Shown here in pieces: positions 1 to 64,000 of a stretch of DNA of 64,000 nt. A model generated the notes under the pieces. That model ran no database searches and was not told the origin of the DNA. It saw only the letters and a list, made by a program, of their open reading frames with translations. Positions within the stretch are counted from its first letter, which is position 1. Each line of letters begins with the position of its first letter. The DNA comes from Yuukianura sp. NJ FZ-2021 (lineage: Eukaryota). The stretch is taken from the NCBI GenBank assembly GCA_046563655.1, contig CM102285.1, positions 8,184,001 through 8,248,000 of the forward strand, read 5' to 3'. The position numbers were made by a program, and so were the translations under genes.

Positions 1-10
1 GTTAAATTCC

Positions 11-1942
11 ATGACAGCTCCTATCGAATTTTCACTCGTAGGTATTGACACCATTCTAGAGTGGCTACGACCTCGCCATACGTATATGTCCATTTGCGAT
101 GTTTCTAAATCATACTGGTCTATACCAATGAGTGAGGAAAGCAAGCAATACACACAGTTTACTACTTTCCTTGGGAATTTTGAATTCAATTATATGCCGT
201 TTGGCCTGGCTTTTGCCAGTGCTTCCTGGGTTCGCGCCCTTACCATGGTATTAGGCACTCTGCTTTATGTCACGTGCGCCACCTACATCGATGACATCAT
301 CATGGGAGCTGAGACCTGGGACAAACACCTTCAGGACATCCGGCTCACGTTTACTCGCCTTAGGGAGTTTGGAGTCAAACTTAGTATCCACAAATGTAAG
401 TTCGGTTACAAACAACTCCCCATTCTCGGGATGATTATCGATCAGGACGGCATCCGCCCCAGCCCAAAGCGGGTCCAGGCAGTCCTCGACATACCATACC
501 CGACGTCGGTTACTAAACTCCAACAGGCCCTAGGATCTGTCAATTGGCTACGTCGTTCGATTCCCAATCTCTCTATTATCAGTCGCCCTTTGTACGAACT
601 TCTCAGAAAGGATCAACCTTTCCAATTCGAAGCACGGCATAAGGAAGCGTTCGACGCTATCAAGGCAGCCTTAACGCACGAACCAGTACTTCATTGGTTT
701 GTGCAGAGTCGGGAGACAAAGGTATTCACGGATGCTAGCATGACAGGCATCGGATGTTGTCTATTCCAAGTCAATGATCAACAAATCGACGTCCCTTGCG
801 CATACTACTCCGTTACTTTGACTAAATCACAATCTGCTCTGCCGGCATATCTCCGAGAGGTCTTAGCGATTGTCACTGCATGCCGCGTATTCCACATCTA
901 TCTTCATGGCAAGCACTTTACGGTATACACGGATAGTCTTCCAGCTTCATTTCTAAAGACAGCTAATTTGACCAAGAAACTCAATGACAGGTTGACGTTG
1001 TGGTCTCTGAGTCTCCTCGACTATGACTTCGACATTAAATATCGATCGGGCAAGACCCAAGAATTTCCTGACTGGCTGAGTCGCAACAGCCAACCAGAGA
1101 CATTTAACGATTTAACCGGCCTTAAAGATCCATATACCCTAGCTATCAATTACGCTCCCATCCTGATTTCTAAACTCAACGCTAAAACCTTTCAACATAG
1201 CAACGAACTGTATGATTGGAAAGAGCTGCAGCGACATGATGCCTTTTGTAATCACATTCGAGCAAAGCTAGAATTGAACCATCCTCAGATTCGAAAGCGG
1301 TATTTAATCAAGAAGGGCTTGATTTATGATCTTAAACTAGGCTTCAGTAGAATTGTAGTTCCCGACACCGTACGTCGCACTATTCTCTTTGATGCTCATT
1401 CTAGCCCACTCGGAGGCCACGTTGGGTTCTCCAAGACTTACCTCCGGCTGATCCAACGATATACCTGGCCAACTATGAAGTCAGATCTGTATGCTTTCAT
1501 CCTAGCCTGCGACCTTTGTTCTCGAATGAAGCGTCACTATGGGAAGAAGCAAGGCCTCTCGGGCAACCTTCCGGTTCCACAATACCCCCACGAAGTTGTA
1601 TCATCCGACATCATAGGCAAATTAAAAATTCCCAGCGAAGGGTATTCTTACATTCTCAACATTGTCTGCCTCCTCACACACTACACCATTTTAGTACCAC
1701 TGAAGTTCCTCACAGAAGATGAATTAGCGGAAGCCTTCGAACAGGAGTTATTCCTCAGATATGGCGTTCCAAGGGTCATAATCACGGACAACGGCTCTAA
1801 TTACACATCAGCGCTAATGAAACATCATGCGACCCTCTTTAAAACTCGTATCCGTCACCCTCTTTATCAAATGCCCAATTTCGCAGAAACAAATCATGCC
1901 TTTCCGGAACCCGCCACCTCATACCCACGCTTCGCTTGTTAA
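11..1942 (+). CDS. pol: Gypsy pol (RT, RNase H, integrase), partial; integrase C-terminal half appears deleted
   Basis: CDVSKSYW, MPFGL and YIDD RT motifs; TDAS/REVLA/YTDS/DWLSR RNase H; H-x6-H...CxxC zinc finger; SSDIIG and ITDNGSNY integrase aspartates; no ERxNR glutamate motif after ~1850. Confidence 0.93.
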   Translation: MTAPIEFSLVGIDTILEWLRPRHTYMSICDVSKSYWSIPMSEESKQYTQFTTFLGNFEFNYMPFGLAFASASWVRALTMVLGTLLYVTCATYIDDIIMGAETWDKHLQDIRLTFTRLREFGVKLSIHKCKFGYKQLPILGMIIDQDGIRPSPKRVQAVLDIPYPTSVTKLQQALGSVNWLRRSIPNLSIISRPLYELLRKDQPFQFEARHKEAFDAIKAALTHEPVLHWFVQSRETKVFTDASMTGIGCCLFQVNDQQIDVPCAYYSVTLTKSQSALPAYLREVLAIVTACRVFHIYLHGKHFTVYTDSLPASFLKTANLTKKLNDRLTLWSLSLLDYDFDIKYRSGKTQEFPDWLSRNSQPETFNDLTGLKDPYTLAINYAPILISKLNAKTFQHSNELYDWKELQRHDAFCNHIRAKLELNHPQIRKRYLIKKGLIYDLKLGFSRIVVPDTVRRTILFDAHSSPLGGHVGFSKTYLRLIQRYTWPTMKSDLYAFILACDLCSRMKRHYGKKQGLSGNLPVPQYPHEVVSSDIIGKLKIPSEGYSYILNIVCLLTHYTILVPLKFLTEDELAEAFEQELFLRYGVPRVIITDNGSNYTSALMKHHATLFKTRIRHPLYQMPNFAETNHAFPEPATSYPRFAC

Positions 1943-2144
1943 GTTAACCGCGTATCCTACATACCCTCAACCTGTTAAATTAAGCTCTGTCGTCAAAATT
2001 GATACTAATTTTACAAAGCTCTGGCTTAACCTTCAAATACAGCCTTCAACTTATATTCAGGCCATTCACCTCGGTGAATGTAAAACATACAACCCAAGGC
2101 CAACACCGCACGATCCTATATCTTGATATGGTCTTTCAGACACC

Positions 2145-3477
2145 ATGACGTACTATCTCCGCTACCTCTGCATTTTGCTCATCGCTTCTTTCTCCCAAGC
2201 AGCCGTCCGGGAAGTTACCCTGGAATTCGACGAATCGGCACGCCTTGTCAACCATCGTCTCGAACCCGATGCGGAACTCATCTCTCCAACTCTCGCCCCT
2301 ACGCCATCGCCAGCCATTTGGACCATGGGGATGATGTCTATTCGCCCCGAATCCTGTCCTTTTTCGTTAGAAAACTCTCTCCTGATGACGGTTGAGATTT
2401 GGAGCAGCGAACTGCAGACGAAGGAATTCCCAGCCTACCACTGTGTCCACGAAGTCGATACCTACATTCACCGCCCTACATTGAATGAACCGCTTCAGAA
2501 AACCTCCGCTTTTGATGCCTTAGCTATTTCAGCTGAAGATTGCACTAGGATGTATCATAAGAAGATGGACCCTGAAGGATATCCTTTGATTAGTCTTAAC
2601 GGAACCACCTGGGGTACTAACAATTTGCTCGAGACTAACAACACTCAATTACGCTCCTACACCGCCTGGGGAGTCCAGATCGATAACTACTTCATCACCA
2701 AAACTTCCATCACCTACGACCCTTACACTGGATTCGTGCGCAACCGAGAACTGGGGGGACTCCGTGACGACTGCGAATTCGACACAAATTCATGTTATAC
2801 CACACAGGGCATTGTAGTTTGGCGCCTGTTTGGCGAGAATAAGAACAACTGCACCCTAACACGTAGATTAGCTCACAATTGTTACCTCAACCCCCAGCAC
2901 CTTATTTGCCCTTCCCTGTCCATCGGGATCAGCGACTATTATTCGTCTCTGACCTCAACCTGCGGAACCAAACTCGGCGTCGTAAGAGCATTGATTGACT
3001 CCACCTCTGGCATTCAAAACATCGACAAAAAGTACCTTAGACATTACTCGTAAATTTAAAATCGAAATGCGCTTTCAGAAACTCTTTGAAACTATTCAAC
3101 TTGGTAAGGCGAGTTTCCTTAAAGTCCTCCACATTGGCGCGTGCGACTTCAAACAGGTACCGTCCCCCACTCCCGCACCTTTAGCCACGATCCGCACTCA
3201 AAAAATTCTGAACCTTAAACCTCTCTACACCGAACCAGAGTCCCGTTCCAACCATCCACCTTCCCCACGATTTAACACTCAGGACCGCGTTCAACAAGCT
3301 CCACCCTTGTCCCTCGAAACTTATGACCCGGTGGTCGTCAATCTCACCACTCCTTCACCTGGTCCCCCAGCCTCCCCTTCTCCTCGCTCTTTCGACCCGC
3401 TGATCCAGTGGATTACTGCGGCCGACAGAGGTCACAAACAAGCCATGTTCGCGGTGTCACATAATGTTACCAACTAG
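2145..3477 (+). pseudogene. Env-like class III fusion glycoprotein 1 (gB/G-like), frameshifted and probably deleted after ~3050-3160
   Basis: Signal peptide MTYYLRYLCILLIASFSQA; Cys pattern YHC..EDCTRM..DDC..NSC..VVW..NNC..NC..LIC; in the shifted frame MRFQKLFETIQLGKASFLKVLHIGAC resembles the gB central helix; no TM segment remains. Confidence 0.7.
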
Positions 3478-3531
3478 CAATACGACTTACAGTCTCCTGT
3501 ATTAACCATACTGAATTTGCTCTCTTTTAGA

Positions 3532-4560
3532 ATGTCTCCAATCCTGTTCTGCCTCCTTGTCTTCGCCACGGAGACTTCGGCCGCAGTGATCAACACTAGC
3601 GACCAGGAGTTACTCCGTCTTCTTAACCATAACGCCACTATCCCTGATACCCCGTCTCCCAAAACCCACGAGAGCCTGGAGATCGGCAAATATCCTCTCA
3701 CCGACCCGAACCAGAAAAGTTATTGGACCTTAGGACTTATGTATCTGAAAACCAACAACCAAGGCTTTTGCGGGACGACCACCGCCTCTGGAGCTGTTGT
3801 CATGACCGACTTTGTGGTCAGCCACCCGCTCACTCGCGAATACGTTGGTTTCGAATGCATCAAAACTCGGACCAACGAATACAAGACATATTACTTCTTC
3901 GGTGCAGGGGAACACTCCCTCAAACATACTAACGAACTCCTCAGCGTCCAGGACTGTCAACGCCTCGTTCTGACCCGTAAGGCCCCGAATGGACAACTTA
4001 TGCTACCCCTTAATTTGGAACACACCTATTTCGGCACGTCCCTCAAAACTTACACATACTACAGCTGGCCCGGTACCATTTATTCTTCCGTTGACAACTA
4101 TTACATCCAAATCCACAACATCTCCGTCAATTCCCAAGGGCTTATTTCTGTGGCTGACCGCGCTACCTTTATTCCTTGCCCCATCGAGTCCGGAAACTGT
4201 ATCTTCATGGACTCCGTCATGCTGTGGGGCGACCAATACAAGGTGTACCGCCCCGACCCTCCATGTCTGCGACATACTTACCACAACCAATCCTGTATCC
4301 TGGGGACAGATTCCATCGAATGTCCCAACCTTGGCATCGTTGTTAACGCTCTCTCTACACCGTTTAAATGTGGTCCTAAGGTGGCCTACATCCGCCTGGT
4401 CATGTCCACAAACCGCACCAGCCACGACTTACTGTCACAGTTAGATTACGTCACCCTCAATAACGAGTTTAACCAGCTCGTCGAGACCCCGCAACCTGCC
4501 TCTCCGGAAACCCTAACCATGCTCGCGGTGCAAGTCGGGATGTGCAACCCGAACGCATAA
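3532..4560 (+). CDS. Env-like glycoprotein 2, intact ORF (343 aa from ATG 3532), secreted, no TM anchor
   Basis: Signal peptide MSPILFCLLVFATETSA; GFECIK...YYFFG and YSWPG putative bipartite fusion loops; Cys spacing shared with env 1; N-glycosylation sequons NAT, NIS, NQS, NRT; ends VGMCNPNA*. Confidence 0.75.
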   Translation: MSPILFCLLVFATETSAAVINTSDQELLRLLNHNATIPDTPSPKTHESLEIGKYPLTDPNQKSYWTLGLMYLKTNNQGFCGTTTASGAVVMTDFVVSHPLTREYVGFECIKTRTNEYKTYYFFGAGEHSLKHTNELLSVQDCQRLVLTRKAPNGQLMLPLNLEHTYFGTSLKTYTYYSWPGTIYSSVDNYYIQIHNISVNSQGLISVADRATFIPCPIESGNCIFMDSVMLWGDQYKVYRPDPPCLRHTYHNQSCILGTDSIECPNLGIVVNALSTPFKCGPKVAYIRLVMSTNRTSHDLLSQLDYVTLNNEFNQLVETPQPASPETLTMLAVQVGMCNPNA

Positions 4561-5027
4561 ACCCCCTCTTCTATCTACTCGTGTTCTTTCTTTCTCTTTC
4601 GTTCTACAACACTCTCTCGTGGTGTTTTTCCTATCTCTTTCTCTTTTTCCCTTTCTTCTCCTTTCTTTAGCATATTAGAATCTAGATGTAAGTAACGACT
4701 CAGCATTTCTCGAGAAAATACCAAAAAAAGAGTGTAAACTTCGGAGTGTGTTTTACTTAGTTATAAGACAACCAACATTGATGTTCACTAACCCTTTATC
4801 ACCTTTAAGGTACAAGTTATCGTCCGTTACCATTTCAATGTTAACATAGATTACTCCCACTCTTAGGCAAAGACTCATAACAAATATGTTAGATTTACAA
4901 CTAGTGTCAGATATACTTATCATACCATCTACCACCCATTGCCTATATACCCCTCTACTACTTAAGGTGTGTTATTCTAATGTACAAACCAAAAAGGAGC
5001 CTCCGTTTCCAACCGGAGGGGAGATTA

Positions 5028-5714
5028 TGTCAGCTCCTAAACCGGGCCAGAACGGCGGATTCAGGAGTGACATGATTTCCGCCTAACTTGGAAGAACCTC
5101 CAAGGTCGCTTCCAAGTTCGGCGGGATTCGGTTTCACGAGTTGCCCGGAAATCCTAGCAGAGTCATCTCCTGATTAGGAGATGACCCAGTTTCCTCTAAA
5201 AATAGAGACTCAGATTTGCAAATCCTGATTTGCAAATCTGAATCTCGAGAGAGTGAGAAGACGAGAGAGGAAGGAAGCAGATCGGCTAAGGGAAAGCGGA
5301 GTGATCTCGGCCTCAGGGAGAGTTCCCTTAGCCGAGATCACCCGCCTAACCCAACTTAACCCGGACTTGACCTCTCACCCCCTGGAGGTTGCGGAGACCC
5401 TCCGACGTGTTCTCGTGAGTGTGGAAATAAAAAGTGTGCAACAAAACTTTCTCCAGAGCTCTTCCGGAGTCTTCTTTAGTTGGTTAGAAGCGATGTGGTT
5501 AGAGGAGCTTTCTGTTCTGGTCTCCGCTTTCTCCAGATTGACCTCGCAACTCACACGAGCCCTGATCCAGTCACCGTCCGAGATCCAGTCCGATACCTCT
5601 CGGGCCACAGTTATCATGGTGAGGTCTAACATACATTCTCTCATTTCCTCCCGGGAGCCTCGGGGTTACCCCCTCGGTATCCGCGGGGTTCACAGAAGAG
5701 GTGGGAGCTTGACA
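5028..5714 (+). repeat. 3' LTR of the gypsy element (~687 bp)
   Basis: TGTCAGCTC...GAGCTTGACA terminal inverted repeat, preceded by PPT, AATAAA at ~5426, abrupt switch to copia coding sequence after 5714. Confidence 0.8.
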
Positions 5715-6800
5715 GTCAGCCCAAGGAACAGGCCTGTCAAGTGCTCACACCTTGGACTAGAAAAAATGAAAGATGAGGATTACACTTGTAATTCCTGTGT
5801 CCTCGGAAAATCAAAACGGCAAGGTTATAAAACCAGTTCAAGTGAAAGTAATTTTAAAGTTGGCGAATGTTTGCATTTAGACTTGGGCTATGCAAACACA
5901 CTTTCCAAAAAGGGAAATAAATACTTTCTTGTGATCAAGGATCAAGAAAGTAATCCTGACCAAAACAAAATTGTCCTAAGAAGGGACTCAAGTGGAGAAT
6001 ATAAAATTGTTTCTCCACAAAAAGAAAGTTCCATTGAACCGGATTATGTAAATCTAGAAAATGTGACGATCAAATCCGATTCTGACTCAACTCTGGAGAA
6101 TACTTCCAACGACTCAACTATGACGAATAACAGTACATTACGTAGATCAGCTCGTTTACAAGCTAAAAATTCAAAATTTCAAATGTTCGTACAAAAAACT
6201 GTTCCTTCCTCGTATAAGGAAGCAGTTCAATCAACTGAGGTTGACGAATGGAAAGAGGCAATGGAAGACGAATTCAGGAGCCAAATACAAAACAAAACAT
6301 GGATTCTGGTTTCCAGACCACTGAACAGAAAAATACTTAAAAATCGCTGGGTTTTTCGTATAAAAACTAATCCGGATGGGACAATCGACAAATATAAAGC
6401 CAGATTAGTTGTCAAAGGGTTCAATCAGGTTGAACGAGTTGACTACGAAGAAACTTTCGCACCTGTCTGTCGTTATGACACGATTAAGATTATGTTAGCA
6501 TTAGCAGCCCAAGTAGCGTGGGACATGATACAATTTCACATTGCCGCCGCGTTTTTAAATAACACTCTGGACGAAGAAATCTTTATGGAACAACCAGAAG
6601 GGTTTGAAGTTCACGGTACTAGTGCGCATGGCGACAATTTAGTCTGCCTACTGAAAAAGGGACTTTATGGACTAACAAAAATAGCATTTTCATTCATCAA
6701 CGCAGTTACATTGAAACTTTGTTAGACAGATGTAATATGTCCAGTTGCAAACCATCGACTCTACCCATCAGTCCTGGACTGCAACTTAAAACCGCCATTG
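5715..6800 (+). pseudogene. Ty1/copia pol remnant (integrase N-part, RT) with internal deletions; target of the gypsy insertion
   Basis: CNSCVLGK..CLHLDLG; PSSYKEA..WKEAM..E; KYKARLVVKGFNQ..DYEETFAPV; LKKGLYGL; then (other frame) HQRSYIETLLDRCNMSSCKP; YVDD region missing. Confidence 0.88.
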
Positions 6801-6889
6801 ACAAAGGAAGTTCGGATTAAAAGCTGTCATTGTAACAGCGTTTAAACTTGAATTACAACAGCTGTTGACTTTTTTATTTGTAAGAAAAG

Positions 6890-9800
6890 GTACAAGTGTA
6901 TGTGAAAAGTGTTTAGTAGTGTCTTGACCTTTGAGTGCATAAGTGAAGTGGTAGGTGAAGGTGAAGTGAAAGTTCAAGAGTCAAGTGACTTGTTGCAAGT
7001 GAGTGAAAAGCTTAGTAATACTGTGTCATACCAATATGGCGTCGTTTCCAATTATGAGACTGAGGAAGTCAAATGGCATGAAAAACAAAACACCTGCGCT
7101 ATCAAAGGTTCGTATTTTAAGCTTAGAGTCAGTAGTAGCAGTAGCAGATTTTAAAAATTACTTTGTAGTTTTCATGTGGATTTCAAAATTCCAGAGGTTC
7201 GTGCAAGTTTACATGTAAAAATTATCAAACTTTGGATGAACACACGGAAAGCCATCACGAGTGCTTTCACTGTGGGAAAAGTTTTATGAACAAAGGCAAT
7301 GATCACAAGTGTAACCAAGTCGGCCGTGGCTCAAACAGATTTCTTGGACCCAAGCCTCAAGAAATTGACCCTTCCGTTTTTCAGGAATCAACATTTTCCT
7401 GTCGCGGGTCTGTCCTTATTTATGTTCATCAGGTTCCAGACAGTGACCCACCAGTCACAATGGTGTCGCTATTGATGCAACAGCTCTATACACCATTTGT
7501 AAAACTTTTGACTCAGCTGCTGGAGCATTACAAGGGAATTCGAATTTCTCTTAAGCTAATTGTGAACATGGTGGAGCTCAAGTACAACTTTAGATTCCCG
7601 AATGCTGCAATTTCGAGTCCATTTACCATTCTCACTCATGCAAATTACATTCCACGAGTGTTTCTGCAAACTACATCCTTTGTCATTGAATCGTTGAACC
7701 TATTTTTGCAAAGAGGAAGTGACTGGACAGTGGAACGTATAAAGCGTGTTGAAGTTCACTGCGGCATGTACAAACCATTGCCAGGGCGTGGGTACATTCC
7801 ACTTCCAAAAGAATTAAAGGGACGTCAAGGGCTAGTCAACATAAAAACGTCCAATTGCTTTGAGCTGTCAATTTACTGCAGCATTTTTGGAGACAGTATT
7901 GTGAAAGAAAAGCTGCTCGAAAGAAGATTGATTGGAGCAAAACTTCCAACAAATATTCCAAAATTTAGAAACAGGATACTTTCCAAACCAGCTTCATATG
8001 ATACACTGGTTAAACTGGATCTCTTGAAGCTCACGCCCCAGTTGAGGAGAGATGGCGTAACGATGCTTGACTTTGATGTGGTGGAAGAAATGAACAAGGA
8101 ATTGTCTTTGAACTTGTATCGTTTAGACCACGGTCAGATTGAAATTTCTCGAATTGCCCCGACGGTCAAGAAATACCACGTTAATCTTCTTCAAATTGAA
8201 AATGGGACGGCGGCTCACTTCGTCGCCATTACCGACTTTGGCAAACTTAATGCCACATTTCAAAGAAAAAAAAAGTACGACTATTGTCCAAGGTGTCACA
8301 AAAAGTTTCTTGCCAAACGCAAAAGTATTAATTCACACTTGTGCGGCACACAAGTAGTGACTACAATTTCGAAAAAAAAGTACTTTGAATTTGAAAAGTG
8401 GGATCAAATGCTTCAGTCCCCATTCCTAATGTACCACAAATTTCATTACGTGAATGATGAAACTACAGACTCCAGTGACGCCCGAGTCCACTCGGAAAAG
8501 ATTCCAGTTGGATTTTCGTATTTTTTAATGGAACAAGGAAAGGTTGTCGTTTCTGGTACTTATATTGGGCTGGACGCCATGCAAGCATTTTTAAACATTG
8601 CTCTGGGATGCGCAGATGAAGTTATTCACAACATTAAGACAGTCAACTACCCAATACACTGGACTGCAGAGCAACAACAGCGACACCAAGAAGCGTTGGA
8701 ATGCGAAATTTGTCTAGGTATGTTGGCAATGTAAAAGTAAGATAAGCACAAATTTAAGTTAGTTAATGTTACATTGAGCTTTTGATGATGGTCAACTGTG
8801 CTCTGACGGCAGAAGTTTTTGAAAAGCAACGAAGCGTCAATTGGACAGAATTTGGTCTTGAACTGGCCGCTAGCTGGACAGTCAATGGCTATTCTTTCAA
8901 CGCAGCTGCATTAGTCGGCAAAGTTAAAATTGAATACTTGGCCGATGAAGAGTTTATCGCAGACGTTGAGAACGGGCTGATGGCTGGAATTCAAGTGGTC
9001 AACAAGCGCAAGGTCATTTGTAACACGGATCGTTTTGGACCCGAATACTTGGACCCAACCAAGGAAAGGATTGAATGCCTAAGCTGTGACGTCACTGGCA
9101 GCTATCCTTCCGTGTGTCTCGGACTGCTTCCGATTGGAGATTATAGACGCATGTCACAAGAAGAAATTGATGCTTTTGACTTTGTGAACCCGCCTTGGAA
9201 CGAGTCAAGGGTTTATGTTTTTGTCTGTGACCTCCACTACCCAAACGATGTCCACGATAGACTATCTGCATTTGTGTGTCCGCCAGAGAAACGACGGATA
9301 GATTTGGAAACGCTCTCTCCGCTCCAGCAAGAATTTGTCACGTCAACAAACAAAATTTTGACACCAGAATACTTGTTACTAACTCTATGGGACAAGAACG
9401 GTATAGTTTTGCACCACCAACTTTTGGCAATGTCGCTCCGTTTGGGCGCGGTTCTCAAGAAAGTTCTTAGAGGGTACAGTTTTGCTCAAGCGCCAATTTA
9501 CGCTGGATATGTGAGACACAACTTGCAAAAACGACTAGAAGCCAAGACAAAAACTGAAAAGGAACTTGCAAAACTAGCCAACGTATCTCTAAGTGGCAAA
9601 TTTCTTAGTGACACTGGAGCATACAGCAGGTCACAGCTCTGTAAAACTGCAAGTGGCGCCAAAAGGCTGTTGGCATCTGACGTTTTTGAAAATTTTGAAA
9701 TTATAAACCAAGATGTCACGCTATTTCAATTGAAAAAAAAAAGCAGTCAAGGGGAAAAATTTAAAACTAATTGGACTATGCATCTAGAACATTTCCAAGG

Positions 9801-10381
9801 CAGTGTTGTATTCTTATGTTTACGATCACATTTACCCAGCATTCAACTACAAAATGGAAATGATAATGTGCAATACGGATTCATTTTTTGGCGAATATCA
9901 AAATGACCATGGCACATTTTTGAAAAAGTTGAAATCCTTGGCGCCAATTTTTGACTTTTCGGACCAAGAAGGGGAACTTTTTGACGACAGGAACAAAGGA
10001 AGGCCCGGTGTTTTCAAAATATGCAACTTGAACGTTCAAGAGGCGTATTTCATTTCTCCAACACAATACAGCCTTCAACTTTTTCCAAAAAGAGATGGAT
10101 TTAATTGGACTGAAAAGCTCAAAGTAGGGGGGTTGGAACGACAATTTGCAGCTACTAACCTAAGGCACCAACAATTCAGGGATCATGTGGAGAGGGAGGA
10201 GTTGGAGCAAGACATTGTTTCTGTCGAAAGCCTACGGTTCACCGGAGAGACAATTAACAATATAAAAATTAATCGAAAATCCATCGGAGCATGGGACTTG
10301 AAGAGGTTCTTTGTTTCTAATCGAGAATCCTATGCTTTTGGACATTTTCGACAAATCAACAACAATGCACACCCCAATTAA
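6890..10381 (+). pseudogene. Polinton-type protein-primed PolB paralog with N-terminal C2H2 fingers; catalytic motifs largely substituted; internal deletion ~8720-8770; frameshift near A-run ~9733-9742
   Basis: RGSDW..YKPLPGRGYIPLP..LVNIK..NCF (pPolB N-terminal signature); CEIC (start of HNH insert); motif A CDVTGSYP; motif B KLANVSLSGKF; motif C CNTDS; C-terminal DLKRF..ESYAFGHF. Confidence 0.85.
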
Positions 10382-10514
10382 CAGAAACTCCAGGACACCT
10401 GGCAGCGTCCTGGAATTAACAAACCAACCGAGACTGACGCCAAGGTCTTATTTGCATTCTAGTCAAGTCCAGGCAAAGTTCAACGTCAAACACCCAACCA
10501 AGTCAATACTTGCA

Positions 10515-11036
10515 ATGGAGGTCATTTTGTGCAAAGTAAAGGAAGATTTTGAGAGCGGCCATGTTAAAGAAATCATGGCGGCTAGCATGGTGGAGAAGAG
10601 AGCCAGGATAACCACAAAACATGAAGAACACACCGAAGCCTATTCCATTTCGGAATGCTTTCTAAAGCTTCTCGAAGAAAATGGACAAAAGGGATTGGAA
10701 AATCAAATTCTAGGAGCCAAAGTTATTTTGTGTGTTGACGCACAAACAAAGTCCATTTTGAAATTAGCAAAATTTGAAAAAGAAAAGAAGCTTCAACTTT
10801 TGCGAACTTTGATGGTGACCCCGAGCGCCTGCGTTGACCAAAACTTGAACCGATATCAGTTTGGATTAATACTAAAAGAGGCAAGAAACTCGATTTGGAA
10901 AAACCAAGTGTGGACACGGCTTCTCGGCAAACGAATTAAAGGTAATTTATTTCCATTTAAAACTAGTGTCATCACAATATGGTACGCTACAATGCTCTTG
11001 ACTATTTCCATTACAAAATATTTTTGTAGAATCTAA
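10515..11036 (+). CDS. Small hypothetical protein, possibly Polinton accessory family
   Basis: ATG 10515 open to 11036 immediately after pPolB; no firm motif. Confidence 0.4.
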   Translation: MEVILCKVKEDFESGHVKEIMAASMVEKRARITTKHEEHTEAYSISECFLKLLEENGQKGLENQILGAKVILCVDAQTKSILKLAKFEKEKKLQLLRTLMVTPSACVDQNLNRYQFGLILKEARNSIWKNQVWTRLLGKRIKGNLFPFKTSVITIWYATMLLTISITKYFCRI

Positions 11037-11353
11037 ATGATAGGGCAAAAACTCTCCAGAATCCGAATTTACAGACAGCTTAACACTAGCTCCCTCGTAA
11101 TAACCCCTACCAACTAAAACTTTGTAAAAGGTATCAAATTCTTGAAACCAAACATTAATATTAGTCAACTCTACTTGACATCGCAAATTTTTTACAATGA
11201 TTGCTTTGGTCAAAATTTCGTCTTTAATACGATCTAAAAGTTCAGATTCGCTAATTGCCAAAACTGTACATAACCTATTTTGCCACTTGAACTGTGGAAC
11301 GTCATACTTGATGAGGTCTTGCGCAGTTTTCCCAATTAAAGCGGAATCGGGCT
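10947..11353 (-). CDS. Small hypothetical protein with Cys/His-rich C-terminus, convergent with previous ORF
   Basis: Open frame extends upstream of the listed ORF to an acceptor-like TTTTTTTAG near 11353; ends FCNGNSQEHCSVPYC. Confidence 0.35.
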
Positions 11354-11817
11354 AAAAAAATTCAATTTTTTCAACTTTGGAATTTTAACAATGTAGTGTT
11401 TCAACTTACGCAACAGTGCCGTTTACGGAAAACTTTGTATTTTTCCCTGGGGGTTTTGATTAACCCGGGCGGTATATACGCAATAGAAGTGGCGCATTTT
11501 GGTAAGATTACATTTATTTCGTTTAAGGTAGTTTTCGGAACCGGAAGTGGTAGGGCACCCATTTCATAATTATCGGCTGAAGCGTCCCAGTCTTCATCGA
11601 TCTATTTTTAAATTTAGTTTTGCGTAAAAATTTTTAATACTTTTTGAAAATTTTTGCGAATCTTTTACATGTTTGTCTAATTTTGAACGAGTGAATTTAC
11701 TAAGACCATCATTCCATTCAGCAGCAGCCTAAAACAAATTTATTAACTATACTTCAACTCATTTTACTTTATTTTGTAGCGAGACCAGTACCGCGATAAG
11801 GAAAAAATTTCCAAGCT

Positions 11818-12147
11818 ATGTCAAATCGGCCGGCGGAACCTAACCTTTCTTCTGATTCGGAAACCAACAGTGAGCCAGAAAGTGAAAATAAGGAGAATGA
11901 CATTGAGCAAGGACGAGCCAACTTGACCTTTCCCCAATACAGCCCAATATCATCGTCCGGGAGTCCGGAAGTGGTGACCCCTGTCTCGAGTCCCCTAAAA
12001 TCCCTCAACAACATCTCCCTGGTCCCGTTGCCACCATGCTATTCGGAGGAGTTGTATTGTCCCGAGTTCCCAGAAATGTACTTAGGATCTTTCATGGGAC
12101 ACTGCTACACTGACAAGGCTCCCAATAGTTTTTACAATAGCTTTTAA
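11818..12147 (+). CDS. Ser/Glu/Pro-rich hypothetical protein (109 aa)
   Basis: ATG-initiated ORF, AATAAA at ~12309; no recognisable domain. Confidence 0.35.
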   Translation: MSNRPAEPNLSSDSETNSEPESENKENDIEQGRANLTFPQYSPISSSGSPEVVTPVSSPLKSLNNISLVPLPPCYSEELYCPEFPEMYLGSFMGHCYTDKAPNSFYNSF

Positions 12148-12689
12148 GTTTTGTGAGACTTGACTAATTTTGTGACTAGTTTTAAATTGTTTTTCATTCA
12201 TTTTAAAATGCTAAAGTTTGAAAAGTTTTATGCCATTTTTGATTACTTGCTAGTCATAAGAAGTCACTTTTCCTTTTCCCCTTGTATCTTTAGTATTAGA
12301 TTTCATTGAATAAATACACACATTTGTACTGCAAAACTGCTGACGTTTGAAAAACAAAATCATTTTTGCGAAAAGGAACGTGAGAAGGAAGCAATTTCAA
12401 AGGGCCAGTATTTTATGGCCATTTTCATTATTTTAAAGATAGTCAACTAGGAGCCTTGCTTAAATTTCAGTCCATTTTCAAAATAGCTTTTGAGTGTTTC
12501 GGACAGTTCTTTCAAATCAGTCTAACAATGGGTAAGTTTAAAAGTCATCCAATTTTCTCGATTTTTAAAACCTATACAATTAAAAATTGATAATTTAGAA
12601 TGTCAAAAAGTTCAAAACTGCTTCGACTGTGTCAATACGGCCTGTTCTTGGTGGGTAAATGTCGGAGGTCAAAAGTCTTAAACGCCGCC

Positions 12690-13148
12690 TTGACCCCATT
12701 TCAAATTACATTCAAGTACTCTGAAAAAGAATCCTTGTTGACTTATACGCGTGAATCTACGCACAATTACATTACACGCCTCTCCCCCTTATTGGACCAA
12801 ATATTTGGACTTCCCCCTGGAACTGCATTTCATGATCACACCCAAACACAACCAGCAAAAGCAGAGATTGACCTTGGGGTCACATCACAGCACATGCTTG
12901 TTACTTGCGATCTCGCCTCCTATTCCCAAGTTGGCCAGCTTTCACTTCCCTTGATTGGATTGTTTAAGCAAGAGGGAAAGGAGGGAACTCCTGTCCATCT
13001 GGTTATCAACAACCCCCGCTACTTTCCAGTAAAAAGGGAGCAACTGATTGATTCTACCCGCATTCAGCCTTTGGACGAGTACCAGGCACCTCTCTCTGAA
13101 GGTCAAGGGCCAACCCTACTCGCTCTCCATGTCCGAAGCAACCCCTAG
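12690..13148 (+). pseudogene. Polinton minor capsid (penton) protein, C-terminal fragment
   Basis: MLVTCDLASYSQVGQLSLPLIG...NPRYFPV...IQPLDEYQ...TLLALHVR matches the vxCDxvxxqxvG..pll..P.Y.Pv..D..LH.r pattern of Polinton pentons. Confidence 0.75.
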
Positions 13149-13192
13149 GTATTACGACGTTGACCCCTCCCGACCACGTCTTCCCGAGTTGT

Positions 13193-14902
13193 TCATCGAG
13201 GACTAACGACTTTTAATGTACCAGTTAAATGGTCATGATCGCGACATCTCTCAGTAAACTTGTCAAATCTATGACCACATATGTGGCAGTGCGTAGCATT
13301 ACTGTAGGCCATTTCTTCTGCCTGTGTCATCCTGAAAGGTACGTTGATGTCGTAGATTTCCATAATAATTTTGCCAATTTCCAAGCACTCTTCTAGAAAT
13401 ACCTCAATCGCATCGTTTCCTCTATAAACACGAAACGTCACTAGTTCTTGATGTGAGTTCACTAAGGCATATGAAAACCCAGAAGGTACGTGCCGTTTTT
13501 CTTTCACAGTACTTGAGTAGTCATGCTGCGGCGGCATGTCAGCATACATAACGTAGCCAGCTTTCATTTGGTTGGCAAAATTTTCAAATGAAATTTCTTT
13601 TCGGTCTTCTGGCATTTTAACTTTTTGAGCCGCAAATTTCTCACAGCCTACGCGATGTAAATTCAGCAAACAACGACGATCACAAGCTGAGTTTCTGCAT
13701 GTGCTTGGACACATTTTTATTCTCTGAAGGCAATTAAAGCACAAAGCACGTTTTCTGCAGTTCTGTTTCCCTAAGAGTCTGTCTATGTCACGAATTGCAA
13801 CAAAATGCAATGCATTTGTTTTTTTGTTGGTCAAAAGTAGCAAATTTGCAGTGCGGGCATCTGTATAATTAAACTCAGATATTTGCAAAGGATACAAACC
13901 TTGGAGACTATCATGCCCAAACACATTCACAGCAACGCCGTTAGTAAGTTCAAATTGGCGAATTGCCCGGAGTGAAACTGGGAAGGATACCGTAGTGAAG
14001 TCATAAAGACTTTCTAGCTCCAGATAGGAATTCGGCCTTGAAGCTTATTTTTTGTTGGAGATTTTGTGTACCGACGCCAGAAAAGCCCATTTGAAGCAAA
14101 AATTTCCTTTGGTTTTGATGTTGATGGTTGCTCTTTTACGTTGCAAGTACTTTGGCAAATTTCGCCAGGATCCTCCCGTCAAAGCATTAAACTTTGCAAT
14201 TCGTATGTCAGATCCATAAACTTTTCCAAATTGCCACCCGGAACCGTATGTTTCGAAGATGCTTATGGAATGTTCAATCTTTGTGAGACACATTTGCAAA
14301 AACCGGCTAAGGCTGTGGTGATTGTTGAGTATGACAATCATGTTCGAGTTCACCATTTTCTGCTGATATTCATACACATCATTGCCGTCTATTGATTTGA
14401 AGAGAAAGCGTTGAAATTGAACTTTCACAGAAATTTGGCTCTTGACACAATTGAAGGTCCTCAAGCACTCATTAATAATGTGATGTATCTGATCGCTCAA
14501 CTTATAAAAGTACATATTCAAGTTTTCAATTGGTTTTTTTTTGCAATTGTGACAATATGTTCTGATGTATCCTTTGAAAGCTTGAATTTTTTGGAATGGG
14601 TGAATATCCAACTTTCGTCTTTGAGTCATTGAGCCACCACTTTGAATTCTCCTGGTTAAAATCCTTGCAGCACTTTTATGAATTAGCTTGGAATGCTTAG
14701 TAGCTCTATGCCTTTCCAGGTCCAAGTGTCGGTGAAAAGATTTTGAGCAAACTAAGCGCTTGTTAATAGGCTTTCGAGGTCTGCTAAGGCGCCTCGCATT
14801 GAATCGCCGGCATTTTGACAAATGCACCAAAAAATGTTGCTTGTTAGTTGAAACTTTCAGACAGAGTTCGCACCTCAGCGTGGAAAGTTGGATATCTTCC
14901 AT
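13193..14902 (-). pseudogene. Second pPolB (N-terminal half, with HNH/endonuclease VII insert), one in-frame stop at 14045-14047, truncated after the HNH
   Basis: N-terminal C2H2 fingers; YGSGW..GGSW..LP..ATINIK..CFKWA; YVMYAD (ExoI); CHICG..RCRDHDHLTG; ORFs 14045..14902 and 13193..13930 are in the same frame. Confidence 0.88.
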
Positions 14903-15567
14903 TTTCTAAAAACAAAAAAGACAAAATAAATTCCAAACGGAAATGCTCGGAACCTTTTTCATTCCTATTTCCACCGTCCGATGGCGTCGGCAGGGAGACA
15001 GTATTTAAATTGCCACGACCATTGCCATTTTAAAAAATAAAACAATCAATGTTAGCTGTAATGTTCAAGGACTAATAATATTTCCTTCGTAAAAATTTTA
15101 ACTGAATGAATTAATAGAATGCTTACAAACAGGTTATGAGGAGCCTTTACGTTCCTTAAAGGGTGTAAGTCCTTTTTGTCCCTTAAAGAGTGTAAGTCCT
15201 TTTTGTGTTTAATGATGGGAGGTTTTAGTGACGATAAGTAGAATTAAATTCTAATACGTGCAAAGTGTAAAGCTTAAGAGATAAAATGCAAAATTGCAAT
15301 TTCAAAGTTTTAGTTTTAGAGAAATCAGCAAAATTGCAACTTCAGAAATCCAACTTAAGAGAAATTAGCAAAATTGCAACTTCAGAATTTTCAAAAATTG
15401 CATTTTCCCATGAAGCGAAGCCCTAACTTTTGATTTTCACACGATTCAGATTGTTTCAAAACCGATAAATTTTGATTCAGTCGAGTACTATCAGTGATAC
15501 AGTCAACAACTACCAAACAACACTTACCAAACAACCAAAAGCCTTGTGTCAGAGTTGCAGTTACAAG

Positions 15568-17180
15568 ATGAGTTACAAGCTACGGAAAGATAATCAAAAG
15601 GATTTTTAACTTAGCTTGTTTTTTGTTGATGATTTCTAATTCTATTATTTGAAATGATTTCTAATTATATTTGATAAAATGTGTTTTTAGTTTCGACATT
15701 TGACGAAGAAGAAGAAGGCGAACCGGAAATTGTGGATTTGGATGAAACGTCGTTTCAAAATGGGTAGAAGGCTGATGCGGCCTTTGCATCGGCTTCCAGG
15801 AAAAACCCCATAAGTAGGAGCCAGCAATTTAAAGAAGCCGTCAAGGAAAAAATGTCGGCAGCCGCTGCAGGAGTTGAGGTAAGTTGTCTAAGAAAAAGTT
15901 TTTTGAAAGAGTTTTAAATGTAAAATGTAACTATTGGTTCATCAGTTCTGTCAATTGTTATTAGCATTACTTTATCCCATTATTAGGATTCGGATCCTGA
16001 GTTTGTTGTGGGTGAGGACGAAGGAGAAGGCGAAGAAGAGTCGGAGGAAGACGAAGTAGATGACGAAAACGAGGACGAGGAAGAAGGCGAGGAAGATCCG
16101 GAAGCATCCGAAGATGAGTTAGTTTCTGCGCTTAAAAAACGCAATTCTAAGGAACTGGCAATTCGCCAAATTGGAAAAGAGCCCGAATTTCTAAAGGTAA
16201 TTTTTGTTCAAAGTATACCTACTAAATGCTCTTCATAATATTTAAGTTTATCGCCAAGCTCGTTTCTTGCAGCGAACTGCTGATGAAACGAAAGCAGGTT
16301 CCGGAGTTGGTCTGAAGTCAAAAGCAGAACCTTCTGTCAGAGCCAAACCAGGTCAGCGACCGAAAACCCCGTCAAGCGTTGTAAAGAAGTCGCGAAGTCT
16401 CACTGATGTGAACAAAAGAGGGAAGGAAAAGGTGAATCAAAACAAGCTTGTAATAAATGGTTGTGCAATGATTTGTGGCGTAAAATTTGTTTACTTTTGA
16501 TATCCAGATTACCTACGGGGTTCAGAAACCAAAGCTCAAACGGCAAAATGTGATGCCGTTACCTGACCTTCCAGTCGGTGTAAAAAGCATGCTCCCTCCG
16601 AAAAAAGCTCATGGTAGAAAGGTAAATTTAGCTACAATCTAACCTAAATACTTCTGGGATTTTATGTTAGCTTTCTTGAGTGTAAATCTTTGATTTTGTA
16701 TACGATATAGAACGCTCCAAGAGCATTGCAGAAACGGAAGACAGAAATTTATACTGACTCGGACGCATCGTCTTCCTATGAACCACATAAAAAGAAAGGA
16801 CGAAAGCGAACGGGATTAGAGTACGAAGAGGACGGAGACGAGGATGATGAAGACGTAAGATACATATAACTCCTATAATTTGCACTTAGTTGCGACAGGG
16901 CTAATGACAGTTTTAATTTCTCAATTAGGACTTGGTTCTTGACTTGGCTCCAGCCGATCATAACACCAAGGGAAAGCAAATTCGGAGCGGATCCGTGCAC
17001 ATTGGACTCGACGTCCATGTCAAGTGGCACAAGTTTCGCGGGGCACACTATGTGATGATACGACACATGGTGAACGGTGTCGTAGATGGGAGAAGAGGCA
17101 TAAACATCAACATGCAGTATCTTCCGAACCTCAAGAGGGCCATCGACAAAGCGCATGAGTGCTACATGGAGGCACAGTGA
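15568..17180 (+). CDS. Multi-exon (~7 exons) acidic/basic protein with C-terminal PC4/Sub1-like ssDNA-binding domain; possibly degraded
   Basis: Last exon HIGLDVHVKWHKFRGAHYVMIRH..DGRRGININ..LPNLK..ID resembles the PC4 core (IG..V.V..FKG...IDIR..GRKGISL); donors at ~15879, 16197, 16432, 16622, 16855; E/D-rich exon 16008-16196; AATAAA ~17214. Confidence 0.7.
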
Positions 17181-17782
17181 ACACAAATTATTATTTGTTT
17201 CAAATAATTTTTCAATAAAATACATTGTGCTTCACCTTAACTTGATTTTTCATTATTGTCAATTTTTAAAAAAGTGAATATTTGCTTTAATATAACACTT
17301 CTTGGTAGTTAAGAAGTTGCAATTTTATTTCATTTGAGAATTTTTTGTTTTAGATTTTTTTGAAGATTGTTCATTGTTTGTTGTATTCACATTTTTTGCC
17401 AAAATTCATTTCATTTCTTCATCATTTTTCTTGTCCCGTTTACGGTCTCTTGCAAATCGTCGCCTATGACGTCTGCGATTAATTACGTCATCTGGTTTTA
17501 TCTGCCAAATGAAAACAAATCTAATTCAGTCAAAGTCGGTAATATGAACCTAATCTTTTGTGTTATGAACGCATCAAACGGAGTTCTTACAACTTCATGT
17601 TGCGTGATGACCCAATTTTGGGCTCCCTGTGCTGATTTCCCCGTGCCCATCCGGCGATAAATGGTATTGAATTTCTACGAATGAACGAAAATAAAGTTAC
17701 TAAAAGCAAATAGTTTACATATGGAATACGAATAGCAAATGGTTTCATCTACGTTACTTAGCCTCATAAACACCCTAACTTC

Positions 17783-19500
17783 ATGACACTTTATTCTACC
17801 GGATGTTTACTGCAAGGCTACACAAATGATGAAGAAAAACGATTCTTTGCTGACGGGATTCTACACTGGGGATTCCGGTATACTGAAACCCATGGAGCCT
17901 CTGGCAAAGACCTAATCCGAAAAATTTGTGAGGTAAGAGGCTATTTACATTAACCAAACTGCATCTGAGGTGGGTCTATGATAACTGTTTATAAACTGAC
18001 AGTGGTTAATTTTCTGCCCACGGCTGCGGGAGGTCCGCATTGCCCAACGACGCAATGTTCCAATTCGATGGGAGTCGTTCATGACCGGCCGAGTATTTTG
18101 GCATATTCAAGACGACCTGACGTCTCTTAACAGCCGCTTTCTAGGAAATGTCAATAGAAAGGCACCACCTCAGAACTACTTTGAGATGTTTTCTGCTTGC
18201 CGTACCATGATCCGCGGCCTAGGAATTCTTTATGTAAGTAATGTAACGTGATTACCCTGAACAGAAATGTAGAGTGGTTAGAAACCTAACGAATACATTA
18301 ATGATGTTATGATTTGTGCAGCACTTAGTGGACGGAATTGAGAGACGTATGCAGGAGGAGTTTCCAGTCTCCAACACACCGTTACAACTGTCCAACGAGA
18401 AGATGGCATCCGCCAGCGGATTTTTACGAAAGTTGGCGGGGATCATCCGAGATCGTCTTTAAATCCAAACGTAATCCCTGATTGTGAACAAGACATCTAC
18501 AACCTGGTGTCAATCTGCCCCGTATTACGAAAAGGTCAAGTGATGAGTAAGAATTTCTCCATCATGTTAGTACAGATAACTGGCCATTGTGATCAATGTA
18601 AGTTGAACACTGGACTGGAATGAAACCATTACAAAGTTTTCCGTTGGATCAGGTTCTGGGACACATCGGCCAACCAAATGCGATCCCTGGACACCCTAGA
18701 TGAGACTCATGAAGAGATGGACCAAGAAGGATTTACCTACTATCGCTGCGACTTTTTAGCGGGCCAAAACAGCACACCAGAGATCTTAGCTGTTCCTCAC
18801 TTTTTGGACTCACTGCCTTCTTATCTAAAGTGCAGTCCGATCCATGACCCTAGTCGTTGGTTCTGTGGGTTCTGCGAAGCGGAAAATCACGCGAAAAAAA
18901 TCACGTCATTTTCCTGCAATTGCCAACGATCAACCTCCCAACACTTTTGATGGCACGGAAGTGTGGAGGGAACACGTTCGACATCATCTGTCGGTTCCGA
19001 GAGTTGTACAAGCTTGTCCGTGTGACCGAGTTTCGGGGTGGGGCGTGGAGAAGGGCATCGCCATGTTTGTGTAGCGACCTGCTTATGCGGAACACCGTGC
19101 ACTACTGTAAGTTTAAATGAATGCTTCGATCCTGCGGAAAATCTAAACTAATCCATCATTGAATACTAGGTGGAAGAGCGGATCGAACATAGTTATAAAC
19201 GACTGGAACGGAAGACCAAAACCCGAGGGTGATGGTATGACTCGATTTGCAAGCGTAAGTTCCGAAGTGAAGCTGACCTGTACAGTCATCTTGCCTCCGA
19301 TTGCGCTGTTTGCTACCGGTGTGATGAGGCGTTCGATTTGGAGAAAGAAAGTCGAATACAACATTTAGATCGCTGCTTCGCGTGCAGTTTTTGCGGAATG
19401 GCCCACGGCTCACAAACCGAGATGAATCAGTGCCCCATTAATTGTTTGAGACGTACATTCTATTTGGAGGTTACATTTAATTGCACGCAATACTTTTGTG
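17783..19500 (+). pseudogene. Fragmented, intron-bearing Cys-rich ORFs of unknown function
   Basis: Short ORFs with CGFC..H, CNC and CFACSFC..H clusters; GTAAG-type donors at ~17932, 18234 and 19107. Confidence 0.3.
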
Positions 19501-20069
19501 TTAAAGTTGCGTCGCGGTTCGGTGAGGGTTCTAAGTAGACGGTGGTGGGTTCGTAGATTACACAATGATAACAATTTTAATAAAGAAAAAATTTTAATTC
19601 TACTTTACCTTGTGCCGTGATATCACCTTTGAGCTGGGTAGAAAGTCAATCCGGTTCGAAGACCATTATGTGACCTCTCGTCCTGGGTGAACCAAAGCTC
19701 AGGCCGCATACGTCGCCGCGTAACAGACGGACTACTGGCTGCTTGACCTCTGTGCCCAGGTCCGAACACCACCGAGGTGGCGCAGGTCCTGGGTGCCAGC
19801 TCTACGGATCATGGCTGCTGAATATGGCTCAATGCCATCACAAAGGAAACAGTAAACGAAGGCAACGTGTGGCTACTCTCTTTTATTGCTTGTAGAATCT
19901 TCCTACTCCAGTAACTGGACGTCACCGTGACAGGCGCTGGGAAGAGGAGCTATCTCGAGGACAACTCGTCCTCAACCGAGCGCTCTCTACTCACTGACTG
20001 ACCATCGAGATATGACTGAGAACCTAGCCTCATCCCGAGTGCCGTCACACACCTCTGCTTGGAGACGAA

Positions 20070-21258
20070 GTGAGGAATCCCGCCCGGCGGGGTTACTCAC
20101 AGCCCCTGATCAAGATTCTAGTAGATCCGAATGGACCACAACTCCCAAACATTCACAATTTGGACTTTCCACTCCAGCGCTGGACGAATTTAGTCGACCT
20201 AGCCGACAAATGCTTCCCATTAAATGCACTAACTTGGACCTTTGGGCTCGACCAACATTCTTGGGAAATACACGTCCTTTTGTTACAAATGTCTACAACA
20301 CTTCAGACGGTATCATTAGATTTTACGTTCGCTCGTTCATTTTTCTCCAACTACCTTTCTCCACCCTGCTCTAATTTTGCAGTTTTTCTTCAGCTTAGGA
20401 ACCTCCAGTCCTTGACGCTTATCTCTTTTTCTGAATCGTTACAATTCCTCTCCCAACTTCCCCAGCTCCGCAACTTGCGACTTATGAAGGTTCAAGATTT
20501 AGGCTCCTTACTTCCCGAATGCCCCTACGACAGTTTAACACCATATCTGTCACTAGTCTTCTTTACGATAGATCAATTTGATCCAAGTTTCGCTATAAAC
20601 ACTACAACTTATGAGAACTTATCTATTTCCCAATGTGACGAGGCTAGATATTAAGTTTCTCTCAAACCGAACCTTGTCCTGTATTTTTGACACACTTACG
20701 AAACTTACGAAGTTAATCGCCATGGACGGCACCTACACGGACGTGGGAATTACGGGACACGTAAGGTTTTGGACGTCAGAGGAACACAAATTAAATACCA
20801 TCTACTCCGAAGACCCCTCTAAGTTATTCCGACAGCACTATTTCCAAGGTGACTTGAAAGCTTTAACCACACTTTCCTGGGGTTCCAAATTTTTGACGGA
20901 CGAAGCAATAATGTGGGGAATCAGCACCTGCACTACCATTACTAGTTTAACTATTATGGGCTACGGTTTTTCGGATTTGGGTCTTCTACACCTTTCGAGC
21001 ACCCTACCTCTGTCATTCTTCCAAACAATTTCCTGCGGACAACTAACACTGGATACGGCTCAGGAAATACGAAAGCAACTGCCGCATGCAACTGTAGAGC
21101 TTAACCACATTCCTCCTGCCTTACATAGCGTGGACATTTATAGGCTGGCTATGATACATACTACAACCAGACCTTTAAAGCGTCCTATACCCACCTCCAT
21201 CAGTTTTGAGGAAATAACTAGAAAGGAGTTTCGCACTTTAGACTCCTTAGAAGACTAG
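20070..21258 (+). pseudogene. Intronless leucine-rich-repeat protein (FBXL/AMN1-like repeats), frameshifted ~20620-20650
   Basis: LRNLQSLTL..LSQLPQLRNLRL; YTDVGI; LTDEAI..CTTITSLTI..FSDLGL..CGQLT. Confidence 0.6.
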
Positions 21259-22485
21259 GTATTTACATCTTGAATTTCCATTCAATAGTACTTTATCAGT
21301 TAGTTATGCTCTTACTTATTATTATTTTTCTTAACTTAAAACAATGACAATATAACTTTCCTCCAGTCGATGTATTTCTCGCATTAGGGTATTTTTTTGG
21401 GATTCACTAATTATGTATAACAAACCACGTTTTTACTTCCAGTATGAAAACATCATGTTCTATTTTATACATTTCACCATTCAGGAATACATTTCGAATA
21501 ATTAGTAAATTAATTCTTCTTTTTACCATAAAGGATGGCAGACAACTCACAACAGTCAATTCATTCCACTTATACACACAGTGGGGTCGATTCATACGAA
21601 CCAGGAAAAACGTTTCGGGAAGCCTCATTAATTGTTGAAAAATACACAATCATGGACGCATAACAGTTACAGGGTTAAGGTGGAAAGCACCAGAAACTTG
21701 TTCTCTTCTCTGTTTCAGGCGCATTTTTTTTGCGATACTATAATGGTTCAGGTTTTCGTTTCTCCCAATTACGTGTCAGGGACACGCAAGTCTCAATTTA
21801 TTTTCTATTTAACAACGCAAGTAGTTTAATATTCAGTGGATCACTCTGCAGCTTCTTGCCGCTTTCCAGTTTACTCCATGCGGTTGCAGATACCACAAAT
21901 TGTTTTTTCTTCTGTTTCTCATTTCACCTCGAATGGACTTTGGTCAGTTTTTGTTTGGATTTTTTTTTGGGTAGTAGGAGAAGTTCTCGAGTGGATTAGA
22001 GCAGAAACGAACTACTCTCATATCAAGCCTTTGCGTCATTCTCACGACCACAAATGAACATGTCAAATTCCGGCTTCTCAATCTCTTGTGAAACAGGCTT
22101 AAAAGGAATTCAATGGAGTATTTGGTCATGGTGCACGCCGTGTCTCTCACATTGCACATAATTGACCAAACGATTACTTAACCTATCTTTTGATTCACTC
22201 CTATTCGGGTCAGCATGTTGTTTCCGTTCAAGTAGGACAACTACTTTCCCTTTGTTAGATATTGGTCACAATGAGAGGTCAGTGCCAGCGCTACTATCAG
22301 AACTATTCCTACTATCTAACCGTTTAATTTATCCATTCATCCATTCCTCCTATTCCGACTTTAACTCCGCCTCCAACCCAATTTACACCTGTTGGTTTGC
22401 GGAAACCTACCCTCATACTTTCCTTGCAACATTCGGTTATCCACACTTCGAGTTTAATTAAAGCCACTTGTAATTTCAATAAGGA

Positions 22486-23512
22486 ATGACAGCACAGTTT
22501 CCCGTTCTTTGGACGTCCGATATTCCTCATAACCAATGGGATCGATCAAGGGATGTGACAGATGCCTTAGAAGCCGTAGGAGCTGGACGGGTTGGATATC
22601 GCCCTATTGACCAACGATGCCCAACAACGGTCCAGTTGAGCTCTACGATCACTCTGCAGCCACTCAAACTTATGGAATTTTTCACATGGTTTCTCCATCA
22701 TTCGACCATAACTAGTTCTTGGAGAAGTTTTGGCGAGTCTTCAACTTCGTAATCACTTTATGGAAGAACTCGGACCACCTACATTTAAATTCGGGAGACT
22801 AATTGCCATTCCACCTACTCTACTCTCCCAACTCGAACCACTAATAGACAATCCAGCTTTGTTACACATTGGCTTTAAGAAATTTGCTTGTTACCAGTCA
22901 GCCCTTGTAATTACACACAATCAGTTGGCTAGAGTTAGCTGCTCACGTATCGCACTACCCGAACGGGTTAACCAGGTTTGGATAGATCTGCAAGCGCAGG
23001 TTGGATGCTCCTTTCTTTCACTCCCTACTCGTTCTTTCTTGTATAACCTATTTACGGATACCATGTATGCCCAACACGAGGGAGGGCCTCTACAACTCAA
23101 TATGCGAAATGTAAGGCCGGACAGCTTAGCATTTAAAGCGTTTTACAGCCAACAATTTAAAGACATTTATGAATATTTCTATCTCCTTGAACATACCAAA
23201 CAGTTTGCATTCCTCTTACCTGTTCAAAAATGGAGGTTTTGCCATGAAATTATAGCCTATCATCCCCTTATTCGCGAGTATAGGAGATTCAAACACCAAC
23301 CTACAGCATTCGATGATTATACGGGTTGGTGTACACCACTTCAGGGACAAGGGATCACACCTACGCGTTTCCTGTTCCAACAAATCCTATGTTTGCCACA
23401 GCTGATCGCTTCTATACTTGTCATCCGATCTGTACTACAACACGGTTTGGAAAATATATTGAAGAACACGGGGCAGGTTGCTCGCAAGCTCATGGTGTTG
23501 TACACAATTTAG
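22486..23512 (+). pseudogene. Intronless hypothetical protein (overlapping ORFs of 88 and 260 aa)
   Basis: Long ORF in the same compositional style as the neighbouring LRR/MMP block; no recognised domain. Confidence 0.35.
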
Positions 23513-24113
23513 ATAACATTGACAATTATTAGTAAGTACTCAGGTCCTCCTGCTGGTTCAAGCCAGAAATGGTTAAAGTAACTTTCGGTGCCGCTTTCTC
23601 TTGACAATACGATTTCCACCAATCAATCCAAGAACTTAGAGAAACCCCGGGTGCTGGTGTTAGACCAGCGAGTCTGACAATTGTTCGAAACTGGGAAGTT
23701 AGATTTCAGTTTTATTATCAGAATGTGGAATAGAGTTTCAAGGCTATAGAGATGTCCTATCTAGATTAGGTGATTTCTATTTAGATGATTAGGGGGAGGT
23801 TTCAACTGGCGACCGTGACAGGATTGGTTGTCATGGAAGTCGCTTATTGTCTTCAGAATTTGTTTTTGGAACAATAGGGATTTAGTCAAGTAGAAGGTAG
23901 AAGGGGTCATGGACACCTCTATGCATGTAGTAGAAGGTATGGTGAGAGAAAGGTACCACATTGGTTCTGACCGGTGGACTGTTTTGTTGGGACAATAGGA
24001 GATGTTGTAGTAGGCGTCTAGATTATTTTTTTTTTATTATTTTTCTTTCGGGAACGATAAGTTAGGTTAGATTTCTTCTAGGTAGGTTAATTAATTTTAA
24101 GGACTTTTAGTTA

Positions 24114-24870
24114 CTAGACAATTGACCCTCCATGGGCTAGGATAGGCCAATGGAGTAAGACTCTAAGTGAAACACAGAACTTGAGTTCCGTGTCCGGAAA
24201 GGATTGGATTGTATTATTCCTTGTGAAAAAGACCAGTCGGGTCAATGAGTTGACCTTAGCAAACGGTGAAATCATGACCGGGCTATAGCTGTGGCTTTGC
24301 CCTATAGCTGCTCTTTCGTCGGGTGACAATCAGAAAACTTGTTGAGGGTGGAGTCATGACCTCGCGAGAGACAGGGTAGTATGTAGGAACAAGAATTGGG
24401 AGTAGTCACTTAGAGATATCACGATGGATCCGAAGGAGCGTGGACCCGCCTTAACTGGGCGGTCCATCATAGTTAGGGTGTTTATGTGGAGTTTAGGGAT
24501 GTTCCTTCAGTAAGATGGCTAAGGTAGTAGAGGGCCCAATAGACTACCGAAGAATGTTAAGGCATTTTGTTTACATTTTTGTAAAAGCTGTGAGAGCTTA
24601 TAGAGCTGTGAAAGCTCAACAGAAATTCACAATCCATGCCATCTGAACGGGCCAGTAGCCTAAGGCTCGTTGTCAATTTTGTCTTGAAGTATACCCCATG
24701 CCTCCGGAAGAGGGCATAAGAGATTCTAAAATTTTGGGATTGTGAAAGGAACTGGTCCGACCCAAAAACTAAAGCCACATCAGAGGGGTGATTGACCCGA
24801 AGATTGATGGGTCACCTACCTTATACAACTTGGACGTTAAGGTTAGGAAACTGGAATTGTTGAAATTCCT
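24114..24870 (-). pseudogene. Possible degraded LRR protein, head-to-head with the MMP
   Basis: FAKVNSLTRLVFFTRNNTIQSFPDTELKFCVSLRVL resembles an extracellular-type LRR; frames broken. Confidence 0.3.
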
Positions 24871-24888
24871 TTTATTTATCTTCCTAGA

Positions 24889-26300
24889 ATGACAAGGATG
24901 ATAGGATTTATTTCGGTTTGGGTGATGACCTTGATCTGTACAACAACCACAATGGCTACCGTTCCCAGTTACGAGAACGAGGACACCATTCGCTGTCACG
25001 AAGGGATGGAGTACCCTATGAGGAGAAGGAGACAAATTTTGGTTAGTGGAATCAGAAGTGGAAAACTTCAAATTTAACTTGGGACGTCAAAGAAGACATT
25101 CCCAATACGATGGATTTTCAAGATCTGATAGAGAACTTCGAGTTTGCTTTTCAAAAATGGGAAGAAATTTCTAATTTTACGTTTAGTCGTAGAATCAATG
25201 AAACTGTAGACATTTCAATTCAATTTGCAAAAGGCTATCATGGCGACGTCATGGTTTTTGACGGTGTAGGTGGGATCCTAGCATATGCCTATTACCCGAA
25301 TGTTGGGTTAGGCGGAGACATTCATTTTGATGCAGCCGAAAATTGGACTACCACGCCTGGTAGAAAAGGAGTAGATGTATTTTCAGTTATGATTCACGAG
25401 ATAGGGCATGCACTAGGCTTATCACACTCTGAAGTACCAGGATCAGTGATGCATCCGATGTATCATCTCATTGACAAAAATATGTCTATTGGAAAAAAGG
25501 ATAGAAGGGATGATCTTTATAGATTTAGTCGCAATCTATCGCATGGTAGGAGAGACGCATTCCCTACCTTGGATAACTTGATACAAGGTATGTGTAAGGA
25601 GAGTTTGGAACATGGTTTAAAGTGGGGAAATGAGTTCTTCATTTTTAATGACAACTACCATTATCGCATTTCAAAGGGGAAAGTCTCTTTTCCGTATAAA
25701 GTTTTCAATACCAACTATTTTCAACATTACCCTCCGAACATGGGAATTGAGTTAATTTTCCGATTTTATGAGAAAACATTTATCATTGGTGATGATCAAC
25801 TCTGGGAGTTTGGGTTCGCAGCAACATTATCACCCTGGTATCCCAAACCAATGGCAGAACTAGGAATCAATGAAACTAGGGTTATCGGTGTGTTGTCATC
25901 CCCAAAACGACTATATTTACAGTTGGAGAACGGCTGGAAACAGTACTATGTACATCAAAGATTCCTGCAAGAATGGACCTACTCACAAGGTATGCTACCC
26001 CAACTAACTAATCTCAACCAGGCGTTTAACGTAATTGATATCCATCCGGAGGGCTACACCACGTATAATGGTAGCCATATTTTAGACTTTGACACCAATC
26101 TGGTCTTACACTCAGTGAAGCCTTTGATGGACTATTTGGAGTTGCCATGCAATTCCGCTGAGGCTTTGGTAGTGTCGGAACCTATCGGTGGCCTACCATT
26201 AACAGGAATAGCTTTGGCTAGTACCACCGTTGTAGTCATAGCTGTGGTATTAGTTTGCTGGTTTTGCACCTACGGTTATGCTATTTATGCTATTTATTGA
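24889..26300 (+). CDS. Intronless membrane-type matrix metalloproteinase (signal, short pro-region, catalytic domain, hemopexin-like domain, TM), one 1-nt frameshift at ~25050
   Basis: HEIGHALGLSH zinc site, SVMHP Met-turn, HGD..FDG.GG.LA.AY.P and GGDIHFD..E.W; RRRR furin site followed (shifted frame) by KWKTSNLTW; C-terminal hydrophobic helix LASTTVVVIAVVLVCWFC. Confidence 0.92.
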
Positions 26301-26570
26301 TTGATTCATTCGGAAAATAAACTAGTACGCAGATAACAAGTCGGGTGGAGTTTATGTGGTTGGTTTTATTCTAAAGTTAACGTGGAATGAGCGAAGGAGG
26401 TTCAAGTATACCGCGAACGAGAAAACAACAACAAGAACCAGAGTTTGGAGTTCACGATTTGTCCATTGTTTTGAAACAAGCCAGAGGGAAGTCGAAGTCA
26501 CCAAATCAAGGTGATCAACTCCCAGGTTTGTCTACAGGTGTTGCGGTACCGGAGGTAGGTACAAATAGAA

Positions 26571-26951
26571 ATGGAATCCATAGTTTCCCGTCCTTGTGAT
26601 CACGACGACTGGGACGCCTGCGCCTGCCCCCAGGAGGTCATCTGCGAAGACCAGAGGACCGGTGGGAACTGGCGACGTAGGCTAATTCTGGATGCCTACG
26701 CTACATTCGACAGCGTCAGAGCGGCTTGGAACAACTGGAGTGCAACTCCGAGCTACTGGAGACGGGAAGAACAGGATGTTATAGCCCACTTTCTCCACTG
26801 TAGGAGCATGCATCGGCATGCTCAGATGAAGCTACTGGAAATGAGTAAGTGTTCAAGAAACAACTACTCTGAAATTTATTTTAATTTTTGTTTATTTTTA
26901 GTTTTGTTCAACGCGCCCGATGAGGAGTTTGAGCAACACAGACGGCATTGA
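26571..26951 (+). CDS. Small Cys/His-containing hypothetical protein with one probable intron
   Basis: GTAAGT at ~26845 to TTTTAG at ~26901; AATAAA at ~26994. Confidence 0.35.
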   Translation: MESIVSRPCDHDDWDACACPQEVICEDQRTGGNWRRRLILDAYATFDSVRAAWNNWSATPSYWRREEQDVIAHFLHCRSMHRHAQMKLLEMSKCSRNNYSEIYFNFCLFLVLFNAPDEEFEQHRRH

Positions 26952-27012
26952 CCTCTTCCAGTGACCACGCATAAGTTTAGTTTGAAAAAATTCAATAAAA
27001 AAATTGATTATT

Positions 27013-27350
27013 AGTTAGTGGTAACTGTTTACCAGAAGAAAATAGGTCAAGCCCCCTCCCCATACCCCTAGCCCCTGTCCATTCACCCCGGTACATTGTT
27101 AAAGGTTTTACCCCGTGGCAATTGATGAGTGGTGGATTGAAGACAGTACAGTTATTAAAAACAAAAAATAAATTAATAAAGAATAATTTCTTTAAATTAT
27201 TTAAATATTATTTGTAGTTAACATTTAAACTAAATTTAATTTTAAAAGTGTTATACAAAAAAAAATCAAAAAAAATCCGAGATTCGAACTCGCGTCAACC
27301 ACTACCTCTCTTTTTTGTTACTGTCCCTCTACACCGCCAAGCAATTCTGG
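27013..27350 (+). repeat. Polinton-like terminal inverted repeat (copy 1)
   Basis: First 56 nt (AGTTAGTGGTAACTGTTTACCAG...CATACCCC) are the exact reverse complement of 42325-42380; weaker similarity continues (TTCGAACTCGCGTC at ~27283). Confidence 0.8.
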
Positions 27351-27651
27351 CAACACTGATATGTCAATGAAAAAAAGCAACTACTAGTAAGTGGCAGTCC
27401 GCTAATAATTTTATTATAAAAGTAAAAACAAAGTACACGTGTTACTCTGTTGATGGCGCTGGGGATGTATTTTTAGTTGCACGGGGATGAAATTAATCAG
27501 CTGAGTTTGTTTTTTTTTCTTCTAAACCTTCGTGGGTGGAAAAAGTTGTTCTGTTTCTAATTCATCAGCTGAGTTTTTTTCTGTCTAAACTTGACGTGTA
27601 ACCACAAAAAAACTCAAATATCAAACATTTCCGAAAGTACATTGGAAAAAA

Positions 27652-28840
27652 ATGGAGGTAAGTCAATCAAATTTGGAACAAGTTCGCACAAAATGTAATT
27701 TATTTATTTTATTTATTTCAGAACGAATTGGACAACGTCATCGTAGATCCGGACTTTAAGCCAGAAGGGGTTGTCGTCGAAGGGGTATTTTTTTCTACTA
27801 TATTTTGAAAATGTTTCTCAAATTCTAATACAAGTTTAAATTAATTTAGCCACAGTTATACAACCTGCGCACGGCGCCTGTTCCTTCGCAACTAATTGTA
27901 TAATTTCACATTCCCACCCAACGATTTGACAATTGGGGGGAATTAAAGAAACGGAAAGAAACGCTACCACGATTCCACGATATGAACATCACGAACGTGT
28001 TCTGGGTACGACGCGTCGGTGACGGGCCGGCAGCGGAAAATCAGAAACAGCGAAACTACCAATGGCAAGCATATGTTGGCTTTGGCACAGAAGAAAATGA
28101 GTTTGCGCCGTAAGAAACTTTTTAAATCAACAATTACTTTTGTAGTAATCAACTATTTAAAATTATTAAAACAACTTTTTTCTCTGTATAGTTACCATTG
28201 GGTACTTATAACTGAGAAAACGCCGCCCCATGTGAAAGCCATGGTGACGACGGCGCGAAAAAGAATGCAAGGGATGAGGGACGCACAACGCTTTTTTCCG
28301 CCTCCTGTAGGCCAGCACGACTAGACCAGCTCGGTTTCCGGCCCAGGATTGAGGTAAGCTCATTTTTTCATGGAAAGTAACTTTGATTTAATTTTATTTG
28401 CATTAATTTTAGCCTTCAAGACCAGACTACTACATTTGTTACAAATGTCGCTGCACTTTTCCTGGCCTCGGATATTTAAGGAGGCACAACTGCTATCACA
28501 CTGCGGAATTGGCACTCAAACGACGCAACTAGTGCATAGCATCGCAACTCAGACTCCACCATCTGAGGAATGTCTCCCAGGACCTTCACGAGGAGGAATT
28601 CTTCCCGACTTTTCCACACTAAAATGTCAAAAGTGTGAAATGAAATTTTCAAAAAAGGCAAACTTCAAGCGTCACTATTTTACGATGCACCTTACAATGG
28701 GCATCAATAACGAAATGCACTACAAATACGAGTGCCGCTGTAGATACCAAACAAACCGATACGACAACTATATGCGCCACGTTTTAGGATGTAACATTGT
28801 ATTAGGTGTTAGGTGCCGGATTGAACTCGACCTCTTTTAG
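27652..28840 (+). CDS. Subterminal multi-exon gene (region) ending in a C2H2 zinc finger plus CRC motif; possibly degraded
   Basis: First exon ATG GAG|GTAAGT; exon DPDFKPEGVVVE; last exon CQKC..FKRH..H..YECRCRYQT.R.DNY.RHV..C; homologous to 40602-41739 (-). Confidence 0.65.
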
Positions 28841-29078
28841 CCAATTTTTCACTTTTGGTAAATAAATTTTGTTGGTTTAAATTTAATTTTGTGCTATTTT
28901 ATTTTAAAAAATATTGCTTTGGCAACTTTCTGAGTTGCCTTTGAGATGATTCTTAACAAGGTTTGGAACTTTGGGTGGACCACCCAGGACGGGTGGTCTG
29001 TTTGGACGTTGGGCACACCCTCCTAATCTTTTCACTCCAAGCATGTGAGAAAGGCTTTCACGAAGATAGAAAGCATCA

Positions 29079-29212
29079 GATGGGGATTTGTGTGAGGAGC
29101 AGGCGATCATTTTTGCTGCTCACGGCGGCTTATGTAGGAACGAGAGGAAGCTGAGAGATAGGGATTTGTGTGAGGAGCAGCCGAACATTTTTGCTCCTCA
29201 TGGGGCCTTATG
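29079..29212. repeat. Two diverged tandem copies of a ~79-bp unit
   Basis: GGGATTTGTGTGAGGAGCAG..CATTTTTGCT.CTCA.GG..CTTATG at ~29082 and ~29161. Confidence 0.7.
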
Positions 29213-29248
29213 AGAGAAACTTCTCAGTGCCACTACGTAGTGTTGGTG

Positions 29249-29675
29249 GTGGTAACTGTTTACCAGAAAAAAAATAGGTCAAGCCCCCTCCCCATACCCC
29301 CAGCCCTTGTCCGTTCACCCCGCTCAAATGCAATTTACCCCGGGGCCTGTAGTAGAGTGAAAAGAAAGAAGAAGAACTTTTAAAACATTATTCAAACAAA
29401 TTAGTAATTTATTAATAAAGTAAATTTAAATTATTAATTAAATTATTGTTAAATATAATTTATAAACTAAAAAAAACAAATAAAAAAAATGAAAAAAAAA
29501 TATAAAAAAAATCTAATTTCGAACTCGCGTCTTTTTCTTTCTCTCTATTTTCTGAACTGTGTCTCTGCACCACTTCACCATCAAGGCAGTGTTGTAAATC
29601 TCCAAAAAAAAAAAACAAACTCATGAACTTCACACTGAAAGTTGAGTTTACATTTTTGATTGTTGTAAGATTTCT
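29249..29675 (+). repeat. Left TIR (~430 bp) of the central Polinton
   Basis: Highly similar reverse complement of ~41949-42375, including the long AT-rich tract; extreme terminus degraded. Confidence 0.9.
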
Positions 29676-29959
29676 AACGTTTTTTCCTTATATGACGTTC
29701 GGAGTTGACCTTTTGCAGTTGGATAAAAAGTCTGCCAAAAAAGAAAATGTAGTGTTTTAGCGCTTTTCAGCGCTCTTCCAAACTTCCCCATAAGTTAAGT
29801 TTTGTGTCCAGAGTGGCGGTTACTTTTGAGTCACCACCACTCTCTCAAAATCACATAGTTTTGGCACTCAATGTTTGAGTGCCGCCCAGCAAACACTTAT
29901 ATTAGTTTTAAGTATTGGATTAAATAAATAAGTACATTTATTTAAATTGCCGAATACAC

Positions 29960-30728
29960 CACAGAAAAGATTGGCTTCATTCTCATCTGCATGGACTTGT
30001 TTAGCCGCTTTGTTTGGACAGAGTTCTGTGTGAATAAGACAGCACGAGTAGTTTTGGAGGCAATGAAGAAAGTCTTCAAGAAAGCCGGGGTAAATGTCTT
30101 CTTTCCTCTCCCTTCAAGTCAATTTACACTCTATCATTTTTTTTCTCAGCATCTTCCGCATTTTTTGGCTTCCGGTTTTGGAAAAGAATTCAAGAATAAA
30201 ACCCTTTTGAAATATTTGGAAGCCAATGACATTCACAGCAATTCCCCGAGAACTGCGAGAAAAGTTTCACAGGTAGGCTATTGACCCCAAAAACAAAACG
30301 ACGGTTTTTATAAACGTCTACCACACATTGATAAATTCAAAACCAGAAAAGCCAAAATTCAAGGTAACAATTAAACATTCGCTTTGTTTTATTTAAACAG
30401 TCTTTTTTCCACAGGTGAATCAGCTCGTGAGGGTCGCAAAAAAGCTGCTAACTTTTGAAAAAGCTTCAACGTCACAATCGTACTCTACGGAAGTCTTTAG
30501 GTAAAGAAGCATATTTGCCCTGTTTTGGAATGTATGCCAAGCGTTTCTTTTTTTATAGGATTAGAAAGGCAATCAGCGCAGTGCCTCCTTTTTACTATCT
30601 TGAGACGCTGAAAAAGGAGGAGATTAAAGGTAACCATTTTAGACGAAATATGCCTGTTGACAAAGCCACGTCTATTTCTTTTTTTAGGAAGTTTCTTAAA
30701 CGAAGATTTGACCCCAGTGACTGCATAA
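29960..30728 (+). pseudogene. Polinton rve integrase with spliceosomal introns (30090-30149, 30364-30414, 30501-30558, 30630-30687, extra donor 30273); partially deleted
   Basis: FILICMDLFSRFVW..NKT; SGFGKEFKN (TDxGxEF with D replaced by G); spliced C-terminus KPKFK|VNQLVRV..FEK..YSTEVFR|IRK..YYLETL..EEIK|GSFLNEDL..*; phases restore the frame; stop ends 1 nt before the next ATG. Confidence 0.85.
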
Positions 30729-30729
30729 A

Positions 30730-31482
30730 ATGTATCCGTTTTCACGCTTCGTGACTCTAGGTTCTACTTTCTTCCCCTCATTCTTCCCATCTAATAATAC
30801 AAGTTCTTTTCGAAATAAGCTTTTGGACAGTATTCCTTTGCAAAAGAATCTCCCGCTAGAAGATGCAGTTTGTAATTTGTGGTACCCCGCAACGCCAGAC
30901 ACTGGAAAGTATACGATTTTTGCCCATGAACCCGACGACAATGTCGTTTCCTTGGTTCAGCGCTTCGAATCGAGCATGGAAGTGTTTCGAGCCGAAAGTG
31001 AAAGTTAAATTGAAACAATTAACAAATGCAATACGAATTTTGCAATATTCAACAACAAGCTGACATTTCTATTGGACGTAGAAGAAGGAAGGGACTTTTT
31101 AACATTTCGCAACAATGACGCTGGCTACGACGTGAAAATTCCAGAAGTCTATGCGCGTGCTCTCGGATTTACAAAAAATGTGTTTGGCCAGGGTGAAACT
31201 AGCGCGCCGTTGTCTCCAAGCCAAGCAGCGTTGGACGCAATTGACATTTCAGAGCCGCTAAAGTTTACTGTTTTTCGTGAAGTCAGTTCTACTGTAAAGG
31301 TCAATGAACCCAAGGTAAAGACGGTCAAAGGCGTAGTTAGTGAAATCAACGTTGCTTTGAAGCAGATGAAAATTTCATTTTCCTACGACGAAAGCAAGCT
31401 CAGCGTCAACGGTGTCTACGGAAGTGGCTATAGTGTTCGTCTCTCGGAATTTCTTGAAAAAACTTTTGGCCTCAAAACTCCA
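30730..31482 (+). pseudogene. Polinton minor capsid protein, N-terminal part, interrupted by BEL insertion
   Basis: FVTLGS..FFPSNNTSSFRNKL..IPL..EDAVCNLWYP matches the penton N-terminus (fyvTLpS..fp.Nt.s.F...L...i.l..wev.l..i.yP). Confidence 0.75.
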
Positions 31483-31855
31483 TGTTGGTTTATCTACAGC
31501 AACACTTCCTCCCCGATGTTGTGGCTTTATACCACATAGATTTTACAAATAACCAACAAACACAGACTTTTAGGATAGCGTCAACTTTAGCGTAAAAATA
31601 GGCATAGTGTTGACTTTTAGCCTTAGGTTATAGGTAGCGTCCTAACGGTCAAAAAAAGGAACAAGAATCAACACAACTTCAATAGTCTAAGTATAGGATA
31701 CAACATATAGTCATCTTTTTCACTTCAATTCATTAAGTCAGATTTTCAATTTCACTTTCTCACGATTAAGTTTAAATTAGTAAAAAATAAATCAAAATCA
31801 ATTTAAATCATCTTCATCTCCTCTCCCTACTGTTCATTTGCGACAAGTAGCAACA
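31483..31855 (+). repeat. BEL/Pao 5' LTR (373 bp)
   Basis: TGTTG...CAACA termini, AATAAA at ~31786, followed by PBS. Confidence 0.8.
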
Positions 31856-31860
31856 TTTTA

Positions 31861-31878
31861 TGGTGCCGAAAGCCGGGA
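31861..31878 (+). promoter_or_regulatory. Primer-binding site complementary to tRNA-Phe
   Basis: TGGTGCCGAAAGCCGGGA versus canonical TGGTGCCGAAACCCGGGA (17/18). Confidence 0.8.
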
Positions 31879-31995
31879 CCTTGAGCGGATGTCAACGGAA
31901 GACTACATGCAGCATCAACCGACGACAAACGTTTAAGGTCAAATCATCCACTAGCATTACAGTTTGGTTAATTGTTGTTTTCTGAGACTGACAGC

Positions 31996-34370
31996 ATGGC
32001 AGCAGGAACAAAAACAACATTGGCTGATCTTCTGAAGTTACGTCAGAGCCTGGGTCAACAAATTCAGATGCATCACAAGGTCATCGCTATGTACAATGAA
32101 CAAACACCAATTCCAACAATCAGAACAGCAGAACGGGAACTGACCAGAGTCAGGAATGACCTTGACCTACTCCACAACAAGATCATCATCGCCACGACAA
32201 ACGATGAAGATATTGAAGATCATTCAAGAACCTACATAGAGTTTGTCACTTTGATTGGTACCATGAATGAAACGCTGATCACAATACAGCCGGCTTCAAC
32301 TCCATCATCACTACCTGGTCCATCAGTTCTTTCAACTTCTGCACACTCACATCATCACAATGTCCATTCCTACTTTCCAAAGATGTCGTTACCAACTTTC
32401 GACGGAAAGTATGAAGACTGGCTGACATTTCGGGATTTATTCCGCAGCACAGTCATCAACAACACTACATTACCCAACAGTGTCAAGTTCTGGTACCTCC
32501 ACTCCGCCCTCAAGGGTGAAGCTGCTACCGTCATCAAGGGCACTCCCATCACGGATGACAACTTCCAAGGAGCATGGCAGCTGATGGAAGAACGCTATCA
32601 TAACCGCAGAGAGTTGATCTTCACATTAATTGAAAAACTGGTCAACTTCCCAAAACTGAAACAGGAGAATTCCGCTCAGTTGAGGAAACTAATCGAGTGC
32701 TTCAAGGAATCTCTCACACAGTTAGAGACCCTCAACGAACCAACACAACATTGGGATTCAATCATCGTCTATCTTCTCAAGGAAAAGATGGACCCAGACT
32801 GCCGTCGTGACTGGACGAAGCAACTAAAGGGCTCAGAGGTTCCAAATTTCTCCAACACTAAAGAATTTCTGGAAAACTATATCCGGGGACTCAAATCCAC
32901 TGGATCTTCATCGTCCTCCGGATCCTCTAGCCAAAGTAAGGCTCACTCCAGTTTCACGGAAAGCAAGTCCACAGAACAAAAACACAAGTTCACTTGTCCA
33001 CACTGCCAAGGTGAACATGGCTTGTTCAAATGTGATAAGTGGCTACAGTTGTCAGTGAAAGACAGATTTAACTTTGTCAAAAAGAAAAGTCTGTGTACTA
33101 ACTGTCTCAGCTCCAAGCACAGTGTAGGAAAGTGCCAGTCCAAGTACAGATGTCGGACATGTCAAGAGCCACACAACAATTTACTTCATTTTGACACAGC
33201 GAAGGCTCACTCCACGTCGCAACAAAATGATGTGGAGACTTCAACATTGGCAAATCATTGCTCCACGTCCAAAGTACTGTTGAGCACTGCGGTTGTCAAA
33301 CTAATCGACTCAGCCGGCGAATTCCAGGAGTGTCGTATCCTGTTGGATCAGGGGTCAGAGTCTAACTTTATCTCCGACCGCTGTGTGACAAAACTGGGAT
33401 TGGCACGTAAGAAGTCAAATGTAACCATTGTTGGTATTTCAGGTTCAAATGCTGGGAAGGCACTGGGTCAAGTCACATTTGACCTGTGCTCACGCATTTC
33501 CAATTTTAAAATTCATGTAAATGCACTAATTTTGCAAAGAGTCACAGGTTTCTTGCCTTCGTCCAAATCAATTCGCAGAAGTGGACTCATCTCATGGGGA
33601 TACAATTGGCAGATCCCGATTTCACAAATCCGAGAGATGTTGACATAATCCTCGGAGCCGAGTTCACCGCTTCAATCACACTCAGTGGCAAAATCATTGG
33701 TCCACCTCACACTCCAATTGCACAGGAGACAACATTTGGTTGGGTAGTTTCGGGGCCTACGGGTACAACCAGTCATCCCACCGTTCACGTCAACCATGCA
33801 ACTGTTGACATTTTACAAAAATTCTGGGAACTAGAGGAACTGCCCAAGCGACCAAACTACTCAATCGAGGAGCAATTTTGCGAGGACCATTTCATCGCTA
33901 CTCACACACGAAATGAGGAGGGAAGGTATGTCGTAAGGTTGCCATTAAATGAAAACATTTCTAAACTAGGTGACAGCCGCGACATCGCAGTGTGCAGACT
34001 CCAGCAAGTGGAAAAGAGGCTACGACTGAACCCAATTCATCATCCTGAATACATTAAGTTCATGGATGACTACCAAAAATTGGGTCACATGGAGGAAGTA
34101 CAACAAGGTCAACTTCCTTCTGGGTCGAAGGTCGTCTACCTCCCCCACCACTTTGTACTCAAGGAGTCCAGCACCACCACCAAACTCCGAGTCGTTTTCG
34201 ATGGCTCCGCAAAAACATCCAGTGACATTTCGCTCAACCAATGCCTTCAGGTGGGACCGACGGTACAAGATGACATTTTTTCCTTACTCCTTCGGTTTCG
34301 TAAGTACCCAATCGCACTAAAGGGTGATGTAACGAAAATGTACCGACAGTTTTTGGTTCGCCAACATTGA
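31996..34370 (+). pseudogene. BEL/Pao gag-pol (DUF1759-like gag, Cys/His knuckles, aspartic protease, RT start); frameshift ~33570; 3' truncated
   Basis: LPTFDG..W..F..LF; CPHC..H..C, CTNC..H..C, CRTC..HN.LLH; LLDQGSE; FWELE; YLPHH.V.K..TTKLRVVFDGS; GDVTKMYRQF. Confidence 0.93.
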
Positions 34371-34600
34371 CTTGGACATCCATCACAATAATGTGTTGGT
34401 GCTCTGTGATGCTGTTAAACCACAGGAATTCAAATCCAAGGCAGTTCGGCACATGAACATTTTACCTAGGCGAAAATTGAAAAAAGAGGAAGGAGTTAGA
34501 ATTGTACACGAAACCCCACGGCCATTGCTATACTTTCCTGTTGACATGGACCGGAAGGAAATTAATGAAATTGACCTAGGAATTTCATCGAACTGGAAAT
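34365..34600 (+). pseudogene. Minor capsid protein C-terminal part (continuation of the 30730 gene)
   Basis: IDLD..VLVLCDAVKPQEF...PLLYFPV...INEIDL, homologous to 12690-13148. Confidence 0.7.
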
Positions 34601-34838
34601 TAATGAAATAACCTAACCTAACCTAACCCGAATCGATCTCGTTTTTGAAAATATGAAACCAATCCCTCAACCTAACGATTTATATTCTGCCGTCGTACTT
34701 CATTTTCAAAATAAAACTTTGTGAAACCAATATAAATAATCTGCTCTCTTAGTTAGTCGTCATTTGACTTTCGTCGGATCCACAGGCCACATGCTTGAAG
34801 TTGTGTGTGAAGGTGAAAGTTGTAAGCTTTTAAAAAGA

Positions 34839-35171
34839 ATGGACGGAGAAAAGACTCGCCAGGTTGGGTACGGGGCGTTGACCCCTGTAGTTTTACCAAA
34901 TTCAATTCCATTCCAGAGTGTGAAAAAAGTTAAAAAGGGTAAAAAGAACGGTTCTTCAGAAATGACAGGAGAAGGAAGAAAAAATCCAAGGGCCGTAAAA
35001 AGACTGGAGCTGCTAAAAGAAACGGGAAATCACCACAAAAGAAACCCGGAGCGGAGGCATCTGTTTCCAAAAAGGAATCTCCTAAAAAGAAAAAGAGCGG
35101 CTGTGGACCAACGAAACAAGCAAGACCTCCAAAATCGTTTAAATAGAAGAACCATTTACAAGATTCCTTAG
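34839..35171 (+). CDS. Basic small protein, possible Polinton core/DNA-condensing protein
   Basis: QVGYG motif, K/R-rich, located between minor and major capsid genes. Confidence 0.4.
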   Translation: MDGEKTRQVGYGALTPVVLPNSIPFQSVKKVKKGKKNGSSEMTGEGRKNPRAVKRLELLKETGNHHKRNPERRHLFPKRNLLKRKRAAVDQRNKQDLQNRLNRRTIYKIP

Positions 35172-35209
35172 TCTTCACTCCAGCGTTAGTCGGTAGAGTT
35201 AGTCTCAAA

Positions 35210-35440
35210 ATGGCTTCAGTAAACACGCTTCCAGATACAAAGCCCAATTACGTCTCCCAACTCGATCTATTCTCAGTCCCCCCAACAGACATTAGTGTGC
35301 AACAAACAGAGTTCATCAAGATTATTCCAGTGAATACTGTAAAAGAAAATCCTCAAATCACACTCAACATTGGGCAGTTTCAATTCCCACCCAACGTTTA
35401 CTTGGATTTCTCATCTTCATACCTCTACCTAAAATGTTAC
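35210..35440 (+). pseudogene. Polinton major capsid protein, N-terminal ~75 aa only
   Basis: SQLDLFSVPPTDISV...P...YLDFSSSYLYLK matches the Polinton MCP start (seLdLFsvPpTq.si..YiDls.t.Ly.k). Confidence 0.8.
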
Positions 35441-36857
35441 TAATTACACGAGAAAATATTGGCCCTGTGATTCAAGTTACAAAGTTGAAGTCTATTGCCA
35501 ACAATGAGGAGCTGTCCAACTATGACCATACCCTTCCACAAAAAATAATTTTATATGCTGACATTAACTCCTGTTACAGCAAGTGCTTCTTGGGTAATTT
35601 ACCGTGCGGAAACTACAAAAAATTGAGAGCAGAGGAGATCATGAAGTTTGATTTCAACAAACCAGATTTTGACGAAGGCTGGGGTTACCTCTTTGAAGTC
35701 GACCTTGAATATCAAAGTGAAGCAGTAGTGAAAGAGTTCCTTTCAGACTTTCCCTTCCCGCAACAGAGACTCAAGGTTTCCGATCAAGAGCTTTCTCCAT
35801 TCCAGCGGGAGAGTTTGGGAGAAAAAACAAACATGGAACAAGAGCGAGTGCTTCTGACCCTCTACAAAAAAATACGACAAGTCTACTACGGAAAGTACCT
35901 CAAGTTCATGATTGACCATGGCGCAAAGGCAACAAAGTACTATTCAGTAGTTCGATTTCGGGAGTCTCCGATTTTTGCAAATTTTGCAGCTAGCAATGTT
36001 ATAGCTAGAAACCAAGCAAAGTTTCCTCTTCAAAAACAACTTCGGAAGCTTTTAAACAACTCGCTTTATGGGCAGATGCTGAAAAACAATGCAGATTACG
36101 TACGTTCAAAGACCATCAGATCTCGGTGGAAGCGAAAGCAGAACTTGCGAAAGCAACTTTCAAGTCGTTCGAGATTCGGGACGAAGACACTGCGCTTTTT
36201 GACTTTTCAAAAGGAGAAATCACCGATTACAATCTGCGCATGATTGGACTTGCAATACTTTCAAATGCAAGAATTATGCTCCACTCACACTACTATGACT
36301 GACTAAAACGTGAGTTTGGGGACAGGTGCCATCATGTGATGACTCATACTGACAGCATAGTTGCTGAAATCCACTGCAGCAGAGCCGAATACGTAGCTTG
36401 TCTGAAACGACTTTCGAATCGCTTCGACTTTTCTAATATACTGCCGTCATCCGAACTCTATGATTCTTCTCGGGCAGGAATACCTGGATTCTTGAAGATT
36501 CAAGCTGAAGGAATCAACGAATTTTACTCTACTTCCTGTTCCCAATATTCCATGGAAATTGATTCAGCACATTTGCAATCCAACATTCTGAAAGCGGGCG
36601 GAATTCCAAAAACAGAGGCCAAGGATCTGAGGCACGCTGATTTTAAGCGCGTAGTTGAGCATGGAGAGGCTTTGAAGAAAGTAAAAATTTCTACGGTGAA
36701 AATTTTACAAGACCAAATGTTAGTTGTCACAAGTAACCGCTCATCCCTCACCTCCAGCATCAACGCATCAAGATTTTTTGTGTCAAACGCAATTTCCCTT
36801 CCCTTTGGAGACAAGCGTATTGACACCATAGTTGATTATGATTTGAAAAATAATTAG
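35440..36857 (+). pseudogene. Third pPolB (polymerase domain only), frameshifted ~36120
   Basis: IANN..YD; LYADINSCY (motif A); GYLFEVDLEY; RKLLNNSLYGQ (motif B); MTHTDS (motif C); C-terminal SLPFGD. Confidence 0.87.
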
Positions 36858-37088
36858 ACTTTTAGAATTGGGAGCTACAAATAAACTCATCTTTAAAGAA
36901 TGTCTAGACGCTCATGATTTTATGTCTTTGTAATTCGAGTGTCTTAAAAGTTCCAAAAGATCAATTGCGAAATCATCAATAGCTTTCAAAAGTTTAGCTC
37001 TACTGAACTTCTCACAAACCGATCTCTGCACACATTGTCAGTTTAGCTTCCAGTCTCCAAAAGCGCTCAACAAAAGAATCAAACAATC

Positions 37089-37708
37089 ATGCGTAAGTTT
37101 TTACAAAAACTTTTTAACCTTTAGTCAATTTGAATCTAAATCTTGGTTTCTATTTTTTTTTCTCAGCCGCTTGTCATGCATTATGGAGGTGCGTCCAATG
37201 TTTCATAATGGGATGTGCGTTCTTCGAATTTAATCAGACTGGACAGGAGAGGACATTTTGTGGATTGGAAGGAACTGCAAGGGGATACACCTTTAATGTA
37301 AACCCTCCCAACTGGGAAGCTTGTCGGAATATCCCGACGACGACGACCACTGAGCCACCAACGACGGAACCACCAACGACGGAACCACCAACCACGGAGC
37401 CACCAACCACAAAGCCACCAATGACGGACCCACCGGCCACGCTGACCCCGGATGTCCCTGAACCTTCAATTCAAGCTGCAACGGAATTGAACATTGTCTT
37501 GGCTATCATTACTGGTAAGCTATAACTCGTAAATTATGAATATTGCATCGGAATTCTAATTTAATAAATCTGTTATTAAGTGGGCTTGCTCCTGGCCATT
37601 GCAGCCTATATGGTCACTCGCATCGTGAGGCGCCTTAGTGACCAACTCCAGAGGGGCGAAGCTGCTCTCCAAATGCAGGCTTTCACTACGCATGAAAGCT
37701 CACTTTAG
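37089..37708 (+). CDS. Three-exon membrane protein: Cys-rich N-domain, (TEPPT)n mucin-like stalk, TM helix, short tail
   Basis: ATG C|GTAAGT; 15-bp repeat encoding TEPPT at ~37348-37430; TM split by an intron: IVLAIIT|VGLLLAIAAYMV. Confidence 0.6.
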
Positions 37709-37851
37709 GACATGACAACATATATAAATTAGAGTCCAAATTTCCCATAACCAATTTGATGTACTCTGTAGTAGTCTTTAAAATTCTCCCATAAGCTTCT
37801 GTGAGGTGCAACTTGCACCTCACACAACTCCCCATCTCCTTCTCATCCTAT

Positions 37852-40404
37852 TGTGATGAAACGAAGTCAGCGACCTCCAAGGATCACATAATTTGAATAA
37901 TCTTCTCAAAAATAGATTCTTTTGTCTTTTGTGCAAAAGTAAACTTTTGCACACAACATGTAAATAATTAGAATTAATTAGTTCACTGACCTTCTGTTAA
38001 AGTTAGACGTTTACAAATATGATAATTTGGAGTAACTTGTAACTCCTGTGGTTTCCGGCTGGGGCCCTATAAAAGGACCCAGCCCTGCCTGTACAAACAA
38101 TCATTCAACTTCTACCTTCTGCTCCGCTTGGACAGAAGACTTTTCTACAAACTGTGCTTTTCATTTTTCATTTTAACTTTGAATAAAAAGTTCATTGACT
38201 CCGCACCAAGCGGAGAACCTAAACTTTGTAGTGCGTGATTCTTTTCTTTTAGGCCAAAAGGCCTTTTTCACTACAATTGGTGGACGAGAGCCGCGTTGAA
38301 CCAACGGGCAATGACCTCCACAGGGTCCGCTATAGGCGTTGACCAAATGACCTTATGGCGGTGGTCTGCTCTGTGCCTCTTGTTGATGGCAAGAAGAGCA
38401 TTGACCTGTTGACCCTGAGGTGGGATGCATATGCATCCAGTGCTGTGGACAGCAAAATTGCTGTCTATAAGAAAAAGCACAAAATGGAGGCGTTGAAACA
38501 CGCCAGAAACAAATCTTTGTTTGACCCCTATGAGGTCAAATGTCACAAAATTTTGAAAAATTATGTTGACCTTGATGAAGGTCAAATCAAAATAATTCCT
38601 TTTGACTCCGATGATGTCAAATTTCAAAATTTATGAAAAATCTAAGAAGGGGAGGGTGTACAATGCATTTAGCATTGTATTGACCCCGGTTGACCCCGCA
38701 CAAAAAAAAATTTGACTTTTGTTAAAACTTAATGTTGGGTTTCAAAACCCTGCTTCAAAATAAAGTTCAATTTTGTTCACTGTCAGGTGAAATGCAAATC
38801 ACCTGAAATAACCAAATTTTCAACTCAAAAAGATCTGACTCAAAATTGACAAAATCATGCAAGGGCACAATGACCCTTGACTAAGAATATTCTGAACTTT
38901 TCAGAATAAACATGAAAAGTACGTCAAATTGACAAAACTAAATGCAGAAGTTAAATTGCTTTCCGAAACTCTCATTTTAATTCAAAATTATACCGATCTT
39001 TGTCAAAAATTAATTTTCCAAACCGATTCAATCAAAACTGCTGAGTTTGCCCAGTCATGTTTTTTTTGAAATTGAGCAATGACCTAAAACCCAAAATCCA
39101 TTTGAGGACTCAAAATGCAGGGTCCAAAATAATATGGAGGGACATGAAGGCACTGCTAATTTCAACTGGCTCGGTAAGCAAAACCCAGACAATTTCTTAA
39201 AATTTCCACTTTTGGTAAGAAATTACCTCTGAAATTTGTTTAACTTTTTATGTCGACTCCAGTTTCGCAAATACAAGTTAAAGAAAGATTTTCAGTGAGA
39301 AAATTAACCTCTGAGATTTGCTGAAACATGCGGGAGACTTCAAAGTTATTGCAAATTCAAGTAATAATTGCCCACTAATTGCATCTGATTGTTTAAAATA
39401 AAAACTAAAATCATGAATCCTTGTGCGCCACCATTGAATTTGCTCTTAAGGTGGGGTAGATACCTCAACCGCGCAAATTCAAACTCAAAAAGCAGTCGGC
39501 GAAAGCGATCGAACTGTAGAGTTAAAATGGTGTGCGACATGGTCTTTTCATGAAAAATAAATTTGTTTCACAAAAAGTTGCAAAAAGACTCATTTTTAAC
39601 TCAGAAATTCAAAATCATGTCAAAAATTCAAAATCCCAAAAAGGAAACAGAAGTTACTCTTAAAACAACAAGAACACCAAGCTGAAAAGCTTAACCTCGT
39701 TTCCTTCACCTCACCAAAAACAAGGTCAACGAACCTAAGCGGTGATTCATGGAACAAAAGTAAGCTGACCTTTGACCTTTTTGCAATTTGCAAATTTGGT
39801 TGTCATGTTCCATGCCCCGCTCCTCAACATTCCTCAATTTACATTATTTCATTTTTCTATTATTCATTTTACTTAATTTTATTTTTATATTTCTAGGTGA
39901 ACTTGGAGACGCTGATGGACTGCCGCATTCCCACCAAACTCAACGAACTCAGGAGAGTTCTCGTTCTAAGGAGGGAGGAATGTGATGAAACGAAGTCAGC
40001 GACCTCCAAGGATCACATAATTTGAATAATCTTCTCAAAAATAGATTCTTTTGTCTTTTGTGCAAAAGTAAACTTTTGCACACAACATGTAAATAATTAG
40101 AATTAATTAGTTCACTGACCTTCTGTTAAAGTTAGACGTTTACAAATATGATAATTTGGAGTAACTTGTAACTCCTGTGGTTTCCGGCTGGGGCCCTATA
40201 AAATGACCCAGCCCTGCCTGTACAAACAATCATTCAACTTCTACCTTCTGCTCCGCTTGGACAGAAGACTTTTCTACAAACTGTGCTTTTCATTTTTCAT
40301 TTTAACTTTGAATAAAAAGTTCATTGACTCCGCACCAAGCGGAGAACCTAAACTTTGTAGTGCGTGATTCTTTTCTTTTAGGCCAAAAGGCCTTTTTCAC
40401 TACA
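37852..40404 (+). mobile_element. Young non-autonomous LTR retroelement (2553 bp) with CTAT TSD
   Basis: 424-bp LTRs 37852-38275 and 39981-40404 (TG..CA; one mismatch seen by eye); PBS TGGTGGA.. at ~38278; PPT AAGGAGGGAGGAA 39968-39980; CTAT at 37848-37851 and 40405-40408; no long internal ORF. Confidence 0.95.
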
Positions 40405-40601
40405 CTATTATCCTCTTTCATTTCAGCTCAACTAAGAACCACTTTAGCTCACATTCAAAACACCCTAACTCCCTTTCCTTTGCTTTAAAAGTGCTTTTAC
40501 TTTTCAAGATTGTATTTTACAACAATTACAATAATGGAATTTTTGTCATTGAATAAAAAGCTTAAAATAATAATTATATTTAATTCCAAAGTTTTGACAA
40601 G

Positions 40602-41739
40602 TTAGTAAAGTATAATGTGGCACTGAACCCCCAACACTACTTTACATGTTCTGACAGGGCGGAGATAATTGTCATTGCGGTCAGTTTGGTAATCACGACA
40701 GCGGCATTGAAACTTGTACTCTTTGGCGGGATTAGACCGCCTGGGGTGTATGTTTTCACAATGTCGCTTGAACGTAAATTTCCGCTTAAACGGCATCCGA
40801 CATCCCTCGCAGTACAGAGGTGAGTAGTCTATGGGTGGTAGTTGAGAATCCATTACGTCTTCCGTTTGAATGGCTACACTTTGCTTCGTTCGATTTCCAA
40901 AACACGATGCGATCGGTATAAGTCCACAGTTGCAAAACAGCAGCGACAAGAGAAGCAAACGTGTCTGTCGCTGAATTGAGGCTAAAAAAATCACAAAATT
41001 CAAAATGAGGGTTTACAAAAAATACTTTGACATTACCACAATTTTTTTGAAGCCAAGTTGCATAAACCAGAGTTATTCCATACTCTCTACGACGTAGCAT
41101 GTTAACTTTGCTCTTAGTTCCGGTGGCATCTCCGCCGGAATCTTAATCCATTTGAATCTAAAGAAAACTAGAACCAAAATTGGTATATTAAAAGTTAAAA
41201 TAATTTTAAATTAATCACTCACGGATAGTAGTCAACTTCTTTTCCCCCATAACCTACGAACATCTTTTCGCCGTTTTATTTTTTCATTTTTGCTTCAGTT
41301 TGTTTGTCTTCTACGAACATGTCTTCGCCGTTTTGTTTTTTCATTTTTGCTTCAGTTTGCTTGTGTTGTTTTTCTCGATACCCGCATTCGTAGAGCCGGC
41401 GCGTGGCAAACACGGCGGTAATGTTGATGGGGTGATACTTGTCAAGTTTGTGGCGCTGTTGTCTTACAAGCGTCCAGTACTTTTTGTCTTACCACTTGGG
41501 CCAGGCGTTTCTTGCGCAGGAGCCGGGCGCAAAGTATATTCGCTTGGCTAAATTTTGAAAATTTTCGGTTGAAATTGAAAAAATGAGACAAAAAAACTTA
41601 CCGATTCGACCGTGACCCCTTCACCGTCAAAGTCCGGGTCATGAACAGGATCATCGAAAACATTCTGAAAATGCGACAGTTATTTGTAATGCTTTCAGTA
41701 CAAGTAAACGCATAAAATTATAAACGAACTTACCAGCAT
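40602..41739 (-). CDS. Subterminal multi-exon zinc-finger gene (region), paralog of 27652-28840; possibly degraded
   Basis: ATG CTG|GTAAGT first exon; DPDFDGEGVTVE; PSEYTLRPAP versus PQLYNLRTAP; CEGC..FKRH..H..FQCRC.DYQT.R.DNY. Confidence 0.65.
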
Positions 41740-41948
41740 TTCGATGCGTTGTATTTTTTGGACCACGAAGTCTTGATTTTCCAAAAACAACAGAGCTTAA
41801 TGTTTTTAACACTGATTTGTTTTTGTTTTAGGTAACAGCTGTGGTAATGTTTTTGAATTGTTGAGAAAAAAAATGAAAAGAAACAGAGATGAAGAAGTCA
41901 CCCGTTCTTTGTAAAATCCAACTCAAGTGCCATCCAATTCTTGTTGTT

Positions 41949-42380
41949 GAAATCTTACAACAATCTAAACTCAACTCAACTTTCAACTTTCAGTGTGAAG
42001 TTCATGAGTTCGTTTTTTTTGGGGATTTACAACACTGCCTTGATGGTGAAGTGGTGCAGAGATACAGTTCAGAAAATAGAGAGAATGAAAAAGACGCGAG
42101 TTCGAAATCAGATTTTTTTTTATTTTTTTTTTTCATTTTTTTTATTTGTTTTTTTTAGTTTATAAATTATATTTAACAATAATTTAATTAATAATTTAAA
42201 TTTACTTTATTAATAAATTACTAATTTGTTTGAATAATGTTTTAAAAGTTCTTCTTCTTTCTTTTCACTCCACCACAAGCCCCGGGGTAAACTGCATTAG
42301 AGCGGGGTGCACGGACACTGGCTGGGGGTATGGGGAGGGGGCTTGACCTATTTTCTTCTGGTAAACAGTTACCACTAACT
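41949..42380 (-). repeat. Right TIR of the central Polinton
   Basis: Reverse complement of 29249-29675 and of 27013-27068; ends ...ACCACTAACT (5'-AG...CT-3' termini). Confidence 0.9.
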
Positions 42381-43782
42381 TACATTCTTTGGACGGTATG
42401 CCTATTCCTCTGTAAAGCAGAAAATCAAGAAAATGCGACTATCAAAGATTTATTTACTTCTCATGACACAAAAACCTCTGAACTTTTTTATTGTCGCGGA
42501 TGGACTAACGGTATTCCTTGGAATCTACCAGAAGATATTTCTTGTCCTTTGGTTGATACTACTAAACCTTCTACTTTAATAGACTTAACATTTTGGCATC
42601 CCGATATTACGCATAACACTTTCCAAGGTTATGAATGCTTTCGAATCCGTGAAGAAGTTAAGACATACAAGACTTTTTTGGATCCAAATCAGAAAAATTT
42701 TTAAAATCCAAAGAGGCAGTTACTGAGAGAGAATGCAGAGATATGGTAAGATCTCACCGCAGTCCACAACCTCAAAACTTGCCCTTGGAAAAATTACTCG
42801 ACGGATTATTTGGCACAAAATTGCAATTGACAACTGAATATTGGTGACTTACTACTTATACTAATACCATAACTAACTACTTTCTTGTCCCTTTGACTAT
42901 AACGGTAAATGACGCTGATGATTCTATTATCACCAACGCAAAAACTGCTGAACTGTGTAATTTCAGAACCGGATACTATCCAAAAGACACGATTTTGCAA
43001 TTCAATCTATAAACAGAGAAGTATGCCAATCACACAAATCTCATTTACAACTTTTGAGAATGCTTGCAGCAAGTGGACAACCTAGTTTACTTGTTAGGAC
43101 ACTCATGCGTAGTCCGGGATACAGAGCTATAAATACTGGCGATCTAGTAGAAATTTACAAATGTGACGTTACTACTGATTACATGCTACTACCACAAACC
43201 GAGTGTATTTTAGAATGGCCAATAGAATTTTTTCATTCAACAGAAAAACGAAAAGGTTATTTAGCGGGAATTACGCACGAAATTTTTGATAAACCAACAT
43301 ACGTTGCATGCCCAGCACCAAATTACTATTTAAATTAGTGAAATCTAACGCTTCAATTCACAAACCGAACTGCTGTTGAAGATTATCCAATGATTCCTTC
43401 TTCTTATAGTGATTTAGAAATTGCAAAAATGCCCGAACTTAGTTATACCTCACCAGGTTCTTATTCTATCGAAGAAATTTCAGGTTCAGACACATTCATG
43501 GCTCTTAGGAGGGAAATGCAAAATTTAAATCGCATAAATTATCTAGTAGACAAGTATGTGAAAGGAGAAACTTTAGATCCCTTTGACAACAAGTCTTTGT
43601 CTCGTTTCCGTGAATTTGTCATTTCTCCGTTTCAGGATAACGTTTCATTTATTGGACTGATTGCTGTCGTGATTTTCTTGTTTCTAATCTTTATGAAATT
43701 TTGCTACTACAAAAAAGATGTAATTCTCATTAGATTCACACAATTTCGAAACAGAAAAAGTAATTCAGACTATATTAGTTAG
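42381..43782 (+). pseudogene. Membrane-anchored gB-like env glycoprotein, frameshifted and deleted; starts at the TIR boundary
   Basis: Partial signal YILWTVCLFLCKA; FYC..GIPWNLP..SC; GYECFR..KTF; GQPSLLVRTLM..YRA..GDLVEIYKC (like gB NP..ARxxGDVxxxxxC); TM FIGLIAVVIFLFLIFM plus basic tail. Confidence 0.75.
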
Positions 43783-44113
43783 TGAATAATGTGGGTTAAG
43801 GCGCTAGAATTATTGATTTTTCTGGATCGATTAATCGTTATTGTTCTAGATGGGATTGTGTCCTCACCCTTTTTCGTGTGGATAAGGGGATGGCGTGGTG
43901 TCCCCTTCTTCCGAGAGGGGTGGATTGGGGTGGGTTTTGGGAAAGTGGCGGGAAGGGAGGAAAGTTTTTTTGAATTGGTGGTTGTAGTTTTGGTTTTGAT
44001 TTTTTGGCCCGTGGTGGTTGTGTGCTGATTATCATTAATCTGTTTTTTGTTTGGTGGTGGATTTTTTGTTAGTAGTTTAAAGGGAAGAATAAAAAAACAA
44101 ATCAAATTTCATC

Positions 44114-46006
44114 ATGCTTGGTGGCGAGGAATCAGTAGAGCAGGTACCTGTTGAGCAGATACAGGTTGAAGATTTGGTTACAGCTACCATAAACGAAGTG
44201 GCTGATGGTGGTGGTGTGATTTTAATTCCTGGCGTGTGTCGTGTAAGTGTCATATTGTTATAAAAAAGAGGGAGTGGGTTGGTTTACTATTATTATTATT
44301 AATTGTGCGTGTTTATCTAGAGGTCCAATAGTCGTCGTAGTACTCGTTCAATTGGGCCGCCAATCGGAAAAAACTTGTCAAGGGTACGTATAGATTTGTT
44401 ATTACTGAAAGTAGTGAATGTGTTCTATAACATTTGTAACATACAATTTCGACCAGGTTAATATTGGACTTCCAAAAAGACTGAGAACTAGCGTTAAAAG
44501 ACGAGCTCCTCGCAGACCAGTTCGAAAACCACGACCTCTGTACACTCCGAGACCCGACACTTGTTTACAAATAAATATGAATATGGAAATTGACAAACCA
44601 AGGAACAAATTTCCAAAAGTCTCTTACCCAATTGATGAGCTTCGAAAAATCGAGGTTCGAACAAACTTTCACTTTCCTTACAGTTTTACTTCATTTTGTT
44701 TCCATTTTTCATTTTATCATTTTTTTATTTTCAGAAACTAAAAAAGAAACGTAGAGCACCTGAGCACCGAATCAAAGAAGAAAAGAGAAAATTAAGGAAA
44801 GAAAGCGCGCCAAATCCAAGTTTGTTCAATCCTGCCGAGATAATATTTCTTCGGAAACTCATCTACCTAACAAAAATCGTTTCCAAACTAAATCTTCTCG
44901 AGCAAGACTGAATTATGTTATTTCCACGGAAAATTTAAAACAAAAATTAGCAAAACAAGAGAAAGTTCGAGATGAATACGCACAAAAAATTGATCCACAA
45001 ACAATCTCTTATAATTCACTTGAGGAACCTATCGATCTTGTATCAAATCAGGTCATTGTAATGGATCCTCCAGTGAAAGTTTCAGGAACAGTAACGAAAT
45101 TATTTACTTTTCCTGACCCTAAACCAGACTTAGCAGATGTACCAATAATTAAGGGAGTAATAGAATATAATGGTATCCATCCAGTTAATTATAGAAATAA
45201 ACGAAAACCTTTACACTCCTCTTTAGTTAAGAATCCTAAAGTGGATAAACAATTTACTCCTTATGGAAAATTACTTAGGACTGAAACATAAAAATCTTTT
45301 TATTTTAAGAAATACGCGAATAATCCGGAAATGCTAGCACTGTACAAAGTTAGTTTCGAGGATTCTTTAAAAATATATGCACCGATACATCATTCCAGAA
45401 TATGCCCCTACAACACTCACTTCTCTGGAAGCAGCGGAACGTTACCTGGCACATCTAAAGACTACACAGCCATCTACTGTAACTACATCGGAAGACAAAG
45501 TCCTAACCCTCCACCTCCTAAATTCCCCATCGACTTAAGTATGTTGTCACAATGTCAACCTAATACAAAGCTAATTAATAATTTGTACAATAATCCTACT
45601 ACTTCTAACTTTCCATCAACGAGGAAATCAAATCTTCTCACTTCCACTTCTGATGATGTTTTACCCCAGACATCAAAACTTTCTCTTCCCAAACGTAACT
45701 GGAGAAAGTGGACATGAAGCAGACGCTGAGACTAACTTCACAAAGCGAAGAAGAATTCGACCTGTTAATATGACCGCATATCTCAATAGTGAAATCACCC
45801 AAAAATACTCTAAACTTTCAAAAACTGTTCCAACTCATAACAGTGTGAAGCGAAATCCCAGTGAAAGTAAAATGTCTCTCATTCCCTCCATCTTTTACAC
45901 TCCGAAGAATCTTCCAAATCAAAACTTCAGATCCCTACCCCCCTTAGAGGAATTTATAGAAGACGCATTTCACTCATACAACAATATAGAAGTCGACCTA
46001 GATTAG
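44114..46006 (+). pseudogene. Degraded intron-containing Arg/Lys-rich hypothetical gene(s) downstream of env
   Basis: ATG 44114; donors at ~44243 and 44654; basic stretches KRRAPRRPVRKPR and KLKKKRR; several broken ORFs. Confidence 0.3.
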
Positions 46007-46677
46007 AATTTCTCCATACATTACGACTCTCACAGTTTTGTTATTATTCATACACTCTACAATAACTTAATTACTCATAGAATTATTCTCTAAGAAACTA
46101 AATGAAACTATAAAAAACAAAAAACTGAAACACAAAAATAATTCATAAAAACATTTATGTTAACGAAAAAAAGATTATTATATACTTTAAAATTATTATA
46201 TGTATACTTTTTGATATTATGGTTTATGAGGCCATAAACTTTTTCGCTAAGGGGAGACATGTTACACATCAATAACTCTAAAATAGACTTATTGCTAAGT
46301 TCACTTTCACTTGCATTCCATTTGTAAGTACTAATGACCATCGTTAAAAACCTCAACCTTTTATACAGGCCATGCCCGTAATGCTTTCTATTTCTCGACT
46401 TTGTCGTAGTTCTCGATTTTGGAGGGAAAAGGGTTTTTTAGAGATAAGGAGCAAAAAAGAGATAAGGATAAAAAATTTTTTGGAGGGAACTTTTCCCTCC
46501 AAAATTTTTTTATCAAAAAATTGTATGTGGTAGACCACCACGAAGGAATTTTTTTTTGTTCGTCAACAAAGTCGAGAAATAGAATTACTTGATAGTTTTT
46601 AACGATGCTAATGACCATGTTAAAGATACTTTTTAGTACCAAGTGCCCTTTAGGCTTTTTGAAACTTTTTAGATAAT

Positions 46678-46970
46678 TGTTAAGGGTAAGTAGTGGATAG
46701 GACAGGAATGCTCCCTGACCATCCCTAACCCTGTAGTAACATAGGTTATGTAATTAGCTATTTAAGGACTTGCCACACCTGGAACTGTACCAGTCGATGG
46801 TACAGCAGAGACTCTTCGAAGTCTCAGCTCACTCAGCAGTGACCCTACCAGGTCAAGCTAGTGTTGTAAAGCACATTTCAATTGGTTCATTGAATAAAGT
46901 GAAAAAAGACAGTCTCAAAATATTTTCATTTGATTTTATTATTGTTTCAAGACGCGAGTCTTGTAATAAC
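46678..46970 (+). repeat. Possible solo LTR
   Basis: Starts TGTTAAG, AATAAA at ~46892, ends ..TAATAAC; no partner or TSD found. Confidence 0.3.
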
Positions 46971-47323
46971 TGTGTCTCCAGTAATGCCAAAATTATTATG
47001 GGAACGTCCCCAAGTTGCTATTCCACCAACTAACTCTTTAGACCGGACTTTAGACCAGGAACCAGCTCCAGCGACTTCTACCACCACTCCCGCTTCCTCT
47101 CCTTATTTTATGTTCTAAGTACCCAACTCTACCTTGCTACTGCTTTTAACTCTACAGGAAATGGAACAACGTACACTTAATCCTACGTCGCAGGGAAAAA
47201 TAATTAATATTACTCACATTTAACTATACACTCTAAATCTTACTTCATCTTCCTTAGGAACTATTGCTTGAAGTTGCACGCATTCACTAGGTTTCTGACT
47301 TAACTTTGATTATTAATATGTAG

Positions 47324-48543
47324 ATGTTGTTCATCGTTATCTTTGTCGCCATCTCCACTACCCAAGCAGCCATAATGGCCACGGACGATAATCATCTGCT
47401 TCAGATGGTCTCCTCTGCCAATTTTACTAACGACGGGAACCCCGGTGACCGTTCTGAGTAACTTTACCTGGCCAAATATCCAATTTTGAATCCAAATAAA
47501 AAAAGCCACTGGACGATGGGGATACTTTACAAGACGGCTGACAAGGATGCCAGTTGTGAAATCAACTTACCGGCCGAAGGACTCATTACTCTCGATCTAC
47601 ACACTGCGCATTCTCTAAATCGGGAAATCCTCGCCTTTGAATGCATAAAAGAAACTACCACGGAATCAAAAACGGTTTGCTTCTTCGGTTCTACTCTATG
47701 GAATTATTTGACTACACGTAAACGAATTGGCATAACAGAGAGTGACTTCTTAGTACGTGACTTCCGGGATCAGGACGGCACCCCATTGTTGAGACTCAAT
47801 TGGACTACCTCCGGCACTAACAGAAAAACGGATGCCTACTTTTTTGGACGGGAACGTCGTACAGTACTGTCGTAAATTATTACATTAAAATTCATAAAAT
47901 TGCTTATAACCTCCAATAGATTGATCCAGGAAAAATACTTGAATTTTGTGGTTGCGTATGCCGTAGAGGCGACCCAGTGCGAACTTTTGGACTCACACCT
48001 GGTATGGGGTGTGTCAGAGAGAAAGCGATGACCGGTGACCTGGGATGCTGGATGAGATGCCGAATGATGTGAACGGAGGAGAAAGACAACAGACAGGAGT
48101 TGATGAGCCATTGGATGGTTTATTCAGACTGAGAAATGAATGTATGTGTGTGTCTTGTCTGCGTATTCTAACTTAGCCTATGGGGAGTGAGTGGGGTGCG
48201 TAGAAGGATCCGCTACAGAGGAGACAGATACAAATTTTATATTCCCTACCAGGCGTGTAACCGATATGTTTTTAAGAATCAAACCTGTGCTGTATCTGAC
48301 CCTGTAATTAAGTGTCCCCATTTAGGGATAGCGATCACGACATTGTTTCGGCCTTTTAGATGTGGCAAACGGTTGAGTTATGTCCGAATGGTAGTTACGA
48401 CCGACAGTGAAAATTTGGAATTGAAACAATCATCCGACTTTATTCCCATCAATACAGAATTCCATGAGTTGATTGATGTGGCCACAAACGTTGCAGGAAA
48501 TTTTACCCTTTTGGGGGTGGAAATTCATATGTGCGACCCCTAA
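47324..48543 (+). pseudogene. Second copy of the anchorless env-like gene (paralog of 3532-4560), with LTR-like insertion
   Basis: Signal MLFIVIFVAISTTQA; KSHWTMGILY; AFECIKE..CFFG; VNYYIKIH; KNQTC..IKCPHLGI..PFRCG..EIHMCDP*. Confidence 0.8.
47947..48217 (-). repeat. Probable solo LTR inserted in the env-like gene
   Basis: Minus strand TGTAGCGG...CAACCACA, AATAAA on the minus strand at ~48118; interrupts env homology; no TSD (adjacent deletion). Confidence 0.5.
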
Positions 48544-49211
48544 TTAATAAATTACTTAAGGCACAAGACTACACATTTAGTTTACAGATAGTTTTCTAAT
48601 TATGACTAATTGGGTCATGTAGTTACATAACTTAATACTTTCAACCTGTTCTATCAATTTTGTTTTCAATTCTTGCTCTTGTCTCAAATTATTCACTTTT
48701 AAAATTATACACTTCTTACATGCTAAGTTTAGGCTACTGCACCCAGGGTAGAAATGAAAAATCAGAATTTTTTTTTTTGCAAAGCTCACAGAAAACGGCG
48801 TATAGGGTATAGGAATACAATAGGCAGTGTATAGCTCATAGCACACCATCGCGACTTTTTGGCTTAGTGGGAGAAGATTGTGAGCTTGGGTTCCCGTGTA
48901 ACCACACTGAAACCAAAACTGGTTAAACTCACAAGCCACAATACGGAACACGGAGAGGGAAGGTATGGTGGGAGCCACCATATAAGCAGGAGTTTGGGGT
49001 GGAGTGAGGCAGTCAGAAAGTGGGGCTCTACAGTGGATCTTTTCCACCCTGTAAGCCTTAGAGTCACAAGGAACCCTGGGCAGGGCGACCAGCGCAACAA
49101 ACTCGTAACGCCACATCAGTTTTGTCTCGGTGTTGTTGCTTCATTTCTTCTCTTGGGTGGACACCTGCGGATTGGAGGTGGAACACATCTGGGGAGAGGT
49201 CATCCCCCAGG

Positions 49212-49383
49212 TTGATCTCCTCTCAGTCACAACAAACAGAACTGACTTTGACCTTTTGACCCAATCAGATTATATTCCTCTGGAAACCGAATTTGAAAAC
49301 TGGCCAACGTAGAGTATTTCACAGCAACACCAGCACCCACTTTGATGGGTGTCATGATTGATATGTGTGATATGACAGAATAA
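49212..49383 (+). pseudogene. C-terminal fragment of a third anchorless env-like paralog
   Basis: TTNRTDFDLLTQSDYIPLETEF...TLMGVMIDMCDMTE* versus STNRTSHDLLSQLDYVTLNNEF...TMLAVQVGMCNPNA*. Confidence 0.7.
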
Positions 49384-49769
49384 ATCCTTAATAAGTTACT
49401 TAAACACATCCACCTTAAAGTAGACAAAAATTCTTATACATTTCTGTTAGGTCACATAGTTTTTCAATACATAATTCAAAAATACTCCAACAAGAACCTA
49501 TCAAAAAAAAATGTCAAAACTAACTAAAATATACAAATTATACACTAGAAAATAAGATAATATATATTGTTAATGCTATGTTTTTTTTATGTTACTCTAC
49601 TTCGTTTTTATTCATGGGACCAAAATATTCAGTAAAACACTGTTAGGCTGTTTAGTTGAAATACTATTGCAGACACAAATTTAGTATATATGCTTATCCA
49701 TATTACGTTTAATTACGTTTCAAATTCCTAGTTTTAAGTCTATGTTACTAACGAACGATTTTCTTTGTT

Positions 49770-50852
49770 TGTTGGAAATAAGGCCATTTTTTAATTTAGA
49801 ATATTTTGGGAAATTTGAGAAAACGGCGCTAAATATATTTGAAAATGGATAGCGTCCGTTTCCCTTTTCGACTGCTAGTGGGGAAAAGAGGGAACTTTAG
49901 TAGTAAGTACTTGGAAAGAGATCCGATAAGAAGAAGGAATTTGGCTCAAATTAGGCTCTTGATTTGATTAATTTGGCATTGATTTAAAAGTTAAATAAAC
50001 ATAAACAAATCAAAGATCAGTCAGACTTTCCAGTTTTCATTAGTCGAGGGTTGAAGTGTCCGAGATTTGATAGCCACTGATCAACGGGTAGTTGATCTGT
50101 GCCTAAGTTGAAATTGGCTCGATTATTCGACATTTTGGTGACCCTGGCCGGACCACTTGTGGCTTTAACCTTGACACACGGGATACTGGAACCTGCTAAT
50201 TGACGGAAGTGGATCGATCATCACATAAAACAACTGTCCACATCGAGGCGTATCCCTGCCGGAGTGGGATTGATTGAGGTGATATCCTTCCAATTGATCC
50301 TGAGATTGATCATAACTAATTGAGATCATTATTTTTGATTTAAATTGGATTGACGGAGCCATACCTGATCGGACTTTGGGAAACAAATTGATCTGACGTG
50401 ACGAGACTTGGAATCTACGTACTTCAATTAAACCAAACGTTTACGTCGCGGTGTATCCCTACCGGAACGGGATTGACCCAGGTGCAGATCGTTCTGTCAT
50501 AATCGTTGGTACCTGGTTCTAATCGTTTGTATTTGTTCTTTTACTTTCCGAACAAACGATGGACAAACTTAAGAAAGAAAGAAGACTACTTCGGTCAGCT
50601 GTAACGAAACTGGTGAACTCACTCAACTTGGAACTGGAGAAGGAGAAGAAAGACAATTCACAATTGGAATCCATTCTCGCAGTACTCGAAGGCCAGTTTA
50701 TCAAACTGAACGAAGCAGATGACACTGTCAAGTCAATGCTGCTGGATTCTGATTCAACTACGGATGAGATGCTGGATGAAGAGTTGACACACACTCAAGA
50801 GTATCAATTGAAAGTGAGTGCTGTACGTGTCAGAGTCAACTCTATCTTCTAG
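49770..50852 (+). mobile_element. BEL/Pao 5' fragment: LTR (~49770-50132), PBS TGGTGACCC (50136, tRNA-Trp-like), gag N-terminus 50559-50852
   Basis: TGTTGG...CGACA, AATAAA at ~49994; MDKLKKERRLLRSAVTKL..L..F.KL...D..V...EY is a typical BEL gag start. Confidence 0.7.
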
Positions 50853-51135
50853 AGAGAGATTAGAGAGAGAGTTGAGTTTTGTATTATAGTTTAGTTGTGG
50901 ATTGGGTTTTGAGGAGATCGGAGATCTCCAGTTATGTTTAGTATTTAGCAGTTGTTTTTCAGTATATTTATTTGATCGACTTAATAAATATACATATATT
51001 TATACGCCGATGTGTTGTGTGTTCTGGTGATTGGTCAGTGGTCATTTGGATCTGGAGTCAGCAGACTCAGAGGAGTAGTCTGGTGGAGGTTTTTTCAGTT
51101 GTTTAGCGTCGTAGGGCGTTACACATGGTGACCGT
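50850..51135 (+). repeat. 3' half of another LTR followed by PBS
   Basis: AATAAA at ~50984; ..GTTACACA immediately followed by TGGTGACC at 51126. Confidence 0.45.
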
Positions 51136-51654
51136 TTGTGAGCAAAATTAGAAACCAGTTGCCTTTACTCGGATTCGTTATACCCCGCCATTCGGAAATG
51201 GGTGGTCATTTGGCCTAGCCATCTCTTCAAAGTCTGCAGAATTAAACGAATAGCAGAAACAGCATGCCTATTGATAAATCACAATAGTCTCTCATGTCCA
51301 GAGCATTCAATGAGTATACATGCCATGTCCTCGATTTCATATTGTGGGCTTCAGATGGGGACAGGTTGCAAGACGTCTGGATGAAGAAGAGACAACTTTG
51401 GCGAAGTTACAAGTTGCTTTGCGTCAATTACAAGAGACACAGGCGACCTTAACAGCCTAACTAGGTCAACATCATCAGTCCTCTAAGTTTTAGGAGCAAG
51501 TTACAGCCAGATTCCTGAGAGCCAAAAGCAACAGTATATTGCAATTGACCCAGGTTTTAATCTAGGAATGAGAATATTATGTACAAGAAACTGACCAACC
51601 ATGAGGTTAGGTGGGTGGGGGTTAGGGTAACCTGTAACGTGCATTAACCAACAG

Positions 51655-52140
51655 ATGACATTCGACATGGCAACTTACCTTACGGAAAATAAACAACCCA
51701 ACGTTATCGGCTGGATTCTATTGAGAGACAATAAATTTGGGGCCAGCATGGCAGAAGGTGTTTTACAATTGAAACCATGCAGCAGGATATTATCTTATTT
51801 CCTTTTGCAAACGGAACCAGGGATGTGTAATCGGAATGGCACTATTGAATGTAATTCATACATAATCACAAGCGTTGGAACGCTCTTCACGCAGATTTTG
51901 CTGGAACAAGAATTCATCCCTTGTAACTGGAACGTTACATTCTATTTCCAACTAGGTGACGGGTGTATGCTTATTCTCAATAATGCTGCAACTGTTGTTA
52001 GCACATCCTGGCAATTCCAAGCAAATAATAGAAATAACTGCACTCTAACCAAACAAACAGCATCCAAGTGCTTCATAAATCGAGAGCATATTATTTGCAA
52101 ATTGCAAAGATCTTGTCCTCAGCATAACGGACTACAATAA
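51655..52140 (+). pseudogene. Rearranged gB-like env fragments
   Basis: PNVIGWILL..FGASMAEGVLQLKPC (gB domain III/IV-like) joined to NNRNNCTLTKQTASKCFINREHIIC, which matches env 1 NKNNCTLTRRLAHNCYLNPQHLIC. Confidence 0.65.
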
Positions 52141-53645
52141 CGGAAGAGAACCATGCGAAGGTAGCCCAACTGGCGCACCAGAAACATAACAAAGAAAAGA
52201 GGCAGATTCACTGCACTGGCCACAGTGACTGCCTGTCCGACAAAACTGTTGAAGAAATCCTGCGACATAATCAACCAAATCCATTGGATGGCATTATAAT
52301 CTGCGTGCACCACGTTTCGCTGGATTTTTTCTTCGGCCAAATACAACAATCTCAACAAGAAACCATTCTTTGCAGCAATGTCTAAGATCGGGCCCGTATC
52401 CAACAGTTCAGATTACATGTTCGGATGTAAGAATTCATAACTCAATTACTCATTGCTTTTTGTGCAACTCCCATTTTCCCCTAGACTGTTAAAAAACTAA
52501 CTTATAATTTCAGTAATGAGTACATGACACAAAACCCAACCCGTTTACCTTCCAATCTCCCGCATGGGAAATCGGTGAATTACATCAGCTTTGGATCAGA
52601 ATTGGGTGCCCGTAGACACTACCGCTAATGACCGTACCAAAGGTCAACACAGTCTCTAGCGTCAGTCCCGTGAGTGGTATAACAATTAAGCGATTACAAC
52701 CATCAGGAAACTATCACTATTACAAGCAACGTTCCTCGCCAAAATCGATATCTCGCACCAAGATTAAACTCGCCGCAAGCCCTTAATTAGAAACTTCGAG
52801 CTAAAATTGGAATCTCCCCCACTTGAGAGCGGAGACGTGAGAATTTAGCCACTTAAATGTGACGTACAGTGGAACTTTTGCTTGGCCACAGCGAGCCCAT
52901 CAATCTAACCCCATCAAAACTTCATCTTTCTTACCATCCCTCTTAAAGAGAGTATTTGCAGACAATCAAGAAAAAATGCAGTTTCCCGCAAATACGAATA
53001 GGACATACTACATGAAAATTTAATTTTAAATAAAATATCCATATAAAAAGGGCTCGTCCTTGACTACAAAATTTGGTACTACTCCAAATGCTATTGAAAC
53101 TCTACCTGAGTGGAATCTGACAAGTGTTCAACATGAGTGCCGTTTCATGCGTCTCGTCGCTGCAAAAAGAAAAGGGAGTTCTCAAACTCCCACCCAACCC
53201 ATCATTTCAGGAGAAAACGTGTCAGTAGTCTCGCTCGACAAACGATGTGGGGATGTAATGAAGTTCATCTGTTTCCTCCAAATTACACCTAAACTCCAAG
53301 AACTTACATTTTCATTTCGAGGAAAAGTGCGCTATTGACTTCGTCGCCTAGGGCAATAACCATTTGGTAGTAAAACCAAATTATTCGTTTATTTTAGAGT
53401 AAGTTCTAGCTTTTCATGGTACTGTTATTCTATTCTTTTGCTTTTGCTCGAACACGGCAGTTTTCAATCTTGGAACCAAAAATGCTTGGCTGTAAGACAT
53501 GGGAAAGGTTCCAAAAGTGCCTTAAAGCATCAGTGCGTGTCATCACAGATTTAACTGACACTGTAAAATAACATGTCGGCAGATTTGGAAGGTGTACATA
53601 ACAAGAATAAAGTTAGGTTAGGTTTAGGGCAAGCCAGAAAAATGA

Positions 53646-53716
53646 TGGACCCAAGTGGGAATCGAACCCACATCTCACAATCCGGGCAGAGGCTGTAAGT
53701 ATGGCGTAATAGGTCC
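53646..53716 (-). other. tRNA-like sequence (SINE head or pseudo-tRNA)
   Basis: Acceptor stem GGACCTA/TGGGTCC and T-arm GTGGG-TTCGATT-CCCAC; D-arm and anticodon arm degenerate; lies among MITE-like repeats. Confidence 0.5.
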
Positions 53717-55086
53717 ACCATGGCTTGTCAAGGTGATGATACGATGGGAGTGAGACACGAGCCACTTCGTACCCTCTCCGGTTCCAGGTCACCCACCATG
53801 AATGCATATAAGGACCCCCAAAACCAGGACAAATCAAGGCATGGGGTCCCCGGTAAGTGAGTTTTTAACTCTGAAACTCGAAATTTTTTTGCGCCTACGG
53901 CGTAAATGCCTTCATTTTCTTGATTTTCAAATGCGACCCCTAATTTGGATCCCCTGTCAGAATTTTGCGAATGTAAAAATAACTAATTGCCTGGTCGTTC
54001 CAAACAACATTTTTCGCAAGTTCCAGGGTGTCCGACACGATTTTTTCGTGCCGAAATCGAAAATTTTCTCGCGCCTACGGCGTGATAGTTCGCTAGTTTT
54101 ACTGCGGTTCCCAATCCATATTTTCGGCCCCAAATTCAAAAAATTCGTCGCACCCAGCGGCGTGATCTTTTTTTTTTGCTGATTTTATGCAACTGGTGCT
54201 TCCCCATACGATTTTTAAGTACATAAATTGAAAATTCTTATATCGATAGCAAATTTTTTCGATTTCTTAAATCGAAAAAAACGTCTCCTGATACCCCTCT
54301 GGATAACTCAAGGTTTACATAAATGCCGGTGTTCACTAGTGAAAACAGTCCCGGAAGTGTGGAGTCTTTTCTGCGCTTTACGGCCAAAGGCCGGATAGAT
54401 GATCACGTCAAACAATAGCGTAACTTCCGCTACTTAATAAACTGCTAGTGGCTTACTATATTGTTAGGATAAGGGTCTGCCCTTCCTTCTTCCAGAAGTC
54501 AAGGGAAAGCAGAATGTATAAAATTGGTCCACGCATTCTTATTTTTTTACACAACATTCAGTTCAAATCGTTTCATTAAAACCAAATAAAAAGTCTGGCG
54601 ATATTGGTAACACGTTGTGGTTACGGGGGATGCGTTTCATCCTCAAAGCGGAAGTCCTTTTACCACAGAAAAAAAAACTCAGCCCTACTGCCCTAGTCTC
54701 ATTGGGCCGACGAGGGGATTATCCGGATGCTCTGAAAACCCATCTGCTACGACTGCGTATTATAGTCTTATAGTCAGTCAGAATAGGTCAGAGCTGGTCA
54801 GAGAATTCGTTCTCCTACGATTTAGCACAAGTTACATTTTTAAGCTTTAAGACAACATAAAATTAATGTGAAGTAGCGAGACGTTGCAAATGCCGACATC
54901 TCTTAAAAAAAAGTCTGAGATCAGTGGGATGATAGCAGAAAAAAAATGTTTGGTCTACTAATTGTGATGGCCAGCCATGTATTAGTGGCTGGCTTCATCA
55001 TCCTTAAAGACATTACAGTCGGTTTTCTTTCGAGATGAACTTTTCCGTTGAGCTGTATCAGTAAAACGTTCACCGAGTTTTCACTT

Positions 55087-57323
55087 TTAGCGATTGCCTT
55101 TGGAAGCATTTCTCCAGCGCTGTTGCTGCTGAGACGAATTCGACCCTGAAGAATTTCCCGGTGATCTGCCGCCACCACCACCACGCTGATCACGATACCC
55201 CCTATTCACCCCGCTGCCATAGTGCCTTCTGTCGCCATAGTTTGAGTCACGTTCACCTCTTCCATAGTTTGAGCTCTGAGAACCATCATTCCCTCCAGAC
55301 TGCATTTGCCAACGATCTCCACTTCCACGTCCGTCGGAATATCCAGGACTTCTGTGTTGTTGTCTTCAAATAATATTTTTATGTAAGTTAACAAATATTC
55401 TTCAGCCTTAAAAGATGTAACGTTTACCTTCCACGGGAAGGGTTGTGTTGCTCATTCCTTGCCGGGTAGTATGATGTGTTTGAAGTTCCACCAGGAGGCC
55501 GATACCCTCTCCCAGTTCGTTCTGGTGCGTTGAAAGACCTTGACAAAGGAGATGGCGCTCCCCGTGCTCCCCTTCCTAGCAAACGAAACCCGTCAGCTTG
55601 GCTTCCAGTTCGTCCGCGACTAGAAGCATTTGAGCCTTGACTTGAAGACTCCATTGCGACGAAGTCGTCCACATGTAAAGAGGGTGGACGCGAAGTATTG
55701 GGCGGACGTGATCGGAACGGGTCAAAGTTGGGACGGGTGCTCAGCAATCCTCTCCCAAATCCGAGCCTAACAATTTTTCAAATATTATGAATATGAAATA
55801 TTTTACCTTCAGTTATACTCAAACTTTCTTAAATCTCTGCCAACCTGCCCTACCCCTAGGCTGTTTTTTGAACATTTAGTGACTTTTTCAACTTAAAATA
55901 TTTATAAATTATAACCTCAAATCCGTCTATAACGATCAGGTCAATCGTCAACCAAGTAATTTACAAAGTGGAAAAATTCGACTTCTTTGGAACAAAAATT
56001 CGTACCCAATCATTTCGATAAGTTGTAAGTGACACTAACCTTCCAGTCACACCGGATCCTCTTGCGAAAACACTCTTCACAATGGGAGAAGACAAACTCG
56101 ACACGGTTGAGTGCTGCGATGCAGTATTATTACTGGTAAGCGTGGTTTTTCCTCCTTGGGAATCATCATTCCTTTCCTCTGATTTCTCTTCGGTGGACGA
56201 TTCTTTATTCGCGTTACAAAATTTATTCAGCTCATTCAGAAATTCAGTTTCTGATTCGTTAGAAAAATCCTGTACCGTTGCCATTAAATCTCGAAATACC
56301 TGAAATTAAATAAATGAGCCACTAAAAAATGCGCAACATCACTTACGTTTTCCATAACTTATGAACGCACCAAGTCTTCCATCGACAATTCATGTTCACT
56401 TTCTTCGCACTGTCCGATACTCGCCAAATACTGAAGCTTTTTGCCTGCATCTTCAAATTGGCAGGGGGTTCGGACGGACCGTCGTCCGAACTGCTCTTGC
56501 AGTGATTCTGCGGGCGATAGAGTCACCTCATTCATTATTCCTTGAGAATCGTTTCCTACAGCGTTGACGTAAAAAAGAATCTTATCCAACTTCTCCCTGG
56601 CTTCCCGTAAGTAAGTTTTCAAATGTTGCTGCTCCTCACTCCCTGATTCGGGTTTCAATTTAATTCATGTTTGAAGTAATGGCCAAAACTAAATTATAAA
56701 TTACTGTATTAACTCACCTCTTCCTCCAGTACCATAGTCGTGATCCCTGGTAATACACACGCGGAAGCGCATGCACAGTTGAACGAGCGGATGGTTTTGC
56801 ATTGCTTCTGGAGATGTCCAACCTAGCAGTTTCCGGACTTCAGTCTTACTCAGAATTGTCTTACGTTCTCCGATACATCCGTATGCATGTTTAGTTGGGG
56901 ACAACTAAATGCAAAGTTAAGTTGGTACTACCTTCAATATAAGAATACAGCATAAGCGAGAACTTACCTTCTGTGGCATGATAAGCTTGCGTAAAAGAGA
57001 TAGCAGTCCATCAACAACTTCCAGCGATTCCATTACGCCCACAATATCCAAGTTCTCCACGTCTTTTCTGCTCAACTTCTGAACCAAATCAGAAATTACG
57101 GTGGGATTCTTAGAAAGTGCTCTGTTCAAATAAACCAAAAAATAATTTAACAAAAATAGTTAACTAACAACTATTTGTGAATTCACAAAGACGAAATATA
57201 ACAACTTCGTTGAATATTAGGTACTTACATCCTTAGATGATAAAATCCATATTCAGTGTCAATGAGGAGATTGATGGAGGAAAATATTTTACGAATCACA
57301 CCCACGTTCCCCAAAACAGTTTC
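55087..57323 (-). CDS. vir: Virilizer/VIRMA (m6A writer complex subunit), 3' exons; rest lies in or beyond the gap
   Basis: FDPFRSRPPNTSRPPSLHVDDFVAME is the conserved virilizer C-terminal motif; followed by an RG-rich tail; multiple GT-AG introns. Confidence 0.88.
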
Positions 57324-57423
57324 NNNNNNNNNNNNNNNNNNNNNNNNNNNNNNNNNNNNNNNNNNNNNNNNNNNNNNNNNNNNNNNNNNNNNNNNNNNNN
57401 NNNNNNNNNNNNNNNNNNNNNNN
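57324..57423. other. Assembly gap (100 N, true size unknown)
   Basis: N run; both flanking genes are incomplete. Confidence 0.99.
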
Positions 57424-57776
57424 ATTGTAGCTGGCATAGGTCAAGTGAACTCCAAAGCCAGCTCCGGAGGAGAAGAAGATTTGTTTAGCAGCGTCACTCC
57501 AGACCTATATAAGATCCAAAAGAAACAACAGGAAATGGGGGTCAGACTATCAAACAACATCGTGAAATTCCAATTCAAACTTGTGACAGAAAAAGAGAAG
57601 TGGCGTCACTTTCACCTTTCACCCCTCTCTAAACAACTCCCCGCAGATTTCCAACTGAGAGTACTGAACTTTCATCTCATTGTTCTCCGTTTCTTTAAAA
57701 CACGAAGGTTAACCTATCTTAAAGTTATGATTTACTAAGGTTAACCTAAAAAAAGTTAGCCTAACATTAAAATTAC

Positions 57777-60700
57777 CTCTATGTCACGGAGTCTGCTCCA
57801 GTCGGGGAAGAGGTAGTACTTGATGCCATCCATGGCTCCGTCCAGAGCCAACCCGCGTCCCAGTAAAACAGCTAGAACAACATAGGGGAGGGTGGCTGTG
57901 ACCCAAACCACTTTGCCTGTAAAAAGAAAGTTGAGCATGAAATGAGGGCCATTGGTTGAGGTTATTGGTTAATAAATTCCCAAAAGCTGATATCCGTCTG
58001 AGATGTTCCTTAAAAATTGACTTTCTCCCTACCTGTGCTCCTGATCCCTTTGAAGATGATCAAGTACAGAAGGCAGTAGATTACCCCAACATAGACTAGG
58101 AGGTCGAGCTTCACTTCGCCCAAGTCATCAATGCTGTGCTCCTCCATGGCCAAAACGCTGCGTCTGGAATACAAATACGAAGGAATGGATACAAGGTACA
58201 TGAAGAACAACATGGTGGCAGGAGCTCATAAAAGAAATTCTAAAGTCACACTCCACAATAAGGCAGGGATCAGTGAGTTACTCTGAGGAAATCCTCAATT
58301 TACAGCCAAATTCTGGATTTTTCAAAAACACAAGTGCTAAAATTTTACAAAAGAAAAATCCTTAGGATGATTCGAAGGATGTACAAGTGATGATTCCAGA
58401 ATTAACTCCGGAAACGATTTGGTAAATGGACAGAAATATTGAATGAAAAAATCAATGGTGGTAAACAATGCGGCCAGCACAGAAATGCAAAAAAAAATAT
58501 TTTAAAAAGTAAGTTCGGTTGATCAGGTTTTAAAAAATTGGATTGCTCAAAAAGTCCGTACCCGGTGGAACTCAATCTGTGGTATTCTCATGCTTGTTAA
58601 GCGACAGCCTAGCCTTCGGATAGCATTTGCTGTACACACAAGGGAATGGACACTACGAGTGAAAGCAAGGATTTGAGGATTTCCTCATTCGGTGTTGCTC
58701 AAACCTATTCAGGGAAGATCTTTCAAGTTTATTTACACTAAAAATCTCTACAGTTCCAAAAACTTATTGGAAATCCATTTCCATTGAGCTCCACGAAGCG
58801 AGTCATTGGAAATTTCAGCAGACAACCGGAACCAAAACCCACTCTACATTGACTTAAGACGGAAACTACTTCCAGCTCAAAACCAAAGATCATCATCCAG
58901 AACCCATCCAACCAGATGGAAACGCTTCTAGTACTTCTTCCTCCCAGTAGGTCCCAATCGTCCCAATCACGAACAATACTCCGCCACACAACTCATCTTA
59001 CCATACAAATATTACTCAAACTCAAAAACAAAATTTCTGAAGATTCAAACAACATTCCCAATGGAAACCAAAACTAACTCTTTCCGGTTCGCAGATTCAG
59101 ATTAGGTTAGTCTAAAAGTTAAAATCATCCCCCTCCCCAGTGGGGAGTACCTTCTAAAAAATACTGAACGGGGTCATATCACAAGGTCACCTATGTTAAT
59201 CCATGTTAGAAAAGAAGAATACAGATTGAAAAATGGTGAATAAATAATAACTTAGGGAGGATTGAAGCCAGGGGTGAAAGTGAGGAAATGCCGAAAAGAC
59301 TGGAAAAGCTTTTAAGGTTTTAAGCGCTGCCAAGTGCAGAGTCCTCATTTCCATAATCCCCAGTCAGACACTCAATTGTTTCTTGTATCTTTGCCATAAA
59401 TTGACTACTTATAGTTACTCCTCACAAAGTAAGCAACGAGAACGAGTGTGAGTAGCCTATTGAGAGGGATTTTACTTTGGCATTAATTTCCATTATTATT
59501 ACAGATTTGGCACTCTTCGCAGCGCCAATTTGTAAACCATAAAAGATTAATTTAGGTCTAGCGAACGCTATTTTAGTAGCCCACCAACACGTCTGCCTTT
59601 CATCATCTCAATTTCAAAATCTACTGATCTTTTTTCCCCGACAGCGTGGATTGGTTCCATATGGGTTTTCCGCCAAACGCTAAGCTTTGCAAATCCAAAA
59701 ACCCAGGAAAAAGTAAGCTTTGCAAATCCAAAAACCCAGGAAAAAGTAAGCTTTGCAAATCCGAAAAACCAAAAAAGTAAGCTGTGCGGTTTCGACAAAC
59801 GAATTCGAAAAAAAATTTGCTTTGTGTCGGTGGCAGTAAATTTTCAAAGAGAGGAATTAGAAACGCGACGCCGTCAAAGGACTGTTTCCCAGTAAGGAAA
59901 AATTCGAAATGCATCTTTTCAAAATTCAATTTAAAAAATCCGTCATTTTGCAAACACTAAAGTGAATTGGTCAAAATTGTTGTTACAGGGCAAATTTTTC
60001 CAAAGATTTCTTCCACGACATGCAGTATTTTGTTGACTTTTGAGTTTGGAGAGCTTTTAATGCGATTTCAGAAAATTGACTTTTTTGTTTGGTCCAGAAA
60101 GATCCAGACGATAGTAATACAATCTATGTTTGTGCACGGCAGAAAAAGTGGGGAAAAGTTTCTATAAAATCTGTGCAAGGTACTTCTGACTCAGGAAAAT
60201 GTGAACAAAACTGTTCAAGTTTTTCAAAAAATATTTGATCCAGATTAAACTTTTTTTCTTCCTTGCTCTCATTTTTTGCTCTTTCAAAAAAAACTTGCTC
60301 TTTTTTTAAAAAAGAAAGTGAAAGCGTTTGCTACCGTTTCTTAATTTCCATTTCTGCCTCCCCGGTTGACTTTCTCCGCTGCTTTCTCTCCCAAATCCAA
60401 TTCACTTTCCTTCTTAATCATAAAGTTCCTCATCCGATCAACATTATTTCCAGCCTGATTTTATTAAAACAAGCCTTGCCTCATTGACTTCCACTCCGGT
60501 GGCACCCTACGGTCCCCTTAAAACCTTCATGTAAAATTCCAGAAATCTGTCAACCCAAACTTTTTACTTCTTTCTCTCCGAATCACTTCCAGAAAACTTT
60601 GTCCAAAGAGTCCTGGAAAAGGCGCGCACTCCGCTCTCTCATCTTGACGTCTAATTTAGCTCCAAATGGAGTTCATCATGCGGAATGATGGGCAGCCCCT

Positions 60701-63700
60701 TTCATGCAATCCAAAGCACCCCGAGATCAAAAGACGGAGGCAATTAAAAGGAAAAACTTTTGAGGGAAGTTTGAACTGTTTGCGCGTTTTGTACTTCAAA
60801 GGTGGGCATTTGAGTGGTCAACGAGCCTAACCGCTTGGAATGTGGCTAATGAACAGAACAGTACCTGTAGTACTCGGTGGCTGGAGAAGTGGCGTTGGCT
60901 GGACGAGACACATTTTCGGTGGGAATGAAACAGTTTTCGGTGTTCCAGGGATTGTGACATGTTGTCCAAGGCAGGGGAGACGAGAAGGAGTTGATGGTGT
61001 AGTGGAGCGACCACCCCATTGTTATGTTGTAGTACCACGACACAAAGTACGACACTGTCACCGCACAGTAACCAATACCTGCAAAATTTACACATTTCAA
61101 ACAAACAAATTTTTCTAAACAAAGATCTCTAGACAAAATCTGTAGTGAGTATTGCGTAGTTTGTGTGGCGGCCTAATCCCGATTTTTATGCGTATGAAGT
61201 CAGGGGTACAGAAAAATGCTAAACATTTACCTAGATTAGCTAGGGTATGTTAGATTCGGTTAGATTAATGTTAGGCTGACTGAAAATTTTGGCGCCATTT
61301 CTTGGCCGCTAAGACCTGGAACGACTATTTCACTGTTTGTGCCGTCTGGTAATGCGTATTTTTATTGCTTACCTTTGAATAGAGGACAAATCCGCCACAT
61401 ACTAATCGGACCTTGACGAATTGATTGTCCCAGGAGAAGCTCCATGTAGAATATTGGAATGGCACCAAAAATAAGCATGAGGAAGTAGGGGATGAGGAAG
61501 GCCCCTGGAACCGAAAAACAGAAGTCAAGACATTGTTCGGTACACTGACAAACACAACTTGGAATTCGACGCGGCACAGATGCCATGCTTGCAACGGTTA
61601 GACCACATTGGATCCATTTCCGGCAACATTCTTGGAAATTGAATTAGGGATACCAGGAAATAGTACTTTGATTTGAGAAAAACAATTCTTACCGCCTCCA
61701 TTTTTGTAGCAGTAGTAGGGAAATCTTTGGACATTGGCCAAATCCACAGCGAAACCGATAATTGACAGGAGGAAATCGACGCTTTGACCCCACGTTTCAC
61801 GGTCTGGGTCATCCCCAGCAGAGGGAGAGCGATTCCCACTGTGATTCGGCACCCCCTTCCCACCCTCCCCGCCTTCATCTGCTCCTCCGCCTGCCAATTG
61901 AATCCCTGTGAAAATAAACACACATCAGTAAAAACGACGTTATACGAAAGGCAATACGGTAAATCCACTTTTATGAAGAAAAAGTCGATTTGAAAACACA
62001 TTCAAAGCCTTAAAATCTGAAATTTTGAAACCTAATGTCATTCTTGTTTTTATTTTAGCACTAAAAACGCTGAAAGATATGACCGGGCTAAAATGTAGGC
62101 TTCAAATTTCGGAATTGAATTTCGAATTTAAGGAAAAATAATTTTCTTTGTTAATAATTTTCGAAATCTTGCTGAAAACAACGTCAGGCTATTTTTGTGG
62201 CTTAAAGCCCCGAGCATTAGGAAATTTCAACCCCGCTGCGTTTGTACATTTGACTAGACTGAAAATGTTTCATTTTGGATTTGAGAGTGGAGAAAGTGGG
62301 TTGTGCCAAAAGTAAAAGTTTCTCTTGATTGAAGAAAGTGGTTGTAATTAACTGTGGGTCTCTGTGTACTCTTCGTAATGAAGAAGAAGCTCAATCAGGA
62401 GAGGATCCAGAGACGTCTCTTGATTTACTTAATTTATGCGGGAATCAGATCTTCATCCGAAGTAATTAAAAGAAGTGCCCATTGTCACACTATGCCCTCA
62501 CACCTCCTGAAGCACGAAGTCTAATTTGATTTAAGCATCGCTTCACACCCTCCTGAGGTAGTCTCTCGCGTCTATCCGAACCAAATTGAAATTCAATTGT
62601 ATCTTTGTCTAATCTTTTTCCTTAAGAATGATCCCATTTGTTTTGTTCTTGCTTTATCTTAAGCGTATGTTCTTCTGGGGTCATGAATTCCCAAGTAATT
62701 GAAACGTAGATGTCAGAGTGGAGACAATAAAAAGTGATTTAAGCTGCACTAAATAATAAGATGTGAAAAAAGTTATCAAAATGTTTGAGTCGAGTGTAAC
62801 AAGCATTTGTAGTTGAACAAGATTGCATAGTTGTGAACTGGATGTTGTAAACATTCTTTTAAAAGACTGGCAGATCTTGTAGTAGAGTAGTTACATGTTT
62901 GTAGTACGACACTTACAACAACACGGTAGGGGGTTACTGCTTTTCTTATTTTCTCGTTGGTCATAAATTTAGTTCAAAATTACGAGCTTACAAGATACAA
63001 AAGAATTCAAAAAGTAATTGTTTCTGGTAGTAATTACAACCCTAAAGTTTCCTTTGCGGATTAGTACTTTAAAACAACAAGCACACGCTTCATGCGGGCG
63101 TTAGAAACTTGATTGTAAATTTACAAAATAATAAATAAAACGCCTAATTTCATAGCATTAAGTTGGAGCAATGCAATTGGCTAATATTTTGAATTACATA
63201 TCTGCAACACGGTGATAATTAAGCTGTTGATTATACTTTGAAGTATGACTTTTAAAAAAGTGTACAAACTTCATTTGTTAGTCAAACTTCATTTATTGTT
63301 AGATTTTTTTTCAAATGGAATAACTAATGTTATATAGAGGTAGACAAACACTTAAGATTCTGACACTAAAAACACACTGATTTTAGGGAGTGGTTGAAGA
63401 GATTGTTCTGCGTAGCTAAAACGACTTTTATGGCCAATTCCCGTCAAGGATTTCCCAAAGTTGTCGCAATAAGTCAAAAAGTTATGCGACAATATGTTTG
63501 TTTGTGTCAACTTTAAGTTATTTTTTCATCCCTCGTGTTTTGTAGTTTAAACCTTTCAGGTCCATATATGAACAAAAATTTAGTTAAATTCATCTTACCT
63601 GGTGAATTTTTGGAGGCGACTGAGGAACAGTATCCATCATCTTCAATTCGTACATGTAGTCGACTAGTTGGATTTTGCTGGGCTGCTTGAGGGTTGTCTT

Positions 63701-63755
63701 GGATATTGACTGGATTAGGTTGAGTGGTGGTGACCTTGTCAGGGGCAGAGGTCAT
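57777..63755 (-). CDS. SLC6 Na+/Cl- monoamine transporter (octopamine/dopamine transporter-like), exons for N-terminus to TM5: ~63755-63599, 61905-61693, 61504-61373, 61078-60865, 58163-58033, 57916-57777
   Basis: [76 protein letters not shown]1 Asp is diagnostic of monoamine transporters. Confidence 0.93.
59681..59781. repeat. Intronic tandem repeat, ~33-bp unit x3
   Basis: TAAGCTTTGCAAATCCAAAAACCCAGGAAAAAG repeated. Confidence 0.85.
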
Positions 63756-64000
63756 TAGAAGCGGGTCGGACGGTAGGCTGCCAGAGGAATGACGATGGGT
63801 GGGTGAAATGACTGCAATCCGTTTCCCTGGATTAAATAAGAATTCGGAAATTTCAGCTGAAGTGTCAAATTTTGAAATTCATATGACCGTTTTACAGATT
63901 CTAAACAGACACAACGCAAACTGACATGTTGAAGAGCATATGGAAAAGCAATCAAAGCCAGAAGTAAGAACTTAATGTGAAAAAATAAAGTTTAAAGATT

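What the first reader, a model, noticed from the sequence alone, without database searches (positions are those of the whole stretch)
6890..10381. pPolB paralog that looks like an evolved pseudo-enzyme
Seen: long open frames (500, 374, 192 aa) but substitutions concentrated at catalytic positions. ExoI YADFE reads YHKFH; ExoIII Y...D reads YIELLMMVN; motif B KxxxNSxYG reads KLANVSLSG; motif C DTDS reads NTDS; the motif A Asp and the last motif C Asp remain. Inference: targeted loss of catalytic residues with few stops fits a dead or altered polymerase retained under selection (terminal-protein donor, processivity scaffold, or dominant-negative against competing Polintons) better than neutral decay.
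Basis: partly seen in the sequence, partly recalled or inferred. Interest (0 to 1): 0.8.

Follow-up and report, generated by a model that had tools for sequence, protein, structure and literature searches.

The report
Broken proofreading-dead Polinton polymerase copy
This is a damaged copy of a virus-like (Polinton/adintovirus-type) DNA polymerase gene from a previously undescribed branch of that family, a branch that lost its proofreading active site long ago yet stayed under selection, so the odd catalytic residues are inherited rather than decay.

Summary
The motif readings are correct. ExoI reads YHKFH, ExoIII YIELLMMVN, motif B KLANVSLSG and motif C NTDS. The motif A Asp and the second motif C Asp are kept.

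- About 187 profile positions, including ExoII, are absent between 8731 and 8767.
- The frame changes at an A10 run (9733-9742).
- There is an in-frame TAG at 9785-9787.

This copy is therefore a pseudogene.

The substitutions are not private to it. Four of the six best database hits, a second fragment in the window (35296-36854) and a metagenome contig form a clade with support 1.0/100. All members covered lack the exonuclease carboxylates (one keeps the ExoI Glu), the first motif C Asp and the KxY Lys. All keep the vOTU, zinc-finger and HNH-insert residues, and the polymerase residues D, Y, K, G and TDS.

One member is an intact 1203-aa ORF. Identity within the clade rises from about 0.15 to about 0.7 with column conservation. 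Of 40 listed differences from near-identical copies, 23 are synonymous.

Best reading: a broken member of a selected, proofreading-dead pPolB lineage whose polymerase site is remodelled. Whether that polymerase is active is open. This is a new variant of a known kind, of moderate interest.

The parts
7232..8734 (+). Frame 1 of copy 1 (500 aa). It holds an N-terminal TP-like domain, a vOTU-like domain (Cys in NCFEL at 7853-7867, His in AAHFVAI at 8210-8230), a C..C/H..C zinc motif (8285-8308), the ExoI remnant YHKFH (8432-8446) and the CEIC start of the HNH-like insert (8702-8713).
   Evidence: Profile positions 18-449, E 6e-63. BLASTP to P0001 residues 134-464. AlphaFold model pLDDT 82.4. Residues 191-338 match many OTU chains at Z 5.2-7.7. 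Best viral match is a Drosophila-associated adintovirus 2 protein, E 1e-28.
8732..8766 (+). Junction where about 187 profile positions (450-636) are absent. The missing part covers the rest of the HNH-like insert, ExoII and the stretch up to ExoIII. Stop codons lie in all three frames here.
   Evidence: Relatives P0002 and P0006 have this stretch. A 2316-nt contig of run X2 spans 6890-9095 with 6 differences, so the junction is in the DNA. That run is of the probable source sample, so this is not independent support.
8767..9906 (+). Frame 2 of copy 1. It holds the ExoIII remnant YIELLMMVN (8770-8796), motif A CDVTGSYP (9085-9108) and motif B KLANVSLSG (9571-9597).
   Evidence: Profile positions 637-963, E 7e-82. 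Pfam PF03175 at E 7.5e-5, 22.2 bits, below the 25.8 cut-off. BLASTP to P0001 residues 665-973.
9733..9742 (+). A10 homopolymer at which the reading frame changes.
   Evidence: Translations of the two frames and sequence. Relatives encode this stretch in one frame. A length variant of the run occurs in contigs of runs X1 and X3. The organism-B contig shows no gap relative to the window.
9785..9787 (+). In-frame TAG inside a conserved stretch of the polymerase domain.
   Evidence: read against the alignment.
9788..10381 (+). Frame 3 of copy 1. It holds motif C NTDS (9872-9883), FDFSD (9950-9964), the KxY remnant TQY (10061-10069) and the thumb/C-terminus.
   Evidence: Profile positions 976-1162, E 2e-29. 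BLASTP to P0001 residues 995-1173.
35296..36854 (+). Copy 2, a 5'-truncated fragment of the same variant clade in three frame pieces. Motif A YADINSCY is at 35554-35577, motif B KLLNNSLYG at 36046-36072 and motif C HTDS at 36345-36356.
   Evidence: Profile positions 697-1159. It is 33% and 32% identical to copy 1. It groups with copy 1, P0002 and L001 in trees.
13196..14905 (-). Copy 3, the N-terminal half of a canonical-type pPolB (profile 18-469). It ends inside the HNH-like insert. The ExoI Asp is kept and the ExoI Glu column falls in a gap.
   Evidence: It matches 18 of the 18 >=93% conserved columns it covers. It lies outside the copy 1 group in the N-terminal tree.

Best explanation
[quoted passage not shown] Its architecture is TP-like domain, vOTU, zinc motif, exonuclease domain with an HNH-like insert, then the polymerase domain.

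The copy belongs to a divergent clade, here called clade A. In that clade the 3'-5' proofreading active site was lost (ExoI, ExoII and ExoIII carboxylates). Several polymerase-site residues were also replaced: the first Asp of motif C, the motif B Tyr, the KxY Lys and the Leu of motif A. This happened before the clade's members diverged by about 1 substitution per site.

After that the clade stayed under purifying selection. It kept the N-terminal domains, the HNH-like insert and the core polymerase residues: motif A Asp/Tyr, motif B Lys/Gly, TDS with the second Asp, and the KxY Tyr.

Shown here: the unusual catalytic residues are inherited features of a once-functional, proofreading-less polymerase lineage. 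Also shown: this particular copy was later inactivated by an internal deletion, a frame change and a stop.

Inferred: the lineage's protein still performed protein-primed DNA synthesis without proofreading, probably with altered fidelity or DNA binding.
For: 1. The changes are shared, not private.
- Among the 151 database proteins (150 hits plus P0001), 12 form a low-retention group. They keep 0.58-0.69 of the 100 columns that are >=85% conserved. The median over the 147 proteins with enough cover is 0.96.
- In those 12, the ExoIII Asp is lost in 11.
- In those 12, D741, K903 and G911 are kept in all 12.
- In those 12, D1005 is kept in 11 of the 11 covered.
- Four of the six best hits to copy 1 (P0002, P0005, P0006, P0007) are in this group.

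2. Clade A is well supported.
- Its members are copy 1, copy 2, P0002, P0005, P0006 and P0007, plus L001 in the second tree.
- FastTree support is 1.0 with a stem of 0.39.
- IQ-TREE SH-aLRT is 100 with a stem of 0.35.
- The N-terminal half gives copy 1 + P0006 at 0.97.

3. Members share derived states.
- ExoI reads Y[YH]KFH in copy 1 and P0002.
- Motif C reads [N/H/Y]TDS in 6 of 6.
- The KxY Lys is T, S or N in 6 of 6.
- The motif B Tyr is S, T or A in 5 of 6.
- K1084 is G in 4 of 6.
- Q875 is E in 5 of 6.

4. There is selection within the clade.
- Pairwise identity is 0.12-0.23 in the least conserved columns and 0.56-0.76 in columns >=90% conserved among canonical proteins. All 15 pairs show this (rho 0.22-0.32, p<1e-6).
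- P0006 is a 1203-aa uninterrupted ORF.
- L001 is open across its whole 1040-nt contig.

5. There is selection among close copies.
- Of 40 listed differences to near-identical copies, 24 are at third codon positions (p=5e-4).
- Of those 40, 23 are synonymous, against about 22% expected.
- For the 96%-identical contig of organism B, 31 differences are listed. Counted codon by codon, by hand from the table, about 20 are synonymous (binomial p=4e-6 at an expected 0.25).

6. The fold is intact.
- The P0002 model has pLDDT 88.8 and pTM 0.85.
- Its best solved match is phi29 DNA polymerase, E 6e-16, TM 0.64.

7. The lesions of this copy are documented.
Against: - Only 40 of 159 read-level differences were visible, and no codon-model dN/dS could be run.
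- All clade A relatives are unnamed singletons from metagenome, ENA or Logan assemblies. Only P0006 is full length. Expression and genomic context are unknown.
- PMC3511435 (passages read) calls four polymerase residues invariant in family B2 polymerases: the motif A Asp, the motif B Tyr and both motif C Asps. Two of them are lost in clade A, so polymerase activity may be gone or much reduced.
- The conservation gradient was measured on a profile-guided alignment, which favours identities in conserved columns.
- The clade members have long branches (root-to-tip 3.0 against 1.9). Attraction could inflate support. However, the other long-branched variant group, clade B, does not join clade A.
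- The organism-B contig has no gap relative to the window over 8981-10400. It therefore shares the frame change at the A-run, yet its differences are mostly synonymous. This is unexplained.
- No integrase, capsid, ATPase or protease gene and no terminal inverted repeats were found around copy 1.
Confidence: 0.75

Rival explanations
1. Clade A proteins are catalytically dead pseudo-polymerases kept for a non-catalytic role, such as terminal-protein donor, scaffold or interference with competing elements.
For: - The exonuclease site is dead.
- Of four polymerase residues called invariant in family B2 enzymes (PMC3511435, passages), the first motif C Asp is lost in 6 of 6 members and the motif B Tyr in 5 of 6. 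The KxY Lys is also lost in 6 of 6.
- The TP-like, vOTU and zinc-motif residues are all kept where covered (S132, C180, F181, E227, N230, H273, C297, C300, H313, C317). The vOTU fold is predicted in copy 1 itself.
- Inactivated family B polymerase domains with presumed structural roles are known (PMC5499653, passages).
Against: - The motif A Asp and Tyr, the motif B Lys and Gly, the T-D-S of motif C and the KxY Tyr are kept in 6 of 6 clade A rows. Where covered, they are also kept in nearly all of the six clade B rows (exceptions: G for the motif C Ser in P0130, F for the KxY Tyr in P0070 and P0123). Meanwhile the exonuclease catalytic columns vary freely: K/F/S, H/E, E/S/L/A, N/K/R/M/Q/I/T. 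A site with no catalytic use would be expected to drift in the same way.
- No test of activity was possible.
Confidence: 0.2
2. Ordinary neutral decay. This is a canonical Polinton pPolB pseudogene whose catalytic residues happen to have mutated in this copy.
For: - The copy does carry three disabling lesions.
- Four losses at highly conserved columns were not seen in the other clade A rows: P328S, G708A, P803V and N907V.
- The six differences from a 99.7%-identical contig include 4 non-synonymous ones.
Against: - Frames of 500, 374 and 192 codons with only three lesions imply little post-inactivation change.
- Thirteen of the 17 lost columns, including ExoI, ExoIII, the motif C Asp and the KxY Lys, are also changed in other clade A members about 35% identical to it.
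- There is a synonymous excess among close copies.
Confidence: 0.04
3. A domesticated host gene derived from a pPolB.
For: There are signatures of purifying selection.
Against: - The sequence is multi-copy. Contigs break at many different points and variant copies occur in the same sample.
- Two broken clade A copies lie in one 64-kb window, among Ty3, copia and BEL/Pao remnants.
- The copy carries disabling lesions.
Confidence: 0.02

Closest known systems
Polinton/Maverick and adintovirus protein-primed family B DNA polymerases (TP-vOTU-Exo-Pol; PMC11161782, passages read)
   Same: - Profile, BLASTP and fold relationships.
- An N-terminal domain followed by an OTU-like fold with Cys and His kept.
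- The best viral structural matches are adintovirus, MELD and bidnavirus-like polymerases.
- Atlas look-alike clusters carry DNA_pol_B_2 and Endonuclease_7 on 14-34% of members. They are mostly Eukaryota, with Arthropoda the commonest phylum in two of the three best rows.
   Different: - The exonuclease catalytic residues, the first motif C Asp, the motif B Tyr and the KxY Lys are replaced clade-wide.
- PMC10748475 (passages) reports that integrase-linked pPolB1 and pPolB2 from all taxa keep the exonuclease and polymerase motifs.
- No integrase or capsid genes were found next to this copy.
pPolBs that lost the exonuclease domain: mavirus pPolB, and the pPolB-SF1 helicase fusions ('Tlr1-like helicases') of polinton-like viruses and transpovirons (PMC5499653, PMC11161782; passages read)
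   Same: These are also derivatives of Polinton-type pPolB without proofreading. In PMC5499653 the polymerase motifs are altered too and a structural role is discussed. PMC11161782 predicts that the palm domains are still active.
   Different: There the exonuclease domain is physically lost and a helicase is gained. Here relatives keep the whole exonuclease domain as a fold (P0002 model) with only its catalytic residues replaced. No helicase domain was found by Pfam.
pPolB2 of nematode and oomycete Polintons with an HNH insert (PMC10748475, passages read)
   Same: This is a nuclease-like insert in a Polinton pPolB. Canonical relatives here give weak Pfam Endonuclease_7 hits between ExoI and ExoII (E 5e-5 to 5e-4, just under the cut-off).
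   Different: Whether the insert sits at the same position or is homologous was not tested. In copy 1 all but the CxxC start of the insert lies in the deleted stretch.
Inactivated family B polymerase modules (Pol epsilon C-terminal half, archaeal inactivated PolB), as listed in PMC5499653 (passages read)
   Same: Family B polymerase homologues whose catalytic residues were lost but which are retained under selection.
   Different: Those have lost the polymerase catalytic residues. Clade A keeps the motif A Asp and the second motif C Asp.

Membership tests
[quoted passage not shown] | Sequence match above Pfam's gathering score | tested here: not met
   The 374-aa frame scores 22.2 bits against a cut-off of 25.8 (E 7.5e-5). 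The other two frames score nothing. Canonical full-length relatives also miss PF03175 at E<=0.01, so this group as a whole is remote from the Pfam model.
[quoted passage not shown] | phi29-type fold (exonuclease domain plus palm, fingers and thumb) | tested here: met
   This was tested on the clade relative P0002, not on the broken copy. The model has pLDDT 88.8. The nine best solved matches are phi29 DNA polymerase chains, E 6e-16 to 7e-14, TM 0.60-0.65.
[quoted passage not shown] | ExoI (DxE), ExoII (D) and ExoIII (YxxxD) catalytic residues | tested here: not met
   ExoI reads K and H. ExoII is absent by deletion. ExoIII reads L and N.
[quoted passage not shown] | Motif A Asp/Tyr and the second Asp of motif C | tested here: met
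   D741, Y746 and D1005 are kept in copy 1 and in 6 of 6 clade A rows. That these Asp residues are the metal ligands is recalled from phi29 work, not tested here.
[quoted passage not shown] | Motif B KxxxNSxYG, the first Asp of motif C (DTDS) and the KxY Lys | tested here: not met
   Copy 1 reads KLANVSLSG (N->V, Y->S), NTDS and TQY. The Lys, Ser and Gly of motif B and the Tyr of KxY are kept.
Polinton/Maverick or adintovirus element | pPolB with an N-terminal TP-like domain and a vOTU domain | tested here: met
   Model residues 191-338 match OTU chains in about 19 of the 34 rows with Z >=5 (Z up to 7.7; these are modest values). The Cys and His columns are kept. For the TP-like part, residues 36-182 give only Y-family 'little finger' matches at Z 7-8.3. 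Homology to terminal proteins was not shown here.
Polinton/Maverick or adintovirus element | Retrovirus-like (rve) integrase in the same element | tested here: not met
   Pfam scans covered window ORFs of >=150 aa and ORFs near copy 1. The only rve hit is in the Ty3-type pol at 2-1942.
Polinton/Maverick or adintovirus element | Double jelly-roll capsid genes, packaging ATPase and maturation protease | tested here: inconclusive
   There were no Pfam hits in neighbouring ORFs. Pfam is weak for these proteins, and no structure-based search was made.
Polinton/Maverick or adintovirus element | Terminal inverted repeats | tested here: inconclusive
   No long inverted pair flanks copy 1 within 5000-24000. 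A fragment need not keep its ends.
pPolB-SF1 helicase fusion (Tlr1-like helicase) of PLVs and transpovirons | Fused SF1 helicase domain and absence of the exonuclease domain | tested here: not met
   No helicase family was found in any frame or in P0002 or P0006. The exonuclease domain is present as a fold in P0002.
Catalytically dead family B polymerase pseudo-enzymes | Loss of the polymerase catalytic carboxylates | tested here: not met
   The motif A Asp and the second motif C Asp are kept. Only the first motif C Asp is lost.

The most novel reading that the evidence does not exclude
Animal-genome Polinton/adintovirus polymerases include lineages that repeatedly gave up proofreading. There appear to be at least three origins inside one group of 22 tree tips: clade A, clade B, and P0142 or P0085. 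Clade A went further and remodelled the polymerase site ([N/H/Y]TDS, LSG, [T/S]xY), with some new residues fixed (G1084, E875, S1140). This suggests a distinct functional class. It could be a mutator or low-processivity replicase, an enzyme restricted to the protein-priming step, or a non-catalytic terminal-protein/vOTU carrier that depends on a canonical polymerase in the same genome. A canonical-type copy lies 2.8 kb from copy 1.
Probability: 0.3. Interest if true: 0.65.

Novelty: new variant of a known kind. Interest (0 to 1): 0.5.

Why it matters
Protein-primed polymerases of Polintons and adintoviruses are usually treated as uniform proofreading replicases. Published surveys report that their motifs are conserved.

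A selected lineage with a folded but dead exonuclease domain and an altered polymerase site would change that picture. It would show that these virus-like elements can persist without proofreading. It would also offer natural variants for studying what the first motif C Asp, the motif B Tyr and the KxY Lys contribute to protein-primed synthesis.

It is also a caution for annotation. 'Degenerate' motifs in such genes can be inherited and selected, not a sign of decay.

For this locus itself the practical conclusion is modest: it is a pseudogene fragment in a transposon-rich region.

Tried and rejected
- **Own genome.** No whole genome is held for this window, so copies elsewhere in the genome could not be collected.
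- **Expression.** No RNA holder is listed among the runs, so expression was not assessed.
- **Related loci, second attempts.** The three-row alignment A2 gave 4 metagenome loci. It gave none of 85 candidate stretches in viral contigs.
- **Solved structures by sequence.** A sequence-profile search of solved structures with A2 gave only chance-level hits (E 0.6). The link to phi29 polymerase therefore rests on the fold search.
- **Word-index search.** A search with A2 returned 5 proteins: the query P0006, P0035 (already in the set) and three new ones, P0152-P0154. The motif states of those three were not examined.
- **Cluster look-up.** All ten variant proteins are unnamed singletons.
- **Intron at 8718-8781.** This was checked by hand. 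No GT..AG pair joins the two frames, and an intron could not supply the missing 187 positions. Rejected.
- **Programmed slippage at the A10 run.** Relatives encode the stretch in one frame, and an in-frame TAG follows 43 nt later. This reading is judged unlikely. However, the organism-B contig shares the run length, and that remains unexplained.
- **Two juxtaposed fragments instead of one deleted copy.** Both halves fall in the same clade, have the same orientation and are 35 nt apart. A deletion is the simpler reading, but juxtaposition is not excluded.
- **IQ-TREE with 1000 ultrafast bootstraps.** The run timed out. It was replaced by a 28-row --fast run with SH-aLRT.
- **Neighbouring ORFs.** Pfam on neighbouring ORFs gave nothing relevant.
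- **Earlier findings of this scan.** Nothing was found by place, sequence or words.
Full report
**1. What is at the coordinates**

The window looks like animal nuclear DNA rich in transposon remnants:
- a Ty3-type pol at 2-1942;
- a copia-type RT at 5253-6725;
- a BEL/Pao gag (DUF1759) at 31972-33648;
- a matrixin ORF at 25110-26300.

Only the middle one touches Pfam DNA_pol_B_2, and it scores below the cut-off (22.2 against 25.8 bits).

An exhaustive HMMER search with the middle frame found 2593 proteins at E<=1e-3. The best is only 33% identical. I built a profile from the 74 hits of 1000-1450 aa (1172 positions). It maps the three frames to positions 18-449, 637-963 and 976-1162.

The same profile found two more polymerase pieces in the window:
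- a 5'-truncated one at 35296-36854 (positions 697-1159, 'copy 2');
- an N-terminal half on the minus strand at 14905-13196 (positions 18-469, 'copy 3').

**2. The observation**

All motif readings are right:
- ExoI is YHKFH.
- ExoIII is YIELLMMVN.
- Motif B is KLANVSLSG.
- Motif C is NTDS.
- The motif A Asp and the second motif C Asp are kept.

I add that the KxY Lys is replaced (TQY).

- Profile positions 450-636 are absent between 8731 and 8767. This stretch holds most of an HNH-like insert, ExoII and the sequence up to ExoIII. It is found nowhere else in the window.
- The frame changes at an A10 run at 9733-9742.
- An in-frame TAG lies at 9785-9787.

A 2316-nt contig of run X2 bridges the deletion junction. 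That run is of the probable source sample, so it is not independent support.

Seventy-six columns are >=93% conserved in 138 canonical relatives, and copy 1 covers 58 of them. It has lost 17. All 4 exonuclease catalytic columns it covers are lost, against 13 of 54 others (p=0.0056).

**3. The substitutions are inherited, not private**

I measured retention of the 100 columns that are >=85% conserved. The distribution is bimodal:
- 12 of 151 database proteins keep only 0.58-0.69;
- copy 1 keeps 55 of 77 (0.71) and copy 2 keeps 35 of 51 (0.69);
- the median of the 147 proteins with enough cover is 0.96.

Among the 12 low-retention proteins:
- 11 lack the ExoIII Asp;
- none has a complete exonuclease set;
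- all 12 keep D741, K903 and G911;
- all 11 that are covered keep D1005.

Four of the six best hits to copy 1 belong to this group.

In a FastTree of the polymerase domain (145 rows), copy 1, copy 2, P0002, P0005, P0006 and P0007 form clade A. Support is 1.0 and the stem is 0.39. An IQ-TREE run on 28 rows gives SH-aLRT 100 for the same group plus the metagenome locus L001. The N-terminal half independently joins copy 1 to P0006 at 0.97.

A second variant group, clade B, has six proteins plus L002. Single variants P0142 and P0085 also occur. All of these sit among canonical proteins (P0003, P0004, P0008, P0015 and others) in one 22-tip clade with support 1.0. This suggests more than one loss of the exonuclease site.

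**4. What clade A kept and lost**

Kept wherever covered:
- the N-terminal residues S132, C180, F181, E227, N230 and H273;
- the zinc motif C297, C300, H313 and C317;
- the HNH-like insert residues C445, C448, H462, H464 and N478;
- the polymerase residues D741, Y746, G861, F873, R890, K903, G911, T1004, D1005, S1006, D1028, S1030, G1048, K1051, Y1070 and G1085.

Lost:
- ExoI D353 and E355;
- ExoII H492 and D498;
- ExoIII Y641 and D645;
- L745, K836 and Y847;
- the first motif C Asp (N, H, H, N, N, Y);
- the KxY Lys (T, S, S, T, N, T);
- K1084 (mostly G) and K1140 (mostly S).

The motif B Tyr is S, T or A in 5 of 6. The ExoI reading Y[YH]KFH is shared by copy 1 and P0002. Four losses were seen only in copy 1 among the clade rows: P328S, G708A, P803V and the motif B N907V.

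**5. Selection**

- P0006 is an uninterrupted 1203-aa ORF. L001 is open through its whole contig.
- Clade members differ by about 1 substitution per site on each branch. Even so, pairwise identity rises from 0.12-0.23 in weakly conserved columns to 0.56-0.76 in columns >=90% conserved in canonical proteins. All 15 pairs show this.
- Contigs of four public runs were laid on the locus. Three runs are from one sample of organism A and one is from organism B.
- They show several related copies. One is a 6188-nt contig of organism B that is 96% identical over 8981-10400 (55 differences, no gaps).
- Of the 40 differences listed (out of 159), 24 are at third codon positions. Twenty-three are synonymous, against about 22% expected.
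- For the organism-B contig, 31 differences are listed. Counted codon by codon, by hand from the table, about 20 are synonymous (p=4e-6 at an expected 0.25).
- By contrast, the six differences from a 99.7%-identical contig include four non-synonymous ones. That fits recent neutral change after inactivation.

**6. Folds and family**

The P0002 model (pLDDT 88.8) matches phi29 DNA polymerase best (E 6e-16, TM 0.64). The exonuclease domain is therefore retained as a fold.

The model of copy 1's first frame (pLDDT 82.4) has an OTU-like domain at residues 191-338 (Z up to 7.7, many OTU rows). Its best viral structural matches are adintovirus, MELD-virus and bidnavirus-like polymerases.

This fits the TP-vOTU-Exo-Pol architecture described for Polinton-type polymerases (PMC11161782, passages read). 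Canonical relatives give weak Endonuclease_7 hits between ExoI and ExoII. Nuclease inserts in Polinton pPolB2 are known (PMC10748475, passages read).

No integrase, capsid, ATPase or protease gene and no flanking inverted repeats were found near copy 1. It is a solitary remnant.

**7. Interpretation**

Shown:
- The exonuclease site is dead in a whole clade.
- That clade stayed under purifying selection.
- This copy is a later casualty.

Inferred: the clade's protein still carries out nucleotidyl transfer. The two Asp residues that I recall as the metal ligands of phi29 polymerase, the motif B Lys and the TDS are invariant in the clade, while the exonuclease positions drift.

Against this, PMC3511435 (passages read) counts the motif B Tyr and both motif C Asps among the invariants of family B2 enzymes. 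I give it about 0.2.

Unexplained: the organism-B copy shares the frame change at the A-run, yet it differs mostly by synonymous changes upstream of the run.

**8. Comparison with what is known**

[quoted passage not shown] There the domain is physically missing and a helicase is gained.

I ran three literature searches and read passages from four papers. None of those passages describes full-length Polinton/adintovirus pPolBs with a folded but catalytically disabled exonuclease domain and a remodelled polymerase site. PMC10748475 states that integrase-linked pPolB1 and pPolB2 keep all motifs. I did not open its supplements.

I therefore rate this a new variant of a known kind. The locus itself is an ordinary pseudogene. 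The lineage it reveals is of moderate interest.

Noticed in passing
window 13196-14905 (-): The N-terminal half of a canonical-type pPolB (profile 18-469) lies 2.8 kb from copy 1, in convergent orientation. Its ExoI Asp is kept, and it matches 18 of the 18 highly conserved columns it covers. It ends inside the HNH-like insert, within about 20 profile positions of where copy 1's first frame ends.
   Followed up: partly
window 35296-36854 (+): A second fragment of the same variant clade (motif C HTDS, motif B canonical KLLNNSLYG) sits directly after a truncated BEL/Pao element (31972-34370). It starts at profile position 697. That is close to where another copy type, seen in contigs of organisms A and B, departs from the window (8981, roughly position 707).
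   Followed up: partly
canonical relatives P0001, P0004, P0008 (between ExoI and ExoII); window 8702-8713 for the CxxC start: These pPolBs carry a CxxC...DHxH...CN insert with weak Pfam Endonuclease_7 (HNH-like) hits (E 5e-5 to 5e-4). Its conserved Cys, His and Asn residues are kept in clade A even though the surrounding exonuclease site is dead.
   Followed up: partly
window 9733-9742 and run X4 contig over 8981-10400: The 96%-identical contig of organism B has no gap relative to the window, so it shares the frame change at the A10 run. Some contigs of organism A carry a length variant of the run. Whether the run is bypassed by slippage was not resolved.
   Followed up: partly
window 25110-26300 (+): An uninterrupted 396-aa ORF has a strong matrixin (Peptidase_M10) match (E 3e-40). 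It could be a host metalloprotease gene or a retrocopy sitting among transposon remnants.
   Followed up: no
window 37130-37525 (+): This ORF contains tandem TTEPP repeats (mucin-like low complexity), directly downstream of copy 2.
   Followed up: no
window 2-1942, 5253-6725, 31972-34370: Remnants of Ty3-type (RT-RNaseH-integrase), copia-type (RVT_2) and BEL/Pao (DUF1759 gag) retrotransposons. The region is a transposon graveyard.
   Followed up: no
L002 (6053 nt) and L001 (1040 nt), metagenome contigs: These are further variant pPolBs with QTDS at motif C. L002 also has ExoI K/E and ExoIII F/S and several frame breaks. L001 is open throughout and is sister to copy 2 (SH-aLRT 99.8).
   Followed up: partly

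Follow-up and report, generated by a model that had tools for sequence, protein, structure and literature searches.

Broken PolB remnants and probable decayed Polinton/Maverick insertions in a repeat-rich stretch of an animal genome

The 64,000 nucleotides of contig CM102285.1 analysed here (the window) likely represent a repeat-rich stretch of an animal genome, in which at least two and probably three independent Polinton/Maverick insertions have decayed to fragments. Intact Polintons replicate by protein priming with a single pPolB, and they insert by means of an rve integrase. Each of the three PolB-like stretches of the window is a dead remnant: one is internally deleted and broken in frame, the second is truncated at its 3' end and the third at its 5' end, and there is no present-day replication or transposition at the locus. 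Such a fragmentary pile-up of Polintons is an ordinary situation and not a new multi-polymerase element. PMC8097293 reports mutational degradation for 96% of 3,511 vertebrate Maverick loci, and genomes with coexisting Mavericks are named there; PMC10748475 reports one nematode genome with two pPolB classes of 16% identity, which reside in different Polintons.

Results

Homology to PolB is present at three places of the window, as had been proposed by the first-pass annotation. Pfam DNA_pol_B_2 was matched at 8767-9906 (E 7.7e-5; 22.2 bits, which is under the cut-off of 25.8) and at 35296-36243 (E 1.4e-8, 34.6 bits). Seven window pieces were matched, with E-values between 1e-19 and 1e-57, by an HMM for which PolB ORFs were taken from 17 Polinton-like contigs, and tblastn with full-length references led in 15 of 15 cases to the same three places with the same partial coverage. 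What had been listed as three pPolB genes are partial fragments only: copy 1 is spread over three frames, copy 2 is N-terminal and copy 3 is C-terminal.

Remnant 1 occupies positions 7241-10381 on the plus strand, uses three reading frames and contains an internal deletion; the start assigned earlier, 6890, is not supported, and homology begins at 7241. The first piece (7241..8734) corresponds to residues 8-482 of reference P0036, according to tblastn with the 15 references, blastp against the representatives and the motif alignment. Besides the N-terminal domain it has an ExoI in degenerate form (…YHKFH…), and it includes the beginning of an HNH/EndoVII insert with its CxxC. The second piece (8770..9789) lies in a different frame, corresponds to P0036 residues 679-1011 and contains motif A (DVTGSYP) and motif B (KLANVSLSG). 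In the gap between these pieces (8734-8770) about 196 reference residues are lost, which take in the remainder of the HNH insert and the ExoII region and end some 70 residues ahead of motif A. A frameshift near 9750-9790 leads to the third piece (9725..10381; P0036 residues 990-1191), which contributes, in a third frame, motif C (NTDS) and the C-terminal end.

Remnant 2 is located on the minus strand (13193..14905) and covers reference residues ~1-550; its two pieces matched the PolB HMM with E 1.4e-56 and 1.3e-27. It consists of the N-terminal domain, ExoI (YADMP) and the start of the HNH module (CHIC…DHDHLTG), breaks off inside the HNH insert, and carries an in-frame stop at 14045-14047. Both pieces matched no Pfam family, and a polymerase domain is missing. 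Remnant 3 (35410-36857, plus strand) is a C-terminal part corresponding to reference residues ~740-1192, with a frameshift and an in-frame stop. Its first piece (35410..36150; residues ~740-975) contains motif A (DINSCYS) and motif B (KLLNNSLYG); the second (36123..36857) follows in another frame, is interrupted in this frame by a stop at 36300-36302, and supplies motif C (HTDS) together with the C-terminal end. The ATG near 35440, from which this copy had been started, falls within its homology, which starts at 35410, and nothing of the N-terminal 740 residues was found upstream. A homologue search by shared 5-residue words gave no match for longer versions of PolB 3, a blank that the word requirement makes weak.

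The ExoII region is missing from all three copies, and ExoI is degenerate in copies 1 and 2. A functional pPolB is expected to have ExoI-III as well as motifs A, B and C in one continuous ORF, and none of the three copies presents this. The C2H2 fingers that had been assigned to both N-termini appear as sub-threshold matches only, with 18.4 bits in copy 2 and 13.4 bits in copy 1 versus a cut-off of 25.2; the finger of the relative P0029 scores 27.6 bits, which is above this value. A zinc-finger ORF at 28358-28840 and its paralogue are not PolB N-termini, as judged by blastp and HMM.

A profile search returned 4656 relatives at E<=1e-3. The full-length ones have mostly about 1150 to 1340 aa and share a layout consisting of N-terminal domain, ExoI, HNH/EndoVII insert, ExoII and polymerase. 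Among 1.84 billion 50%-cluster representatives, the closest is at most ~43% identical to any remnant; lineage assignment therefore rests on deep, long-branched trees. An intact parent element with a single PolB was found for none of the remnants. That the copies are mutually very divergent was confirmed for the two overlapping pairs: copies 1 and 2 agree by 26% over 231 aa and by 21% over 470 aa, copies 1 and 3 by 33% over 220 aa and by 31% over 173 aa, and copies 2 and 3 share no residues. The N-terminal tree, computed from 52 of 150 representatives (1100-1420 aa) and two window pieces, joins copy 1 and P0036 as sisters (SH-aLRT 97) within a clade of five rows (100); copy 2 is placed outside this clade, with a support of 99 in the reduced set. 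In the C-terminal tree, copy 3, copy 1 and the same four references form a set of six rows (99). Both trees carry long-branch-join warnings. An AU test with a reduced set of 22 rows (LG+G4) did not reject a grouping of copy 2 with the clade of copies 1 and 3 (p 0.68), and the tree constrained in this manner outscored the quick free search, so that by phylogeny alone copies 2 and 3 may share a lineage.

We assign remnants 1 and 3 to a divergent subfamily of PolB, named clade X in the following; remnant 2 resembles the canonical main group. Copy 2 retains the main-group motifs YAD… and DHDHLTG; copy 3 has the motif C of clade X. The replacement of the first Asp in motif C, noted earlier for both copies possessing this motif, is real (NTDS in copy 1, HTDS in copy 3); it is a lineage signature common to eight database representatives and not a result of local decay. 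Among 110 representatives with readable motif C, these eight, which may be live genes or annotated pseudogenes, have NTDS, HTDS, ETDS or YTDS. Several members of clade X have lost the aromatic residue of motif B (…LSG, …IAG or …LTG instead of [YF]G), and several show degenerate exonuclease motifs. Since the Asp of motif A, the Lys of motif B and the TDS of motif C are retained, an inactivation of clade X is not established.

For the detection of further Polinton genes, 14 gene-family HMMs derived from the 17 contigs were run on 1240 ORF pieces of the window. They detected PolB in seven pieces, an integrase at 29946-30281 (E 1.2e-10) and a penton at 12594-13145 (E 0.006), and no other family. 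The Polinton-type rve integrase remnant extends in several frames over 29946..30754 on the plus strand. Its comparison with the integrase family f2 by hhalign gave a probability of 97% (E 7.5e-11), Pfam rve reached only E 0.0043, and tblastn matches from the integrases of L017, L005 and L013 were weak. It is the sole such remnant and lies upstream of PolB 3; no rve integrase was found near PolB 1 or 2.

Two minor capsid genes had been claimed, one of which matches the penton family weakly to moderately; the other, at 31009-31539, is linked only by weak similarity to the first. The penton (minor capsid) remnant at 12594..13148 (plus strand) represents the C-terminal ~60%, with homology from ~12678, and ends in …LALHVRS. 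Against the penton family f4, hhalign gave E 2.7e-4 and a probability of 42% over 82 columns. This family is penton-like by fold, with matches to the mavirus penton 6g41 (E 3e-9) and the adenovirus penton base. The contigs of X1, X2 and X3 part from the window sequence upstream of 12681. The probable second remnant (30721..31539, plus strand) represents the N-terminal ~60%, is interrupted by a stop at 31006-31008 and ends just past the conserved G-F/L motif. It was linked to 12594-13148 by blastp (E 2e-5) and tblastn (E 0.003-0.004), and hhalign against f4 gave only E 0.03; a sequence alignment is part of the evidence for both stretches. The search by shared words was blank for 12600-13145 and for 30721-31539 (X at the stop), which is again weak due to the word requirement. 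A single-sequence AlphaFold model of the ORF 12600-13145 had a pLDDT of 31.6 and was set aside.

Among the 1240 ORF pieces, no match was obtained for the double jelly-roll major capsid (f6, E<=0.1) or the packaging ATPase (FtsK/A32; f3, E<=1); Pfam scans revealed no Pox_A32, and PF21738 was not matched in the 206 scanned window ORFs of at least 70 aa. The first-pass annotation saw no TIR between the first two PolBs, and none is detectable. Inverted repeats of at least 40 nt are confined in the window to an interspersed repeat of ~430 bp with three copies, and the best inverted repeat between 6 and 18.5 kb has 39 nt at 72%. Rfam and tRNA scans of the window found nothing, so that a tRNA-derived SINE is an unsupported guess for the ~430-bp repeat. 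For the ORFs 10302-11036, 10947-11351 (minus strand), 11800-12147, 16776-17231 (minus strand) and 22712-23512, hhalign gave no match to the 14 Polinton gene families.

The surrounding sequence contains a Ty3/gypsy pol (2-1939), whose rve belongs to this retrotransposon and not to a Polinton, a Copia RT (5229-6725), a matrixin ORF (25047-26300), exons of a host SNF transporter (57.7-62 kb) and an assembly gap (57324-57423). Between the second penton remnant and PolB remnant 3 lies a BEL/Pao fragment (31972..34608, plus strand) with gag DUF1759 (Pfam E 1.4e-39), protease (Asp_protease_2) and the start of an RT, which is not part of a Polinton. By order and strand only, remnant 3 probably forms a group with the integrase and penton remnants that lie on its strand at 29.9-31.5 kb; together they would be one element, gutted by deletion and by the BEL/Pao insertion.

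Contigs from independent sequencing runs were compared with the window. Those of sample S1 cover 6780-9095, 12673-13193, 13164-15805 and 15776-17857 with 0-6 differences; the contig spanning 6780-9095 has six and includes the junction between the first two pieces of remnant 1. In the run of a second organism, one contig extends over 13647-17152 with 59 differences and another over 8981-12175. Their order matches that of the window, which indicates that the local arrangement is not peculiar to the assembly and that the remnants are not young. No single run contig crosses all junctions. Contig breaks were seen at 13104, 13164 and 13193, and there are loose ends at 9682, 12681, 15306 and 15915. 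The depth, when summed, is not uniform, and the same sample has 9015-9291 also in a second version. Parts of 5500-8971 are not covered by contigs of run X4, which does not signify their absence. The joints 6183>8813, 6188>9678 and 8729>8768, each seen in one contig with sides of 21-30 letters, were set aside.

Discussion

The first-pass annotation had considered either several Polintons piled up here or a lineage with paralogous polymerases. The former is in agreement with the broken and partial copies, the intervening retrotransposon and matrixin sequence, and the absent capsid, ATPase and TIR. That one very large element of Polinton type, or a whole lineage of them, carries two or three paralogous polymerases is hardly conceivable, although three PolB-like stretches are found within 30 kb, two of them with an unusual motif C, and no TIR separates PolB 1 from PolB 2. 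Every one of the three is broken and incomplete; the copies either do not overlap or have deletions, and they contain stops and frameshifts. Moreover, a major capsid, an ATPase and bracketing TIRs are missing, and retrotransposon fragments as well as the matrixin ORF lie inside the span. All 17 related IMG/VR contigs possess one PolB each, within 4-16.5 kb of sequence, and PMC10748475 describes one pPolB per element.

It is quite unlikely that a single PolB gene was split into remnants 2 and 3 by an inversion of ~22 kb (~13.2-35.3 kb) with a breakpoint inside the gene, which would reduce the count to two insertions. The geometry fits, as the N-terminal part, on the minus strand, breaks off at the left edge (13193) and the C-terminal part, on the plus strand, starts at the right edge (35410); the copies are complementary with respect to the reference (~1-550 versus ~740-1192), and the AU test permits copy 2 as sister to the group of copy 3. 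However, about 190-240 reference residues would still be absent at the junction, and the supposedly inverted segment carries unrelated sequence, including the matrixin ORF. The highest scores of copy 2 are those with the main group (P0104, P0100 and P0041: 172-180 bits), and its scores with clade X are poor (P0036 76, P0001 59), whereas the preference of copy 3 is reversed (P0001 125+128, P0036 91+142 versus P0100 87+47). The trees place copy 2 outside (branch 99-100) and copy 3 inside clade X, in accordance with the DHDH and YAD motifs of the former and the HTDS of the latter. An assembly artefact, that is, repeat-induced mis-joins of separate loci, might be suspected from the assembly gap, the breaks and loose ends of the run contigs, the uneven depth and the second version of 9015-9291. 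It is very unlikely, as the S1 contigs reproduce their four segments nearly unchanged, the contigs of the second organism occur in the same order, and each PolB is already fragmentary inside single contigs. We thus prefer independent, decayed Polinton insertions.

The 17 IMG/VR contigs bearing a related PolB, which served as Polinton-like reference set, also carry genes for rve integrase, Pox_A32 ATPase, penton and double jelly-roll capsid, and the window may resemble them by its decayed integrase and putative penton remnants; its degraded state is that of most known loci (PMC8097293). In contrast, the window contains no complete element, lacks major capsid, ATPase and TIRs, every PolB is partial and broken, and the identity of these PolBs to any cluster representative does not exceed ~43%. 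Like the pPolB2 with HNH or VSR insert described by Jeong et al. 2023 (PMC10748475), relatives of the window sequences carry an Endonuclease VII/HNH-like module (CxxC…DHxH…CN) in the polymerase gene; PF02945 was matched in 7 of 13 scanned representatives at E<=1e-3, and copies 1 and 2 retain the start of the module. In that paper the insert is a synapomorphy of one pPolB2 branch, whereas here it lies between ExoI and ExoII in 12 of 12 full-length references and is therefore family-wide. Furthermore, the polymerases of Jeong et al. keep all Exo and Pol motifs, unlike the clade X relatives. A likeness is that their account, too, places very divergent pPolB classes in separate elements of one genome. 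Krupovic et al. 2016 (PMC5499653) provide a precedent for persisting Polinton-related polymerases with lost catalytic residues: in polinton-like viruses, Tlr1 and transpovirons, a helicase is fused to a pPolB that has been inactivated. However, no helicase fusion was seen here, and clade X has kept the residues of motifs A, B and C named above.

Conclusions

The negative outcome is useful, as neither giant Polintons nor Polintons with several polymerases find any support in this window. Its consequence for biology at large is small, because degraded Polinton/Maverick loci and several divergent lineages per genome have already been documented. For annotators, the xTDS motif C together with an altered motif B is a recognisable marker of a PolB subfamily, and the window adds remnants that have no close relative among the 1.84 billion cluster representatives. 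It is rather doubtful, though conceivable from the motif patterns, that clade X, as recorded by remnants 1 and 3, is a subfamily of Polinton pPolBs not described before, in which the active site is non-canonical. If this were true, a clade X polymerase could have an altered chemistry; alternatively, it might have been kept for a non-catalytic role, such as priming, or as terminal protein or HNH nuclease.

Polymerase remnants in the window

The 64-kb window is animal-type genome DNA and rich in mobile-element debris. Three stretches had been read by the first-pass annotation as three divergent polymerase (PolB) genes. Their homology is real, but they are fragments and not whole genes. A profile built from two window pieces and compared with 1.84 billion representative sequences gave 4656 relatives at E ≤ 1e-3, whose full-length members mostly comprise about 1150 to 1340 aa. 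Mapping full-length cluster representatives onto the window by tblastn led to the same coverage picture for all 15 references. Copy 1 (7241–10381, plus strand) consists of three pieces in three different frames; these correspond, with the representative P0036 as tblastn query, to residues 8–482 (7310–8713), 679–1011 (8770–9789), and 990–1191 (9725–10351). About 196 residues are absent, and the first two pieces are only about 55 bases apart. This deletion is not an assembly slip, because one public-run contig extends over 6780–9095 with 6 differences from the window. Copy 2 (14905–13193, minus strand) covers only about reference residues 1–550; it has an in-frame stop at 14045–14047 and ends with …CHICGHRFDKFTERCRDHDHLTG, followed by unrelated residues and a further stop. 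Copy 3 (35410–36857, plus strand) covers only about residues 740–1192, changes frame near 36120–36150, and carries an in-frame stop (36300–36302) within a conserved block. Among the 1240 window ORF pieces of at least 30 aa, the PolB-family HMM detected no additional PolB piece.

An alignment of the representatives revealed a fixed layout, which allows one to specify the parts kept by each copy. A long N-terminal domain, preceded in some representatives by a C2H2 finger, is followed by ExoI ([FY]xDFE), an Endonuclease VII/HNH-like insert (CxxC…DHxHxTGxxRGxxHxxCN, PF02945), ExoII (FHNxxxYD), and motifs A, B, and C. Copy 1 reads …YHKFH… at ExoI and lacks the stretch from the HNH body to a point some 70 residues ahead of motif A. 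In copy 2 the ExoI sequence is YADMP, with the Glu replaced, and the polymerase domain is entirely absent; copy 3 sets in shortly before motif A. None of the three copies contains the ExoII region.

The window stretches are Polinton polymerases. A pattern scan with six representatives identified 17 IMG/VR contigs coding for relatives in full or in part. For the Pfam scan, 82 ORFs from 8 loci were used (out of 154 ORFs of at least 130 aa in 11 loci; PolB ORFs and overlapping antisense frames were left out): a Pox_A32 ATPase was present in seven of these eight loci, an rve integrase in five, the double jelly-roll PF21738 in two, and a virophage-type capsid in one. Clustering all 316 ORFs of at least 90 aa from the 17 loci resulted in 14 families, among them PolB, integrase (14 ORFs), ATPase (12), a family named f4 (8 ORFs; 154–285 aa), and major capsid (5). 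Within the DNA sampled per locus, each of the 17 loci contained exactly one PolB.

Relationship of the copies and motif C

Trees were based on the 52 of the 150 representatives that measure 1100–1420 aa; 98 were excluded because of their length. In the N-terminal tree, copy 1 was sister to P0036 (SH-aLRT 97) in a clade with P0004, P0019, and P0052 (100), and copy 2 was placed outside; a repetition with 22 rows gave values of 98 and 99. In the C-terminal tree, copy 3 joined copy 1 together with P0036, P0004, P0019, and P0052 (99). We call this divergent subfamily clade X and the canonical remainder the main group. Copies 2 and 3 might be read as two parts of one inverted gene, and the long branches of both trees, in which long-branch joins were flagged, leave some room for this reading, as does an AU test on the reduced 22-row set, in which a grouping of copy 2 with clade X was not rejected (p 0.68). 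The trees, however, exclude copy 2 from clade X and place copy 3 within it, and the bit scores are in line with them, copy 2 favouring main-group references and copy 3 those of clade X. Since trees and bit scores have to be weighed against the long branches and the AU result, we hold with high, though not complete, confidence that the two copies do not derive from a single inverted gene.

The first-pass annotation had also noted that motif C has lost its first Asp. The motifs NTDS (copy 1) and HTDS (copy 3) were read correctly, and they are not due to local decay. Outside clade X, 46 of the 48 full-length references possess DTDS and two DTDC; within the clade, P0036 has NTDS, P0052 ETDS, P0004 DTDG, and P0019 DTDS. 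Altogether, xTDS occurs in 8 of the 110 representatives with a readable motif C, namely as NTDS in P0036 and P0003, as HTDS in P0001 and P0108, as ETDS in P0052, P0078, and P0109, and as YTDS in P0067. Together with P0036, the shorter proteins P0001, P0003, P0067, and P0108 rank among those that copies 1 and 3 match best. In the xTDS proteins, motif A retains its Asp, motif B its Lys, and motif C its TDS; the aromatic residue of motif B is often lost (…LSG, …IAG, …LTG), copy 1 has SLSG there, and the Exo motifs of several clade X members are degenerate. In family B polymerases, the Asp of motif A and the second one of DTD serve as metal ligands; the first Asp of DTD adds to activity without being a ligand. 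Judged from these data, the polymerase of clade X might be active, altered, or dead.

Other Polinton parts

A second element of the first-pass annotation was the claim of two minor capsids. The predicted fold of f4 (pLDDT 78.6, with an alignment of 8 sequences as input) identifies this family as a penton, because the Foldseek matches of the model include the pentons of mavirus (6g41, E 3e-9) and Sputnik, the penton bases of adenoviruses, and, in BFVD, proteins annotated as 'minor capsid' and 'penton'. The sole window piece matched by the f4 HMM was the ORF 12594–13148 (E 0.006); hhalign aligned it to the C-terminal 82 columns of f4 (E 2.7e-4, probability 42%), and both have in common a G-F/L motif and an …LHVR-type end. 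The ORF 31009–31539, extended to 30721 across one stop, shows a weak likeness to 12594–13148 (pairwise E 2e-5); its hhalign comparison with f4 gave no significant match (E 0.03). Positionally, it would correspond to roughly the N-terminal 60% of a penton and 12594–13148 to roughly the C-terminal 60%. Two penton remnants are thus plausible, 12594–13148 being a moderately and 31009–31539 a weakly supported candidate. Just upstream of 12681, where the penton homology starts, the run contigs of one sample depart from the window, which suggests that the genome of that sample contains further versions of the gene.

An integrase remnant is located at 29946–30754 (hhalign probability 97% against the Polinton integrase family); it resembles this family more closely than does the Ty3/gypsy integrase of the window, the Polinton integrase HMM giving E 1.2e-10 as compared to 5.6e-7. 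Family HMMs detected no ATPase, major capsid, or remaining shared family among the 1240 window ORF pieces. The observation that no TIR is visible between the two PolBs of the 6.9–17.2 kb block was borne out, as the best inverted repeat within 6–18.5 kb has 39 nt at 72%, and the window as a whole contains no candidate TIR. Its only long inverted repeat (29249–29674 versus 41949–42375, 93%) might be taken for one; we rejected it, because a third, direct copy at 27013–27335 marks it as an interspersed repeat. The three copies of this repeat of about 430 bp are 70–93% alike and gave no tRNA or Rfam match.

Integrase, penton fragment, a BEL/Pao fragment, and copy 3 follow each other on the same strand; this strand and order would suit a single gutted element at 29.9–36.9 kb. 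Among the related contigs, the distance from the penton to the PolB downstream of it is 4–8 kb; the ATPase is close by, and the capsid gene lies between penton and PolB. The penton fragment 12594–13148, in contrast, lies 2.2 kb downstream of copy 1 and abuts the broken end of copy 2, an arrangement that does not fit one orderly element.

Genomic setting

Pfam assigned a Ty3/gypsy pol (RT, RNase H, integrase) to 2–1939, a Copia RT to 5229–6725, and a BEL/Pao gag-protease to 31972–33648, with further parts to about 34.4 kb. Between copies 2 and 3 lies an unbroken matrixin metalloprotease ORF of 417 aa (25047–26300, plus strand; catalytic domain E 3.2e-44), which matches hemopexin weakly and whose C-terminus is hydrophobic; no pro-domain was seen within it. 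Five ORF pieces at 57759–61924 (minus strand), consecutive parts of the sodium:neurotransmitter symporter (SNF) profile (positions 1–250), are exons of a host gene with introns; an assembly gap (57324–57423) adjoins them. The ORF fragment 42961–43335 (plus strand) matches the Pfam glycoprotein Monjiviricetes_fusion (E 1.8e-9, 36.6 bits, above cut-off) and may represent the glycoprotein of an endogenous negative-strand RNA virus or an env gene that was captured; further plus-strand ORFs without Pfam match follow to about 46000. A direct repeat pair (37852–38275 and 39981–40404; 424 bp, 99.8% identity, spacing 2129 bp) resembles either the LTR pair of a small, young element or the product of a recent duplication. 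Two C2H2 zinc-finger ORFs (28358–28840, plus; 40829–40608, minus) are paralogous (49% identity over 75 aa), and neither blastp nor HMM comparison related them to the PolB N-termini. The ORF 37118–37525 (plus strand) is Thr/Pro-rich with tandem TTEPP repeats, mucin- or extensin-like.

In three runs of one sample, 61–87% of the sampled words of 6800–16700 were present, and in one run of another organism 26%. Contigs of this second organism cover 13647–17152 with 59 differences and 8981–12175 with about 5–10% difference, and the parts in common come to 8981–12175 and 13332–17152; the remnants are therefore shared, at least in part, by the data of two organisms, which fits old insertions. The 6188-nt contig over 8981–12175 (run X4) has 2947 additional bases leftward that do not map to 5500–8980 at 90% likeness; in the window the PolB frame is continuous across 8981. 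Sample S1 contains a second version of 9015–9291, which has bases in common with this contig.

Origin of the locus

The first-pass annotation had offered either a pile-up of several Polintons or a giant Polinton with several polymerases. What it had observed was confirmed in part. The pile-up is supported. The multi-polymerase element is not, as the PolBs are partial and broken and all 17 related loci have one PolB in the DNA sampled. In the general papers on Polintons that were consulted, each element has one pPolB. Jeong et al. (PMC10748475) describe a nematode genome in which two pPolB classes, 16% identical, belong to different Polintons; they also describe pPolBs with nuclease-domain insertions, and Exo and Pol motifs conserved in functional elements. 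Barreat and Katzourakis (PMC8097293) report that 96% of 3,511 vertebrate Maverick loci are mutationally degraded and name genomes with coexisting Mavericks. The three-PolB locus as a whole is an ordinary finding; only the xTDS subfamily of polymerases is mildly new.

Follow-up and report, generated by a model that had tools for sequence, protein, structure and literature searches.

Can the core integrase gene of a virus-like mobile element be split by spliceosomal introns? This question is raised by a 64,000-nucleotide stretch of DNA from Yuukianura sp. NJ FZ-2021 (hereafter the window), for which a Polinton integrase interrupted by four short GT-AG introns had been predicted from the letters alone. 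Introns would be unusual here, since elements of this virus-like kind are as a rule taken to lack them. The core genes of Mavericks in vertebrates and nematodes are reported to be intronless (PMC8097293; bioRxiv 10.1101/2022.07.12.499685), and searches for endogenous Polinton-like viruses often presuppose genes without introns and rely on prokaryotic gene callers (PMC10120064). The portions of the literature searched did not mention conserved spliceosomal introns in any Polinton or Maverick integrase.

Alignment to homologous proteins and contigs resolved the locus into the parts listed below, in which I1-I4 are the four predicted introns.

29249..29674 (strand not given): repeat of ~430 nt, which abuts and truncates the integrase 5′ end
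29675..29741 (+): integrase coding fragment ..FFPYMTFGVDLLQLDKKSAKK.. (tblastn, residues 60-89 of protein P0003 aligning to 29668-29757; tblastx to contigs L001, L003, and L004)
29742..29962 (strand not given): 221-nt high-copy repeat, an insertion that breaks up the integrase coding sequence (joint in other copies, read depth)
29963..30089 (+): exon with the first catalytic Asp (..ICMDLFSRF.., Asp codon 29994-29996; tblastn and exon alignment)
30090..30149 (+): I1, 60 nt, phase 0, GTAAAT..CTCAG
30150..30272 (+): 123-nt exon (ungapped alignment)
30273..30276 (+): deletion junction with the remnant of the donor of an additional intron, Ic (comparison with relatives)
30277..30363 (+): middle of exon 5 (AIDPKNKTTVF..PKFK; tblastx, exon alignment)
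30364..30414 (+): I2, 51 nt, phase 0
30415..30500 (+): remainder of exon 5 (VNQLVRVAKK..STEVF; exon alignment)
30501..30558 (+): I3, 58 nt, phase 2
30559..30629 (+): exon 6 (IRKAISAVPPFYYLETLKKEEIK; exon alignment)
30630..30687 (+): I4, 58 nt, phase 1
30688..30728 (+): last integrase exon, ending ..SFLNEDLTPVTA and stop (exon alignment)
30730..31536 (+): downstream gene of the P0040 type (51% identity over 147 aa to L003, E 2e-41; aligns with P0040, 357 aa)

U2-type introns run from a 5′ GT to a 3′ AG, which as a rule follows a pyrimidine-rich tract. I1-I4 all started with GTAA and ended with AG, and 80-93% of the last 15 nt before the AG were pyrimidines, confirming the exact coordinates, the lengths of 60, 51, 58, and 58 nt, and the pyrimidine-rich acceptors that had been predicted. 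GC content was 32.6% in the introns versus 41.5% in the exons, and read-through of I2 hit an in-frame stop. Alternatively, the four segments could be chance GT..AG pairs, small insertions, or pseudogene decay, with fortuitous restoration of the frame. Looser criteria indeed gave many chance GT..AG candidates, the window copy is clearly decayed elsewhere, and the 60-nt I1 is open in frame and was read through by metagenome gene callers in P0002 and P0003. Under strict criteria (GTAA start, a length of 50-61 nt, and pyrimidines making up 80% or more of the 15 nt preceding AG), however, only 17 segments occurred in the 64-kb window on both strands (0.13 per kb per strand); about 0.1 was expected in 783 nt, whereas four were observed, exactly I1-I4. 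Intervals of 783 nt with at least three strict segments numbered 6 of 633 on the plus strand and 0 of 633 on the minus strand, and all six overlapped the integrase region. Furthermore, tblastn across I1 was done with 13 queries, of which P0002 and P0003 were the family's own read-through ORFs and 11 were other rve-type proteins. Eight of these 11 showed a 20- to 22-residue gap exactly at I1; among the rest, P0006 ended at the I1 donor, P0011 had gaps elsewhere, and P0013 read through without a gap.

Diverged relatives of the integrase gene were present on four metagenome contigs (L001-L004). The gene models used here were drawn up by eye on three-frame prints and afterwards verified by script, with no independent spliced aligner. 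Across the window and these contigs, GT-AG bounded 25/25 interruptions, 24 of which were 51-67 nt long and one 202 nt. Five intron positions were common, with identical phases throughout: I1 in 5/5 loci, Ic in 4/4 (the window retaining just the donor), Id in 3/3, and I3 and I4 each in the 4/4 loci reaching that far. The window phases of I1 (0), I3 (2), and I4 (1) matched those of the relatives. Exon lengths were kept at 123 nt in 5/5 loci (split as 39+84 in L002), 113 nt in 4/4, 204-207 nt in 3/3, and 71-74 nt (exon 6) in 4/4, and intron lengths varied regardless of the reading frame, not being held to multiples of three. Exon nucleotide identity was 0.59-0.64 compared with 0.49 for shuffles, while introns, at 0.48-0.54 compared with 0.47-0.50, were no more alike than shuffled sequence. 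Removal of six introns from L003 gave a 945-nt frame with zero internal stops and the full D,D,E triad; the partial spliced frames of L001 and L004 were open up to the expected stop, and I1 of L001, if read through, contained a stop. The pyrimidine content of the last 15 nt of the relatives' introns ranged more widely (40-87%), several L001 acceptors being weak (0.40-0.67). Six introns were counted in the complete L003 gene and six in each of the 5′-cut L001 and L004 genes, and the PIF1-like helicase gene upstream was also interrupted, bearing out the proposed intron-rich lineage. Given the shared positions and phases in five loci with exons only 55-67% identical, the chance reading is disfavored, and we regard it as highly improbable. 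The comparisons support the view that the four segments behave as spliceosomal-type introns in a mobile-element integrase, which would be removed by splicing.

Other genomic copies, at about 85-98% identity and from two coded organisms, spanned I1, I2, I3, and I4, and none of the six listed joints in them skipped an intron. I4 was spanned by contigs from both organisms (X2 record 14 and X4 record 28). I2 was missing from L001, L003, and L004 and was kept in a diverged genomic copy (X1 record 6). Introns were thus retained in the other genomic copies.

The window copy itself was heavily damaged. Its 5′ end was cut at 29674/29675, and the N-terminal 60-70 residues of the relatives were absent; Gly replaced the relatives' second catalytic Asp (codon 30174-30176). 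A deletion at 30273-30277 had removed what followed the Ic donor: the remainder of this intron, the 113-nt exon encoding the catalytic Glu, intron Id, and the first part of exon 5. The fifth donor noticed earlier at 30273 proved to be the conserved donor of Ic, since the relatives carry ..KASQ directly followed by GT.. at this junction and then (A/V)ER(L/V)I.TLR. The tblastx alignment to relatives resumed at 30277, inside exon 5, and X1 record 6 started at 30275, with only 210 of its 386 letters matching the window. This deletion separately breaks the spliced frame of the window copy. The rve Pfam match was weak (E 0.0043, below cut-off), and no chromodomain was present. In the downstream gene, an in-frame TAA lay at 31006-31008 and the last roughly 90 residues were missing. 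Because of the 5′ truncation, the repeat insertion, the lost Asp, the deleted Glu exon, and the broken downstream gene, the window copy cannot work, and as judged from these lesions it is a dead relic. The original prediction had missed the 221-nt repeat insertion, the deletion right after the 30273 donor, and the loss of catalytic residues.

The ~430-nt repeat occurred in three copies in the window (27013-27335, 29249-29674, and, inverted, 41949-42375), with the copy beside the integrase 93% identical to the inverted one and ~70% to the third. The pair 29249-29674/41949-42375 was the only long inverted repeat in the window and cut the integrase coding sequence. We rejected this pair as terminal inverted repeats and preferred a dispersed repeat, because the third copy is direct, the integrase gene is truncated, and other copies of both the repeat and the integrase run past 29674/29675, continuing differently on each side. 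No tRNA or Rfam family was found in the 29249-29674 repeat; a tRNA-SINE look is our own reading of it. The gap of ~210 nt at 29752-29964 was likewise rejected as a long intron, being attributable to the 221-nt high-copy repeat, which is absent from other copies. The joint 29741>29963 (or 29742>29964), which marks copies without this repeat, was found in 4/4 runs, and L002 and L003 were contiguous at the site. Depth over 29782-29895 reached 2060-4513 compared with roughly 100-700 in bins from 30010 on, and similar 9-mers flanked the repeat (29736-29744 and 29962-29970).

The relatives also shared a gene order. A PIF1-like helicase gene lay upstream of the integrase in 3/3 contigs reaching upstream, and a conserved gene of the 357-aa type lay downstream. 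In the window, the integrase stop TAA (30726-30728) and the next ATG (30730) formed TAAaATG; stop and start overlapped as TAATG in L001 and L004 and were separated by a 5-nt gap in L003. The virus-like compaction seen earlier in the window thus recurred in three relatives. P0040 was the sole longer relative recovered by searching with the downstream gene, which gave no PDB profile match and none in PHROGs. Its AlphaFold model was poor (mean pLDDT 54), its only Pfam match was a sub-threshold one to the STIV turret (E 0.021), and an Atlas lead to SPRY/Neuralized-like clusters was weak (score 0.93, 165 shared features).

We infer mobile-element character from the diverged copies, the independent lesions, and the conserved neighbors with stop/start overlap. 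The stretch 29675-31536 is probably a decayed fragment of a low-copy, DNA-mobilized, virus-like element whose c-integrase-type gene has dense short introns. A domesticated, noncatalytic host gene family derived from an integrase, with ordinary host introns and a pseudogene in the window, would share the intron density of a cellular gene, the loss of the second catalytic Asp in the window and L001, and the lack of any terminal repeat or target-site duplication found. It is nonetheless unlikely, given that L003 and L004 keep the catalytic residues, that several diverged copies per genome carry independent lesions (TAG in L002, Asn for the second Asp in L001), and that a constant array of three genes whose stops and starts overlap is unlike the arrangement of cellular genes. 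Moreover, a helicase adjoins the integrase, and the downstream gene also sits beside the integrase of the PolB-encoding contig L005. Absence of the second Asp from the window and L001 also fits a noncatalytic derived gene.

In databases the family was very sparse, with 16 matches among 1.84 billion representatives, of which at least two were repetitive proteins resembling chance matches. The homologue search found no longer proteins with the integrase N-terminus, and scanning IMG/VR for either the integrase or the downstream gene yielded no further family members; nor was an intact copy, a terminus, or a target-site duplication found for the integrase family. Public protein sets held only read-through fragments (P0002 and P0003). 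Taken by its sequence, the variant is real and uncommon, with a decayed example in the window; actual splicing, transcript structure, mobility, and element class are what we infer for it.

Polintons/Mavericks are recognized by an rve integrase with the D,D,E triad and by terminal inverted repeats with a 6-bp target-site duplication around a 15- to 20-kb element, and their virion module comprises jelly-roll major and minor capsid proteins, a packaging ATPase, and an adenain-like protease. [quoted passage not shown] The Polinton label given to the integrase was not established, no PolB being linked to it and its upstream neighbor in the relatives being the PIF1-like helicase. Three PolB fragments lay elsewhere in the window, with no demonstrated link to the integrase.

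7.2-10.4 kb: PolB fragment, copy 1
13.2-14.6 kb (-): PolB fragment, copy 2
35.4-36.8 kb: PolB fragment

A BEL/Pao fragment separated the integrase module from the nearest of these. Intron donors had also been proposed after the HNH motifs of two PolBs, at ~8718 and ~13222, and were rejected. Homologues of copy 2 aligned unbroken over about 1.39 kb and ended at 13220, about 180 homologue residues of copy 1 were missing across a 47-nt DNA gap, and the two GTs occupied different places in the motif; they sit at deletion or truncation points.

The introns could be real and the element still not a Polinton/Maverick, having a PIF1-like helicase and no protein-primed PolB, while the window PolBs would come from unrelated intron-poor Polintons. 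In keeping with this, neither a helicase nor a linked PolB adjoined the window integrase copy, the window PolB fragments aligned with homologues uninterrupted over 1.0-1.4 kb, unlike the integrase, and among the window ORFs scanned with Pfam none matched a capsid, ATPase, or protease family. On the other hand, contigs L001-L004, on which no PolB was seen, are short (1.7-5.3 kb) and may simply not reach one, so that its absence from the whole element is unproven. L005, which encodes an integrase, a DNA_pol_B_2 fragment, and a P-loop ATPase, holds counterparts of the integrase and downstream gene in the same order; the downstream gene weakly matched the ORF 3′ of its integrase (E 1e-4 in a single comparison; full-length alignment). 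The integrase N-terminal region and core also aligned with the L005 integrase and the chromodomain-bearing P0011 and P0015. In addition, Krupovic, Yutin and Koonin 2016 (PMC5499653) place a PIF1-clade SF1B helicase gene directly upstream of pPolB in Polinton-2 of Hydra magnipapillata, a bona fide Polinton. We give the non-Polinton reading a sizeable chance, though short of even.

One of the closest known systems is the Maverick/Polinton c-integrase (Pfam rve PF00665). It shares with the family tightly packed genes, the rve core D,D,E (in L003), an N-terminal ..GSF.G.. AYS(L/V).. followed by the Asp-bearing ..(F/Y)(I/V)L(I/V)C(L/M)D..FSR(F/Y).., and a C-terminal ..FYYLE..G(S/T)F.. that aligns with L005, P0011, and P0015. 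Unlike Mavericks/Polintons, the family packs six short introns into a coding sequence of about 1 kb and has no chromodomain, and neither PolB nor terminal repeats nor capsid genes were found for it in the window and contigs. Polinton-2, compared by description, is likewise a virus-like element with a PIF1-like helicase gene, whereas the helicase gene of this family immediately precedes the integrase, with no PolB in the 1.7- to 5.3-kb contigs. Ginger1 DNA transposons, as described in PMC2836005, have an integrase-like transposase with one to four conserved GT-AG introns, passed on since transposition goes through DNA, as would hold for this DNA-mobilized integrase-type gene; they are set apart, by description and not by sequence, in that they move by cut-and-paste, hold a single gene, and bear OTU or Ulp1 domains. 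The present family has more introns, all very short, in a compact multi-gene array, and its nearest homologues are c-integrase-like. Dinoflagellate Maverick-Polinton-like proviruses are also integrated virus-like elements with spliceosomal introns, which are described as copies of recognizable introner families, in protists, mostly gained after integration (PMC11957031/PMC12166617); the introns reported here are unrelated in sequence, conserved in position across diverged copies, and in an animal genome. Nematode Mavericks carry intron-containing genes beside the integrase as well (wasp and krma), but there it is cargo of host origin that contains the introns, the core genes being described as intronless (bioRxiv 10.1101/2022.07.12.499685), whereas here the core integrase is split.

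In intact relatives of the DNA-mobilized element, nuclear transcription of the integrase gene would be followed by excision of six U2-type (GT-AG) introns of 51-67 nt by the spliceosome of the host, and the spliced mRNA would encode a ~314-aa DDE integrase inserting the element's DNA. New copies would inherit the introns because copying goes through DNA, not RNA. I1, Ic, Id, I3, and I4 are old, common positions, and I2, A, A′, and B are specific to sub-lineages, making intron gain and loss traceable within one mobile-element lineage. The head-to-tail order of PIF1-like helicase, integrase, and P0040-type gene, with overlapping or near-overlapping stops and starts, suggests one spliced multi-gene transcript.

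More tentatively, small animals may harbor Polinton-related elements with a splicing-dependent helicase and integrase, in which dense "minimal" introns (51-67 nt) move along with the element, come and go within its lineage (I2, A, A′, and B), and are shorter than those of the current host, and in which downstream frames of the one spliced transcript are reached by termination-reinitiation at TAATG/TAAaATG. If so, such elements could carry introns between hosts, and surveys with prokaryotic gene finders would systematically miss them; because the integrase needs six splicing events, the family would be invisible to such pipelines. The introns would also tie expression to the nuclear spliceosome and, together with the overlapping stops and starts, pose the question of how one compact spliced unit yields several proteins. 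The original suggestion that splicing serves regulation or lets the element evade silencing is speculative. The window copy, though functionless, has its worth as a pointer to this family.

The integrase introns had been called host-sized, which stands only approximately. A Pfam scan of 145 ORFs for more host genes found matrixin only, with an in-frame stop and no usable intron. Eight host introns were read in the window (63, 71, 75, 116, 188, 273, 294, and 2701 nt); at 51-60 nt, all four integrase introns are shorter than every one of the eight.

The integrase gene of the window is split by four GT-AG segments, and their coordinates exactly matched the four introns (60, 51, 58, and 58 nt) of the original prediction:

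30090-30149, plus strand: I1, 60 nt
30364-30414, plus strand: I2, 51 nt
30501-30558, plus strand: I3, 58 nt
30630-30687, plus strand: I4, 58 nt

All four begin with GTAA and have a tract of 80-93% pyrimidine ahead of the terminal AG, and the introns have a GC content of 32.6% versus 41.5% for the exons. A further GT occurs at 30273, and the compact gene boundary proposed at stop 30728 and next ATG 30730 was found: TAA occupies 30726-30728, and the next ATG begins at 30730. When both strands of the whole window were scanned with the same criteria, 17 such segments were detected, a density of 0.13 per kb per strand; I1-I4 account for four of these, and no 783-nt stretch of the 64 kb outside the integrase region contained three or more. 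The observation is confirmed and lies far above chance. Relaxed criteria, however, yielded many chance GT..AG candidates in the window; therefore, the motif by itself is insufficient, and homology bears the argument.

The 112-residue frame at 29946-30281 was searched against 1.84 billion representative proteins, and only 16 matches were obtained at the E cut-off of 0.001. Two of them (P0001 and P0004) were repetitive proteins and apparent chance matches, and the remaining ones were rve-type integrases, some of which (P0011, P0015) carry a C-terminal chromodomain. Thirteen matched proteins were then aligned to the window by tblastn. A 20-22-residue gap was placed precisely over I1 in 8 of the 11 non-family rve proteins, while the alignment of P0006 stopped at the I1 donor, P0011 was gapped elsewhere, and P0013 ran ungapped through I1. 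The other two, P0002 and P0003, are metagenome read-through ORFs of the family itself; both run into I1, where the frame of P0003 shifts. P0002 has Trp where the contig of the metagenome relative L001 has an in-frame TGA within I1 (L001 269-328); evidently, the gene caller read TGA as Trp and hence ran through the intron.

A metagenome scan detected seven loci. Four of these (L001-L004), which their contig-name prefixes assign to two assemblies, represent diverged copies of the window gene, with exons of 55-67% nucleotide identity to it. L005 and L007 are integrase genes without introns, the contig of L005 additionally coding for a PolB fragment and a P-loop ATPase. Gene models of L001-L004 were read off three-frame prints and then checked by script. 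All 25 interruptions in the window and these four relatives were GT..AG, and 24 were 51-67 nt long, the remaining one being 202 nt. Common positions were identical in phase for I1 (5/5 loci), I3 (4/4), I4 (4/4), and Id (3/3), a further intron position of the relatives. Another one, Ic, likewise constant in phase, follows ..KASQ in all four relatives, and its donor is retained in the window, corresponding to the fifth donor that had been called at 30273. Exon lengths were likewise conserved, at 123 nt (5/5, split into 39 and 84 nt in L002), 113 nt (4/4), 204-207 nt (3/3), and 71-74 nt (4/4). The predicted spliced frame of L003 is 945 nt long and stop-free, with both Asp and the Glu present. L002, like the window copy, is damaged, having a TAG within the 123-nt exon. 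Identity of the common introns was 0.48-0.54, compared with 0.47-0.50 for shuffled sequence, and that of the flanking exons was 0.59-0.64, compared with 0.49 for shuffled sequence. Other introns are confined to sub-lineages: A occurs in L001 and L004, A' in L003 five codons beyond A, B in L002, and I2 in the window and at least one further copy in a run of the same organism. This pattern of conserved and lineage-specific positions in genomic sequence argues for real introns with turnover, not decay.

Whether homologous copies possess these segments, a check attached to the original prediction, was examined in contigs of four DNA runs, three from one sample of the source organism (organism A) and one from a second organism (B), aligned at 80% likeness or more. 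Diverged genomic copies spanned I1 (X1 record 4 and X2 record 11), I2 (X1 record 6), I3 and I4 (X2 record 14), and I4 with part of I3 (X4 record 28), and an intron-removing joint was found in none of the six joints listed from these contigs. Therefore, the introns are copied with the DNA, as expected of a DNA-mobilized element. The family looks low-copy, as few diverged contigs were present besides those of the window's own locus.

The window copy itself is a relic, a dead fragment. Homology to the relatives begins at 29668-29675, right after a repeat of about 430 nt (29249-29674). Further copies of both gene and repeat have different continuations beyond this junction; the N-terminal 60-70 residues are absent. 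This dispersed repeat also occurs at 27013-27335 and 41949-42375, with one sharp end common to all three copies, and contains an A-rich stretch and a TTCGAACTCGCG motif recalling a tRNA T-arm on the opposite strand, although ARAGORN and Rfam gave no tRNA or Rfam family in it. At the position of the second catalytic Asp, which L002, L003, and L004 retain, the window has Gly and L001 has Asn. A deletion directly follows the Ic donor at 30273: it has removed the remainder of Ic, the Glu-bearing 113-nt exon, Id, and the first part of exon 5, and homology to the relatives is regained at 30277, within that exon. The segment 29742-29962 was considered as an intron and rejected: a form without it is present in all four runs, and its depth is 2060-4513 versus about 100-700 in bins from 30010 on, identifying it as a high-copy repeat within the coding sequence, with similar 9-mers on both sides. 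This 221-nt element, which has internal hairpins at 29810-29843 and 29863-29883 and a very high copy number in both organisms, is probably a miniature non-autonomous transposon.

The same gene lies 3' of the integrase in the window and in all three contigs reaching that far (51% identity over 147 residues, E 2e-41). The window copy of this gene contains an in-frame TAA (31006-31008) and falls short by about 90 residues at the end compared with P0040 (357 aa), the sole full-length intron-free relative found. Integrase stop and downstream start form TAATG in L001 (1262-1267) and L004 (2133-2138) and TAAaATG in the window (30726-30732), and are 5 nt apart in L003 (3508-3514). Boundaries of this kind are reminiscent of the overlapping stop and start codons at which some RNA viruses and retroelements reinitiate translation after termination. 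Upstream, a PIF1-like helicase gene (PF05970, E 2.8e-11; Pif1_2B, E 1.3e-6) was found in all three contigs reaching that far and none in the window; a distance of 1 nt in L003 and of 8 nt in L002 separates its end from the integrase ATG. The helicase gene is also interrupted, as gaps between conserved blocks were not single-frame in 4 of 7 cases in L003 and 5 of 8 in L002; GT-AG candidates were found for four and two of these gaps, respectively, and the helicase models are provisional.

A helicase does not exclude a Polinton, because one of the PIF1 clade is described for Polinton-2 of Hydra (PMC5499653); there it adjoins pPolB, whereas here it lies directly upstream of the integrase. The ORF after the L005 integrase aligned weakly but over its full length to the downstream gene (E 1e-4, one pair). 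Neither a PolB nor a terminal repeat, capsid gene, ATPase, or protease could so far be linked to the integrase family, which we therefore call Polinton-related, not a demonstrated Polinton; the relationship is suggested by the integrase and by the gene order in common with L005. The interpretation as a compact virus-like mobile element whose lineage is rich in introns is right, while assignment of the element to Polintons is not established.

Published accounts describe vertebrate Maverick genes of intact elements as lacking introns, "in agreement with" Kapitonov and Jurka 2006 (PMC8097293), nematode Maverick core genes as intronless with introns in cargo genes (bioRxiv 10.1101/2022.07.12.499685), and endogenous viruses in a large survey as intron-free, a prokaryotic gene finder having been used (PMC10120064). 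Also reported are dinoflagellate Maverick-Polinton-like proviruses populated by introner transposons (PMC11957031) and one to four canonical introns in the integrase-like Ginger1 transposases (PMC2836005). In the limited collection of literature searched, conserved spliceosomal introns were not reported for any Polinton/Maverick integrase. The worth of the dead window fragment is mainly as a pointer to a family missed by standard pipelines.

The window is animal DNA rich in transposons, with features called by Pfam on long ORFs unless indicated otherwise:

2-1939: Gypsy-type pol
5229-6722: Copia-type RT
8767-9903 and 35296-36240, plus strand: two PolB fragments with DNA_pol_B_2 matches
13.2-14.6 kb, minus strand: third PolB fragment, by tblastn with PolB homologues only
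25047-26297: matrixin
28358-28837: C2H2 finger ORF
29946-30281: weak rve match
31972-33645: BEL/Pao gag
42961-43335, plus strand: rhabdovirus-like glycoprotein fragment
57.7-62 kb, minus strand: SLC6 transporter gene, identified separately from the ORF scan

Donors had also been predicted after the HNH motifs of two PolBs (~8718, and ~13222 on the minus strand). Alignment of spider-mite and metagenome PolB homologues did not bear this out: the minus-strand copy aligned uninterrupted from 14608 to 13220 and ended there, and the first plus-strand copy has no counterpart for about 180 residues of the homologues, where the gap in the DNA is 47 nt (8728 to 8776). Both GTs, which sit at differing places within the Cys/His motif, were thus rejected as donors and represent truncation and deletion points. 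Over 1.0-1.4 kb, the PolB fragments are poor in introns, in contrast to the integrase. All three (7169-10378, plus; 13211-14608, minus; 35404-36821, plus) are diverged, 25-29% identical to the spider-mite and metagenome PolBs, and each is truncated or frameshifted; two have the Cys/His (C..IC .. DHDH) motif, and no nucleotide similarity among the three was found.

The introns had further been described as host-sized. Four introns of the SLC6 gene, located by the Pfam SNF profile and conserved motifs, were 188, 294, 2701, and 116 nt, and those of a second minus-strand gene (55.4-57.2 kb), delimited from ORF continuity alone, were 63, 75, 71, and 273 nt; the latter gene had no Pfam match and presumably resembles a conserved host protein. 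The host does have a class of short introns, but all eight exceed the 51-60 nt of the integrase, and the introns of the relatives are similarly small (51-67 nt). In this comparison of eight host introns, the small size may reflect the element no less than the host.

Inspection by eye of the region upstream of the integrase (27640-28840, plus strand), which includes the C2H2 finger ORF, showed several short GT..AG segments resembling I1-I4 in style (about 27658-27721, 28110-28191, and 28354-28413). The region is multi-copy and occurs in organism B too, and it may belong to the same element as cargo or be a separate repeat. The matrixin (24888-26300, plus strand; Peptidase_M10, E 3e-44) is a single long frame without an intron, separated by an in-frame stop from a degenerate "cysteine-switch"-like stretch upstream, and is possibly a processed or decayed copy. 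Two direct repeats of 424 nt (37852-38275 and 39981-40404; 99.8% identity, 2.1 kb between them) look like long terminal repeats of a small, recent insertion with little coding capacity. Just beyond the inverted copy of the 430-nt repeat, the ORF at 42961-43335 has a match to PF24664, the fusion glycoprotein family of Monjiviricetes (rhabdovirus-type; E 1.8e-9), and may be an endogenous viral fragment or a retroelement envelope gene.
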